From the NCBI GenBank assembly GCA_026770705.1, contig JANJGN010000034.1, positions 3,596,001 through 3,660,000 of the forward strand: a stretch of DNA of 64,000 nt, in the 5' to 3' direction. Made by a program: the position numbers and the translations under genes. Positions 1-64,000 of the stretch are shown here, one piece after another. The notes beneath the pieces are model-generated. The model was not told where the DNA came from, ran no database searches, and saw only the letters and a program-made list of their open reading frames with translations. Positions within the stretch are counted from its first letter, which is position 1, and the number at the start of each line of letters is the position of its first letter. The stretch comes from Isurus oxyrinchus (Eukaryota).

Positions 1-1213
1 TCCTGAATGCTTGTGCCACTGTACTCATCCAAATGGGTGGTAAGTAACTTTTGGACATGTTTTGGGATGTCAGGAAGTGGCTTCTCGCTGCTGTATTTAC
101 AATCTCTGGTTTCCTGTTTCATCCATTGTATTGTATGGCAAATATAATTTTCTGATTCATTGCACAATTCAGAATGTGAGTAGTTGGCGCATTAGATTGG
201 CTACCGTCAATGAATGTGAAGAAGAAATGAAAAGATGTTGCATCGTTGGAGAGGGCCATTTTATGGTATTTGGGTCATTTTCGTATTATGTTTCACTTTG
301 CATCGCAAGCAGGATATCGAACTGGATGGAAAGCTATTGATGAGGAATCTGAAGAAGATTTTTTTTAAAGAGCATTCAGGAAGTTCTCCAGTAGCAATAT
401 GTTTGCTTTGACAAGATTTGCTTCTTACAAGAAACATTTTGCTTAGAGCACGGTACTCGTGCTTGTCTGCTCACTGATTCCCAGTTACTTTAGATTTGTT
501 TGAGCTCCTTGATCCGATATTCGGTCAATAGTCATATGATGTTGATGACAGTCACTCTCACAATGTCTCTGGAGTTCAGCCCTTCGCCCTTTTTTTGACC
601 AAGGCTGCAACCATTGTAGGATTCGATTGGAACTGTTGGAATCCAATCCGAACATCAGTGAACAAATACCAATCTCACTTGTTAAATGAGTGTCTGTTGA
701 AGTTACACTTGTGTTGTTTGCCTTGAACCACAGTACTTTCTGAGGTTCATCCAGCAATTTGCCATAGGATGCAGCAGTTGCTCTGCAAAATGGTTTCATA
801 TGTTCCATGTAATCATTTGAACGGCTTCAAAATCACAATTGACTGACATCTGTATTGCTAGGGACGACAAGAAGAGGCAACATTTATTCATCAAATAGTC
901 ACCTCAAGCTTGATGATTGTCGCTAACCTTTCAGGCCTGACTTTTCACAACTTTGCAGAGATCGTTCATCATTGTATGTACTTGGGCAGCATCATTTATT
1001 CTTTTTATTTGTTTGTTTGTTGTACTTTACGACAACATTTACGACAACGTAACCAAACTGCAATCTTCTGCAACGATATAATTGGAGGGTAATTCATGAA
1101 ATTATCAATGTTATCTCTTTTACGCCCTAACAGATTTTCATTAGCGAATGTGTCATTGCATGTGATGATCAGTTGTTTTTGCACATATTCTCTCTATGGA
1201 ATGTCAACAATAC

Positions 1214-1240
1214 CTTTCTCTTTTTCTTTTAACTTTTCCT
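1214..1240 (-). CDS. micro-exon 24 (27 nt) EEKLKEKEK
   Basis: acceptor gtttctcgctctcag, donor gtattg. Confidence 0.88.
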
Positions 1241-4200
1241 CTGAGAGCGAGAAACATAATTACTTCAATATTGTTTTGAACATAATGCAATGACTGTGGC
1301 TGCAAGAAGGCCAAAACCAAGTTTTTTTCTGCTGTTTAACATGTGGGTGGGATATGGAAAAATGCATTTAATTGCAATAAAGTAAAAATAGTAAGGCACT
1401 TTGATTAAGGACGAAATGTCTGGTAACAATTTTATCCAACAGAGAGTAACGATATACGGAGAGCAGAGAGGCCATAAAGAACTACATACTCAGCTCAGTG
1501 AACATGTGACGAATAAGTAGAAGGTACAAGAGTTCTGAATTCAAGGACGGAAAGAAATATCAAAAACAGTAGATATGAAGTGATGAAATAGGCAGACATC
1601 CACTTAAATTATCTTAGCAGGGAACACAGATTAAGTGACGAGTTTTAGCCAAACCCCGAAACAATGTAAAGTTGATAAACACAAGTTTGGCAACCAAACG
1701 GGATTTGGGATATCAAAGCATTAGTTTCGCATTACTTCAAACAGAAGGAAAAAAGAAGATGGCATTCTGTCGATGAAGAATTTCGGATAGTGAGTGTGGA
1801 TAATATGAAGCAAGTGTGATGTTTTGGACAATCATGTGCATATGTCTTAAAATACAAGTACGTTTCACACATCTAATTATTTAGCCCCGCCTTTTTTTCT
1901 TACAGAACACGGAATGTTGCAATAGCTAATGTTTAACGGTAATTCCTGTTGTGTGTTTTGGTATCTCTTTTTCTGTCCATTCATTCATCCGGCTATCTAT
2001 CTATCTATGTATCATCTATCTATCAGTCTATCCATCTGTCAGTCGATCTATCAATCTATCCATATGCCTACCCACCTACCCATCTTACTGTCCGCCTATC
2101 TATCCACCAATCAATCTATACATTCATTTATGTAGCTATCTGTCTGTGTTCATTGGACGTTGCACCATATTTCTCTTTGTCAAAAATAACTTTTCCAGGA
2201 GTATCATCCAACACTATTTCCCAAAACACTTTTGTTTTTCTTCCCCTTAGGTTAATTTTTGAATTGTCTTGTGGACGCTAAAATTGGACTTCTCTGGTAG
2301 TGCATTTGAAAATTTAACTGCTTAGTTACTAACAACCTTGTTGTTCCATTCTGCTATATCCATACTAATATTTAAGCATTGAATTGGCATTTTCTGTTCT
2401 TCACTCATCCACAAAAGGTGACGGTTTCTCTCTATGTACCTGGCCTGGAGGCCTCCTGCTCTGTTATACACAAAAGACACGGATTTACCTTTCTCCTACA
2501 TGGTGGTAGACCCCCAGTTGCACAAACCTGGAAGCACCACTGAAGTATTGCATCTTGAACAATGTTCCCCTGTCTACCTTCTTACCTCTTCCAAAGTTTC
2601 AGCAGACCTCGAAAAGTCCGATACCCACTATTGGCTTTTCCATTTGAGACTGAACAAGGATTTCGTAAACTCCATCATAAATCTCTGGTTTGCTTTTGTA
2701 ACCGATTCCAGTATTGCTAAATCCCACGACCGTGCTTTCCTTTTTAACAACATTTGCAACTTGTGCGGTTTCCTTTAGCCACAGATGTGAACAATCTCAT
2801 TTCTCTATGTTGAAGCGCCCTCCCAATAATTGAGAAATTATACTTATTTTGCATTTGTTGGATAACCCTGGTAAAAAAGATGAATTCATAGCTATAGGCA
2901 TCAGCGCATTTCGCCTGCCACTTTTCTATCAGCCAAAAAAACATTCCTATGTTATTGTCGAATAAACTAGTGAAGTCCCAACACTTCATAATCCTTCCAA
3001 GTTTGATTCAGCTGTATTTGTTTCGAAAAACTGTANNNNNNNNNNNNNNNNNNNNNNNNNNNNNNNNNNNNNNNNNNNNNNNNNNNNNNNNNNNNNNNNN
3101 NNNNNNNNNNNNNNNNNNNNNNNNNNNNNNNNNNNNNNNNNNNNNNNNNNNNNNNNNNNNNNNNNNNNNNNNNNNNNNNNNNNNNNNNNNNNNNNNNNNN
3201 NNNNNNNNNNNNNNNNNNNNNNNNNNNNNNNNNNNNNNNNNNNNNNNNNNNNNNNNNNNNNNNNNNNNNNNNNNNNNNNNNNNNNNNNNNNNNNNNNNNN
3301 NNNNNNNNNNNNNNNNNNNNNNNNNNNNNNNNNNNNNNNNNNNNNNNNNNNNNNNNNNNNNNNNNNNNNNNNNNNNNNNNNNNNNNNNNNNNNNNNNNNN
3401 NNNNNNNNNNNNNNNNNNNNNNNNNNNATTACCTTCTGGCAACCGTTAATAGACACCCACCAATATTTTTGTTTGCTGTCACTCAGCAGGCTTCATATCC
3501 AAGCTTACATCTCCCATGGGTTCCCACTGAACTGTCAATCTCGTGGCAGATGTATGTCCTCTGTTCCCCAAACAGGAAGCTGTACTTTAGTGTAATCAAA
3601 CATTGATGGTACCGATACATCAGATAACAAAGTGAAACCCTTGATGTCCCTAATAAATAATCCAACAATGTTTTGGCAACTGTGATCACTTCTGTTTTGA
3701 TGATGTCACGCACCTGTAGCTTCGAGAGTTTTCTTCAAGCTTGCACATTCTGCAATTAAAAAAAAATATAGATTGCCACATTCTTCACACCAACAACAAC
3801 ACGATTGGATTAAACATTCAAAATTATTGATCACAAATTGTATAACCTTTCATGCATAATTTGGAGTACATTCCTCACAGTCGCCATGCGGCTTAGAGGC
3901 AGAATCCAATTTGTTGCTTTATTTAAAATAAGACAAAACAGTTCAAAGTGTTCAGTCAGGCCTCTATATTCTGAAGAAAACCGTAGCAAATAAAAAAAAA
4001 GTCCTCATTTATTATTTGAATAATACATTTTGCGATATGCACTGACTCTGTTGAGCATGATTGATTAGTGCATGCCAGGCAAGAGAATCAGCAGAATTTT
4101 TATTTATCTTCCTGTCGGCTCGACAGCCGTGCATGGTGCGGCTGGAAATAATAATGGGTGGATGACGTGCTGCCCGTTTCCATCAAACATAAATTCAATC

Positions 4201-7200
4201 CCAAACTCTAAATCTATTGGTGCTTATCGACGGAAGTGGATAAGATGCTGCTTATTTGTTTTTTTTTCATTTCCTTTTTAGACAAAATATAGGAACTAAT
4301 GCTGTGGTATCTTTTTCTTTTAATGACAAGAGCCAGGGATTATGTCTTTCAAAGACATTCATGATGGAATTTGCGTAAATCATGTAGTACTAACACCATA
4401 AATTAACGTGTCTGTTCAATGCTCGTTTGCAATAAATTCCATGTATGATCCATTGCCATAGGATTTTTCACAGTGCAGAATCAGTTCCTTCAGCACATTG
4501 TGCCAGGTTGACAATGCACTGCTATATTTAGGCACGTCGTCATGATTTGCTCTGCACACCAGGTCGAATTTCAATTTATTTACTGCTGGTTGATTAAAAA
4601 AAAGCTGTATTCAAACTGCTGCAAGCCAATTCACGTGATTAATAGGAAGTTACATCTTCAAAACGTAAACGATAACACTGATGTCTGGCTGGCATATTGA
4701 TTACGGATTTGCCCGGCTACTCAGGTAATCCTTGCCCAATGTTTCAGAATTTCACTTCTAATCTAAGGGAAATGTAAGTGTATTTTAATTGCTTGAACCT
4801 AGATTAAACGGGATACCTATACTCCAGGCAATACGATTATGGTATTTTATGTTGGAAAAAGAAAGAACAGTTTCTTTCCAAATGTTCTTCTGGCAATGCT
4901 AACCCCGTGTTCTTACATGGCCTGGACTATATTTAACTCTAGTCCAGACCAATATTTCCATTCTTAAATTTTCTCAAGATGCGTTCCATTCTAATCAAAA
5001 AGCGACTCACTAGAATTTCCTCGAGGCAACTTAATGGCAATAATTTAGTGGGTCAGTTAAGATGAACACCCAAATCCCGAAAACATCAACAATTTATAGA
5101 CATTGAAGGCATCTGATGTAATCTAAGCTCTCAAAGCAATTGACATGATAATTACTTAATATGGCCTTAGAACCCACAACGGGACTTTTCACCAAATGTT
5201 GACTTAAATAGTTTCTTCTAGGTGGGAGTTTCAGGGGTTCTGAGGGGCGCTGGGAATGATAGGTTGCAGATTGGCTACCGTCCATTTCTTGACTCAATCA
5301 TGCTGCCGCCAGTGTATGCTGCTCTTCAAGGTAATGAATTTGCAAGGAGTTGGATGAGGTGCTGTTCAAGCGGTCCTGTTTGCTAATGGTTATGTCAAGG
5401 TTCCTCCGTCTTTTTGGAACTGCAGATATCTAGGGTAGTTAAGGGCATGCGACCACAATCCTGGCCGGTGAATTGTAAAAGGTTTAATGTTTCGGGACGT
5501 GGTTAAACTCTGCAGAATTTGCAGCCTCTGGCATTCTGTCGTATCCAATGTCCTGTATAGCTAAAAAAAAAGTTATTTTCTGATTAATTGTAGCATCCTG
5601 GATTTTAATGATGGCAAATCAGAACGGCAAGCTACACTGAATTTGAAGAAGACATTGCTAGATATTCGATTGTTGGAGAGGAGGATTTTCTGGCACTTGT
5701 GTGACTTCCACACTACTTTCCATTTTATAACTTAAGCAGGGATAAGCATTACTGCTCTACTTATCCTGCTGGATAGAAAATATTTGATGTGGCATCTGAC
5801 AAAGTTTGTTCCTGAGGACCAACAATAAGTTTTTAGCCTAGAACCACATTAATGCTAAAAAGATTTGTCTATGAACACGAAACAAATTTCCATTGTGGTA
5901 GTGCATGTTCGCTCAGTTATTCCCAAGTAGGCCCACTTTTCTTGGGCGCTTTGATCCCACATTGTTTCAATTGCTCCTTTGATGGCAACGGCAGTGTATG
6001 TTAAAATGTCTCTCGAGTTCACCTCTGCGTCCTTGTTTTTACGAATTTTTTATTGACATGATTAGTCGATTGGCCCTGGAGGCAGCCAAATTGAATATTG
6101 GTTCAGCAATATCTACGCCACCAGCTCCATGAGCAACATTTGTGAAAGTTGTCCTGTTGCAGTTTCCCCTTGACACAATAACCTCTGAAGCTCATGCAGT
6201 AAGTTACCAAAGACAGCTGTTACTGCTGCAGTAAATGCCCTAAACTATTCCATAACATCATTTGAATTGAACCAAAATCACAATGTCTGCCATCTGTCTT
6301 GCTAGGCACCACAAGAGGAGACAACTATTCATCTTCACATAAGCACCCCTTATTGTTGCAAATGTTGAACCATTGAAAGAACGCCTTGACTCTTTCACAA
6401 CTGAGCTGGGAATACCCATCAATGTCGGTTTTTGGGCAGCAGCATTATTTGTTTTCTTATGTTTGTTGAAATCTACAACAACATTCAAAACAAATTCCTC
6501 AACTGTATGTCCTATGGTGTTATAATAAGAGTGTAATTAGTGGCAACCTCTTAGGAGTCTCTTGTACAACATAATAGATACCCAATACCACATCTGTCAT
6601 TGCTTCTGTTGTTTAATTGGACTTCTAAACTGTGAGCAGTGTCAATAAGTACCTTTCTCTTTTTCTCCCAAAGCGTTCACTGAGAGGGAGAAACATAATT
6701 ACGTCAATAATGTTTTGAATATCTTACAATGAACGTGGCTTCTATAATGCCAACGCTATATATTTCTTGTTGTTGTGGAATATGGAATGCGTTACCCAAA
6801 ATATTCAAATGCTTAATAGCAACAAAGGAAACCTGCATTTGTGAAAGCACACTTAACAAGGGAACATGCTTCATTGAAATTCTCAGCTGTGAAATCCGAC
6901 ATGAATAAGCATAGAAGTAAAAGAGGGGGCCAGGCGTGTTAGAAATCCAGATATGTGTTATGCAGGACCTGGTTCCATTATTACAAAAGGGAAAATAACG
7001 AGCTTGGGATATTGAGAGTCGAAATGCCATTGATAACCAGACAAGCAGATTAGGGCAACAATGTTTTAGTTTGTTCTCGAGATGAGTGTAAGGAGAGTTC
7101 TAAATTCATAGAGTACAAAAATCAAAGCATGTCGTTAAATGGAGAATGAATAAATAGATTGTGATGTGGATGGAACAATTGACATGGGAACATTGATTAA

Positions 7201-10200
7201 ACAACAAAGTTTGAGAAGGCATTGAACAAACAGAATGTCGATGTACCAAACACTTGAACAAAAAGGGCATTTGGGAAATGGCGGCATCTTTTTGCATTAG
7301 TTTAAGTGGAAGGATGATAGAGGTTGGATGATTTTCAATTGGGAAATTGAGTTAGTCAGTGTGGATAATGAGGAGGAAGTGCGACGTTTTTGACTGACAT
7401 CTGCGAATGCATTAACAGCATTCCTTTGTTCACATCTAAGTATTTCACCTGGTCTTCTTTAACAAATAACATGAATGGTTCCAGTCACAAAATTGGAACA
7501 GCTATTCTTGTTCTCTATTTGGTATGCACATATCTATATTTCTATCTATCTATCTATCGCTCTGTCTCTATCTAGCTATCTATCTGTCTATCTATTCCCA
7601 ATCTATCTCTGTAAGTATGTAGTTATTCATTTAATGCGTCATCTTTATTACCGTTGTGTATAATCTCAAATAAAGTGACATTTCCCGCTGTTTTCTAGCT
7701 CAGATTTGTTTTTCTTTTCCCTTTATCTGAATGTACTGATCAAATTCTCTTGTGGAGACCACAATTGACCATACCATTTCACAACCGCAGCAGTGCATTT
7801 CAATTTATAACGGCTTACTCTCTACCAACGTTTGTTTTTTTATCCACACAAATGGATGCTGAACATACATCGGCATCTTCTGTTCTTGACTCTTTCAAAA
7901 TACGTGATGTTTTCTCTGTATTTGCTTCGTTTATAGCCCTCGTGATTATAACATATATCGATACCAAACTGATATTAGCAACCTTCTACGTGGTATGATA
8001 CCCGCAGTATCATTGAAGCTCTACATACGGAATAACGTTCCCCTGCATACCATTTTAACTTAAAAAAAAGTATTGACTTCCTTCCAGAAGTGTGGTTCCA
8101 GAATTGGACAGGGTTTCTCAGTTGAGACGGAACGAGGATTTCTTAAAGTCCATCATAATTTCCTGGCTTTTGTGCTCGATTCCTGTATTAATAAATCCCA
8201 TGATCCCATCCTCCTTTTTAACCACTATGCAAATTGGAGAGTTCCCTTTAAACATACGTGCGAAATAAGCATTTTTTATGTGTTCATACACGTTCCTAAG
8301 ATATGGACAATTGTCTTTATTTTGCACCTACCAGATCTCCCGATGAAAAAAAAGTTCATGTTCACAGCTTTGAGTTTCAGTGTGTTTCTTCTGCCAATGG
8401 CAAATCAGTGAAGACCTGATGCCCAAGTGCTCTTGCAGTCGACTAGTTGAAGTACTCACATTTCAATGTTTGATCAGCTGCATTTATTTTGAAGTTGTTC
8501 CATCAGCTACAAATAATATATAAAGGTTGTCTTCTTATGACACTCCACCAGCGATAGTCAATCATCCATCAATGTTTTTTTTTATTCCTGTCACTCAATA
8601 GCCTTCTTATCCATGCCTGCATGGCCCTTTGTTCCCATTGGTAAATATTGAGCTGTGAATCTCTCGAGATGTTTGTGTATTCTGATCACCAAATAGGAAA
8701 TGATGGTTTAGTGTAACCACACATTGATGGTACCGACACATCAATTTAAAAAAAAGTAAAAATATTATGTCCCCACTGAATAATCCACCAACATTTTGGA
8801 GCAGGTTTCCACTTTTGTTGAAATGGTGTTACATACCTGCATCTTCGAGGTCTTTCCTCAACTTTGTTAATTCTGCAATTAAAATAACTTCGAATGTCAC
8901 ATTCATGTTGAATCAGCAACATAACTATTGCATTGAACATGTAAAATTATTGACCACAAATTGTATTACCTATAATCCATGACTTAGTTACACTTCACAC
9001 AGCTGCGATTAGGCTGAGATGCAGAATCCACTTCGTTGTTTCATTTAACGTCCAACAGAATAATGCAAAATAGCCAAAAGACCTCTGCAGACTGAACAGA
9101 ACACTAGCAGGTGAAAAAAAAACATCAGTTGTTTCCAAACAACGATCTTCCTGGCTCTGTTTAACAAAGGACGTTTAAGATACGCCTTGTCATTGTTCAA
9201 GGCGACCTATTAGTGCATGACAGTCGGAGAATCAGCTTAGTTTTGATTTTGATTTCTATAGGTTGGACAACTGGTCCATTATCTGGCCAGAAATAATAAT
9301 GGGCGGGCAACAGAATGCAACCCAATTCTTTCAAACATAAATTCGATCCCAAACGCTAAACCTATTGCTGCTTAATAACAGAGATTAATATTCTCCATTT
9401 TAATTTCATTTGTATATCACTATACTGCAACGTATACAGAAGTCCTTTTATTTTCTTGGGAAGAAGTCGGCGATTCCATGTTTCAATGAGACATTCATCT
9501 TGGAATTTCCGTCAGTCCTGAGTAATGCCTCAGCATGTGTTCACTTATCCGTGCAATATGAATTTCCATTAAGACCTGTAACATTGCCATGCTGATCATG
9601 GTATCTCCGCAACCACAGGATCTTTCACAGGACCGAAGCAGGCCCTTCAGCCCATTGTGACATGATGACAATGCTGGGCCATACTCGGTTGCGCATCTCA
9701 CAATTAGAGCAGCAGAATGACAGCGCATTTACCGATGGGTGCAGAAGGATAAGCTGTACTCAAATTCCTGCATGTCAATGGCACATGATTATTGTAAAGT
9801 TTTGCCTGCAAATCTGCAAGTTACACATGATGGCATTTTGGCACAGTGATTATTGATTTTCTTGGCTAATCAAATATGCCTCGCCACAGGTTCCGGAATA
9901 CCAGTTCAAATCTGATAATGAAAGCAGGAAAGTTGATGTCATTCTAATTGATTACATTTATATTGAATCTGATGTCAATGCTGCTGGTAGGACAAGAGGT
10001 GAAAAGAGAAAAATATCTTACCAAATGTTTTTTTTTCCGGAAATGTTAGCCACTTGTCCTTATAATTCTTGGCATGTCTTTGACCCTATCTATCTGCAAT
10101 GGATGCATTCTAAAACGGTCTCAACATTCTGTCTATTTTAAACAAGGAGCTGACTCAGCAGAAACTTCTCAAGGGATATTAATGGTATCAATTAAATGGT

Positions 10201-13200
10201 TTAGTTAAGAACCAGATCCTGAAACTAAAAACAAGCACAGCTTATATTTGTAAAGTAATTTTAAAAAATCAAATTAATTAACAGGATAATTGGAAAATAT
10301 GAACCAACCACACAGAACGGGACATTTAGAATTTTGATCAACAGTTTGCCTCAAGTGTTCCTTCTAGGTGATGTATGCCAGAGATTTATATGGGACTGTC
10401 TACGGTAGCTTGGAGAATTGCTCCATTACATCTGTTGTCACGTTCTTGCTGTTGCCATTGTATGCTGTTGTTGGAGAACTGAATGCCGAAGGTGGATGCT
10501 GGGCTGCAGTTCAATTCGACTTCTTTTCTAAAGATTATGGCGAGATTCCTGAATATTTTTCCAACTGCTTTCATTCAGAGAAGTGGAGAACATTCTATAA
10601 TAATCTTGGCTGGTGACTTGTAAATGGTGGACATCATTTAGGAAGTCAGGAATTTGATACTCCCTGCTGAATTTGCAGCCCACGGCTTCTTATTCTATGC
10701 AGTGTATGGAATGGCTCAAAAAATTAATCTTCTAGTCACTTGTAGCATCCAGGGTTCTTATGGTTGAAGCAGGTTCACGAGTGCCACTGAATTTCGGAAA
10801 GAAATGTTGTGATATTTCTAACCGTTCAGAACTGGTTAAACAGGACCATTTTCTGGCACTTGTGTTGCATTTGTGCTACGTTTCACTTTGCAACACAGGG
10901 ATGGATGAGCATCTCAAATCTTCTTATACTGCTGGATGGAAAATAATTGATAAGGCACACAAAGATGTTTGTTTCTGAGGAAGGAACCTAAGGTTCTCCA
11001 GTACGAATGTGCTGATGCTGACAAGATTATCTAAAGGCAAGGATAAATATATTCTGTTGTGCGAGGTCTGAATCCAATTAGTGATTGTTCGTGCACTGAT
11101 TCACATTTGCTTGAGCCTTGCTTGGGCTACTTGATGCATAATGAGGCGAAATGCTCCTATGATGTCGCTGGCAGGCACTCTTAAATGTGATTTGAGTTGG
11201 GCCCATTTGCTCGTGTTTTCACCAATGCTGCAATTGAGCCAAGATTCAATTAGCGTTGGTCACCACCAATCTGAAGACCTGCAGACAAGTGTTTATGTTA
11301 CCAGCTCGATGAGTGACTGTGTTGAGGTTGTGCTTGTAAACTTTGCATTGGAACATGTTAATTTCTGAAGCTTATCCAACAAGTTTCAAAAACCAACAGT
11401 AGCTACTGTATCAAATGCCTTCCACTCTTCCATGTGATTATTCGAATGGAAGTGCTGTCACAAATAGCTGATATTGTTTTCCAAACATCTCTAGTTTGAT
11501 TAATGTTGGACATGTCTGGCCTTGACTTTTAACAACTGTGCTTGGTAATCCGCTACTGTGGATTTTTAGGCATTTGTTTAGTTTTTGTCTTTGTTTGCTA
11601 GCTGACCTCTGCACCAACAATCACGACAAATAACAGATTTCCGATGCTTTGTTAAAATATAACAGGAGGGTAATTAGGACAAAAGTCTGAGATGTCTCAT
11701 TTCCAACATCTTAGTTGACCACTGCCATATGTGACGATGCTTGTGGTGATCAACTGGGTTTCCAATTGTGAATATTGAACACTGTGAACAAATACCTTTA
11801 TCGTTTTCTGCCAACGTTGCCTCTGAGATGGAGAAACATAATCAGTTCAATAATGTGGTGAACATATTGCAAAAAACGAGGCATAAGTCTGGCACATTTC
11901 ATACACTTTCTGCTATTTTACATGTGTTTTGTAATATCCCAAATATGCAAATGGTTGTTAGTAACACAAAATAAAAATAACATTTGTAAATGCAGATTTA
12001 TTTTGGGGACATGCTAAAACAAAGTTTTCAGCCATACAATCAGATGCGAATGGACCTCAAGTATGTTAGAGGTGTAAATATAAGCCAAACGAAATATGGT
12101 TCAAATTGAACCAATCAGTAACAAAGAGGTAAAATACCGTAGGTAGCTCATCAACCGATGAGGCATCACTGGTCTTGCTTGGGCAGCGATGAAAGTAAGG
12201 AACACAAGTTCTCAATTCATAGAGTGCTGTAAATCTAGGACATCGTAGACGTGAAAGCAGTAAACTAGAGAGTAACATAACTCGAATTTGTTAACAGATA
12301 ACTTAGATTAAGCAAAGAAGTCTCGCGTACGTGAACACAATGAAAAGTCAATGAACAAATGCGTTCGAACCCAAAGGAGATTAGACAGTAGCAGCATCCT
12401 TTCACATTCTTTTCAAGTAGAAGAATGAAATAAGATGGACTCTGGCGATTAAGTCATTTGGATTGTGATTGTGGACAATAAGAAGCATATGCGATATTTT
12501 GGACAATTATGTCGAGATATGTAAAAACAAAATTGTACATGTTTACTTTTTTCTTAACCCGGCTTCTTTACTGAAGATCATGGAAGGTTCTGGTAAACCA
12601 AAAGGCTATTTTATGTCCTGTGTTTGGTAAATATCGNNNNNNNNNNNNNNNNNNNNNNNNNNNNNNNNNNNNNNNNNNNNNNNNNNNNNNNNNNNNNNNN
12701 NNNNNNNNNNNNNNNNNNNNNNNNNNNNNNNNNNNNNNNNNNNNNNNNNNNNNNNNNNNNNNNNNNNNNNNNNNNNNNNNNNNNNNNNNNNNNNNNNNNN
12801 NNNNNNNNNNNNNNNNNNNNNNCTATTTGCCTATCTGTTTATCGATGTATCAACTATCCATCTTTCGATCTATCTATCTATCGTTCTGTATATTCATTTA
12901 ATCTTATTTCTCTTTGTGTAAAATAACTAATCAAATGGTATCATGACCATTTCCAACGCCATTTTTCTTTTCCCTCTCTAAAATTGATTATCGAATTGCC
13001 CTGTAGAGAACTCTATTGAAGAAAGCACGATCACAATCTCAGGCAGCGCATTTAAATTTTTAATGGCTTACTGCATAACAGCCGTTTTTTGAAAAAAATA
13101 TTTTTTTGGTCTCTTATATCCACACTGATTGTTATCCAGCCATTGTACGCATTTTATTTCTTGAATTTTCAAAGAAAAAGTGACGTTTTCTCCCCACCTA

Positions 13201-16200
13201 CTTCGCCTAGAGCACTTGTGCTTTTGAGAAATGTCAAAACCACTGATTTCCCCATCTCATACAAGGCAGGGTACCCCTTTTATACAACAGTGCTAACATC
13301 AACGAAGATGGGCATCTCTAATAACGTTTGTTTAAAAGTTTAAACTTTTCTAGTTCTCAGCACACTTCCAAAAGTGTGGTGTCCAGAATTGGGCGTGATA
13401 TGTCATCTGATGTTGAAGGATGATTTGCTGAAATCCATCACAAATTCCTGGTTCCGTTTTGTGCTCGATTCCTGGTTGGTAATTACCACAGTCCTGTTTT
13501 CCTTTATTACCACAACCATAGTTGCGCAGTTCCCATTAGCCATACGTGCACACAACCTAATATCCGTATGTAGATGCACCCTCCTAAGAATTGCACGATT
13601 GTCCTTATATTACATCTTCTGGATCTCATTGCGAAGAAAATGTTTCACTTCATAGCTATAGGCATCACGACATTTCATCTGCCACTTGCCTTTCATTCCA
13701 AACAGCATTGCTGTGTACCCGTGGATGGACTCAAATGATCCAAACACTTCAGAAACTTTCCATGCATGACTTAGCCGCCTGTGGTTTAATATTTTGCCAT
13801 CTTCTAGCAATAATATTCTAAAAAAAAATCAATTAGTTACCTTCCAACAACAATAAATAAAGTTCCAGAAGTACTTTTTATTTTTCTCCCTGTCACTCAG
13901 AGTGCTTCATTTCGATAACTGCACTACATTTTACTCAAAGGATGCCATTGACCTGTTAACATCTCGACGCAAGTGCTAACTCTGATCAACAAATATGAAA
14001 CGATGTTCTACCGTAACCGGCAGATCGATTAACTAAGTAACGCCTGTTTCTACTAGTTAATCTACCAAAATTTCAGAGCGAGTCACCAGTTCTCTTGATA
14101 TATTGCCCACCTGCTGAATCGAGACTTTTCTTCAGCTTTGCTAATTCTTTTTTAAAATAAACATAGCATATTTCATGGGTGAGAACAAAAAACTAAACTA
14201 TTGAATTAAAATTGTTATATTACTGATGACAAATTGTATTACGTTTCGTGGATGATTTAGGGTACATTGCACACAGCGGCCAAAGGGCTTATCAGCACAA
14301 TTCATTTCATTGCTTGATTTGACTTATAGCAGAACCAGGCAAAATAGCCAAGAAACCTCAACAGTCTGAAGAAAATAGTAGCGGACAAAAAAACATCAGT
14401 AGGCACGTTGATTCAATGAAACTAACTTCTTGTTTTTGTTTAAAAAATGATATTTCAGATGCGCACTTCCTTTTCTCAAGGCGATCGAATAGTGCATGAC
14501 AGAGATAAGAATCAGTTGAGCTCTGATTTTGCTTGCTATATGTTGGGCAATTGGTCGAAAACCTGGCCGGAATAAAATAACGGGCAGGGAATGCAATGCA
14601 GCTCTTTTATTACAAACATAAATTCGATCCCAAACTCTAAACATATTGGTGCTTAATTACACCGTTGAATATTGCGTTGTTTTTTTTTTATTTCCATTCA
14701 TTATATCGAAACTCATATAGATGTCCTTTTATTTTCATGGCAAGAATTCGGTGATTCTGTGCTTCGATGAGGCATTCATCTTGGAACTTGTGTCACTCAG
14801 CATGTGTTCACTTATCCGTGCAATATTAATTTTCATTATAACCCACACCATTGCAATGCTGGTCATGGTATATCCGCAGCCACAGTATTTTTCACAGCAC
14901 AGAAGCTGGCCCTTTAGCCCATTGTGACGTGTTGAAAATAATGGGTCTTGCTAAGATGGAACCTCGCAATTAGTTGTGCACAATGTCAGCCTATTTATTG
15001 ATGGGTGCAGGAAGAAATTGGGTATTCAAATTCCTGCAAGGAAATGTCACATGATTAATGGAAAGTTTTGTCTCTGAATCTACAGGTTACACATGATGGC
15101 ATTTTGGCATAGTGATTATAGATTGGCATGGCTAATCAAATTTGCATTGTCACATGTTCCAGAATATCAGTTCAAATTTGATGAGGGCAGCTGGAAATTT
15201 TACGTCATTTTAATAGATGACATATATATTGAACCTGATATCTATGTTCCTGGCTACGGTACTATATTGGGCGATAAAAGAAGAATATAGATCCAAATAT
15301 TTTTTTTCGGGCAATGTTAGCCGCTTATCCTTACATTGTCCAATCTATCTTTGCCGCTGGTCCACCAGCGATGGGTGCATTCTAAAATGGTCTCAACATT
15401 CGCTCCATTGTAAATAAGGAGGAGCATCACCAGAAACTTCTCAAGGGTAATAAAATATAGTAATTTTGTAATTCAGTTAAGAATAACAAACAAAAACTAA
15501 AAGCACGCACAAATTTTATTTGTAAAGGGCATCTAACGTAATTAAAGAACAACTCAAAGTAATTTACAGGATAATTACAAAATCTGAGCCAACCAGACAC
15601 ATCGGGACATTCGGACAGTTGGCAAAGTGTTTGGTTCAAGAATTTCTTCTAGGTGATAGATGCAATGCTTTCTGAGTTAAGTTGGAGGATTACTCCGGGA
15701 CATGTGTTCTCTCTTCATTGCTGCTGCCAATGTATGCCTAAGGAGTCTCCTGGGCTGCAGTTCAAGTGGACTTCTTTGCTAAAGATTATCTGGAGATTCC
15801 TGACAGTTTTTGCAAATGCTTTCACCCAGGGAGGTCGGAAAAATTACACAAAGATCTTGCCTGGTGTCTTGTAAATGGTGGACATGTTCTGGGAAGTCCG
15901 AAATTGGATAATCGCTGCTGAATTTGCAGCCACTGGCTTGCCATTCTATTCAATGAACTGAACGGCTCAAAACATTAATTTTCTGGTCAATTGCTGCATC
16001 CACGGTTTTTATGTTCCAAACAGGAAGACCTGCGCCACTCAATTTCAGGAAGAAATGTTTAGATATTTCTAACCGTTCAGAAATGTTTAAAGAGGACGAT
16101 TTACTAGCAATTGTGCACCATTCCTGCTACGCTTCACAGGCATGGATGAGCATCGCAAAGCTAGTTATCCTGCTGGAATGAAAGTAATTGATAAGGCACA

Positions 16201-19200
16201 TGAAGATGCTTGTTTTTGAATGAAAAACCCTGATGTACTGCAGCAAGAATCTGCTGATGTTGACAAATTTGCCAAAAAACACAACAAATGGATTTTATTG
16301 TGCTAGGTCTGAATCCAAATGGCGATTGCCTTTGATTAACATTACTTCAGCTTTGTTTGGGCTACTTGATGTAATATGAAGCCAAATAATGCTATGGTGT
16401 CGCTGGCAGCCACTTTCAAGATGTTGCTTGAGTTCAGCCCAATTGCTCATTTTTTGACCAAGGCTATAATGAGTCAGGTGTCGATTAGGACTGGTGGCAC
16501 CCAATCAGATCATCGGTTAAACAAAAATATCTACGTTACCAGGTAGCTGAGTGACAATGCTGAATTTGTGCTTCTGCAATTTGCATTGCAGCACATTAAC
16601 CTATGAAGCACATCCATCAATTTTCAAAACCAACGGTATGAAATGCCTTCAACTCTTCCATGTCATCTCTTGAAAGTCCTCAAAGTCAATAATATTTGTC
16701 ATCACTTCTCAGGCACCTCTAGCTTGTTGAAATTTGGAAATGTTCAGCCTTGACTTTCAGCAACTGTGCTTGGTAACAAGTTGCTGTGGTTATTTTGGCA
16801 GCAGCTATTTCTTTGCTTTTGTTTGCTTACTGACCTCTGCACCAACACTGACGATAACGTAACAGAATTGCAATGCTTTGATACAATATAACAGGAAGGT
16901 AATTTAGGAAAAAGCCTGTGATGTCTCATTTCTGACATCATAGATGGCCACTGCCGTGTGTGACATTGCTTTGGTGTCAACTGGATTTCCAATCAGGAAT
17001 ACTGAGCTGTGTCAACAAGTACCTATATCTTTTCCTTTCAACCTTTCCCCTGAGAGGGAGAAAAATAATTAGTTCAATAATGTGTTGAACATATTGCAAT
17101 GAATGTGGCATCAATCAAGCAAAGGCATACCCTTTCTGCTAATTTACACGTGGTGTGGAATACCCCATATATGCAAATGGTTGATAGTAACAAGAAATAA
17201 AAAATGCATCTTAGCGAATCTAAGATGAGGATATTGCTTAACAAAGTTGTCAGACATACAATCGAATGTGAATGCAGGACAAGTATGATGGAGGAGTAAA
17301 TGTATGGTAGGCGAAATATGATTCAAATTGATTCAAATGGTACTAACGAGGTTAAATGACATAAGCAACAACATCAACAGATGAGGCAGGGCTGATCTTG
17401 CTTGAGTGGAGCTGAATTGAAGCAACCAGACTTCTGAATTCATAGTGCACAGTATATGTGGAAGTCATGGATGTTACAACAGTGAAATAGAGAGATAACT
17501 AGCTCGAATTTTTAAACTGAGAACTTAGATTAAGCAACAAACTCTCGCCAGATGTGGAATCATGAAAAGTCGATGAACAAATGGTTATAAACCAAATGGG
17601 ATTGGGCATAGAGCAGCTTTGTTTCACTTTTTTTTGTGGAATAATAAATTAAGATGGAGTCTGGCGGTTAGGACATTTGGACAGTCAGTGTGGATATAAA
17701 GAAGCACATGGGATATTTTGGACCTTTATGTCGATACACACTAAAGCAACATTTTGTTTTACATATTATTTGTTTTGTAACCCGCCTCCTTTACTGAACA
17801 TCATGGAAGGGTCCAGTGAAAAAAAAGAATCCTATTGTATGTCCTGTAATTGGTATATATCTATCATCGCATCTATCTATCTATCTTTCTTTCTATGCAT
17901 CTATCTATCTATCTATGTTTCAGTCTATCTGCGTGTCGATGTATCAATTATCGGCCTTACGATCTATCTAGCTATCCGTCTGTATATTCATTTAAACTTA
18001 TTTCCCATTGTGTAAAATATTACTGTAAATGGTATCATGACCCGATATTTCCAACGCCATTGGAGGCCAATATTGATCTTAAACCTTCTCAATCTCATGC
18101 GGCACATTTTAATTCTGAACGATTTACTGCTTAAAGCCTTTCATAGACAATTTTCTTTGGTCTCTTGTTTCTTCTTTGGTCTCTGATTGTTATTGAGCTT
18201 ATATTGGCATTCTTTTTCTTTAAGTCTTTAAAAATGTAGTGACGGTTACACTTCCCCTACTTCACCTGTGCTTTTGAGATACCTCGTAAAAACTGCTTTC
18301 CTCTTCTCTGGCATGGTAGGATACCCGGTGTTACACAGCACTGCACAAATCACTGAAAAACCTCATCACAAATAATTTTTCCATGCATAAAAATTTAACC
18401 TTTTATCTAGATCTCAGATTCATTCCTGAAGGTGGCATCCATAATTGGTCATGATATAGCATTTGACGTTCAAAGAGGATTTCCTAAACCCCATCAAAAA
18501 AGCCTGGTTTGCCGAAACCACGTTCACAATTGCACAGTTTTCATTTGCCGTATGTTGATGCGCCCTTCTAAGAATTGCACGATTGTCCTTCGGTTGCATC
18601 TTCTTGATCTGCCGACGAATAAACATTTCATTCCCTGGCTAAATGCATCGCGATATTTCGTCTGGCACGTGCTTATCAGCTGAAACAGAATTCCTGTGTC
18701 CCCTTGAGTTGCCTCGTATGTTCTACCCACTTCATAATCATCCCGTGCTTGAATCAGCTGCAAGTGTTTTGATATCCTGCCATCTGCTCGGAATAATATT
18801 TTTAAAAAAGCATCTTCTTATTACCTTCCATCCACAAGAACTAACGGTCCACCAATAATTCTTGTTTCAATAACAAAGATATGTTGGAAAAACCTCAGCA
18901 GTTCGACTGCATCTGTGGAGAGGAAGGCAGTTAACGTTCCAAGTCCGTATGGCTCTTCATCAGAACTTTTTGTTTTCTCCCTGTCACTCAGCAGGATTCA
19001 TATTCATGCCTGCACAACCCTTTTATTCAAGGTTGCCCATTGGCCTGTGAACCTCTCGACACATATATCAGCTCTGATCCAGAAATAGGAAAGGGTGCTT
19101 TAATGTATACATATATTGATCCTACCAGCACCTCGATTAGCAAAGTAAAGCCTATGACGTTCCTAATTATTAATCTGCCAACATGTTGGAGTGCATTGCC

Positions 19201-22200
19201 ATTTCTGTTGATATGATGTTGCGCACCTGAAGCTTCAAGACTTTTCTTCAATTTTGCTAATTCTGCATTGAAAACAATATAGAATGTTCCAATGGCGAGA
19301 CCAACGATTGAATTAAACATGGTATATAATTGATCACAATTTGAAATACGTTTCATGCATGATTTAGCGTACATTGCAATAGGCTGAGAAGCAACATTCC
19401 CTTGGTTGCCTGAATTAGCTTGTAAATAACAATGCAAAACAGCCAGTTAGAGCTCTGTTGTTTGAAGGAAACCTAGCAGATGAATAACCCATCACTTGGT
19501 TGGTTTAAAACAGCCTTCTTCTTTATTTTAAAGGGTATATTCGGATATGCAATGGCATCCTTGAACATATTGATCAGTGCATGACAGACGGCAGATTCAG
19601 CTGACTTTTGATTTTTCTTACCACAGGCAGGGCAACTGGGGAATAGTCTGGTAGGAAATAATAACAGCTGACCGAGTTAATTCTGTCCGTTTCTGCCAAA
19701 ATGTAATTCGGTCCCAGACTCTCAATTGGTGCTCCGTAACAGGGACAGAACATGCATTGTTTCTTTTTTTTTTTTATTTTGCTTTGTCGAATGCAGCATT
19801 GCAAATAATACCGATGTCTTTTACTTTTCATGGCAGTAAGCCAGGGGTTCACTGTTTCAAAGGAATTTGTGTACATCATTTAATACTTCCTCAGCAACTT
19901 TGTGCTTCTCTGTGCAAGGTTCATTTGCATGACGAACCGTGCCTTTGCATTTTGGTCATGGTAATATCTACAACCATAGATATTTTTCACAGAATTAAAC
20001 CGTTCAGCGCATTGTGCCATGTTGACAATCTTAGGTTCAACCTGACGATAGACTCTGTACACCAAATCTAATTTTAGCCTTTTTCGGATTAATTAAAAAA
20101 GTTGCATGCAAACCTTGCTGCAAACCAATGTCACATGGCTAACGGAAAGCTTCGTCTACAAATCTAAAAGTTGCACATCATGGCAGGCTGGCATAGGGAT
20201 AAAAGATTTCTGCAGCTAATTGAATCATTTTCTTCCAATATTCCAGAATATCCATTCCAATGGGATAATGACTGCTGGGACTGTAAAGCTATGTTAGTTC
20301 CTTGACTGGAGATTAAATGTGATATCTATGCTCCTGGCAATGAGACTGCAATGTATAAAGGGTGAGGTGAGGGGCATGGGGTGGCGGTGGAGGTGGGCCT
20401 GAACGAGGAGATTAGGGGGGTTGAGGGGGGAGGACGGTCGGCGGTAGAGCTATTTCATTCCAATTGTTCTTTTGGCAGAAATAACGTCTTGCCATTATAT
20501 GGTTTGGCCTATGTTTCATTCTACGACATGCACAAAAAGGACATTCTGAAATGGTCTCATGAATAACTCTGTTTTAATCAAGGGGGCGACTCACCATAAA
20601 GTTTCATGGGCAAATAATAGTAGTAATTAACTGCTATGTTTATGAATAATATTCAAAATCTGTACTTATAATTGTAAGGATCATTTAAAATAATAAAAAC
20701 TCTCCAATCATTTAACAAGGTAATTGCAACATATGATTTCACCACACATAATGGGGCATTATGGATGTTGACAAAACTTGTGCTCAGATAGATAGATTTA
20801 AATTATTGTGTTAAAGGAAGAGATTGTGGAAGAGAGCTGGAGGGTATTGTCATGCAAGTGTTTCAAAGCAATGATGACAAGCTTAAGATCAAAAACTTGC
20901 TATGAAAACACTGGTGATGTTTTAAGGGTTGAAGCTTTTTACAACATGGGCAAAATAGTAGTTTTATGTCCCCACCTTTACGGAATGCAAAATGTGGAAT
21001 AGCAGCCAGAAGTGAGTGGAGATAAACAATTCCTGGTTCATTAATGCGCTAAGCCTAGCAGCAGATGAGCTGCATCAGAGGCGAACTCGGGCAAGGCTTC
21101 ATAGGTCGAACAAGACAGTGATAATGATGGTGCTTAACCGATGTCAGAATTATGCATTGTGTGTCTCAAGTTGCTAGCAACTGCCCAAACGGACTGTTGG
21201 TTGGGAGACCAGTTGAGTCATTGGTCGGCAAGGGAGCTTAGACTGTGGACTGGAAAGCATGGTATTATTATTCGAATTTTGCAAAACGATGAAAGCTCTC
21301 CTCACTCATTACTGATGCTAGACACAGATTCTGACAATTTCGTAAATATTGAGGATGCAATGGAGGTGGTCCCGCAATAAACGTAGAAATCCTCATTATT
21401 CAAATGAAAATTAAGGCTGTCCTTTCGAGTGATTTTGCAAGGAGCAGCATGCAGACTAGAAATAAATGTTGGATAAGAATACTCCTCAGAGGACATTAAA
21501 ATTGTGAGGAATAAAGCATTGGAAGTTTTTATGGAAGAAGAATGACGAAGCTGGAATTGTTTGTTTGTAACAGGCTTATCGTAAATCATTTGTCACATTG
21601 AACAACAGAGTTTTTCTATTTCAACAGTAGAGGACACAGAACTGAAGGGATTTCTACGGAATTCGGAGGAAAATTGAAATAATTTGGAAAGCTAAAATGC
21701 TTTCAACGAATTCGGTTGAAATAAAATAAAATGTTGGAGATGACTTTGCAGTATGAAAAGATTTTGGGAGTGAAGCGTTTTTTATGTGGGGATAAATAGC
21801 ATGAGAGATGTGGAACAAAAATGCTTTGAAACAGGTACACTAAATAGTGTAGCATCTTACCTTCATCTTTTGCAAGCTTTTCTTCAAACACAGCTAGACA
21901 AAGTGGAAATACCACATTAAAAATAAAATTTACTCAATGCATATTTTAAGTATTGTTTCAGAAGTAAAATTCTTCGCCTTCAATGTATTTAATCACATCT
22001 AAGCACTATGACACTAGGACTCGAATGCTGCTGCATCACCCTGGTCTTCCACGCAATACTATGTCTCAGTCTTTAATTCCCCCTCTGTGAAAATCATGTT
22101 TCTTTCTCCCTAACGGTGCAGTGGGTGCACCTTCTCCAAATGCACTGCAGTGATGAAGAAGGGGGCTTATAATCAATTTTCAGAGCATTTCGAGATGAAC

Positions 22201-25200
22201 AATCATTGATGGCCTAGTTGGAGACACCCAAGTTCTGTCAAAAAAAAAGAAACAAAAGCTACAATCAATACATAAATGCAAGTGAAGTAAATCTAATGAT
22301 GTTGTATTATCACTGCAACTAACAATGAAAAAGGAAAAACCTTAATTTACCATTTGTAATTGAGCCAAAAAAAGGCATCGCCCTGTAACCTACTAATGAT
22401 GAGCCTCTGAGCACCAGGTGTTTCTTTAAAGATGAATGTACTATCTCGGCTCTTGTGTGCTTTCTGTTTCACATTCAAAAGGCGATCTCCAATTGCTCAC
22501 AATGAGCTGATGCACAGTGCTGTTTTTTTTCTTTTTTATCAACACATATTTAGTCATAACCTTATATTTATGTGAAGTCAAATAATTGGCAAAAACATCT
22601 TAAAGGAAGGGAGTTACAAGTTAATTTCCCTCACGGAGGACACTCTGCCCATAAAAAATGTCAGACGCAATTTTGCCCCGCCGCTCTATCCATGTTGTTC
22701 AATAAGCTTATTTTCTTCAACTTAATATCGAAATTAATCTTGAGATTGCTGGTCCGAAGCACTTCCAATATCATCGAGCCTAGTGAACCAGAGGTCCTAG
22801 GTAAGCATTTTGTGAAAAACAAATCTTCCCAAGATTGTGTTCTCCTGATCGACTGTTACTTGATCCTCGTCCTCCTTCCAGGACGATGTTCTCAGAGGTT
22901 TCTAGCGACCATCTACTTCCTTTCGATCGGAGAATGATTACGTTTGGCAAAATACTGCAGTGGTTCGCCATAGCATTCGATCCTATGTCTGACAAGTAAA
23001 ACCGACAGCTCTTACCATCTGCAATGTGGCATATTCTGAATATTCTTGTGCTGACAAATGACCTATTTCGCCATGTCATGAACTCACTATTGGTGGGCAC
23101 CAGTTCTTGAAATAAGATTACAAACTGAATTTCTAGCACAAAAATAGAGGCGCTACCAGTGCGCTAAAGGCTTTCTGAACGTTTCCTAATCAAACAAGTT
23201 CGAATAGATTAGTCAAGCTTGGTATGCATGCCAACAACCCGTGTTGAAAATCCTTAAATCAAACAATCCTCCCCAAATGCTTCTTGATTTGCCCTTTGGT
23301 TGTTGTTTCTTGTCAACCACTTGTATTAATTGTGTGGCCTGCAGATGTTGGAACTGCTCCTTATTGGATAGCACTATCACACCTTCAGACCACAGTCCCC
23401 TATTTCTCGAAGATTGGAAGCCATCCCAGCATCTTCACCTCAATTTTGATTAGCAGTGTGGGATGAGAGTCAACCGCACCAGTCAATTTGCTTTCATTTG
23501 GTCTGTTTGGTATTTGTTATCTACGTGGATTATTTGTAAATTGGTATTTGGAAGATAAAAATATAGTAGAGGAATTATATGGGACAAAGAGCTAAGCTAA
23601 TATAAATATTTTGATGACAATCTTCGGTTTTTTAGGGAATATAATGGTGCTACGTAAATGGAACTACTTGTTTCCATTGCTGGTGAGAAACACAAAGCAA
23701 TTTAAAAATAAAAAAGTGTTTAAAAAAAATCACCTACATTTAAAATTATTATGCAACCATAGATGAAGGCATTCAACTATTCATTTGAAATTAAAGCAAG
23801 CATTTTTAGCATAAAATAAATTTGATTTGAGTCGTTGATTTGTAGAAAAGCACAAAATAATTCACAGTCAAAATTTGCAATGCTGTGTACGTCAAAACAG
23901 TGGATTATTTATTCCGGTTACCTTTGTCTTGGTCTTCCAACTTTTTTTCTATTATAAAGAAAAAAAAGAGTTCAAACATGTCGAATTAATGCAAGTGATC
24001 CTGGGTATTTTGTTAATTTTCTGTGAAGGTCAGGAATCAGCCAAACAGTGTAAAATTGTTGCAAGTGATCCCGGGTATTTGTTAATTTTCTGTGAAGGTC
24101 AGGATTCAGCCAACTGGTGTAACATTGTTGTATTTACAAATATGTGAACATGTCAGTCACTGTACTACAATTTGGTGTAAATTGTGTATGGATGGACAAT
24201 CTTTCAAAGTATATTATATTATGATTGAGTCTATAGTTTTTTACAAAACTTAAAATTAAGGTATATGACTTAAGATTAAGTCATACGGACTTGAAGAGTC
24301 ATACGGAATCGAAACATTAACTTCTGTCTTCCTCTCTACAGTTTCTCAGCGTTTATTTCATTTTATTAAGGTATGTGGGTCTCTACGCATTATACATTTG
24401 AATGGCTGGAAAGGACATTCATCACGATTCTTACCGAATTCCTGTATCGTCTTTTGGCACGTCGATAATTCTAAAAAACAGAAAGAATGAAATTTTGGTC
24501 AATCAATCGATCCTCTCCTCCCTGAACTGCAAATAATTCCTTTTCATAATTCCTAAGGATTACATGGAAAGCGCGAGGCTAAATCAGTGACTTCAGCCAG
24601 TCAGGTTAATGCATTTCCACATATTTGCTAATAGTGACCACTAAGCTTACCTCATCTCATCCTTCCAAATATTTTTCGTTTCATGTCGATAACCTGTACA
24701 TTCATTAAATACACCTTTGCAGCTAACTCAATTCTTCTGCCTCGGAGCAGTTCTGCTCAATAACAACTGTTTGAGTAAAGCTGCGTCATCTGAGTTGCTC
24801 ATTGATAATTGGCGACCGTGTTGCGAAAATAACATGTATAAAATATCTTCGTGCAGAGTTGCAAACATCTGCTTTATGTTTCTCCTTAAAACATCGTTCA
24901 GTTAAAATTCCAGATAACGTCACCATAAGCCATCCCTTTCCATGATGAAAGAGCTTCAGCCAAACCACTTACGATTTCCTTTTATCTTTGGAGTTGTTCA
25001 TTGATTCATTGAAGACCATATGATAAAAATAACCAACTGGTACTAAAAAAAAAACGTCTTCTTACAGTTGCAAAATCTGCTGCAGATTTCACCTGAATCA
25101 TAAGCACACATCATTCATTCTGAGAACAATTTCAAGTCACTACCGGTCATTTCTTTGAAGGAGGAATAAACCTAAGCCTGTTATATATTTTATGATAGTT

Positions 25201-28200
25201 AATGCCATTTTTTGTGTCACATTCTTGCAAATATTTCCGTACAATATTCTGTACCTTTGCGTTTTGTTTGTTAGCTGAAGGTCAGAATTATGTGCCTTTT
25301 CCCAAATGAGATCCAATAAATGTTCAGAGAGATCATCTAAATTGCCTTGAGTATTTTTATTGTGTTGAAGGAAATCTGAATGATAAAGATTTTGATAAAG
25401 TTGTACTTACACCTTAGAAATGGAAGGCAAGAATAGCAAATCTTCCTTACTCAACAAGATGAACAGTTAAAACACGTTTCCAATTTACATACCTTTCGTT
25501 AGTCCATCTATAATGTCCGCTATGTAAGGAAAACAAGAAACAAAAAATGTTTCGCAGCTGATTATTTCCCGAATAATACAAATAACTAGCTAACTTTGGT
25601 AATCAAAACAAAGGAGAAGAACAAAACCTCATCACTTATAGTATCGAATCGGCTGTTGGTTACATGCTGGGCATTTATTTAGTTCCCTGCTAGTTAATAG
25701 AGCAGAATATCGATGGTCTGTGCGTGCTGAATTAAATTTCTATTGTTTTCACTGCTCACAAAGTAGAATTTCTAGACGATGATTTAGACAGCATCTTCTA
25801 ACATAGTGTTGCCTTTCGAACCTGTTCCCATCTTTCCCGGAACTCTGTCTTTTAATTCCAACAATTGCAGTCAGCATAATGCTAGTAAGAACATCTCCAT
25901 TCACAAATCGTACCCTGTGCGGCTGTGATAAACGTGACGTCTCCAGCTTCATCATTCTTGCCCTGATTAAAACATCTGGCAAGTTTAATTACAACATCCC
26001 TATCCAAAGTCTGCCCACGGTCACCCACATTTTTGAGATGTCAGTTCCCTGATTCTTGTATTTTCGCCCGAATTGGTGGAAGTGAATCAGCTGAAATAAT
26101 TGCACTTTACGATAATGACCATTTATCTCTGTGGTCCGCTAACGATCTCTCCTTGGACACTTCTACTTCATATGCTCTTGCTGCCTTTGGTGACATCATT
26201 TGAAAGCAATATTTTGGATTTCTCTGGTCAGGTACTGACACCATCTCTACCTCATCACCACAGCTCGTGACTTCTCAATGGAAATTTATAAGGACCCTTA
26301 TCCAACACCTAAACTCAATGAGGATATATCTCGACCCATTAAGCCTTTGGAAGAGCAAAGATATTCTCTTTGGTCTATTTTGGAAAAAATACATTTCGCC
26401 AGCATCTGACTCTAAACCTCTCACTTTCCACACTGTGATTCGGAACCATACGACCATTAGTTTATTTTCCAGATACTAAGTTCCTGCATAACCATTGCCT
26501 CTATACCAGTCACAGTCCTCAGATCTCGAAGATGGTCCTCTAACTTCACAACCGCGAAGCTAAGGCCACCTCTTTCTACCTCTGTGCCTTTAAGTAACTC
26601 TTCCACAATTGTATCTCAATTGGTGCTGATCCTCTTGCTCATTTCTTCCTTTCTTTTCACTCTCCTTGATCTGATTTCTCTAACACTGACATCTGGTTTT
26701 TCCAGTTATAATTATATACGTGTGATATCACTTTGTTCCCCGGAAAGGCAGTCCCACTGCTATCATCCGATTCTCCTCTCTATTTGCTGATTAATTCTGT
26801 TTGCAGCTCAACTAAAAAATCAATGTTCAAAAGTAGTGGTTATGTTCAATACTCTCTATGCACACATGTGTAATTGTTGCATTACCGGTGGACATGAGGA
26901 TGGGGTTCTCTGAGAATTACTGCCTCTGAGATCAAGGCAACATTTGATCTGGTGGGTTATCCAGGAGTACAAGCAAAACAATGACAAGCCTGGAGGAAAC
27001 TCGTCTTTTTGGACTGAGGCCTAAGGCAATGGAAGATATTGAATTGGTTGCAGGGCAATAATTTCACTCACAGGATATCTCTGCAGGGGTTCAACATGGT
27101 AATTTCCTCGTATTAATTATCTGCAACTGATTTATCACAACATATCCAGCATCATAAGGGCAAAAAGAGCAGTTGAGAGTTTAGAAGATCTTTGGCCAGC
27201 ACGTTCATGACTTCACTACATAAAGCCTGTCAACAACCAGGAAGGATCAAAGCATTAGTTTGATGGAATAATTGAACCTGCATACAAGCATATGAACAAG
27301 GAACATGAGTAGGCCATTAGGCCTTTCAAGCCTTCAGTAATATCATAGTTGGTCTGATTGCAACTCCCCGCCTAACTCTGATAACGTTGCACCACCTCAC
27401 GAAACTAGCAACTCTGCTTTAAGTTTAATCAACAATGCTGGTTCAACTGCCTTTTCAGGGAAAGAGTCCCAAAGACTCACGGCCCTCTCAGGGAAAACGA
27501 ACACGATTTCCCCACATCTGTGTGTTAAATGAGCGACTTCCTATTGATACGTGACCCATTGTTCTAGGATCTCCCACAAAGTATATGTCCCCTCCACAAA
27601 AACTCTATGAGGGCACTTCAGGCCCTAAAACATGTTTTGATTAAATCATTTCTTACTGTTCTAAATTCCAATCGACATGATCCTATAATTTCTAACATTT
27701 ATTCGCAAAACAAACCCTTACATTTCTGGCAAATCTACTCTAAAATGCTTCTAGCACATTTAAATCTTGCATTACAAAGGCAGAACAATATTGTACGCAA
27801 TGCTCCTGACGTGGTGTCAGACGTACCGTGCACAATTGAAGCATACCGTTCTTAATTTTGGATCCAAGTCCCCTCACAATAATTGATAACAATCTATTAG
27901 CTTTCATAATTACATCTATCTGTAGGTGAGCCTTTTTTAAATTCATGCATTGGGCACGCAGATCCCTCTGAGTCTCAAAGTTGTGCAATTTCGCACCAGT
28001 TAGATCATATGCTTTTTTAAACGTCATGTCTAAATGCACAACTTCACATTATTTTCCGCAGCACACCCCATTTTCCACCACTGTGCCAAGTCGCTTAGCC
28101 GACCTATCTTACTTTGTAGCCTCCTTACAGCCTCTCCCCAATTTACTTTCCCACCTGTTTTTGTATCGTCAAAACATTTAGCAACTGTTGCCCTTTCATC

Positions 28201-31200
28201 CATGGCAATTAAAAAAAATGCAAACAGTTTGGGGTCAGCACTGATCCCTGTGGCATACCGCTCTTTACAGCTCAATCAGAAAGGACTAATTTATGGTAAC
28301 CCTATGTTTCCTGTTAGCTAGCCAATCTTAGATCAGTGCTGCAGCATTGGATATTAGTTTCTTCAATAATGCTTGGTATGTTCTTTTACCAAATGCCTTC
28401 TGGAAAGGTAAGTACAGTACTTCCATTTATCCAAAAGTAGTTAGATTTGCAATGTTTCGAATCCAAAGGACATTTCCTTGAACCCAGGGTAACTTGGAAA
28501 ATGAAATCCAACGCGTCAACAGTTTTACTGGTCAATTATTTCAATATGCAATAGTTTCCTTGTGGAGACGAGGGTGTGTCAGCCTGCAGGTCGAACAATT
28601 TCCTCAATGCCAATTCACTTCTCTGGTGATTGCAATTATGCTCCGTTCCTCCGTCCCTTTCACTCCCTTATTTACAGGTATATTTGGGATATTGCTTGCA
28701 TCTTCCATCGTATAATGCAGTGCAATATTTCTGTTCAATTCATCTGCCAACTCCTTCCTTTCCATTATTCTTTCTCCAGACACACTGTCTATCTGAGCAA
28801 TGAACATTTTATTAACATTTTTCATGTTTAAATATATATATAGAAACGTATTTATTTTCCCAAGTAGCTTTCTCTCGTACTCATTTTTTTTTTACTTCTT
28901 CGTTCCTTGATGTTCTTTCTATCCTATCCAATCATCTCATGTACAACCCATTGTTGTGCAGTTATATATTTTTTTTCTTAACGTTGATACTGTCTTCAAC
29001 ATTTTGTTTTAGTTAATCATGGCTGGCGTTTTGTACCCTTGAAAACATTTCTTTTCATTGTAATGGCACTGTTCTGTGCATTCCTAAATGCTCCTGTAAA
29101 AGACTACCATTGTATTTCTATAGACCTATCCCATAAGTTCATTTTCGAGTTCACGCTAGCTATCTCTGATTCCATGCCCTCATAATTGGCGTTGTTTAAC
29201 TTTAAAATATGCGTACTGACATACTCTTCTCTCCCTCAAAACAAAAGTAAAATCCCTGCATATTACAATTGTTGCTACCTAGCGGTGCCTTCACTATGAC
29301 TTTATCAATTAACCCGAACTCCTTGCACAGTAAAAGGTCTATTATAACATGTTTTCCTATCTGCTGCCGAACATTCTTGCATTAAACAATCCCAACAACA
29401 TTTTATGAACTCCTCATCTCGGCTAACATTGCCCACCTGATTTTTCCAGTCGATTTGAAGACTCACGTCCTCTGTGACTATCTCTGTATTTTCTGATAAG
29501 CTCCCATTATTTGTTATTTTTTTGTATGCCCAACTATGTAATAACAATTGGGGGAGGGCTGAGGGAAGGGGGTGTAAACCACTCACACAAGTGACTTTTT
29601 GCCTTTATTGATGCTCACCTGATCCAAAACTGCTTATACATTATGGTTTGCTCAACTTTGGTCATTGCCCCTATAATTAGATAGTACCACCAGTTGCATG
29701 AAGGTCTGCATCTCCAATAACAATTAAGAAAAATAGCACACCTAGAACAAAGAAGACCGTCTGAATAACCATCACATCCACTACCTTAAACTTTCACTCC
29801 CTCCACCACAAACGCACAGTGTCAGAATTGTGTACCTTAAGGTTGCTGTATCTACACCAAGGGGACTGCAGAGTTTAAGAGATCAGCACACCAGGAATTG
29901 CCAACGGCCGTTAATAGGTGGACAACAAATGCTGACCTAGCCAGCCATGCCCACATTTTGTAAAATAATGAAATTATCGACACTTGGAGCTCTTAAACTC
30001 TCTTTCTCTCTGGACCTCTCTACCACTCTTTTTTATCGTACTTTAAAGGCGTTGCCTGTTACCAGACTTTGACTAATCGTTTCACCACCATTGAATGTTT
30101 AAGCAATTAATAGAAGTCGCAAACAAGTTTCCAGAATTGTTGATTATTTGAGAAAACATATTTCTCCATACATAATTCTGAGATTTAATTCTTTGCTAGG
30201 GTGAAGAAAAAATAGATGTATATTACCAACTTCAATGGTGTGGACAAGCAAATGAGTGAAAATACACAAGCAACTAAATAGACATCTCATATTCATTACC
30301 AAATAAAGGAACATGCTAAAAGATGCCGTGCTAGAGATTTCAAAATTGCCTCGATCCTTCGGTTGAGTGGACACCAAGCTACAGTTTCCTCGTTAGACAA
30401 ATCAAAGGTGCACAACAGCCTTCAACATAGAATACGCAACAACAAATCAATGTTCACTCTTTGACTTACCAGACTTTTTCATCGCTTTGCTGCAATCTGT
30501 GTGTCATGCAAATGGTCATTTCAATAATGATCTTGCATCCATGTTACGTGTTATGAAACTGATACGAGATTTCACCAACTTTGGAATGTTATCCAGGTGC
30601 GTTAAGGGTCTGCCAACCCCTCAAAGGTTGTTCTGCAGTTACAAAAGGCTTTTATGTGTAACCTCAAGGTTTGCTGGTGCAAGTGTGTTTGTTTCAGTTG
30701 TAGTAATGGGAAACAGTTGTATTTCAATTTATTTTTGCAAACTCGTTTATTACTTTCAAACATATCAAGAAATGGGGGAACCACATTCTTCGGAAAAAAA
30801 GTGATGTACTATTGAATGCATCATCATAGATTCAACATCAAAAGCGGTATATTATACTCATTCCATTAGCGGCACCGATCAATATGGAACCCTTGAAGGA
30901 TAATAGACGACCTGTATAATATCATCATAATATGTCACTGCCAACCGTGAATCTATATGAACAGAATACTAAGGGATGCCAGGAAACATGCCGTTTTCAT
31001 GTTCTCAATGTCCTCCACAAACGAGAAAAGCAATCAATGTCATAACGTATTAAAACCGCTTCTCACTCTGAGCCATTCTGAGAGTGTGCCGGAGCGTTCG
31101 ACTCTATCTCAATGCCTAAGAAAAAGTTTTGGTAGCATGTCAATTAAATGGGGTGGTATTTTGATGTCTAACTATATTTAGCAGACCTGTTCATGTGAAA

Positions 31201-34200
31201 GGGAATTGAACACCATCTCAGAATCAGAAAAGCAATTAAATATTGGTTATTGATGTTGTTGGAATCTGTACACAGCCATCACTTACATCAGAGTGTCCAA
31301 AGTGTCGCCAATTAGTGGATTAGGCTCCAGGAGCTGAATGGCTCTCTATGGTTCCCAGTTTGCATGTTCGAATTGTCTCATGAAAGTTAATTTACCACAT
31401 CTGATTTCTGTGCACAAATCTAGTCATCTTATTATGCAAATGTTACAGAGAGACTGGCGATGATCAGACCATGTTTGAATCGGTGGCTTCCCGAACTTGG
31501 GCTTATATGTGTCCAGATAAAAAGACCAATTTCGGTCCCATTACTCGTGAAACAGAACAAAAGAAAACGAAAATATCAGTACCTATTAAGATCTTCAAAA
31601 CAAAGAATGGCTTTGATCGACTGATCATTGAGCCTGTTTTTACTTTTGGGACTGAACAAACCCAGCGACCACCGATATTAAAGCCAGCAGGAAGGAATCT
31701 AAGGGCTTCAAAGGAAAAAAAAGGACCAAGAGGTTGACGAGGATTTGAAATATACTGGCTCGGGGGGCAAATGAAGCCAATGCAATAGCTTCAAATTGCT
31801 ATTAGATGATTTGTGGGCATGGACGACTTCAGTTTCTGAGAAGTCACGAATGTTGCTAAACATTATGCAATCATCAGCGAACATCCCAACTTTTCACGAT
31901 GTGATGAAAGTAAGGTCATTGTTGAAGCAGCAGAACTGGTTGGTCCGAGAACATTACATTGTGGAATGCCTGCAGTAATGTCCTGGAGCTGAGATGACTG
32001 ACCTCAAGCAGCCACAACCATCTTTCTTTGTGCGAGATATGAAAGCAACGAGTGCAGATTTTCCCCCTGATTCCCAATGACTCCAGTTTTGCTATGACTC
32101 CTTGATGCCACAATGAGCCAAATGCGGCCTTGATTTCAAAGACAGTCACTGTCACAACACCACAAGAGTTTAGCTCTTTTGTTTTTGTTTGAACCAAAGC
32201 TTTATTTATGTCAGGAGCTGAATGGCCCTACTGGAAACCAAACAGGGCGCGTTTGAGCTAGTCATTGCTGAGCAAGGGTAGTTTGATTGAACCGTTAGTG
32301 ATCCCTTCCATTACTTTAATGATGATCGAGTATAGACTGATGGTGTAATAATTGTTGGAGTTGCATTTTCCTACAGTTTGTTTTTGGGAAATTCTTGGAT
32401 AATTTCCCAGGTGGCCAGGTAGATGCCAGCGTTGTAGCTGCACTGGAGCAGTTTGGATAGTAGTACAAGTTCTGCAGCACGGGTATTCAGTAGTATTTCC
32501 AAAGTATTTCAAGGGCCGATACACATTCTGCTACCCAGTGCCTCAGCTGTTTTTTTGCTATCACGTAGTGTGAATCAAATTGGCTTCAGTCTGGCATCTC
32601 TGATGATGGGGCCAACGGAGGACGCCGAGATTGCGCCTTTACCTTCTACTTCTGGCTGAAGATTGTAGCAAATGCGTCAGCCTTTTATTTTACACAAATG
32701 TGGTGATCACCAACATCATTAGTGATGTGGATATTTATGCAGCCTGTTCCACCAGTGAGTTGCTGAGTTGTCCATCAACAGAAGCCTGAATGTTATCCAT
32801 ATTTTGATGAATATTGGCAGGGGTAGCTTTTGTCTGTGAGGGTTTATGAATGAAACAAAACACTGTGTAATCATTAGCGAGCATGCCCAAGCTTGAAAGT
32901 ATCATGTTTGAAAAGTAATTGATGGACTGCTGAAGATGGTTGAGTCATAGAAGCGATGTCAATTATCTCCTGTAATAAAATGTTGAGGCTGACACGATTA
33001 GGCTCCAATAATAGCAACTATAGCACACTACACTAAGTAAGAACCCAGATAGTAAAATATTGCTCATGATTCTCGTTAACTTCAATTTTGTATGTGCTCC
33101 ATGATGCCACTGTTGGCCTAATGCTGCTGATTTAATGTCACTGCAGGCCACAATCTAACTATCTCTTGAGTGCAGCTCCTTTGTGCACGTTTTCACAATG
33201 GTTTAATGAGCTAAATCTTGATTGTCTTTGGTAGAATCCAATCTGAGTGCGGGTGAGCAACGTCTGATGTGAAAACATGGATTGAAGCCACTATAGATGT
33301 TGTGTTCCATAGCCTTAACTGGGTTTACCAAGCAGTTTTGGCCATGAAGTATCTGAAAAGAATTTCCACTGTAAGAACAGATGGATGGCTGTGCTGAATC
33401 TGTGCATCTGCACTTTGTTCAGGAGCACGATAACTTCTGGGCCTCAGCCGTTGTGTAATCAGAGCCAATTGTAATGTCTCTATCCAGCGCCTTTATGCAG
33501 TCTTTGACGCCAATTCGAGTGAATCGAATAGGCTGATGCCTGGATTTGTGATGCGACCTACAGTAGGAAGAGCTGAATACCGATCGTCAGAAAGGCACTT
33601 CTGACTTGAAACCTGTTGCAGGTATTTAAGCCTTGTCGTTTTCACCAATGTGATGGGTTTGCCCCATCATGGTGGGTGTTTGTGGTTCCTACCCTGGTTC
33701 CTTATTCTTCTTTTTATTTTATTTCTAGTTTAATCGTGCACCATCATTCTCGACCAGATGTTGCAGAGCTGCAAGACGTTCGTATGACAGAATTGGAATG
33801 TAGTTACTGAAAGTTTTCAAGGTATTATTATGCAGAATATGAGATATCCTCTTCAGTGTGTCATTCTATCTGAAAAAGTACTGCATTTCCAATCGAACCA
33901 GTGTGAAACATTGTCAGCAATTACCTTTCTCTTTTTGTTTCAAGTTTTCCGCTGAGAATGAGATGCACACTATATCAATAAGATGTTGGAACTTATTACA
34001 CTTAGCATGGCATCAATTATTCCAAATGCATAGCTTTTGGGCTAATTTGCCTGCACAAGGATATATTTAATACCGTGCATGAAAAAAAATAAGACCAAGG
34101 AAAGTGTGCATTGATAACAGTGCATTTAAATTGGGAATATAAACTGATGAAATTAAAAGTGCTATATATCCGGCGAAAGGGCACACAATCACAATGGGAT

Positions 34201-35369
34201 GCCAATGATATTGGAAGCAATTTTTTTTTATGAGAGGCATTTATTCCGAATAATAATAAGATATTGATGTTGCAAAACTGAGAGAAGAAATTCCATAGAA
34301 AACTGCATATACAGATAAAGACAGCACAGTTATGACTTTGACGAAGGACGAGCGGAATGAGCAAGAGCTCTGAACGTATGCAACACCTTAAATGTGGAAT
34401 TTTCTGGCCCTACAGTTAATGAACTAGATGCAAATATTGACAGATTTTGAAAATCGGGAGAAATACATTAAAAATAAATATCGGAAATGTTGCCAAAAGA
34501 GTAGGCAATGAAAGTCAATGTACAGAAGACGTAAACCCAGTGGATACACGTGTTTTATGAGCAATGATTTCCATCCGGTGAACTAGAAGGAACAAATAGG
34601 ATGGTAGTCCAGCGAAGCAGAGATTGGGATTTTCAAAGGGAAGCATGAGGAGTAAGTCCGGTTTCTTCTGTAGCAATGTACACAATTATGAAAGAAAGAA
34701 CTATCGCAATCTTGACCATTGTTCCAAGCTTTTGTAATGCAGATCAGGAAGCATTTGAGCGAATAATCATAGATCTTCTTTAATGGTCAATATTCTTAGA
34801 GACGCCCCGAAATATTTATCCACAACCTGACCACGAAAAGTTTTTGTTCAAATTAGAAGACAAAATGAGTTTCTCAGTTGATCTACTGATCTACCTACCA
34901 TGTAAATTCGTATCTATATTCCTATATATGTACATAAGTATCTATTTATTCATCTATCTATCTATCTATCTATCTACCTATCTATCTTTCCATATAGCTA
35001 TNNNNNNNNNNNNNNNNNNNNNNNNNNNNNNNNNNNNNNNNNNNNNNNNNNNNNNNNNNNNNNNNNNNNNNNNNNNNNNNNNNNNNNNNNNNNNNNNNNN
35101 NNNNNNNNNNNNNNNNNNNNNNNNNNNNNNNNNNNNNNNNNNNNNNNNTCTAAAACAACATTTCAAGTCCAATAAAAACAAAGAAAACTGCGGATGCTGG
35201 AAATCCAAAACAAAAACAGAATTACCTGGAAAAACTCAGCAAGTCTGGCAGCATCGGCGGAGAAGAAAAGAGTTGACGTTTCGAGTCCTCATGACCCTTC
35301 GACAGAACTTGATTTCGAGTCCAAGAAAGAGTTGAAATATCAGCTGGTTTAAGGTGTGTGTGCGTGTGT

Positions 35370-35400
<31 letters not shown>

Positions 35401-38400
35401 GGGGGGGAGGCAGAGAGATAGAGAGAGAGAGAGGTGGTTGTGTAGACAAACAAGCAGTGATAGAAGCAGATCATCAAAAGATGTCAGCGACAATGGTACA
35501 AAAGAAAAAATAGGTGTTAAAGTTAAAGTTGGTGATATTATCGAAACGAATTTGCTAATTAAGAATGGATGGTAGGGCACTCAAGGTACAGCTCTAGTGG
35601 GGGTGGGGGAGCATAAAAGATTTTAAAATATTTAAAAATCATGGAAATAGGTGGGAAAGAAAAGTCTATAAAATTTATAGGGAAAAAAAAGGAGAAAGGG
35701 GGAAACAGAAAGGGGGTGGGGATGGGGGAGGGAGCTCACGACCTAAAGTTGTTAAATTCAATATTCAGACCGGACGGCTGTAAGGTGCCTAGTTGGAAGA
35801 TGAGGTATTGTTCCTTCAGTTTGCGTTGGTCTTCACTGGAACAATGCAGTAAGCCAAGGACAGACATGTGGGCAAGAGACCAGGGTGGAGTGTTAAAATG
35901 GCAAGCGACAGGGAGGTTTGGGTCATTCTTGCGGACAGACCGCAGGTGTTCTGCAAAGCGGTCGCCCAGTTTACGTTTGGTCTCTCCAATGTAGAGGAGA
36001 CCACATTGGGAGCAACGAATGCAGTAGACTAAGTTGGGGGAAATGCAAGTGAAATGCTGCTTCACTTGAAAGGAGTGTTTGGGCCCTTGGACGGTGAGGA
36101 GAGAGGAAGTGAAAGGGCAGGTGTTACATCTTTTGCGTGGGCATGGGGTGGTGCCATAGGAGGGGGTTGAGGAGTAGGGGGTGATGGAGGAGTGGACCAG
36201 GGTGTCCTTCAGGGTGTAATTCAAGTCGAATTACTGCACACAATTAACCACTCAATTTATTTTGCTTTTCTTTATTTTTCTTCAATTACTTATCCAATTC
36301 CTTTGTGACTGCCATAACTGATTAGGCTCTCACCTCGTTCTTAAAGTGCACTATTCGCTCGCTTATTTCTTATTCTCCAATAACTTCTTTGTCATGCCAG
36401 CAGTAGCTCTTTTGATATTCAACCGATATTGGCATCCACTTTTTCTGGGTGTATCAGAAAATGTTGGCATCTCTACCTACTTGGTCTGGAATTGGTACGA
36501 TTTTCAGCATCGCTATCCAAACACACTTCGACCTTGTCCACTTCTCGTAGCGTACACCGGTTTCAACACCCTCCCCACATAAGGAAAATCGCGCATTCAG
36601 AATGAATTCCACTTGACTATTTTTTGGTACTTCACTGCAGTGTTCACCTTCTTCCTAAAGTCTAGTTCCCAAAAGTAGATAGAATACGCCAGTTGATTGC
36701 TGAATTAGATTTTCTAAAAGAAGATGTTAAGTTCCTTGTTTGCTTTCTTATTCGATTCCTACACTGATAGGTCCAACGATTCTTCCTTCCATGTCATTAA
36801 CAGCATGGTCTGTTACCGTTAACGATTTGTGTGCAGAACAAACGCTTCTGCTGTTTTTCTCTCCGAATAATTTACCTGATTATGCATCTCCTCAAACTCG
36901 CTGCAAAAAAACTTTCATTTCATACCAAATTTGCACGATGTTTCATCTGCCATTTTTATCTAGCCAACCAGCATTCTGATGCAAACCCAATATCCTCCTC
37001 ATAGTTTAAACAATTCCAGGTTTTGATTAATCTGCATTTTGTTGAAACTGTGTCACTTGCACGTCATAATATCAATAAAAACAATATTACTACTTCCTTC
37101 CACCAAAGATTAATACGCATTCACTTCCAGATATCATTCCCTGTTACTCAGCCATCCTCAGAAGCACGCTGCCACTGACCAGTTTTTTCCCAGGAATGCG
37201 CATATAGCATATGCACCTCATCTTGTTTTTGTATCCAGATGCAGTAATAGGATGTGGTGCACTAATGTAAATAAATGCTGTTAATATCAATACATCAAAT
37301 ATAAAAGTAAAACCAGTGTTCTTCTGGCTAATTCATTCGCATGTGGTTTGGAATGCGAGACTAGTTATGCTAAAGTTGTATCGCACACCTGCAATATCCA
37401 GATTTTTCTTCAAGTTTGCTAAATCTGTTATTAAAACAAAATACAGTGTCCCATTAGTGACAAATAACTGCAAAACGAGTGCATTCAACGAGGGACTCTT
37501 TTAATAATTTTTTTTGGTTGTTGTCTGGAATAATTTAGTGTACATTCAACAGAGTGGCCAATGCCTGAGGAATAGCGAGTACTTCATTGCTGGAGTTAAG
37601 ATTAAAGTTTAAACAAAACTGAATAGGAAGATCCCATTGCCTGAAGAAAACAGAAGAAATAAACAAAATGTAAAAAAGGAGGCTTTTGAAAAAAATTACA
37701 TTTTCCATGAATTTCCAAATGAATTGCTCATTCTTTGAACACGATCAATTGTAATAACTTGCAGTTCTCATTGTTTCATGACAGATGGTGTCATCAGCTG
37801 AGCTTTAATATGTACAGGCATTGGGTGGGCAATTCGGTGTTTGATTGGCCAGTGATATTATTGCACATGTGATTAAATGTTATCAATTTTGCTCATCAAT
37901 TCACTCTGCTGATCCATACTCCATACATACTGCTGTTAACTAACAAAGTCAAAAATTTTTCTTCTTCCCTTTTTACGTTTACATCTTCTTCCAATATTCG
38001 TTTCCATTAACTGATGTGCAATTGCTAACTTAGAGCATTCAGCATGGAAGCGTTTGAGCTCATCCTGTGCAAGTCTTTTATGTCATGCAATAATTAGTTA
38101 CAACCACACGATTCACTCTGCACATGTCGAACTGGGTTATGTTCAGGAAAATTTCTATTTTTATTTCTAAAAGTCAACATCAGCTTCTTAACAGGCAATT
38201 TTGTACGCTGATCTTAGAGGTTACACATGACAGTAGGTTGAAATTGTAACGCTGTGATTGCACGACTAAACCAAAAATTCTTGAACGATGATCCAGAATA
38301 TGAGCTCAAATCTCAAAATGGCTGCAGAAAATTTAAAATGCATGAATTAGTTAAATCTAGATTAAAATTAATGTTTCATTTCCAGGCACTGGAGACCAGG

Positions 38401-41400
38401 GATTGTACAGAAAAAAATATTTGGTTCACCATGTCCTTTGGGGAGAGTTAATTACTTACCCTCAGTTGGGCTAACTTTGCCTCGAATCCCTGAGAAATTG
38501 CTCGACGCAAAAACTGTCCATACATTAGCTCCGTTGTGATCAAGGAGGCGACTCCCCAACACCTTGTCAAGGACAATCAATTGTCGTTAAGTATTGGACT
38601 TAACAATAACACCCTTGGAGTGATTGGAACAACAGCTTATATTGATAAAGAGCGCAATGGTAAGAAAAAAAAATCTCAAACCACTTAATAAGGTAATTAA
38701 AAAACAAAGCATGACATCACACTCCATAAGTGGATATTAGTTCTGAAGAAAAAAATGTTTTGTTACAAACGTCCAATGTAAGGAGTTATATAATGTATTA
38801 ATGGGGAAACTGGGGTGGAGAGATATTCGGAGGGGATTGCAGGTTTGAGAGCCGAGATTACTGAAGTTGCTCCCAGGAATCATGAATCGGGCGGAATCGA
38901 TTTTCTGCATGAGGGTGGCATTAGAGTGGCATCGATATCTCTAAAGTCCTTGATGCTGTGTTTAATTCAATGGGAAGACAGTTGAAATATCATGGAGGAA
39001 ATTAAAAACAATTGATGAAATAATCAAGAGCTGGGTTCGTTTTCAGGATTCATTGTTGCCAAGTGAGCACAGATTTGATGGTTTAAGGGACTTTGTGGAA
39101 CCCAGACAGGAAGAGCAAGGCTTTTACGCCCTCGAGTTGACAGAAGGCAAAATCTGGGCCTACAACCATATGAAACCAAGGTTCATTAATGTGACATAGA
39201 ATGAAGGCACGAATGAGTAGTCTGGCAGCAGATGATTTAAGTTAGGAGGTGGAACTAGGCAGTCTTAATGATGGTGCATATATGAGGTCCGAATCCCATC
39301 TCAGAGTACAAATATGCAATCCGGTAACTCACCAGTTGGTTGCTGAGGACACCTATGAATTCATTATCTAAAACAGAAGCTAAAAATTGTGATCGAAAAG
39401 CTATCTTCCTTATTCTTAATATCGAAAGGACGAAATTGCTCCTCATTCAGTGCACTTGTCAGACATGGTGTCTGATATTTGAGCAACAATAGAGGATTCA
39501 ATGGGGGTCGTTTGTGAAAGAGTGAGGTAATGTTATCGTTCATATGAAAATTAAAGCTTTGCGTTTGAATCGTTTTGCTAGGGGCCGCATGCCGATGAGA
39601 AATAGGAGGAAGAAAAGATTAATCCTTCGGTGACAACAGAGGAGCTGGTACATGAACAGGCAGACGAGCCATTGCAATTGATACAGGTCGAGAGCAATGC
39701 ATTTGAAACATGTTTTTTGTTACAGCCATGTTTTATGCCATTTGTAACTTCAATCAGCGGCATTTCCGTAGCTTAACACTATACAAACTTTTATTGTGGG
39801 TATTTAGTAATGCCGATAATGTTAAAATGTGGACGAATTTTTAATGCCACGATGGTTTCAAGGACTCTATGAAATCAATACCTCGGAGTTGGGATAGAAA
39901 TATGAAAAAACGCGATTGAAATAAGAGAAGTGTTACACCTGAAAGGAAGGAATTGATAGCAAACTCACTAACATGGGATGAAGGTGAAGATGCAGGATTC
40001 GCATTTTAGTAGGACCAGTATACAGGGAGCTTCCTGGACAAGTTTAGTTCAGATGTCGTAGGAAGGAAGATGACAAACAAACTCACAGTAAACTTTAGCC
40101 AGAGGGGACACTGGGTTCAAATGGTTAAGAACATTTAAACAAAATGTTTCAAGGCAACATCATCAGTTCTTGAATGACTTTACCTGCATCTTTCCCAGTT
40201 ATCTGTTCATCTGCGCATAATCAAAGCAAAAATACCAAAACAAAGAAAAATCAATGTAATCAATACGGGCCCATAAGCTTTATTTAATAATTTCGTGCTT
40301 TTTAACGGCAAATCTCGTCAATTTCACCATGTCATCTTGCAGTAAGACACATAGATTTTGGTGGCGTTCACACTCTATATAATATTGAGTCAGCTTGTTC
40401 TCCTTTCACATAATGGCTCATTTAATGTCCTTTCACGTTTCGCACATGTGAACAAAAATAAGGTTTTTTCTAACTTGCCAGAAATCCACTAATCGTATGT
40501 GTTTAAGATTAGTTTCGTATTGAATTAAAACTAACGTGAATGTTAAGACTTTTCTCGTTATAAAACAATGAAGGACCTGTTAGCAGCTTTCGCTGCTTGG
40601 AGATAACCTGACAGCCTGTGAGTTGAGGTAACTGTCTTGATTGATTTCACCGTTAAATGTGTGGACAGAAATTTAATGATTCGAATTATCATTTTTTTTA
40701 GAAAATAGTGAAACATTGGAATATATTACCGTATTCTGAGAAGGTTTGCTGTTTCTTTGCATATTTATTTAATATCAAGCCATTAGTCCATGCACAAAAA
40801 AGTGCCACAAACGTTGTTTTTGCCTGGCAATGTAAATTAAGGTTCAATGTTGGTCGGATTCTCGGCAGCATATCTGCTGCTATTATCAGAATTATGACCA
40901 TAAATACATTTTAATCACCTGAGAGAGCAGACAGGACCATGTTATAACATTTAATTTGCAACTTGCAAGCGTCGATAGCACTCGTTCTGTACTGATATTG
41001 CACTACTCCCAAGATTTCTCACTCTGGCGTGTCATAGCACCTTATCGAATTTTGCTTTAGGTTATTTCATGGAATGTGCGAGCCGCTGGCAACGCCAGCA
41101 TTTGGTGTTCATCCCCAAGTGCACTGTCACATAATATCTTTCTAGCTCGTTTCTGTGGGCAGTTAAGCGTCAATATTATTTCTTATTTTATGGAGACACA
41201 GGCAGCCAAGGCAGACAAAAGTCCTTCCTGAAAGGACTTTCCAGAAATATGTATTTCTTTAACAACAAACGATAAGATCTGTCATTGTCGCTGTTGCAGA
41301 GGCCAGCTTTTAATTCCAGATGGAATTTAACAGGTATTTAACAGGTGGAAATTGAACATACATCGTGAGTGCATTAGCTTTCTCCTCTGGAGTGATGGCC

Positions 41401-44400
41401 AAGTGAAATTAGCACGTGGCCAAAGCCTTCCCTTATTAACGAGGTTAATCAATTGTGGAATTGTTATTTAACGTTAGGGTAGGACTTTCTTCCAGTGGTA
41501 TCAGAAGGATGGCATTGATTTGCAACACCTCTTTGAGTGGTAGAGTAATAGGGTCCTTTACATCGTGGACAACATTCCGCTATATATTTTTTGCAATAAA
41601 GAAAATCATTCCCGCCCATTGCCATTGTGTTCCACTTTGCTCAAGGCGTTTCATCTCTACAGCAACATAGCAATATTAAGGGACACCCTTGTCCTCAGTT
41701 GTCATCACAACAGCCTTCACATTCTACCGATCATCCTCTGCCTTTTCTGGCTGCTCCAGCATAATGCCACCACCATGCACATCCTCCTTTCACCACAATT
41801 CTGACCATCCCAGTCAGAATTCCTTGGCAACCGTTCCTATCGGGAGACCCTGGACCACTGCTCCATCACCCCCAATTCCTCATACAGTTCAAAGTGGACC
41901 ATGCCTTGCAATGGCAGATGATGAAACACCCAACCCTTTACCTCCTCCCTCCTCACTGTCCAAGGACCCAAACACAAGTTTCAGGTAAATCAGTGATTCA
42001 CTTGCACCTCCTTAAATATGATCCACCTCATTCATTGCTTCGAATGCAGCCTCCTCCACATTGAAGGCTCCATCTGCTGACTGGGTGACCAATTTATGGA
42101 AAACCTTTGGTCTGCCCACAAGCATAACAGAGACCTTCCTGCCAGTTGCCAATTCAACAGCCCATCCTGCTCTCATGCCCACATGTCTGTCCTTGGCCTG
42201 CAGCAATGTTTAATTGATGCCCAACACAAACTGGTGGAACAACTCATCTTCCAGGAGGCGCTTTACAGCCTCCCGGATGAAACATTAATTTCAATACGTT
42301 CACACCATCCAATGTCTCCTCCATCATCACGGAAAATTGTTATTCAATTTTTTAAATATTATTTTTTCATATTTACTTTTTATCCATTTCGTTTTATTAA
42401 ACTTCATTTTGTCTATTGACTTACCCACACCTAGTATCCTATTTTCAATCTTTTTCTGCATTTGCCATACACCCACCCCCCCCCCCCCCCCCCCCCCTTC
42501 CCAGGTTCAACTGCCACTGTACATGTGTTATTTCCAGAGTGGCTACCCTTGTGCTACTATTTGCACAGTCTGCTTTCTGAGTTGATTCCGCCATCAGCAC
42601 CTCCACCAGCCAATATCACAATCATTAACTTCCCTTTCCCATCTGTCCATGCTGTTTGTCTCAATCTATCCTTTACCTCCACCTATCACTGTTCTTCTAT
42701 CCTGCGTCAACTGATCGACTTCCTTAAACATTACACGTTTCATCACATCTTTATTTCTCTTTTGTTCTGAAGAAAAAGCATACGGACTCGGTACGGCAAT
42801 AGTGTTTTATTTTTCTCTCCACAGATGTTGTTAGACATAGTGAGTTTTTCCAGCGTTTTCGGTTTTGTTCTGTAACAATTTTAATGTTGAACATATTTCT
42901 CGGTTGCATTGCCACACACTCGTCTGGAGCGTATTTGAAGTCATTATCAATTATTGGTTAAATAAGAAAAACTTTCCCACGTTGATTTCCCTTTTCAAGT
43001 GGTAAAATGTCTAAATGTTCAAACATAACATTTTAGTAAGGTATGCTTTATAAATCCGTGATGACTTTCATTAAGTCACTTCAACGTCTGATGCTTTATG
43101 TTGATTCACCTCTCGTTTATTGCTCAATCACCGATACGACTACTGACATTAAATGCCTGGCCATTAGTTGCTGGGACTGATCATTGTTGAATAAGAAAGT
43201 CACATAAGCAATTCCAATTTCTGGCATCATCCATGTAAAGTTTGAGACATGAACACAATGGCAACCTCTGCACTATCTCTATCGTTACATCCTGCAGTGA
43301 TGCTAACCATCCGGTTCAGCAGATCTGATTTAAATTAGAATGTTTAGTGCGTGCACTGTACCAACGAATTAATATAGCTTTGAAAGACGCAGGCAGAAAA
43401 TGCTTGGTAGGCAGCACATGGAGCTAACAATTAAGATGATATATTAATGGAGGGACACATGCACTGGTACGGCCCTGTGCACCCAATCTTGTTAGTGAAA
43501 TACAAATGCTTATTTTTCGCACTGGGTGTAGAGACAAAACGAGGAAATATGTATAATCGGGGTGACAGTTTGTGTTTTCTGCTTTTGCAACACAATTCTC
43601 ATTTAATATTATAACACAGCATTCTGTCTATGCGTTCAAACAATCGATTTGAAATTAGAAAAGGAGTATTTAACGTCAGATGTCCAAAAGTGATGAAGTT
43701 GTTTTGTGGAGTGACTGAGAAAATGCGCATAATATATCACAATCACATTTTCAAGATGGTGTTCCTTAAAACAGTGATTTCTATAATCAAGTTGTCTTTA
43801 CCCTTTCCCTTCAGGTTCTTCTCTGTTATAGAAAAGCACAAGCCAAACAGTACCAAATTAATGGAACATGGTAATCAACAAACTGATGTGAAATCGTCGC
43901 ATTTATTAATACATAATGACACTGTACTACAAAATGGCGCAAATCCTGTATCGATGCATATTATTTCCTAGCTGGCTGTTGTGCATGACATTATTTTACT
44001 TGCAGTTATTGATTTAAGCTGGGTTACATCATATTGCTAACCTAATGCTTTCACAGACGCTTGACACGTGGATAATTCTGAAATATGGAGAAAAAAAACA
44101 GCATTGTAGGCAAAAAATTTCTCTCATCTTTAAGCCACAAGTGGATATATTACAAAATTCAAAAGTATTGCATAGAATGCGCAAAAACGAAGCATTGAAT
44201 TCATACCATCTGGAACCTAGTAATCAGTGTTTTTCAAAATAACCTTCCAAAATGTCTCATTTCATCCTTCAGTAAGTTCGTCGATTCATTCCTTTTCATT
44301 GGACTCTGTATTGCATATCCGTGACTGGCTTCATTTACTTTACCTCAGGGGTCTCTTGCACGTATACCAATTACTTATTCAACATGATTATTGGGTGTGT

Positions 44401-47400
44401 TTTTATTCAATAATTGGGTATCGTATTGCAAAACCAAACTTTTATTTATTTTTAAATCTGGACACATTGCAAGCATCTTCTCTTCATTTTGCCTGAAAAA
44501 AGACATAATTCATTAAAGAAAACCTTTTTCTCATGTTACTATCGGCCATCAAATCCGGGAAGAATGGATATTTTATATCTCGTAATAGCTCAGGCTTCTC
44601 TTTTCTGGAACCATTCTCTAGAATATTTTTCGTGCTTTCTCCATGTCTCTATGTTTTATTTGTAATTTGAAGATGAGCAATGCGTGCATTTTGCCAAATG
44701 CGATTGAAGCACATCTATAGTTTACCTTCGGATGTTTTTATTGCGTTAAGACTAGAGTCTAAATGAAGGTTTCATGTTCTTGTTCATGTTGACTGATTCG
44801 AATTTGCATCAAAGACAGGAAAATTTAATAGTTCCACTATTTCAAACAGCTGAACAGGGAAACAACGCTCCTGGCGACCTACCTTCTTTCAATCGAAGCA
44901 CTGTGTCCCCTATTTTGGGCAAAGTAACATCAAATAAATTTTCCACAACAGCACAATATTTCCGAAGTAATACCATTAAATTTGAATTTTCTTAACCAGT
45001 TACCTATGGAAATAATTTTAAAAATGTATCGTATTCATTACTAGTAACATTAATTTGGCCTGGTAAAACTTCTGTCATATACAGGCTTGGCATGTTATTC
45101 ACTTCCTTACATGTTAATGTAAATTGTTCTCACTCTGCTAATGTAAGATTTCTAGGCGAAGATTTGCAAAACGTCTAACAGTCTGTAGCCTTTCACTGCT
45201 GATCCCATCGTTCCTTGATTCCCATGTTCGAAGGCCACCAATCTTGCTAAAAGCCTGCCATGGAGAATCACCAGTTATGCATGTCACAAATCGCATCGTT
45301 GTTGGGTGCAACAACGGTAAACATTCCATCTTTGTTTTTGTTGTCCTAAATCGGCTTCTGATCAAGTTGATCACTCCTTCTAATCCAGTGCCTTTCCACT
45401 TTTGTCCCGCTACCTGAGAGCGCACTTCCAGGCTACCAAAGGGCCGAGAATCAGTAGAACGAACTTTTCATGGCGCTTCTGAATTGTCACCTTAGCGTGA
45501 TTACCCTTGATTTCTTTTATGTTTGATGTTAATGCTGCCCTTGGCTACATAGTTTGAAAAATAATCATTAAATTTGAGATGTAAACTGATTACATCTGGC
45601 GCCAACTCCCCACCAGTTTTCGCGACTCGTGATTGTTACCCTACATTAGTAGCAAATAAGTGGACATTCAGTCCAATTGGAACCATGCAGACAAAAGCTA
45701 TTCTGTTTGGTATGGATAACAAATATGTTCAAAAGGATCCGATTCTTTTCCTATCACTGACCATTCTGAGAGAGTGATCCACGCTGCTAGTTGTTTATTG
45801 GAGTATTTCCCCCGTCCTCAACCGCCATCCCCAAACAGGTACAGCAGTGAGATTTGCATCCTCCCACATAGCCGCATCACTAAGACAAGAGTTTTGCACA
45901 TTACTGGCATGAATAGACCGCGGCCCTATTTCAGATCATTTTCTGCATAAAGCCAACTGCATTTTTATTTGTCATCCCGTGATTGGCAACTTGAGCCCCA
46001 TCAGCACTGGTGTGACAGTTTCCAAACAGGTAGGTTTGAGATCAATAATTTCCCTCTGGATCTGTTTGCACCACTTGCAATCGACATTCCTGTGTCTGCT
46101 GACCGAATTCGGCTGCAAAGCAATACGCTGCTCAATGAGAAAGTTTTAGTGGTTATTGTTATGCCTTTCATTAGCCCCGAATAACATCGCTATACATTTA
46201 CTCATAATATGAATGAAGTGCTGTGAGAATGACTGTCCTTGACATCAAGCTAACATTTGATCAGATGCATCATGAAGGAGCCCTGGAAAAATAATTTTTT
46301 TCAATGGAAATTGCGACGGTTGGAGGGGTGGGTGTGGGTGGGGGGAGTTTGAAGACATCTCCAATGTTTATTTTGATAACTACACAAAAGGGAAGTAATT
46401 CTGGTAATTGGAAGCCACTCATCTCATATGTCGCTGGAGGTGTTTAATTTGGTAGTTCACAGGCCCAACAATAATGACATATTTCTACATTTTTTCCATG
46501 ACCTTCCCTCCTTCCTAAGGACAGGACCAGAGATGACGGCGGATGAGTTCTCAATGTTCAGCACCAATGAAAACTCGTCGCATACGGAAACACTCTGTGT
46601 CCATAAGCAGCAATACGTCGTGGATATTCAGGGTTGAGATGATAAGCAGCAAGGAAAGTATGAACAATAAAAGTGCCAGAGAATGAATAACTTTAGTCAG
46701 GGATAAGGATGAAATTGATCCTTGCCATTCAGCGGCATTACCATTGTAAAATATGCCACCCACAGTCAACATCCTAGGTGTTACCATTAACCAGAATCTG
46801 GACTAGAACAGCCACATAAATATCATGGCCAAAACAACAGGTCAGACTCTGAATTTGCTGCATAAGTATTTCAGCTGCTGCCTCCGTAAAGCCTGTCAAA
46901 TATCAACAGGTCAAAATTCCTGAATGCGCTGGATAGAACTCACTTCCCTTCCTGAGAGCAGCCTCAACATCATTGAGGAAATTGAGCATATTGCAAGATA
47001 AAGCTGCCCAGTAAATGCCATTCCATCCAGCAGCCCGAAAAATCAATCCCTCCACCACAGACGCCCAGTGATGTATGGAACACAACAACATGCAAATTCA
47101 CCTCAAGCTTCATACAATCATGATTAGGGTTGTGTTTACCTTCACTCCATCACTGTCAAAACCCTGCAACTCCCTCTCTGAGAGCAACATATTTGCACCC
47201 ACGCCAGGTCGACTGCAGCAGCTCAGGCAGCGTCTCAAGATTACCTTCTTTAACGCAAGTAAGTGCTGTTCAAAAAAATATTGGTCATGTCATCGAGGCC
47301 TAAAACGTATGAAATAATACAAATGAACTTCAATTGTCGATCCCCTCTGCACTCGAACGTTCTGTGTGAATGTTTAACTTCGCAACTTCCTACCTGTAGC

Positions 47401-50400
47401 CCTTTCTTTTTAGATGTCCATTAAAGATTCACATTATTTACTTGTTTGAGGACTGAGTCCTAAATGTTGACTAATGCATTTCCTGTACATCACATCGGGG
47501 AATTAAAACATGTTGCATTCACCAGATAAAGTAAGTTGTGTTTTATTATTGTATTATCAATTACGATTCAGCAATATTAATTTGAAGGGCGATCATATGT
47601 TTGAAAATTCCATCGTGAAAAATGTTGATATTACATTATAGAAGGATGACAAGTCAGCCATTCTGTCCTGCACCAGTTCTTTCTCAGTTCAGTGAGATAG
47701 TATTACTGTTCAGCTCTTTGCTCAAATCTCTGCCATTGCTCATCTTCAATCAAAGGTTCATTGCAAACATAAAATTTTTGCCCACACCAACTTATGAAGC
47801 ACGGTCTTCCAACGCTTTATTTTTTGTTGCTGAAATAAGATTTGTTTTATTCCACTGCATCTTTTGAAATAAATTGAAATCTGTATATTTTATTTATCAT
47901 TGCTTCAGCTGCTGGCAACAAGGTATCTTGCTTTACTCCATCAATAACATTCATTTTCACAAAACAGATTCACTGCTCAGAAAGTGTTAGGCACAGGTCC
48001 TCCAGCCTATGTATCTAAATGCAACCGTTCATCAGTTGTAACACGCTGTTAGAGACAGTAAATATAACATGCTTGGAACTAAAACTGCAAGCCTTGATAT
48101 ACGGATGCAAATAATTTGGGTGGGGGAGAGGCGCAAGCAAAAAGATATACAGTTTAGATAAGAGATGTAAGTACTCAGAATGGGCATTTACATGATTTTC
48201 TAATGTGATAAGTGTGAGTTTTCCTTTTATATTCATTCATGGGATGTGGGCTTCATCGGCTGAGCCAACTTTTATAACCCATCCCTAGTTGCCCTTGAGA
48301 AGTTGGTGGTGAGCTTCCTTCTTGAACTGCTGCTCTCCTTTTAGTGCTGGTACATCAACAGTGCTATTAGGAAGGTAGTTCCAGCGTTTCGATTGAGAAA
48401 CAGTGAAGGAACGTCCATATATTTCCAAGAGAGAGTTGTGAGTGGCTTGGAGAAGAACCGCCAGGTAGTGATACCCTCAGCTATTGGCTGCCATTGTCCT
48501 ACCAGTTGGTAGTGGCAGTCATTTTGGAAGGTGCTGTCTATGGAGCCTTAATGAGTTCCTACAGAGCCTATTGCAGATGGTACACACTGCTGCTAATGTG
48601 CGTCAATGGAGTGTGCAGTGATTGTCTGTGGATGTGGTATCAATCAAATGGACTGCTTTGTCCTGGACTGTGCCCATCTTATTTTGCTAAGAAATAAATA
48701 ATAGAGTAGTTACAAATTAAATAATTTAAATGGAGTGAATAGTCAAAGTGAAACTGTGCAAGCAACTATTTATGAGTCTCAGGCTCATGACAGAATAAGG
48801 ACACAAATTACATTGTCGTCTACTTGGGACTTCTATGTTAATAATATGTTTTGCTAGTTTGCACAGTTTACAATTAGGCTAATCCCCAGCCTGCTAAACA
48901 GTCATCAAAATATAATCTCGAAAAAGACATCAAATAGGAAATAAAGGCAGTACATGTTTATCCAGGTAATAACTAGAATTCGGAATGCATGAGAGTATAA
49001 GGACGATTAGAAAATACGATCTGTTTTCTTCGCTCTCACCGAGGGTTTGAAGTTTACTGCTGCAATCTGCGTGAAATGAAAACGGAAATTACTTATTATG
49101 AACGTTAATTATTATTGGACATTTGCAAGGCCTTGGCAGCATGATATCCAGATGTGTTAGGAGAAAAGTACGCCATACACTGTACCATTGTCCTGCAATT
49201 CCCCAGGAATTGAATATTTCTCCAAAGCTGCAGCAACATAAACATAGACTTAAATTTCAGTGCTGAGTAACAATTTTATTGTAATTTATTTTTGAGGACT
49301 GGTGTATTTGTTGTGAATGTTTAAGCAAATTAGACAATTCACCTGCTTGAATGATAGTGAAAAATTATCAGATAAACCACAATGCATTAAATGTCAAAAG
49401 TGGGCCATATTGTTATTGGTGGAGTAGCAAAATTGTCCAAATGGAACCTTGGACAATAAGAGGCGTTCTATGCAAATGCATTATGAGCCAATTCCAATGT
49501 TTAAGTTATATTGTACTGCCCACCAAACAAAGTCAAACACTGCCATTTTCAATTATTTCCTCTTTTCTCTCCTGCCAGGGAGGAATTCAGTCACCATAGT
49601 AAAATATTAACATTCCTTTTGGTTTTGATCCATTATGAGAGCGTACTAACAACTCTGGTTTTAGCTGATTGCTTATGATGAAGTTCGGCGAGCAAGTTGT
49701 GTGCATCCCACGACTAAATTATCAACCAGAGCTTAAACTCGGAGATCCAAGCAATGCTTTATCTAAAGCAATGCATTATCTGCATATTAACTCTGTATGT
49801 TCTTCGGCAATGTGCATTATGATCTAAGGTTGCTGAGTTGATTTTTGGGTCCTCCTGTACCTCATTACAATGACTATTGGAGGCAGAACAAATGATGGTT
49901 CTTCAATTTCAATCACAGGCGAAGAGTTTTTGTTGAATTGTTTTTTTTTCACTTCAAGTTCCATTAGTCTGTAGTATTAACTTTTCAAGAGAGAAGTGGA
50001 GTGCGGCTCATTCTAAAAATGATAATTTGGATAGTTATTTATTGATACGGGATTCCAAAATTGCAGAGGTTTTTCGGCATGTGGAATTGGGTGAACTAAC
50101 AGTTCAGCTATGATTTTCTCAAATGGCCGATCAAACTCGGCTGACTGCATGGCGTTCTGTAGCTTCTATTTAACATGTAGTTGTGCACTGTTTGAAAATT
50201 GAATTACCACATTTAGAAGTTCAGGTACAGCTCACTGCATCTTTATGTGGAAAATGTTGCAGTGAGAATGGTGACGAATGAAAATAGTTCCAAATCGGTG
50301 GCGTGATGAATTCGAAGTTCTATCCATCAGGAAATATAGGAAAATGTCGTTTATTTTCTTGTGAAATAGAAAATAAATCTCGTTAGTAACTTAAGAAGAC

Positions 50401-53400
50401 CCTGAAAATGACGAAATAAACAGCAAATATCTGATAACGCTTGAAAGAGAACAGAACCAGTGGACATCAATTTATTGTAGTTAGCAGGAGATAAATTAAG
50501 GATTTTCACGAAAAAAATTCTCAAATATTAGTGACAAATTGGAATACTTTTTCTCAGGCAGTAATTGAGGTCAAAGGAATGTACTAATATGTTCTCCTCG
50601 ATCTTATGCATCGTAGATTGTTGGCTTCAGCTGGACGCAAATAAAATGGAAATAAAGGTCAGCATTGGTAATGTTCCTAATGTTGCGATATACTGATTAA
50701 TTTTGAAGACAACGATGATATGCAGGTGTATCGACAATAATGTATGGCAGCACCTCGTGAACTGTCCCAGATTTGTCGGGAATTGATGATTAACCTCCAG
50801 GATAATGCTGCTAACAAACACGCATATAAGTAGTAGATGTAGTAAACATATGCCTTTGGAAATTATATTTTTGCAAAAATCTTTGTTATTAGTAATTGTA
50901 TTAGAGAATAAGATAATTTATCTGCTTGGCTGGCGCCCACAAAATATTATTTTGGCCTGATAAATAAGGATAGTTTTCTTATGCTATTATATCCTGGGAC
51001 GAAAGTTTTGGTGGCAAGCACAGTACAGGTGCCGAATAAATAATTGTCGTTCAAAAGAGCTACAGTTGATTGGTTGACTGTGCACCTGTAGTCCTGTTTA
51101 AGGAGGACATTCCAGGGTGTTGTCGCAGGGAATTGAAGATAAAAACGGTTTATTTCCAAGCCACTATGCTGTGTGACTTGAAGATAAAGTGCAAATATTC
51201 CCAAGCTATCTGCTACAGATCTGATCGTAGTTCCTCTAGGCCATATAGTGAAATGGTTTTAAACGTCATTTGGAAAAAAAAATGGAGAATTGCTGCAGTG
51301 CATCTGTTGTGCGGTTCCACGCTACTTGCACTGTAGGTCAGTGGTTCAAGCAATGAATGTCGATGGCGATGGATGGAGTGCTATTAAGGTAAAAAGTTTT
51401 GGTATATATTATGCCATTTTTCTGGATGATGTAAGTATATGCAACTATTACGTCAATGGGCGAGCCTTCACTAACACTCCTGACTTGTGGCAGTTAAATG
51501 GTATATAGGTTTTGGCGAAGTCAGTAATGGTGTTATTCACTACCGAATTCCCAGACTCTGGCCTAGTCTTAGAGCCACAGTCTTTTTTTGTCGCTAGCAC
51601 ATTTACGTTTCTAGTCAATTGTTGTCAACAGGATTCTACTTATCTGAGGCTCAGGAAGTTCAATGCTCGTGAAGTTCAAGAGGAGCTTATATTCTCAGTT
51701 CAAAAACAGAATTACCTGGAAAAACTCAGCAGGTCTGGCAGCATCGGCGGAGAAGAAAAGAGTTGACGTTTCGAGTCCTCGTGACCCTTCGACAGAACTG
51801 TTCTGTCGAAGGGTCATGAGGACTCGAAACGTCAACTCTTTTCTTCTCCGCCGATGCTGCCTGATCTGCTGAGTTTTTCCAGGTAATTCTGTTTTTGTTT
51901 TGGATTTCCAGCATCCGCAGTTTTCTTTGTTTTTATCTTTATATTCTCAGTTGTTGGAATTGCTCATTGCCTGGCATTTGTGTGCCGTTAATTTTACTTA
52001 TCAATGCAAGCCTGCATGTTGCTACAGGTTGTGGTGAATATGCACTCGAAATTCTTTATACCTGAAGAGTGACGAGTGGAATGAAACACCGTGCAGTCAT
52101 CAGTGAGCATGTGGAATATTGACATCCTGAAGTATGGATGTTATGAAAGCCAACAGAATTGTTTTAGCCAGTGCCTTCAATTATTCTTTGATACTGCTCG
52201 CAGAAAAAAATAAGACAATGAGGATTGCTATGTGTGATGTTAGGGACAGAATGAGAAGTCGATCATTGATCATCAGATAGACGTGTCTGACATGAAGAGT
52301 GTGGCAAATATTTACATTATTGTGCTGGGATTGCCCAGCATTGCGGAATCATCTCTGTTACTTTATTTCATTTGCTTTTAAAAGCACACTAGCGTACACG
52401 GCCAGATGGGACAGAACTAACAGGCACTTATGTAGTAGTATAGCAATTATCCACTATTTTCAAGATGCAATATTTTGGCATATTTGAAAATAGATAGCTG
52501 CCGCATTATTTGTCATTGTGTTTCATGATGAAGTGCACTGCCATTCGCTTAGCTCCCAGTCCAAGTCAGCAAGTACCTTTCTCATTTTCCTTCATCCTTT
52601 CGTCTGAGAGGGAGAAACATAATTACTCATATAATATGTTGGAAAACACTGCAAAGAATGTAGCATCAATGATTTAATATCTGTACCGTTTGGGTTATTT
52701 TACAAGAAGATAAGCACATCCAATCTCGTGACATGATTAAGAGAAACAACAAAGAAAACGTGCCTCCAAGTAATGATATGTGACCTAGGAAGAGGTTTGA
52801 GTCAAACTCCGAGCCGCATCATCAGACGTCAATGACACACAAACAAAGTCGGGCCTCAGTAGGTAATTATCCTCAAATCGTGCTGAGAGATACTATGCAA
52901 ATAAAATCCAGAAGAGCCTGGCGAAGTTCAGACAGTGAGAGTATAAAAAGAAAAACAACTAAATGCGCAAACAGATGAAGATCAGCAAAGGATGAGTTGA
53001 ACGAACAAGCGCCCTAAATTTATCGAGAGCATAGAATTCGTAATGTGCTGGCCGCACAAATATGAACTGGGTAGAAATATGGCTAGAATTTGAAATCAGC
53101 TACAATTAGCTAATAAAGTAAGATGTTGTCAGAAAAGAAATCAATTAATATCTATGAACGCAATTTCCATTCTGAAGAGTATGTATTTTGTGTCTGATAA
53201 TATGCTTTCTTGTGCAGCTACAGAGGTTAACATCATATTTGTAACCATTAAGTATGCAATGTTTAGCAGTGACGCTCTGTAGCTTTGCAAAAGCATTACA
53301 TTTAAATCTTGTCTGCTTACTCAGTTAACTCTTGGAGTTGTACACCGACGAGTATTACGATGCTTACCTGATTTTTTTAAAGTTTTTTCGCACTTGGATA

Positions 53401-55219
53401 ATTCTGGATTGTGGCAGAAAACGGTGAAAATGTTTCTATCGAATCATTTCCTAGTGTCTACTTTATAGACTCATCGAATCATAGACTCATTAGGGCCGAG
53501 TGGAGATTTTTAGGTCCATCGCTTCATTATGGCTTCTTGTAGAAGAATCAGTTAATCAAAATCTACCTTTCTATAATCGTAGCTCTGAACGTTCATTTTC
53601 TCCAAGTGCCTATCCACTTTAATTCTGAATTAAGACATCGTTACCGCTTCTAGCACCCTAAGCAGCTGTGTGTATTAGCACTGACAATACAAAGAGTCGT
53701 GCACATTCATTTTGCGCCTCTTATGCAAATCCTTCAGTTTCTGACAGCTGTCACTAATGTGAAAACATTTTATTTGTATACATTCTGCAAACATCTGATA
53801 ATGTACTACACATTTATGACCTCTCTCCTCATTTTGCCATGATTCAGTATGAACGATCGCAGCTTCGCCAATATAACTGCACCAGGGCCCTTTGTTTTCT
53901 GCCCTTAAGTCAATTATTCCAATGTAATTTGACACTTATCCTACTATTCCACAAGCCTCATTTTTCTTACTTGGTCAGACGCCGTTTAACATTGCTTTTG
54001 ACAAATTTATTTGCTCTACATTCATCAACCATTTCTTCTCTTAATCCAAACGTCATTTCGATTTAGCAAAGAACCCTTTAAAAGCTCTTTTTCTTTCCCC
54101 TAAAAAGGAATTGCTCTCTCACATCATGAAAAAAAAAGCGGATTAGCGAAACAGGTGCTGTCCTTTCCAAAACAGTTATGGATCTTCTCACTTAACATTA
54201 ACATTTCCAAGTGACTCTTAATAATTTTCTTGCTTCTAGAATCTGAAGCCAAACTCACCGTTGACTTTAAGGAGATTGGCCAGTCGTTACTACGAATATC
54301 TTTGCATACTTTGTGATTAAAGCTATCGCATTTAGCACCCAACAATTCTGGGGCACGTCTCCCTTATCTATGAAAGGTGAAGATTTATGAAAAACCCTGA
54401 AGATTCCTCCACCGCTACTGATATTATCAACCTGAGATGCAAGCCTTGCGCCCCAAGTGAGATACCATTCTAGGAATTGCGATCCTTTCCGGTGCTTTAC
54501 CTTCAATTATTCACCTCGTTCATTACTTATACCATCACTGCTCCTATGAATATATTATCCACTCCTCTTCCTTAGCATGTCTCGATGCACAGTTATGGTT
54601 CTCGATTTCCCAAGCTCCTGCAATCAGACAACACTTTCTTTGTTCAGAAAAAGAGCCACGCCGCCTCTTACTGAACGTTTTATATTTAAATTCCCTAAGA
54701 ATGTTGTTGGCTTACATTTTATGTACACAGCCATTCTACTCTTCTACCCGCACTTCCCCGTTAACCTACAGTCTCAACCTATTGAAAATAGGTTCCTTTA
54801 TTCTTGAAGAATTCTCCCGACAGGCATCATACACCCTCCTTTTTTCGGATCACCAAGTTCTCTATCTCCCAAGAGACCTGCCCTCCCTGTCCTTCTTTCC
54901 TTTACTACGTTTAACCCAAGTCGAGATTTACCTAGTTGGCATCCAAAACATGTCAGCCTCAATGACAACTGACTGTCTCGACTCCTTCTTTTCCCTGCTA
55001 TTCGCCGTTTTATTTAGTCCCTTTGTCCAAATCTCCTGTAGTCCTTTTGAAGTTAGCCTTCTTGCAAAGTCACTCTTGTACTTTAGATTACTCTTTAACC
55101 ATCTCCTTTACTACTTGAAACATTCTGATTCTTTGATCATGCTCAAGATGAATTTAGTCTCACATGCGTGGAAACATTTTCAACATGTCTCGTCTGTCAA
55201 CAAAATTCGACACACAACC

Positions 55220-55258
<39 letters not shown>

Positions 55259-58200
55259 GACACATACGCACGTGCATAAAAAGATGCATGATTGGACAAG
55301 AAGATATACATACAAACAAACTCACATATGTAAAACACACACAAACAGACCCACACACAAACACACACGCAAAAAAACACAAGGACATATTTTAAACGCA
55401 CACACACACACATCCTGTCTGTCCTCTCATTTGTTCAGCATTCCCTTGCCATTTTTGTACTGTGTTTTAGTTAAATATAACACTACCCCAGTCTCCCAAC
55501 ACGGGGTTTCTTGATATCATGCAATTCAGACGTATATGCAGCGACGCACGTGTGACCCAATCAAGGTTGTATGGCAGTTTAACAAAATCTGTGACTTTTT
55601 TTCCTGGTTAACCAAAATGGTGTTGATGAAATGAATATCGTGGGGAAGGGAGAGCTTTCATTAACCTGATAGTAAGTATGCGTTGTTATGTTTATCTTCC
55701 ACTGCTTGTTCGCTTTCCTATCCCCAAGATCATAGTGCATTTTCTCTGCCTATTTCTGAAGTGAGCAGCATGGTTTCAGTTCGGAGTGATCTAGTTCGAT
55801 ATTGCTCTGCATGAGGGGGCTTCCTAATGGTAGAACTTCACCCAATATTGACTATTCGCATCTTAACAAATTCTCACAGTTAGGAATGTTCATTTCACAG
55901 AGCCTCTTGTCGATTGCAAATTAAATATGAAGTGGAAGACATTAACAACCGTATCTGCACGTTAAGATTAATTTATTCACGTACCTTCTTTCAGTTTAGT
56001 TATTGCGGCCCCTGTTCGTGGCATACAAATGGCAAACAAGCTTTAATCAACAGTAACTGATTTCCAACGGCATGCCACTTATTGAATGATTGTAAAGGGG
56101 AACATAATATATTGCTGCTCTAACTTGCTGAGGTAGACATTCATCTCCGTAATTGTGCTAAAGGTATGTTTTGAATATGTTGTAAGATAGGCTGGAAACA
56201 CAGATCCCTGTAGTTTACGGACATGAATATCGGCTGTTATCGTAAAATGTGGCCGTGTCAGCTTGATTGTTTACTTCCGTTTCCCATGAAGAACTTAAGA
56301 CAAGGATATCAGAATAAAATAACAATAATAATACATTCTGTTCTTCAGCATACATGAACAGGAACATTTTAAATCTATTTACATATAATGTCAAAGCATG
56401 ATTCATGGATTATTACAGCGCAGAAAGAAGATTTTTTTTTTCACTCGCATCTGGACCGCCAGCCTTGAAGTACAGTGCATTGAGCAACAGGTTGCCTTCG
56501 TTTCCTGAACGTGCTCTTCAAGCTGGTAGATATCATACATTTGAATCTGCGGAGGAAGGTGTTTTGGGGATTTACTGCAGTTAATCTTGCGAATGTTATA
56601 CACCGCTTCCCACTCGCTTGTCCAGGGAGTCCATTTTTGAGGTGGTGGATGTGGTGCCTTTCACGCAGCTTTCTTTATCCTCGATTGCATCATACTACTT
56701 GATATCTTTCGATCTTCACGCATACAGTCAATTCAGGTACATTTAATCAAAATCCAGATGGTTCCCTTGTGGATAGTATGCCTGCTTTAGTAGGCACTCG
56801 GGGCAGAATCCCCAGTCTTTCACTTGATCTCGTAGCCACAATCTTTAAATATTCACTCCAGCTAATACTCTGGGAAATCTTAATCGCCAGGGCATTGACG
56901 CTGGGTGATAGGCAAATGCTAAAGCTGTTAAATGACAAAGGGAGAAGACCGGCTTCTCTTGTGTTTGAGATGGCCATTGCCTAGCACACCTGTGGCGCAA
57001 ATGTTACACGGTTCTTTCCAACCCAAGCTGACTATGGTGTCGTTCTTGCGGATCAAGTGCAATGATGGCTTCAGTATCTTCGGAGTACTGAGAAACAATG
57101 AACACATTGAATGGCTGGTGAACATCGCACTTCGAGCATTCTTATGGATGGGAGATCATTGGTGATCGAGTGAAGATGGTTAGACAGAGAAGAAAAATCT
57201 GAAGAACGCCCATAATGATTTATTGTGGATACATCGGTTGACCTTCAACAGTCGGACAACAACAAGTACCCCTTTTCTGCTCTGTATGAAAACTAATTGT
57301 ACAGGCCACTCAGCGGCCTGCCACACAACCACGCATTGCCCTGTGCCCCCCGCCATGAACACCAACACTCAGCAAAATGCTGCATGGACGATAAGGACGC
57401 ATAAGATCTTGTTAGAGCTCTATGGTCCATGATTGAGGCATGCCGATAATCAGATCCACAGTCGGATTGCCCTTGGGGAATGGAATTTGTGCCAGTGTAA
57501 CTTGGTGTAAGTGCAATTCCATAACACTGGCAGTGACACCCGATAAAATTGCTCATTTTCGACCTTAGACTGATGGTGTGGTTAATGGTGGACTTCATTT
57601 GAACTCATTTCGTAGACAGGGCGGTATTTGATAATTTGAATAATGTGTCAAAGAGTGCTCCCGTTCACTTGACTAGGTGCGGAGCCAGTTTTGGATTAAT
57701 AGACTTCTGCAGTGCATCACTATGTATCATGGCCCCTTGGCCATTGCTCTAACCAGTGCCTCAATTCATCGATTATTATCTTTCCAAGTGATTCGAACCT
57801 TCAGGAGAATGCCATCTGTGAAGATGGGAAAGTCAACATATGCTAGAGGCGGATTATCCACTCAGTACATTTGGCCAAAGACGACCGCAAACATATCTGC
57901 CTTTGTTGTACTAACGTGTTGTGCTCATTGGCTATTATGATGTGCATATTTATGGAGTCTAATCCTGCGGTTTATTGTTGACAACAGCTGCAATTTCCGT
58001 CAATGCAGCCGACAATCAAAGTGTATTTTCGACTTCATCAGCTTTAAACCTGTATGATGAAATACCTTTCTCATTGGCTTCTAACTTTGCTTCTGTGAAG
58101 GAGGAAGATAGCAACATTGATAAAGTGTTGACGGATATTCCTACCCTTGCAGCATGAATCAAGGTAATTGCATATATTTTCCTTCATTTCAGATGTGGAA

Positions 58201-60885
58201 AGAAATATCCCATCATGGTATGTGATCAATGAGGACAATAGCGGACATGAGTACTTTCAAAAGCAAGTTTTACATACGAACACGTGTTAATAGAATTCCC
58301 AGTCGTACAATGAGATGGTCCAGATTTTAGATCAGAGGAAAGGTATGTCAGTCGGTCAAATGCTTAATGAAGAGCGGTCAGTTTCAAGCCAAATGCGAAG
58401 GAGCAAAGCGAGGCTGATTTCTTCAGTAAGTGGAGATGAAAGTAACTGGCAAGATTCAATAAATGTATCACTGTGCAGGATGATGTGTGGAATGCGCACA
58501 AGGTTTCAACTTGTGGACAATAGTGAATTTCGAATGTGCTGGACGTTCTAGCCGGGAAATAGATAAAAGTGATACCAGAGTTGAAAATCTGGACACAGGT
58601 TTTAACATCATTCATTTTCCGGACCAGGCACTGTCGGAACTCGATGAGCAATACTTTTCTGCTGTGCCACAACTCAGCTTTAGTTTTCAGGAAGGAGGAG
58701 TTGGGGCACAGCATAACGTTTCTGTAGGAGCTAGATTACATGGAGGCAGGTGCATGGAAGCCTGTCAAACAGAGAATTTGCGTTATCAAAGTCTGCCTTT
58801 TCAAGATATTTAGGTGAGATTTTTTGGAAAACAATATAGCAAAATTGTTACATAAACTTCAATCCGTCCCACGCCACCCACAAACCGAGCCCCTCCCCTT
58901 CCCCTACCCCCAAACTCCCCACAGACCCTCCACTACCATGAATGCAGAGGCACGCAGGCAAACAAAGGTGCTTACGGGTTTGCCGCCGGCTTCGTTAATG
59001 AAGATGTAAGGAGATTTTTGATCTTAAATGTGAATTCTATTAAGAGTTATTTATGGTAATAGGAGGAATGATCTTTAAAGTCTGCCAGGTGAAGTCCACA
59101 CGATATTTTTTCCTTTTCACCTAAGAGGTGTAAAGGAGTCTCGTACCATCAAGTTATCTGAAAGACTATGAAGCAGACATTCCAATAGCCTTCAGTTATT
59201 GCAGTCCACCTAGAATTATTCTGGGAGTTTGTTGTCAATAGCATTCAAGATCAGTATTGCAGAGATTACTAATTGCTGAAACAAGCATATAGGTTGTTTG
59301 TGGCTAATTATCTGTGATGTTTATGTTAAGAATCAGCTAGTGGAATTAGGTCAGCAAAGAATGATAAGAGCCCTGTATTTGGATAAAGGCATCAGTGATG
59401 AGGCGCAGTGTGAACCATGTTCATCTGCTGGCTTGCTTGATATGCTTTAAGTTATTTATTTTCAATAATTTGTGGGTCAGTAATCAAAGGTTCACGCATT
59501 TGTACATGAGTTGCCCGGTAATTCAATTGCAAAAATATGGCTAATTATATTATAGCGACTGTTCAGAGCTTGATAATTAAAAGCAACAGAATAATTAATC
59601 AGTTTACCTTCTTCTCTATCTTGCAGAATTTCACCTAATAGCAAAAAAATATTTCCAGAAATGTCATTTTTCAAGGAAATTAATCGCGTTTTTGGGAAAT
59701 TCCAGGTGTCGTAAGGGAATACATCAATTATTAGCTAATTCGTTACAATACAAACATTTGATGACATTTCAGAGAGCATTTCAAATTGGTCGTAAAAGTA
59801 CATTCACGGTCACCCCTCAGAATCTGTGAGATTTGTAAGATTTATCTTCACCACCCCGCACCATTACTGGAATGCACATCCTTTTTCTGACACTCTTTGA
59901 AAAAAAAGTTGCTCTGCTTTGGTTTGCAAACATATCGGACTGCTTTCCTTTAGTTAATATCTTTGGAGTATTATCAATCTACAATCTATAACCCAACAAC
60001 TGTGGGGGATTTTAAGCACAGTGTCCCAGGTTACTCACGTGATTCTTTCAATGACATTTGACACTTGGCAAATTCTAAATCATAAAAAGAAAGGAATGGA
60101 ACAAGTTTTTTTTCGTATCTAACTCATTAATATAGCTGTTTTAAAACCTGAGAGTAAAGTTAAATTTTCTACGCAGAAATGTCCCATTTATTCAGCAGTT
60201 CATTGCTGCTCTGTATTCTTCACCAGTGTCTGTTCACAAGGTAGCCAATTTCATTCATTCAGCATACCCATCAATACATTTTCCATCATCTGCTATTGGA
60301 TCACATGCATGCATGTCTGCAATTAACCACTACTGCATCCATCACTTACGAGTTCACCTGCTAGCCAATGGCCTTGCAAAGATTTAAATTCTCATTTACT
60401 CTTTGTGTTCTTCCTGGTTCTTTGTATCAGAAGCCGCATTTTCAACACGTGGGAATTTCTCTCCTTTATCTTCCCTACCAGACCCTCTTTTCAGTTGCAC
60501 TAGATTCGACTCACTATCCCAGAACAAACAGCTGGACAGTCATGAACTTTCAGTTAGGTATCTTTCCTGTCAATCCTCGTTAAAAGGCCCAGTGACTGCA
60601 ATTCGCGGAGAGCAGAACATTTTACATTCACCAAACGTGGCATCAACAATTCATAAAACTTTTCAACATAGGTTCACTGCTTTCCAGTTCTAAGCATTTA
60701 CATGACCTCATCGCACTCAGATAATTTCCTCAATTCAGATCTCTATTTAAAAGCAAGAATTTTATTTTGATCTAATGGATTGCCAATTATTTGAAATTGA
60801 ACAACATTTAGACAGTTCACACGGACGGACTAGCAAAGCACTGAATATAAATTCTTACCTCCTTTCAGTTCATGTATTGTGTGCT
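1214..60885 (-). CDS. Internal portion (24 micro-exons, 720 nt, ~240 aa) of an unidentified long coiled-coil protein gene; probably continues beyond both window ends
   Basis: 24 AG/GT-flanked segments (14x27, 8x36, 1x21, 1x33 nt), all on one strand and all phase 1-1. Spliced in order they give one stop-free E/K/L-rich frame with heptad periodicity. Exons are mutually homologous. Confidence 0.9.
1995..2145. repeat. degenerate (TATC)n microsatellite, unit 1
   Basis: tatctatctatc and variants. Confidence 0.85.
3036..3427. other. assembly gap
   Basis: run of N. Confidence 1.
3714..3749 (-). CDS. micro-exon 23 (36 nt) ECASLKKTLEAT
   Basis: acceptor ttttttttaattgcag, donor gtgcgt. Confidence 0.88.
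6653..6679 (-). CDS. micro-exon 22 (27 nt) VNALGEKEK
   Basis: acceptor gtttctccctctcag, donor gtactt. Confidence 0.87.
7530..7610. repeat. degenerate (TATC)n microsatellite, unit 2
   Basis: same relative position as in unit 1. Confidence 0.85.
8837..8872 (-). CDS. micro-exon 21 (36 nt) ELTKLRKDLEDA
   Basis: acceptor gttattttaattgcag, donor gtatgt. Confidence 0.9.
11796..11822 (-). CDS. micro-exon 20 (27 nt) EATLAENDK
   Basis: acceptor gtttctccatctcag, donor gtattt. Confidence 0.87.
12637..12822. other. assembly gap
   Basis: run of N. Confidence 1.
12823..12895. repeat. (TATC)n microsatellite, unit 3, running into an N-gap
   Basis: tatctatcta tract adjacent to gap. Confidence 0.8.
14111..14146 (-). 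CDS. micro-exon 19 (36 nt) ELAKLKKSLDSA
   Basis: clear paralog of exon 17; donor gtgggc; weak acceptor tttattttaaaaaag. Confidence 0.75.
17023..17049 (-). CDS. micro-exon 18 (27 nt) GERLKGKDI
   Basis: acceptor tttttctccctctcag, donor gtactt. Confidence 0.87.
17855..17985. repeat. (TATC)n microsatellite, unit 4
   Basis: atctatctat repeats. Confidence 0.85.
18868..18966 (-). mobile_element. Solo Penelope-like terminal fragment with decayed hammerhead motif, present in unit 4 only
   Basis: minus strand gttCTGATGAagagccatacggacttGGAACgttaac...ctctccacagatgc; similar to the PLE ends at 35170 and 42770; absent from the other units. Confidence 0.75.
19227..19262 (-). CDS. micro-exon 17 (36 nt) ELAKLKKSLEAS
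   Basis: acceptor attgttttcaatgcag, donor gtgcgc; peptide visible inside ORF 19027..19437. Confidence 0.88.
21861..21893 (-). CDS. micro-exon 16 (33 nt) AVFEEKLAKDE
   Basis: acceptor atttccactttgtctag, donor gtaaga. Confidence 0.82.
22080..22250 (+). mobile_element. decayed 3' end of an L2/CR1-type LINE
   Basis: resembles the tails at 29780-29970, 47150-47320 and (inverted) 48225-48400; ends in an A-run. Confidence 0.55.
23922..23948 (-). CDS. micro-exon 15 (27 nt) EKKLEDQDK
   Basis: T-rich tract ending ctttataatag, donor gtaacc. Confidence 0.87.
23990..24129. repeat. ~70-bp direct tandem duplication (2 copies)
   Basis: tgcaagtgatccygggtattt(t)gttaattttctgtgaaggtcaggawtcagccaa occurs twice. 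Confidence 0.9.
24265..24364 (+). mobile_element. ~100-bp Penelope terminal fragment with 10-bp TSD
   Basis: tgaagagtcatacggaatcgaaacattaac...ctctctacag; flanked by attaaggtat at 24255-24264 and 24365-24374. Confidence 0.75.
24435..24470 (-). CDS. micro-exon 14 (36 nt) ELSTCQKTIQEF
   Basis: acceptor ttctttctgttttttag, donor gtaaga. Confidence 0.88.
25493..25519 (-). CDS. micro-exon 13 (27 nt) ADIIDGLTK
   Basis: acceptor tttcttgttttccttacatag, donor gtatgt. Confidence 0.83.
27296..29690 (-). mobile_element. decayed CR1-clade LINE (endonuclease-RT ORF2 fragments)
   Basis: ORF fragments FDDTKTGGKV (ADDTK motif), KANRLLSIIVRG, KELADELN..YTMEDASNIP, DEEFIKC; many frameshifts. Confidence 0.85.
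29760..29975 (+). mobile_element. L2/CR1-type LINE 3' tail
   Basis: cactccctccaccacaaacgcacagtg...aaatgctgacctagccagccatgcccacat. Confidence 0.6.
30470..30496 (-). CDS. micro-exon 12 (27 nt) DCSKAMKKS
   Basis: acceptor tttgcatgacacacag, donor gtaagt; paralog of exon 7. Confidence 0.82.
31750..33800 (-). mobile_element. decayed L2/CR1-type LINE RT fragments (probably two pieces)
   Basis: ORFs FEIKAAFGSLWHQGVIAKLESLGIRGK (D.xKAFD.VWH motif) and YYTISLYSIIIKVMEGI (YRPISL..KVME motif). Confidence 0.8.
33925..33951 (-). CDS. micro-exon 11 (27 nt) AENLKQKEK
   Basis: acceptor catctcattctcag, donor gtaatt. Confidence 0.88.
34880..35001. repeat. (TATC)n microsatellite, unit 5, running into an N-gap
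   Basis: tctatctatctatc. Confidence 0.85.
35002..35148. other. assembly gap
   Basis: run of N. Confidence 1.
35170..36210 (-). mobile_element. 5'-truncated Penelope-like retroelement (GIY-YIG endonuclease end plus terminal repeat)
   Basis: ORF 35736..36224 CNTCPF..FTCISPNLVYCIRCSQCGLLYIGETKRKLGDRFAEH..VACHFN..GLNIEF; internal (TG)n, G-run and (GA)n at 35354-35432. Confidence 0.93.
35271..35309 (-). ncRNA. minimal type I hammerhead-like motif in the Penelope terminal repeat
   Basis: agtt-CUGUCGA-a-GGGUC(augag)GACUC-GAAAC-GUC-aact; stems I and II pair; core differs from CUGAnGA at A6. Confidence 0.6.
37389..37424 (-). CDS. micro-exon 10 (36 nt) DLANLKKNLDIA
   Basis: acceptor tttgttttaataacag, donor gtgtgc; homolog of the repeat-unit 36-nt exon. 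Confidence 0.88.
38790..39720. mobile_element. highly decayed LINE (L2-like) fragments
   Basis: purine-rich sequence resembling the reverse complement of 25780-26800; no intact ORF. Confidence 0.4.
40184..40210 (-). CDS. micro-exon 9 (27 nt) DEQITGKDA
   Basis: acceptor tttgctttgattatgcgcag, donor gtaaag. Confidence 0.8.
41060..41420 (-). mobile_element. tRNA-derived SINE of chondrichthyan type, with LINE-shared tail
   Basis: tail catggaatgtgcgagccgctggcaacgccagcattt matches the LINE tail at 48235; body motifs ccttcctgaaaggac, ttttaattccagat, ggtggaaattgaac (B-box-like). Recognised from memory. Confidence 0.6.
41600..42870 (+). mobile_element. older, frameshifted Penelope-like element
   Basis: ORF pieces LPASCQFNSPSCSHAHMSVLGL and DTLVLSCHHNSLHI match the other PLE copies; C-run at 42478-42497; terminal ctgaaga..tacggactcg..ctctccacagatg. 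Confidence 0.85.
43802..43822 (-). CDS. micro-exon 8 (21 nt, single heptad) EKNLKGK
   Basis: acceptor cttgtgcttttctataacag, donor gtaaag; LKGK motif shared with exon 18. Confidence 0.75.
46420..47320 (+). mobile_element. decayed L2/CR1-type LINE 3' portion
   Basis: same family as 31750-32800 in opposite orientation; ends in the shared tail. Confidence 0.65.
48225..48680 (-). mobile_element. 3' end of an L2/CR1-type LINE
   Basis: attcattcatgggatgtgggc...cccatccctagttgcccttgagaagttggtggtgagc...cttcttgaactgctgc. Confidence 0.75.
49040..49066 (-). CDS. micro-exon 7 (27 nt) DCSSKLQTL
   Basis: acceptor ccgttttcatttcacgcag, donor gtgaga; begins ATTGCAGCA like exon 12. Confidence 0.85.
51701..51938. 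mobile_element. Palindromic Penelope terminal-repeat insertion with 14-bp TSD
   Basis: arms 51701-51798 and 51800-51897 (98 bp, 3 mismatches, 1-nt spacer); TSD ttatattctcagtt at 51687-51700 and 51939-51952; nearly identical to 35170-35308. Confidence 0.93.
52577..52603 (-). CDS. micro-exon 6 (27 nt) DERMKENEK
   Basis: acceptor gtttctccctctcag, donor gtactt; same flanks as exons 18 and 22. Confidence 0.88.
53368..53403 (-). CDS. micro-exon 5 (36 nt) ELSKCEKTLKKS
   Basis: acceptor ttttctgccacaatccag, donor gtaagc. Confidence 0.88.
53470..55150 (-). mobile_element. decayed CR1-clade LINE
   Basis: catagactcattaggg..aggtccatcg 3' tail; ORF remnant NDWPISLKSTV..KKIIKSHLE..HNCFGKDSTCFANPLFF (RPISLTS..QHGF.KG.SCLTNL-like). 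Confidence 0.7.
55209..55412. repeat. (CA)n microsatellite and CA-rich low complexity
   Basis: cacacacaca runs. Confidence 0.9.
56590..57960 (-). mobile_element. highly decayed LINE fragments (same family as 31750-33800)
   Basis: colinear similarity of motifs by eye; no intact ORF. Confidence 0.5.
58066..58092 (-). CDS. micro-exon 4 (27 nt) EAKLEANEK
   Basis: acceptor atcttcctccttcacag, donor gtattt; flanks homologous to the repeat-unit 27-nt exon. Confidence 0.87.
59608..59634 (-). CDS. micro-exon 3 (27 nt) REILQDREE
   Basis: acceptor atttttttgctattag, donor gtaaac. Confidence 0.82.
60039..60074 (-). CDS. micro-exon 2 (36 nt) EFAKCQMSLKES
   Basis: acceptor cctttctttttatgatttag, donor gtgagt; similar to exons 5 and 14. 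Confidence 0.88.
60859..60885 (-). CDS. micro-exon 1 (27 nt) xHTIHELKG
   Basis: acceptor gttttctttgtcgctgacag, donor gtaaga, phase 1-1; positional homolog of exon 13. Confidence 0.8.
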
Positions 60886-62304
60886 CTGTCAGCGACAAAG
60901 AAAACATGCAACATTTCTGCTATATCATATCATTCTCAAAGTAATGTTACATGTTAAAATATACGCATTAATGCAACATTACTAAATCATATATCGTGTT
61001 TTTGTCACAAAAGGGATGGGCGGAGTTTACGGACACTTACAGAAAAATACAGTAACAACCCAGAGGAAAACGCATGTTCTTAAAAGAGAGAACATGATTT
61101 GTTGGAGGCAAGTAGCAGTTATCTAGTAGGTAGTCAGAAGGAAGGCAGCACCCAAAGTGACCACATCCATGAATAAATTATATTTGATAATGCCAGCACG
61201 AGTAGAATGTTCCAGGGGCAAAAGCCACAATGCAGATGCTAGCACCATTAAAGGTTTTCAGGAGGTGTAAATGTGGGAAAAATACTGAACAGAAATGTGG
61301 TAACAACGGAGAGCTCCATAAATGGCTTTGTGTGCGACATGTGAGGGGGTGGCATGTAGTGGCAAGCGCTGCCAAGAATAGGAAATCTGAACGCATTGTT
61401 TTCCGTCTGCTGCCAGGCAAGGGATTCGTAACAGTGCTGGAAGAGGAACATTAGAAGGGTGAGTAGAGGTGTGCGGGGGTTGTTCCTAGATCCATTTCTT
61501 GGGATCGACGTTGGAACAAATGCTTATGATGTGGATTGAGGATTTGCTGCTGAAAGTTTAACCAAGGAGAGTTTCGAAATAATAGTTATACAAAAAGATC
61601 CTTATATGTATCATCAGTAAATCACATACAGACCCAAGTGCCAATTGAAATAGAAGCAGTAAAGTCAGCATAACTAACATGTGGTTAAACTGCAGGTCTG
61701 AAAAGTAAGGGTTCCATTTTTTGTGGTGTTTTGGCAATGGACTGACCTGAACGATAAGCCTGCATCCACCTCATGGTGGATGCCACCAGATACTCTAGCA
61801 GATACATGTAAGTGATCACTTGTCAAAGGCTTTGAATTTGTAACAATGGCGAATGGTGAATGCATGTACAAGAAACCTGAGCAGGTACATAAAAAAAAAA
61901 CTTTGAATAGCGGATTAACGTAATAAAAGGTGAATTTGCTGGCCAAAAATTGTTTCATATAGTTGGAGAATAGGAGTCGAATAAAAGCACAATTAAAAGT
62001 TGGTCAAACGTCTCTAGTGCAATAAACATAGTGGATGAAATGTTGCAGGTTAACTGTAAGAATTGATCTGTGGGAAGATCGAAAACAGAGCATGAATCTC
62101 TAAAACATGGCTACGTCATTAACAGGGTTGAAGAGTAAACATTGCAGGATGTACCAGAATTGATAATAACAGAGCAAGACAGAAGGTGTCCTTACCCTAA
62201 TAAAATAACAGCATTATTTAAAAAAAATGCAACATCATTACAAAAATAAACTTCATATACAGGGTGCCAAAATATAATTAAAGATGATTCTTATTACAAA
62301 GTGA

Positions 62305-64000
62305 TATAAACAAAAAAACTGCAGATGCTGGAAATCCAAAACAAAAAACAGAATTTCCTGGAAAAACTCAGCAGGTCTGGCAGTGTCGGCGGAGAAGAAG
62401 CATTGACATTTCGAGTCCTCATGACAGTTCAACAGAACTGAGTGAATCTTAGGAGAGGGGTGAAATATAAACTGGTTTAAGGTGGGATGGGGGGTTTGGG
62501 TGGGGGGAGAGAAGTGGGGGCGGGGTGTGGTTGTAGGGGCAAGCAAGCCATGATAGGAGCAGATAATCAAAAGATGTCACAGACAAAAGAACAAAAGAAC
62601 ACAGAGGCGTTGAAGGTGGTTAATTATCTAAACGAACATGCTAATTAAGAATAGATGTTACGGCACCCAAGCTACAGCTCTAGTGGGGATGGGTGGGCAT
62701 AAAAGATTTAAAAATAATGGAATTTGGAGGGAAAAGAAAAATCTATATAAATTATTTGAAAAACACAAAAGGAACGGGGTAGAAAGAGAAAGGGGGTGGG
62801 GATGGAGGAGTAGTGTTCAAGGTCTAAAGTTGTTGATTTCAATATTCCGTCCAGAAGACTGTAAAGTTCCTAGTCCGAGGATGAGTTGCTGTTCCTCCAG
62901 TTTGCGTTGGGCATCACTGGAACAATGCAGCAAGCTAAGGACAGTCTTGTGGGCAAGAGAGCAGGGTGGAGTGTTAAAATGGCAAGCAACAGGGAGGTTT
63001 GGGTCATTCTTGCGGACAGACCGCAGGTGTTCTTCAAAGTGGTCATCCACTTTACGTTTGGTCTTTCCGATACAGAGGAGACCGCATTAGGAGCAACAAA
63101 TGCAGTAGACTAAGTTGGTGTAAATGCAAGTGAAATGCTGTTTCATTTCAAAGGAGTGTTTGGGCCCTTGCACTGAGTAGAGAGCAGATGAAGGGACAGG
63201 AGTTGTATCTTTTGCGTGGGCATGGGGAGATGCCTTAGGCAGTGGTTGAGGAGTAGTTGGTGATGGAGGAGTGGATCAGGGTGCCCCGGAGGAAACAATC
63301 CATACGGAATGCCGCCGGGGCGTGTGAGGGGAAGATATGTTTGGTGGTGGTATCATGCTGGAGTTGGCGTAAATGGCGGAGGATGCTCCTTTGAAAGCGG
63401 AGGCTGATGGGCTGATAAGTGAGGACAAGGGGGACCCTATCAATTTTCTGGTAGGGAGGGGAATGGGTGAGGGTGGATGCATGGGAGATGGGCCGAAAAC
63501 GGTTGAAGGCCCGGTCAATGGCCATGGGTGGAAAAACTCGGTTTAGGAAGAAGGAGGACATGTCAGACGAAGTCTTTTTGAAGGTAGCTTCAACAGAACA
63601 GATGCGAAGGTACTGAGAGAATGAGACGGAGTCCTTACAGGAAACGGGGTCTGTGGAGCTGTAGTCGAGGTAGCTGTGGGAGTCGTTAGTCTTGCAATGG
63701 ATATTGGTGGACAGTTAATCAACAGAGATTGAGACAGAGAGGTCAAGGAAGGGAAGGGAAGTGTCAGAGATTGTTCATGTGAAAATAATAGAGGGGTGGT
63801 GACTGGATGCAAAATTAATACATTTTTCCAAGTCCCGACGAGAGAATGAAACAGCACAGAAGTTACCATTGATGTTTCGGAGAAAGAGTTGTGGAAGGGT
63901 GCTGGATTAGCACTGGAACAAGGAGTGTTCCACATACTGCATATAGAGACAGTAATAGCTGGGGCCCATGCGGGTACACATAGCCACACCTTTTATATTG
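62305..64000 (-). mobile_element. Penelope-like retroelement (RT C-terminal part, GIY-YIG, terminal repeat), frameshifted, runs off the window
   Basis: ORFs DRVPLVLTYQPISLRFQRSILRH and FEEHLRSVRKNDPNLPVACHFN; terminal segment matches 35170-35350. Confidence 0.93.

Follow-up and report, generated by a model that had tools for sequence, protein, structure and literature searches.

How a protein rod can gain length by copying pairs of very small exons, and whether such copying still varies its length, is the question raised by a locus of Isurus oxyrinchus. The window analysed is a stretch of 64,000 nucleotides (GCA_026770705.1, contig JANJGN010000034.1, positions 3,596,001 to 3,660,000), and all coordinates below are positions within it. 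We consider the window to be the middle of one functional minus-strand gene encoding a rod of at least 270 residues that was built from exon pairs by nested duplications; we give this explanation as a whole a joint probability of about 0.8.

A tandem array of paired micro-exons

Positions 1-20781 hold four tandem units of ~5.2 kb on the minus strand, each with one 36-nt and one 27-nt exon. All eight exons are bounded by AG and GT and are phase 1-1. The 27-nt exons are spaced by 5227, 5143 and 5439 bp and the 36-nt exons by 5116, 5274 and 5123 bp; N runs at 3036-3427 and 12637-12822 lie inside two of these intervals, so that those two lengths are estimates. The spacings, exon lengths, splice dinucleotides and open frame given in an earlier note on this DNA were reproduced exactly. 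The units and exons, in the order of transcription, are as follows.

15631-20781, minus strand, tandem unit 1 (nearest the 5' end): opens in the 3' portion of the pre-36 intron, holds the 36-nt exon, the intron and the 27-nt exon, and closes in the 5' portion of the post-27 intron
10346-15630, minus strand, tandem unit 2, a mosaic: unit 3-like to ~14300, then unit 1-like
5201-10345, minus strand, tandem unit 3
1-5200, minus strand, tandem unit 4, truncated at the window edge ~165-200 bp before the unit end
19227-19262, minus strand, exon y1, 36 nt, phase 1, register g to d
17023-17049, minus strand, exon Z1, 27 nt, phase 1, register e to f
14111-14146, minus strand, exon y2, 36 nt, weakest acceptor of the set (score -4.3)
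11796-11822, minus strand, exon Z2, 27 nt
8837-8872, minus strand, exon y3, 36 nt
6653-6679, minus strand, exon Z3, 27 nt
3714-3749, minus strand, exon y4, 36 nt
1214-1240, minus strand, exon Z4, 27 nt, final exon in the window

The intron copies had been described as rich in substitutions and indels, and they are indeed only 62-71% identical in pairs, with 14-21 indel events per kb. The eight exons occupy identical ungapped columns in the four-unit alignment, and their identity (72%) exceeds that of the introns (64%) by a small margin. Each unit contributes 63 nt, or 21 residues (12 + 9) and three heptads. In the array, position 'a' is hydrophobic at 12 of 12 sites (11 Leu, 1 Cys), position 'd' at 6 of 12 and positions e and g at 2 of 24. 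The array had also been said to continue leftwards on the evidence of bases 1-1200, a claim that did not hold up: these bases are a piece of unit 4, and the window stops ~165-200 bp short of its junction. Bases 1-1209 align solely with the intron stretch downstream of a 27-nt exon, and such a stretch also follows upstream non-array exons, so that a fifth unit is unproven.

As a possible refutation of selection, the earlier note had proposed comparing exon lengths and splice sites with intronic windows. In this comparison the splice sites stand out and length alone does not (P ~0.09). Many intronic windows are free of gaps (35% of 4222 overlapping 27-column and 24% of 4216 overlapping 36-column windows, product 0.086), and we therefore discarded exon length as proof of selection. 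Among intronic dinucleotides, AG is kept in all four copies at 136 of 933 sites and GT at 96 of 826, from which the retention of four splice dinucleotides has P ~3e-4. The neutral probability is 0.07 for stop-free exons and 0.03 for four core sites that are hydrophobic in all four copies, and the combined neutral chance for the four units is ~2e-6 with the terms treated as independent. In the array exons pN and pS are both 0.29 (dN/dS ~1.0 on 57 nt per copy), and away from splice sites, frame and core sites their sequence is hardly constrained. Selection on frame and register, as suggested earlier, is thus supported by the splice sites, the absent stops, the core sites and the exon-removal scores given below.

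Nineteen further micro-exons and the heptad register

The gene reaches at least base 60885, with 19 more micro-exons upstream of the array (at least 27 in total), listed here in window order.

21861-21893, minus strand, exon V2, 33 nt; ancestral acceptor lost and replaced by an AG 6 nt upstream; use of a second AG, at 21881, would shorten the exon to 21 nt
23922-23948, minus strand, exon z2, 27 nt
24435-24470, minus strand, exon Y4, 36 nt, Cys at d
25493-25519, minus strand, exon X4, 27 nt
30470-30496, minus strand, exon W2, 27 nt, looks like a 5'-shortened 36-nt exon
33925-33951, minus strand, exon Zd, 27 nt, flanks homologous to those of the array 27-nt exons
37389-37424, minus strand, exon y0, 36 nt, older paralogue of the array 36-nt exons
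40184-40210, minus strand, exon V1, 27 nt
43802-43822, minus strand, exon z1, 21 nt; ancestral donor lost and replaced by a GT 6 nt upstream
44042-44077, minus strand, exon Y3, 36 nt, Cys at d
44883-44909, minus strand, exon X3, 27 nt
49040-49066, minus strand, exon W1, 27 nt
52577-52603, minus strand, exon Zc, 27 nt
53368-53403, minus strand, exon Y2, 36 nt, Cys at d
55985-56011, minus strand, exon X2, 27 nt
58066-58092, minus strand, exon Zb, 27 nt
59608-59634, minus strand, exon Za, 27 nt
60039-60074, minus strand, exon Y1, 36 nt, Cys at d
60859-60885, minus strand, exon X1, 27 nt, first exon in the window

The 27-exon chain comprises 16 exons of 27 nt, nine of 36 nt, one of 21 nt and one of 33 nt. 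Its members were chosen partly by amino-acid make-up, and five candidate spans were left out: 47265-47245 (21 nt, open, the inclusion of which barely shifts the register score, 69.7 vs 71.0), 38489-38460 (30 nt), 60742-60707 and 1299-1264 (each 36 nt with a phase-1 stop) and V2 with its inner acceptor at 21881. A splice-signal scan that used no amino-acid information returned 61 scoring spans of 15-60 nt on the minus strand, 16 of them 27 nt and nine 36 nt long against 0.8 for each other length; the plus strand also gave 61 such spans, none of 27 or 36 nt. When joined in silico, the 27 exons yield 270 residues, with no stop in phase 1 and 29 and 12 stops in the other phases. The sequence suggests that all 27 are spliced in.

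We found no start, stop, transmembrane or ligand-binding exon in the 64-kb window; its only two strong candidate exons of 45-400 nt are neither Ig- nor membrane-like by eye. Rfam gave no match in the window, and Pfam on nine window ORFs gave GIY-YIG in one and nothing else. This intronic GIY-YIG element has 22 matches; the two that carry a species name are both from little skate, the best at 66%. A protein search with alignments of the nine 36-nt exons found none at E <= 10 among 7998 candidates. In control searches the exact rod reached only E 0.002 and 0.0004 and none of ten copies at 90% identity reached E 1e-3; such searches are therefore nearly blind, and their empty results are uninformative on the absence of homologues. 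The lone match among 1.84 billion representatives (P0023, E 3e-4), an ASH/Ig-repeat protein, had no BLAST match to the rod and was rejected as false, and two PDB matches to the 36-nt-exon alignments at E 0.61 were both enzymes and were discarded.

The predicted rod lacks Pro, Trp and Tyr and has a hydrophobic period of 3.52-3.54, which is consistent with an alpha-helical coiled coil of at least 270 residues and ~40 nm. Collagen-type 27/36-nt exons are excluded by the nine Gly and the lack of Pro in 270 residues. Since all exon lengths are divisible by three, duplication of any exon keeps the frame, but only the 36 + 27 pair keeps the heptad register. Deletion of any one of six internal array exons lowered the no-break heptad score per residue, which is 0.34 for the intact chain, to 0.09-0.27, whereas deletion of any of five adjacent array pairs left it at 0.33-0.36. 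In heptad score the real exon order exceeded 2000 of 2000 order shuffles; with only the 19 upstream exons it exceeded 1997 of 2000. Taken modulo 7, the spacing from one 36-nt exon to the next is 0 or 4 in all eight cases, and the 6-nt splice-site shifts of two paralogous exons (z1 and V2) are both consistent with this rule. Four register breaks occur upstream of the array (five jumps in one scoring), so the heptad register is not absolute.

Candidate receptor families

By analogy with known proteins, the rod would most likely serve a membrane receptor as spacer and as oligomerising stalk or tail, similar to a chicken BG tail. In the excerpts of PMC5938342, BG tails are coiled coils with cysteines, and the first codons of their 27-37 short exons are split. 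Going by that source and by part of PMC4046983, the shark gene shares with BG genes the long coiled coil, the ~30 phase-1 micro-exons whose first codons are split, true heptads that run across exon borders, growth by gains of several exons, and cysteines. A hydrophobic a/d seam between charged flanks, another trait of the family, is present as well. Butyrophilins are present in cartilaginous fishes and vary in heptad number in squamates (PMC12841164, in part), and vertebrate butyrophilins share the heptad repeats, which in their case follow the membrane anchor (PMC12841164, PMC4046983, both in part). It is quite possible, if short of even odds, that a butyrophilin/BG-like type I receptor has this rod as its cytoplasmic tail, with Ig domains and membrane anchor beyond base 64000 and perhaps a B30.2 domain before base 1. 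In this family a signal peptide, an IgV (and IgC) domain and one membrane segment precede the heptad exons, and the protein ends in B30.2 (butyrophilins) or at a stop in the last heptad exons (BG); the corresponding ends of the present gene lie past base 64000 (5') and ahead of base 1 (3'). The absence of N-glycosylation sequons from the 270 residues points weakly the same way (only ~1 is expected). However, BG exons measure 21 nt, a few 18 or 24 (PMC5938342, as excerpted), and only one of the 27 exons here is 21 nt long; one BG exon equals one heptad, whereas here the pair makes three heptads and a single exon breaks the register. The introns here span 0.2-5 kb, the copies are old, and Ig, membrane and B30.2 exons were not found in the window. 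Mammalian butyrophilins, in the same partial accounts, have few heptads before B30.2, against at least 38 here.

A second possibility, also below even odds, is a type II membrane protein (a CD23/CD72/CD209-like lectin or tetherin-like) whose extracellular stalk, linked by disulphides, would be this rod and would raise a C-terminal domain off the cell surface. The N-terminal membrane anchor and C-terminal C-type lectin domain of a CD23-like receptor would both lie outside the window. All seven Cys of the rod lie on a or d, six of them within the N-terminal 160 residues, a placement that would suit inter-chain disulphides close to a membrane anchor, although core Cys are also present in cytosolic coiled coils. 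The stalk of CD23 (FCER2) consists of 21-residue, three-heptad coiled-coil repeats, the number of which differs between species, and the phase-1 exons and repeat length of the rod resemble it. CD23 encodes each repeat in a single 63-nt exon and has no more than three or four of them, whereas the repeat is here split over two exons (36 + 27 nt) and there are ~13 pairs. The lack of sequons would weigh weakly against a stalk, and no lectin or membrane exon was found in the window.

Duplication history and rod length

We propose that very old pair duplications were followed by duplication of a seven-exon block of ~18.5 kb, and that a pair unit of 5.2 kb, its breakpoints lying in two different introns, was later copied to four or more, the final array step being a homologous unequal crossover. 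Selection would hold the splice sites, the frame and the hydrophobic seam and would tolerate stutters, while surface residues drift. For the block duplication, 11 of 14 matches are collinear at offsets of 17,990-19,762. Within the array, unit relationships switch sharply at ~19395/14300 (0 of 2000 permutations): before the break units 2 and 3 are 75% identical, after it units 1 and 2 are 73-75% identical, and all other pairs there are at 60-64%.

18187-34525, minus strand, older block A, the seven exons from Zd to y1, paralogous to and collinear with block B
36412-53161, minus strand, older block B, ~18.5 kb, seven exons Zc to y0
19390-19446, no strand, point at which the crossover behind the youngest duplication is inferred; its homologous site within unit 2 is 14294-14351

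It is unlikely that exon skipping, and not DNA copy number, makes a ladder of rod lengths, a mechanism that is compatible with the duplication model. All exons are symmetric and skipping of a pair keeps the register, but loss of one array exon breaks it. The weak acceptor of y2 and the two candidate acceptors of V2, both of which fit the register rule, would favour skipping, as would BG transcripts with intron read-through and shortened tails (PMC5938342, as excerpted).

We regard as very improbable an active array whose copy number varies between individuals, like kringle IV type 2 of human LPA (KIV-2), with its two-exon unit of 5.6 kb in 1 to more than 40 copies (PMC6314250, in part). Both are head-to-tail two-exon units of ~5 kb that add one protein module, one unequal crossover did occur here, and the N gaps could hide collapsed, near-identical young copies. 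The KIV-2 module is a kringle, a globular domain encoded by 160 + 182 nt, and its repeats are highly similar and vary in copy number, whereas here 63 coding nt are carried per 5.2 kb at 62-75% identity, with 88% in the best 100-bp window. BG length varies among genes and alleles according to the same excerpts of PMC5938342; here there is one sequence only.

For homologous crossover to be efficient, near identity over a few hundred bases is required. Even the youngest copies are unlike at ~26% of sites, and no pair of copies shares a run of more than 31 identical bases, so ongoing polymorphism is unlikely; the array is old and probably fixed in copy number. The idea of unequal crossover advanced in the earlier note thus survives as history, with one ancient event recorded, and fails as a present-day source of length polymorphism. 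Dating by the epaulette shark rate of 7e-10 per generation (PMC10587355, in part) gave ~2e8 generations, implausibly many, and we call the array only 'old'. The N gaps and the equality of pN and pS would also suit an assembly artefact, chance patterns or a decaying pseudogene, but this is hardly credible, since 25-38% divergence between copies rules out misassembled haplotypes, the plus strand lacks 27- and 36-nt spans, and all 27 exons retain AG, GT and an open frame at Jukes-Cantor distances of 0.32-0.53.

We suggest only tentatively, and with more doubt than confidence, that the gene structure itself is under register selection in an undescribed cartilaginous-fish receptor family. Surviving exon gains would then be those with spacings of 0 or 4 modulo 7, and after the block duplication each copy would independently have shifted one splice site by 6 nt, repairing an off-register spacing of 30 residues (to 28 in one block and to 32 or 28 in the other). 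A gene with 810 coding bases across 60 kb and no exon above 36 nt is easily missed by annotation and by protein searches. Rods that grow by gain of short exons are already known from chicken BG, where each exon is one heptad and the register comes free; here neither exon consists of whole heptads, so frame and register are separate, and the gene records which duplications and splice shifts a coiled coil tolerates.

The array and the gene around it

The earlier note had described eight exons in four tandem units of about 5.2 kb, and we found all eight, on the minus strand, at the spacings it gave: 5439, 5143 and 5227 bp between 27-nt exons, and 5123, 5274 and 5116 bp between 36-nt exons. Global alignment of the four units places them in identical, ungapped columns. 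The intron copies are heavily diverged, as had been claimed (62-71% pairwise identity, 14-21 indel events per kb), and each exon pair encodes 21 residues; in the array pairs, hydrophobic residues occupy 12/12 'a' and 6/12 'd' sites of the heptad core, and 2/24 flanking e/g sites. The array is real, and the gene is larger than first reported. The window (39% G+C, three N runs) looks like animal DNA that is rich in introns and carries repeats. A TATC microsatellite recurs at a homologous place in all four units (1993-2060, 7531-7595, 12823-12890 and 17854-17916) and in an older paralogous intron (34939-34987), and two of the N runs adjoin it. Conservation is unusually high in the intron directly 5' of the 27-nt exons (1168-1312, 6607-6751, 11750-11894 and 16977-17121; likewise at 52603, 33951 and 58092), a stretch that may contain a branch point or micro-exon enhancer. 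At the acceptor of y2, the 36-nt exon of unit 2 (14147-14165, minus strand), an A-run replaces the pyrimidine tract (score -4.3), and the exon may be skipped in splicing.

Both strands of the window were scanned for exons on splice signals alone. The minus strand yielded 61 spans, 16 of 27 nt and nine of 36 nt, with 0.8 per other length; none of the 61 plus-strand spans has either length. Our chain of 27 exons runs from 60885 to 1214 (16 of 27 nt, nine of 36 nt, one of 21 nt and one of 33 nt); 26 of them are present in the scan, and five further candidate spans were excluded. Their in silico splice product has 270 residues and is open in phase 1 only; it is rich in Lys, Glu and Leu, lacks Pro, Trp and Tyr, and has a hydrophobic period of 3.52-3.54. 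When intron matches between 53200-34601 and 34600-15631 were examined, 11 of 14 were collinear at 18.0-19.8 kb, and flank homology pairs exons Zc, W1, X3 and z1 of block B (36412-53161) with Zd, W2, X4 and z2 of block A (18187-34525), and exon y0 with the array exons. This intron homology is support for paralogy that does not depend on the exons, and the 5.2-kb array is thus the youngest layer above an older seven-exon block duplication. The W exons (49040-49066 and 30470-30496, minus strand) match the last 27 nt of 36-nt exons at a mean of 10-12/27 positions versus 7-8/27 for other 27-nt exons, and are probably 36-nt exons shortened 5'. Further minus-strand spans are:

47245-47265, minus strand: candidate 21-nt phase-1 exon with a Cys and no counterpart in block A; being exactly one heptad, it would preserve the register
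38460-38489, minus strand: AG..GT span of 30 nt whose donor is strong, coiled-coil-like in phase 0 only; probably chance or a dead exon
60707-60742, minus strand: 36-nt AG..GT span, partly like the 36-nt exons, with a phase-1 stop; possibly a decayed exon

Selection and heptad register

We compared exon with intron conservation across the four units, the comparison by which the earlier note had proposed to refute selection on frame and register. Gap-free intron windows make up 35% of 27-column and 24% of 36-column windows (product 0.086), and exon length alone is a weak sign of selection. Identity is 72% in exons versus 64% in introns, and 27% of intron windows equal the 27-nt exons and 5% the 36-nt exons. 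Intronic AG and GT dinucleotides are intact in all four copies at 136/933 and 96/826 positions; the splice sites carry the conservation signal. Neutral simulation left the exons stop-free in 7% of runs and the four core sites intact in 3%. Since the joint neutral chance of kept length, splice sites and open frame is about 2e-6 (independence assumed), all four units are under selection; since pN and pS are both 0.29 in the array exons, that selection acts mainly on splicing, frame and core.

The register runs from g to d in all nine 36-nt exons and from e to f in most of the 27-nt ones, and the real exon order beats 2000/2000 shuffles on a heptad score. From each 36-nt exon to the next, the spacings in residues are 39, 39, 28, 39, 32, 21, 21 and 21; every one equals 0 or 4 modulo 7, i.e. 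pure heptads or one stutter. Exon z1 (block B) has lost its donor and V2 (block A) its acceptor, with a replacement GT and AG, respectively, each predicted 6 nt upstream. If both were once 27 nt, a spacing of 30 (2 modulo 7) would have become 28 and 32. This argument is suggestive only, because common ancestry links the three spacings of 39, as it does the three of 21, the ancestral 27-nt state comes from parsimony on two copies, and the probability of two favourable outcomes among six possible small shifts is about 1 in 9. It is rather unlikely that the register rule holds across orthologues.

Unit boundaries, array growth and neighbouring repeats

A profile built from the complete introns that lead from a 27-nt to a 36-nt exon, three in all, is chimaeric. 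Up to position ~1460 it matches introns located after 27-nt exons in other parts of the gene (33924-33380, 51692-51231 and 56793-56479); over positions 1449-2939 its matches are introns located before 36-nt exons (20781-19263 and 38705-37425). The array unit therefore starts at ~20781, with junctions near 15630, 10350 and 5205. The earlier note had read bases 1-1200 as the next intron copy and so as leftward continuation of the array. Bases 1-1209 belong to the post-27 portion of unit 4, and the window edge falls ~165-200 bp short of the next junction; four units and five or more predict identical sequence there, and the continuation is unsupported.

Before alignment column 1400 the closest pair is units 2 and 3 (75%; other pairs 62-64%), whereas beyond the 36-nt exon it is units 1 and 2 (73-75%; other pairs 60-64%). 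Informative sites divide 74:14 before and 57:194 after a break at 19446-19398 in unit 1, a split reached in 0/2000 permutations. This mosaic is what a single unequal crossover between misaligned units leaves, and we favour that event because the duplication has the length of a single unit and the join is homologous; two separate conversion tracts would be less economical. The crossover is old, given a Jukes-Cantor distance of ~0.32 for the youngest pairing (0.53 for other pairs). The suggestion that rod length is polymorphic today found no support: between units, no 100-bp window exceeds 88% identity and no perfect run exceeds 31 bp, and frequent crossover at present would need far more identity than this. 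Young near-identical units may have been collapsed in assembly.

Two copies of a retroelement fragment, presumably Penelope-like, lie in the window:

35172-36230: GIY-YIG retroelement fragment
~62300-64000: second copy, 79% identical, with the GIY-YIG element near 62300-63300

The element has 22 database matches; the two named ones are little skate proteins, at best 66% identical. Judged by this one transposon, the host would be a cartilaginous fish. Besides related pieces at 41679-42330, there are short flanking elements (51700-51937 and 18858-18970). Two copies of a 69-bp tandem repeat (23990-24130) stand directly upstream of exon z2. At 31802-33318, ~500 bp is repeated at 1-kb spacing (60% identity); it is related to the post-27 intron sequence of the units and looks like old LINE debris.

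Comparison with known rod genes

No exon with a start, stop, membrane segment or globular domain turned up in the window; single-exon profile searches gave no real match, and controls show them to be nearly blind. With all 7 Cys on core positions, an extracellular type II stalk has about the same likelihood as a BG-like tail; CD23 may offer a comparison for such a stalk. The closest known system is the chicken BG tail, encoded by 27-37 exons that measure 21 nt and have a split first codon; it is predicted to form a coiled coil and varies between genes and haplotypes (PMC5938342, PMC4046983). The shark gene resembles BG in the way its exons build the rod but departs from the 21-nt exon size of the chicken genes. 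Butyrophilins are present in cartilaginous fishes (PMC12841164). LPA KIV-2 (PMC6314250) is alike in unit size and layout, but the shark units do not match its copy similarity. Our literature search, which covered few subscription papers, found no work linking heptad micro-exons with cartilaginous fish. By these comparisons, the gene would be a new variation on an already known way to build a rod.

Follow-up and report, generated by a model that had tools for sequence, protein, structure and literature searches.

Guinea-pig enterophilins combine long heptad repeats with a B30.2 domain and have no Ig domain; they are cytoplasmic, mammalian and much shorter than the protein predicted here. In butyrophilins, heptad exons of very small size precede a B30.2 exon, according to the available text of two reports (PMC6790196, PMC4046983). 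In chicken BG, a long coiled coil is assembled from 21-nt exons, of which different paralogues have between 13 and 36 (available text of PMC4046983). Vespryn (ohanin) is secreted, carries a B30.2-like domain behind a signal sequence and is a precedent for an extracellular B30.2 domain (PMC4566206, accessible part).

Gene A of Isurus oxyrinchus, as predicted here, shares with butyrophilins (BTN3A1, BTN2A, ERMAP) a single terminal B30.2/SPRY exon and short heptad exons directly before it. Butyrophilins have few heptad exons, IgV/IgC domains and a transmembrane exon, whereas gene A has more than 120 heptad exons, and neither a credible IgV/IgC exon nor a convincing transmembrane exon was found for it. 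Like the chicken BG genes and the zipper protein, gene A has a long coiled coil of many tiny exons. BG encodes a single IgV domain as well as a membrane segment and is built of 21-nt exons, whereas gene A uses 36+27 nt and several times more exons, ends in B30.2 and yielded no Ig domain. TRIM proteins (RBCC-SPRY) carry RING and B-box domains; a motif search of 864 kb gave no match to either, and 28 family proteins showed no RING pattern. Vespryn, likened here by description, is a snake venom protein of ~12 kDa that lacks a rod and whose N-terminal extension is short. Its signal peptide lies almost directly at B30.2, whereas more than 1,200 predicted rod residues intervene in gene A, where the signal peptide is putative. 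Stalked lectins of the CD23 type have a C-terminal C-type lectin domain, whereas the gene A array ends in a SPRY exon with a stop. Gene A resembles the butyrophilin/BG tail in its working but is a member of neither group: no Ig domain was found, and exon size and number differ.

The original prediction had named butyrophilin/BG tails, CD23 and triadin as possible relatives. The first lead was borne out; closer relatives than CD23 and triadin were found. The last 9-aa module of a ray homologue aligns with the BTN3A1 segment just ahead of B30.2. Butyrophilins are the top PDB matches for the ray homologue, ranked above TRIMs, and the PDB matches of gene A's own SPRY domain are TRIMs and butyrophilins mixed. 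The deep forks of the SPRY tree do not separate the family from butyrophilins, and an AlphaFold model of the SPRY alignment is of low confidence (pLDDT 49.6).

The window, i.e. the whole stretch of DNA analyzed, comprises 64,000 nt (C34:3596001-3660000) of a 4.98 Gb genome. The exon list was rebuilt independently and agrees with the earlier one in count, bounds and length: 24 minus-strand segments with AG/GT borders run from 60885 down to 1214, nine of 36 nt, fourteen of 27 nt and one of 21 nt. Joined in phase 1, they yield 723 nt and 240 codons without a stop, while the two alternative frames contain 28 and 9 stops; the coding share of the span is 1.2%. The heptad patterning claimed for the peptide was also reproduced (contrast 0.569 versus 0.274 +/- 0.034 in shuffles, equalled by none of 500). 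The exons, including three probable additions, are as follows.

60859..60885, minus strand: 27-nt phase-1 exon (splice scan, external matrix)
60039..60074, minus strand: 36-nt phase-1 exon, Cys at heptad d (splice scan, external matrix)
59608..59634, minus strand: 27-nt exon (splice scan, external matrix)
58066..58092, minus strand: 27-nt exon (splice scan, external matrix, intron-flank profile)
55985..56011, minus strand: 27-nt exon (splice scan, external matrix)
53368..53403, minus strand: 36-nt exon, Cys at d (splice scan, external matrix)
52577..52603, minus strand: 27-nt exon (splice scan, external matrix, intron-flank profile)
49040..49066, minus strand: probable extra 27-nt exon outside the 24, homologous to 30496-30470 (splice scan, period analysis)
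44883..44909, minus strand: 27-nt exon (splice scan, external matrix)
44042..44077, minus strand: 36-nt exon, Cys at d (splice scan, external matrix)
43802..43822, minus strand: 21-nt exon, one heptad, bringing its own period to 28 aa (splice scan, period analysis)
40184..40210, minus strand: 27-nt exon (splice scan, external matrix)
37389..37424, minus strand: 36-nt exon (splice scan, external matrix, intron-flank profile)
33925..33951, minus strand: 27-nt exon (splice scan, external matrix, intron-flank profile)
30470..30496, minus strand: probable extra 27-nt exon outside the 24 (splice scan, period analysis)
25493..25519, minus strand: 27-nt exon (splice scan, external matrix)
24435..24470, minus strand: 36-nt exon, Cys at d (splice scan, external matrix)
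23922..23948, minus strand: 27-nt exon (splice scan, external matrix)
21861..21893, minus strand: probable extra 33-nt exon outside the 24 (splice scan, period analysis)
19227..19262, minus strand: 36-nt exon, ~5-kb tandem unit (external matrix, intron-flank profile)
17023..17049, minus strand: 27-nt exon, ~5-kb tandem unit (external matrix, intron-flank profile)
14111..14146, minus strand: 36-nt exon, ~5-kb tandem unit (external matrix, intron-flank profile)
11796..11822, minus strand: 27-nt exon, ~5-kb tandem unit (external matrix, intron-flank profile)
8837..8872, minus strand: 36-nt exon, ~5-kb tandem unit (external matrix, intron-flank profile)
6653..6679, minus strand: 27-nt exon, ~5-kb tandem unit (external matrix, intron-flank profile)
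3714..3749, minus strand: 36-nt exon, ~5-kb tandem unit (external matrix, intron-flank profile)
1214..1240, minus strand: 27-nt exon, ~5-kb tandem unit (external matrix, intron-flank profile)

When the window was scanned with a weight matrix derived from exons outside it, 24 matches appeared on the minus strand and none on the plus strand; 23 of these are open and correspond to listed 27/36-nt exons, and one contains a stop. At generic splice scores >3 (550 and 530 candidates overall), 27-nt candidates number 17 on the minus versus one on the plus strand, 36-nt candidates nine versus none. Strong candidates by size amount to 22 minus versus 0 plus for 27 nt, 23 versus 1 for 36 nt and 5 versus 5 for 21 nt. 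Three exons were probably missed by the 24-exon list (49066-49040, 30496-30470 and 21893-21861), and those at 49066 and 30496 sit in homologous duplicated DNA. Without them, the eight 36-to-36 periods of the window are mixed and include two +2 shifts; with the three added, all are 0 or +4 modulo 7, a sign that the exons may be used constitutively and in order. A +4 shift is an ordinary coiled-coil stutter. An extra 21-nt AG/GT candidate at 2460-2440 (minus strand), between the exons at 3749 and 1240, would preserve the heptad register. Three N stretches (725 bases in total) overlap none of the 24 + 3 exons; two of the three adjoin TATC runs.

Throughout gene A, positions 2, 5, 9 and 12 of the 36-nt exons are hydrophobic in 100, 95, 91 and 60% of 43 exons, and position 4 of the 27-nt exons in 78%. 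From these positions it follows that 36+27 nt represent three heptads. The 36+27 nt alternation, originally noted as matching no known gene, is real and is explained as this three-heptad unit. Periods of 21 aa make up 27/42 in gene A; counted from the 27/36-nt set alone, 10/42 periods are neither 0 nor +4 modulo 7. Position 5 (d) of the 36-nt exon is Cys in 19/43 cases and in 15/18 within the middle region. All modules are phase 1-1, and G is the last base of 120 of the 123 exons, so that duplication or skipping should keep the frame. At the junction, one of the residues E, D, A and G is present in 116/122 cases, and a stop arises at the junction codon in 78 of 15,006 exon pairs, taken in any order. 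N-glycosylation sequons are not enriched (4 versus 5.1 expected). With a coiled-coil rise of 0.148 nm per residue, ~1,250 residues would form a rod about 180 nm long.

The gene had been described as built entirely from 24 micro-exons and encoding 240 aa. This is not so: gene A comprises at least 123 exons of 27/36 nt and a terminal B30.2/SPRY exon.

Window 1..64000, minus strand: interior of predicted gene A, which extends from C34 ~3997802 down to 3474119; the array runs on both sides
C34:3474636-3474119 (L033:8636-8119), minus strand: terminal B30.2/SPRY exon of gene A, outside the window, 122 kb beyond
C34:3997802-3997772, minus strand: candidate leader exon of gene A, outside the window

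At a strict threshold, 123 open 27/36-nt exons (~1,236 residues) were detected on the minus strand and none on the plus strand over 523 kb. The terminal exon is in phase 1, is assigned to B30.2/SPRY by Pfam (PF00622, E 3e-18) and is accompanied by a stop and AATAAA signals. B30.2 exons had been among those suggested for inspection in the flanks, and it is this SPRY exon that terminates the array; it is the only one in 1.3 Mb scanned, with none further inside the array. Gene A is predicted to be one gene of ~520 kb with ~1,500 residues, and it is almost certainly real. Splicing of the modules is well supported by homologue models and selection; exon order and inclusion are assumed, and no transcript of Isurus oxyrinchus shows the joins. 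Contigs of four runs from the same species over window positions 43000-62000 gave repeat-driven signal alone among the matches listed; in four runs no contig matched positions 57650-62000, and no RNA data set was listed for 52000-61500. These RNA results are evidence neither way. The depth of run contigs is very high at 51700-51930. Dispersed retroelement-like repeats with broken reverse-transcriptase-type frames occupy window positions 62300-64000, 35200-36000 and 51700-51930.

Whole intron-exon units have been duplicated in tandem, at ~5 kb and ~10 kb. The tandem units of window 1-20600 and of L021-L024, with a period of ~5.1-5.5 kb in the window, contain one 36-nt and one 27-nt exon each; the ~5-kb units often carry a TATC microsatellite. 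An older ~10-kb duplication relates window 53159-43600 to 34523-23737 at ~58% identity. Within it, the 21-nt exon at 43822 corresponds to the 27-nt exon at 23948. Just upstream of the latter, two tandem copies of a 69-bp unit are located at 23990-24130. Profiles made from intron flanks alone retrieved the 36-nt unit 12 times and the 27-nt unit 14 times. Each of these 26 units located by their introns holds an intact exon (20/20 among the non-seed units); in a neutral-drift simulation, the intact fraction was 0.57 at 10% change and 0.39 at 17%. Alignable introns are ~68% identical (49/66 pairs alignable). The dN/dS is 0.67 for the 36-nt copies and 1.16 for the 27-nt copies; residues outside the core are barely constrained, and the surface evolves almost freely. 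Conserved length, frame and core with a drifting surface would be the pattern expected of a spacer rod.

Five close SPRY exons are located on contig C34, at 2.709 (minus), 3.474 (minus), 4.817 (plus), 6.396 (plus) and 7.497 Mb (plus). The genes are named C, A (the gene of the window), B, D and E, respectively. A same-strand micro-exon array precedes each SPRY exon, and the cluster covers 4.8 Mb. Sense and antisense exons number 57 and 1 in 292 kb for C, 123 and 0 in 523 kb for A, 19 and 0 in 109 kb for B, 47 and 1 in 289 kb for D, and 36 and 1 in 254 kb for E; control tiles outside the cluster gave one match in 140 kb. Each array would represent one gene, spanning approximately 0.74 (C), 0.52 (A), 0.82 (B), 1.55 (D) and 1.04 Mb (E). 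Exon numbers extrapolated from 13-39% of each gene are 145-176 for C, 143-225 for B, 251-339 for D and 148-221 for E. Titin has 363 exons. Genes A and B are arranged head to head. Between them lies a 432-bp inverted repeat (L054:4011-4432 and 5316-5747, 88% identity), which was rejected as a first exon and resembles a decayed dispersed repeat (40 matches).

A lineage-specific modular coiled coil in phase-1 micro-exons had been proposed, and the proposal stood: the homologues with a named source belong to sharks, rays and a chimaera and to no other group. All named members looked up are chondrichthyan (P0105 was outside this check), and the family occurs in Scyliorhinus (two species), Chiloscyllium, Cetorhinus, Narcine, Hypanus, Leucoraja and Callorhinchus. 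The peptide had been regarded as lacking a recognized match. Relatives do exist as mis-named RefSeq models, while it holds that no study was found. XP_042192744 ("nuclear-pore anchor-like"), XP_038668997 ("TRIM39-like"), XP_055510696 ("TRIM69-like") and XP_069797409/11 ("A33-like") share the SPRY subfamily and the 9/12-residue modules of gene A; judged by these features, the mis-named models of cartilaginous fishes are true homologues. The names are automatic, and the models are mostly 3'-end fragments, many of them short (200-460 aa). The catshark protein XP_038668997 is the orthologue (72% in SPRY, sister in the tree at 99/97), and its model has modules like the last micro-exons of gene A ahead of SPRY. 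Residues 1-120 of the catshark RefSeq model P0001 resemble retroelement-derived sequence and would then reflect an error in the gene model. Callorhinchus XP_042192744 (1,697 aa) is a full-length model: its N-terminus is hydrophobic, a long rod follows, and the SPRY domain is of the gene A type. The gene A 12-aa profile matched its rod 17 times, versus 0.83 in shuffles (maximum 4 in 200) and one in the reversed sequence; four long multi-SPRY control proteins gave 0-1 matches.

Isoform pairs that differ by an exact internal 9-aa block are present in RefSeq for Narcine (two genes), Scyliorhinus and Callorhinchus. Among nine isoform comparisons, four show an internal 9-residue block alone, two such a block plus an N-terminal difference, one a difference of 6 residues and two a difference at the N-terminus alone. 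RefSeq isoforms normally rest on RNA alignments. Pfam detected SPRY/PRY alone above weak noise in family proteins, and none of 28 proteins with the family motif showed a RING or Ig pattern. An Atlas search with the catshark homologue led to butyrophilin-like clusters at 0.86-0.88, which is a lead. A literature search with thin coverage of subscription journals found no paper on the family. It is not described in the available text of PMC4046983, PMC6790196, PMC12841164, PMC4566206, PMC4768133, PMC11979771 and PMC11788884.

The leader-like first exon of gene A (C34:3997802-3997772) has a consensus donor and adjoins conserved non-coding blocks of B. Its pattern was met once in 990 kb of control DNA, by criteria set after the candidate was seen. 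A matching leader exon was not found for paralogues B, D or E. Another leader candidate, within B at C34:4009863, was dropped because it has no counterpart in D. Paralogues B and D share a conserved 111-nt phase 1-1 exon, whose peptide starts with a short run of small/hydrophobic residues followed by Glu. The heads of B, D and E have two conserved non-coding blocks in common (L054:7321-8824; C34:3997321-3998824), and in one of these a splice donor is shared. A coding function of these blocks was rejected, as no reading frame is kept; possibly they represent a promoter and an untranslated first exon, back to back with the gene A leader candidate. Skate XP_055510696 and the chimaera models open with 11 residues whose hydropathy averages 2.9. 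These hydrophobic runs are short, with a best 19-residue mean of 1.5-1.6. In chimaera XP_042192744, a net charge of +5 follows the stretch, which also fits an uncleaved anchor with a cytoplasmic rod, and dibasic R-x-K/R-R sites are present at residues 18 and 60. By inspection, 3 of the 28 proteins with the family motif have a leader-like start, and the N-termini of P0001, P0003 and P0009 look like read-through into introns or repeats. Database N-termini being often unreliable in the family, that of the skate could be an artefact too. The head exons of gene A resemble the chimaera/skate N-terminus weakly (best shuffle p 0.03 in one of eight comparisons, BLASTP E 2.5). For IgV/IgC exons, 864 kb and the heads of D and E were searched by motifs, by phmmer and with an IgV profile of 9 sequences, and no credible match was obtained. 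A control search with an Ig query recovered three Ig frames from the flank; the profile missed these, so its sensitivity is limited, and gave one weak flank match (E 0.006). A motif search of the 864 kb yielded no RING or B-box, and the heads of A, B and C yielded no convincing transmembrane exon.

A dead or chance origin of the array, either as a pseudogene or by segmental duplications copying exon-like words, is most improbable. It would fit the dN/dS near 1 of the 27-nt copies and a regularity owed largely to the ~5-kb duplications, but against it stand the 26 units, all intact despite the divergence of their introns, an open SPRY exon, a complete strand bias and the homologous models with splice isoforms in relatives. 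Improbable as well is a splicing repertoire, or several shorter transcription units, in which each mRNA would take a subset of modules and many shorter rod-plus-SPRY proteins would result. The isoforms without 9-aa blocks, the many short family models, the rarity of junction stops in any order and the irregular periods seen with the 27/36-nt set alone (10/42) agree with such a repertoire; the 1,697-aa full-length model and the three overlooked exons, which bring 8/8 window periods into register, argue against it. It is partly compatible with a secreted rod.

An intracellular location of the same gene and rod is a possible, if rather unlikely, alternative. The N-terminal stretch would then be an uncleaved anchor or absent, and the cytoplasmic rod with its B30.2 domain would serve as a long tether, either cytoskeletal or immune-sensing. 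In butyrophilins and BG, the parts encoded by B30.2 and heptad exons are cytoplasmic, according to the available text of PMC4046983 and PMC6790196. The basic cluster of XP_042192744, the majority of family models without a leader and the lack of sequon enrichment point in the same direction. Against it stand the hydrophobic stretches, which are short and in paralogues B and D interrupted by Glu, the regular Cys at d, and the search of the heads of A, B and C, which gave no credible transmembrane exon. On balance, a secreted, disulfide-linked coiled-coil rod of ~180 nm with a B30.2/SPRY domain at its tip, probably derived from a butyrophilin tail, is the somewhat favored explanation. A butyrophilin-like ancestor would have lost its symmetric Ig and membrane exons, joining the leader to the heptad exons, and the heptad-exon-plus-B30.2 tail would have been expanded by duplication of symmetric phase-1 exons. 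Modules duplicated or skipped in frame would render the rod length variable in evolution and by splicing. The short leader exon would bring the chain into the secretory path, and cysteines at core position d may form a disulfide lock between neighboring chains. Such rods could serve as long multivalent spacers or cross-linkers bearing B30.2 heads in a secretion or matrix. We infer secretion from sequence features.

More tentatively, and at somewhat less than even likelihood, the five genes of 0.5-1.5 Mb in 4.8 Mb may constitute an unrecognized chondrichthyan family of secreted, disulfide-locked giant coiled coils, composed of a leader exon and a butyrophilin tail. The largest would reach 250-340 or more micro-exons by extrapolation, near the 363 exons of titin, and length would change in steps of 9/12 residues by duplication and splicing. 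The proteins may form a polymer, structural or for recognition, that is a major part of a secretion specific to sharks. The family is apparently unstudied in cartilaginous fishes. Standard annotation mostly reduces its genes to a SPRY fragment with a TRIM-like name, and megabases of shark coding locus are thus probably mis-annotated. In this family, a short butyrophilin tail would have turned into rods of hundreds of nanometres, encoded by genes with an extreme number of exons. Should the family be secreted, the B30.2 proteins gain a large extracellular class, and sharks, rays and chimaeras would have in common a polymer that is a candidate for a material or an immune role.

Neighbors of the cluster (L175, L177-L179, L169) include an Ig gene, a cobalamin-binding protein gene and a tectonic-domain exon; myelin-associated glycoprotein is among the top PDB matches of the Ig gene exon. 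The GC content is mostly 0.43-0.56 in the sampled flanks and 0.37-0.46 in the cluster. Two more distant SPRY exons, at C21:89722236 and 91348272, scored above the rest and mark a possible second family locus; both sit among >100 clustered SPRY exons.
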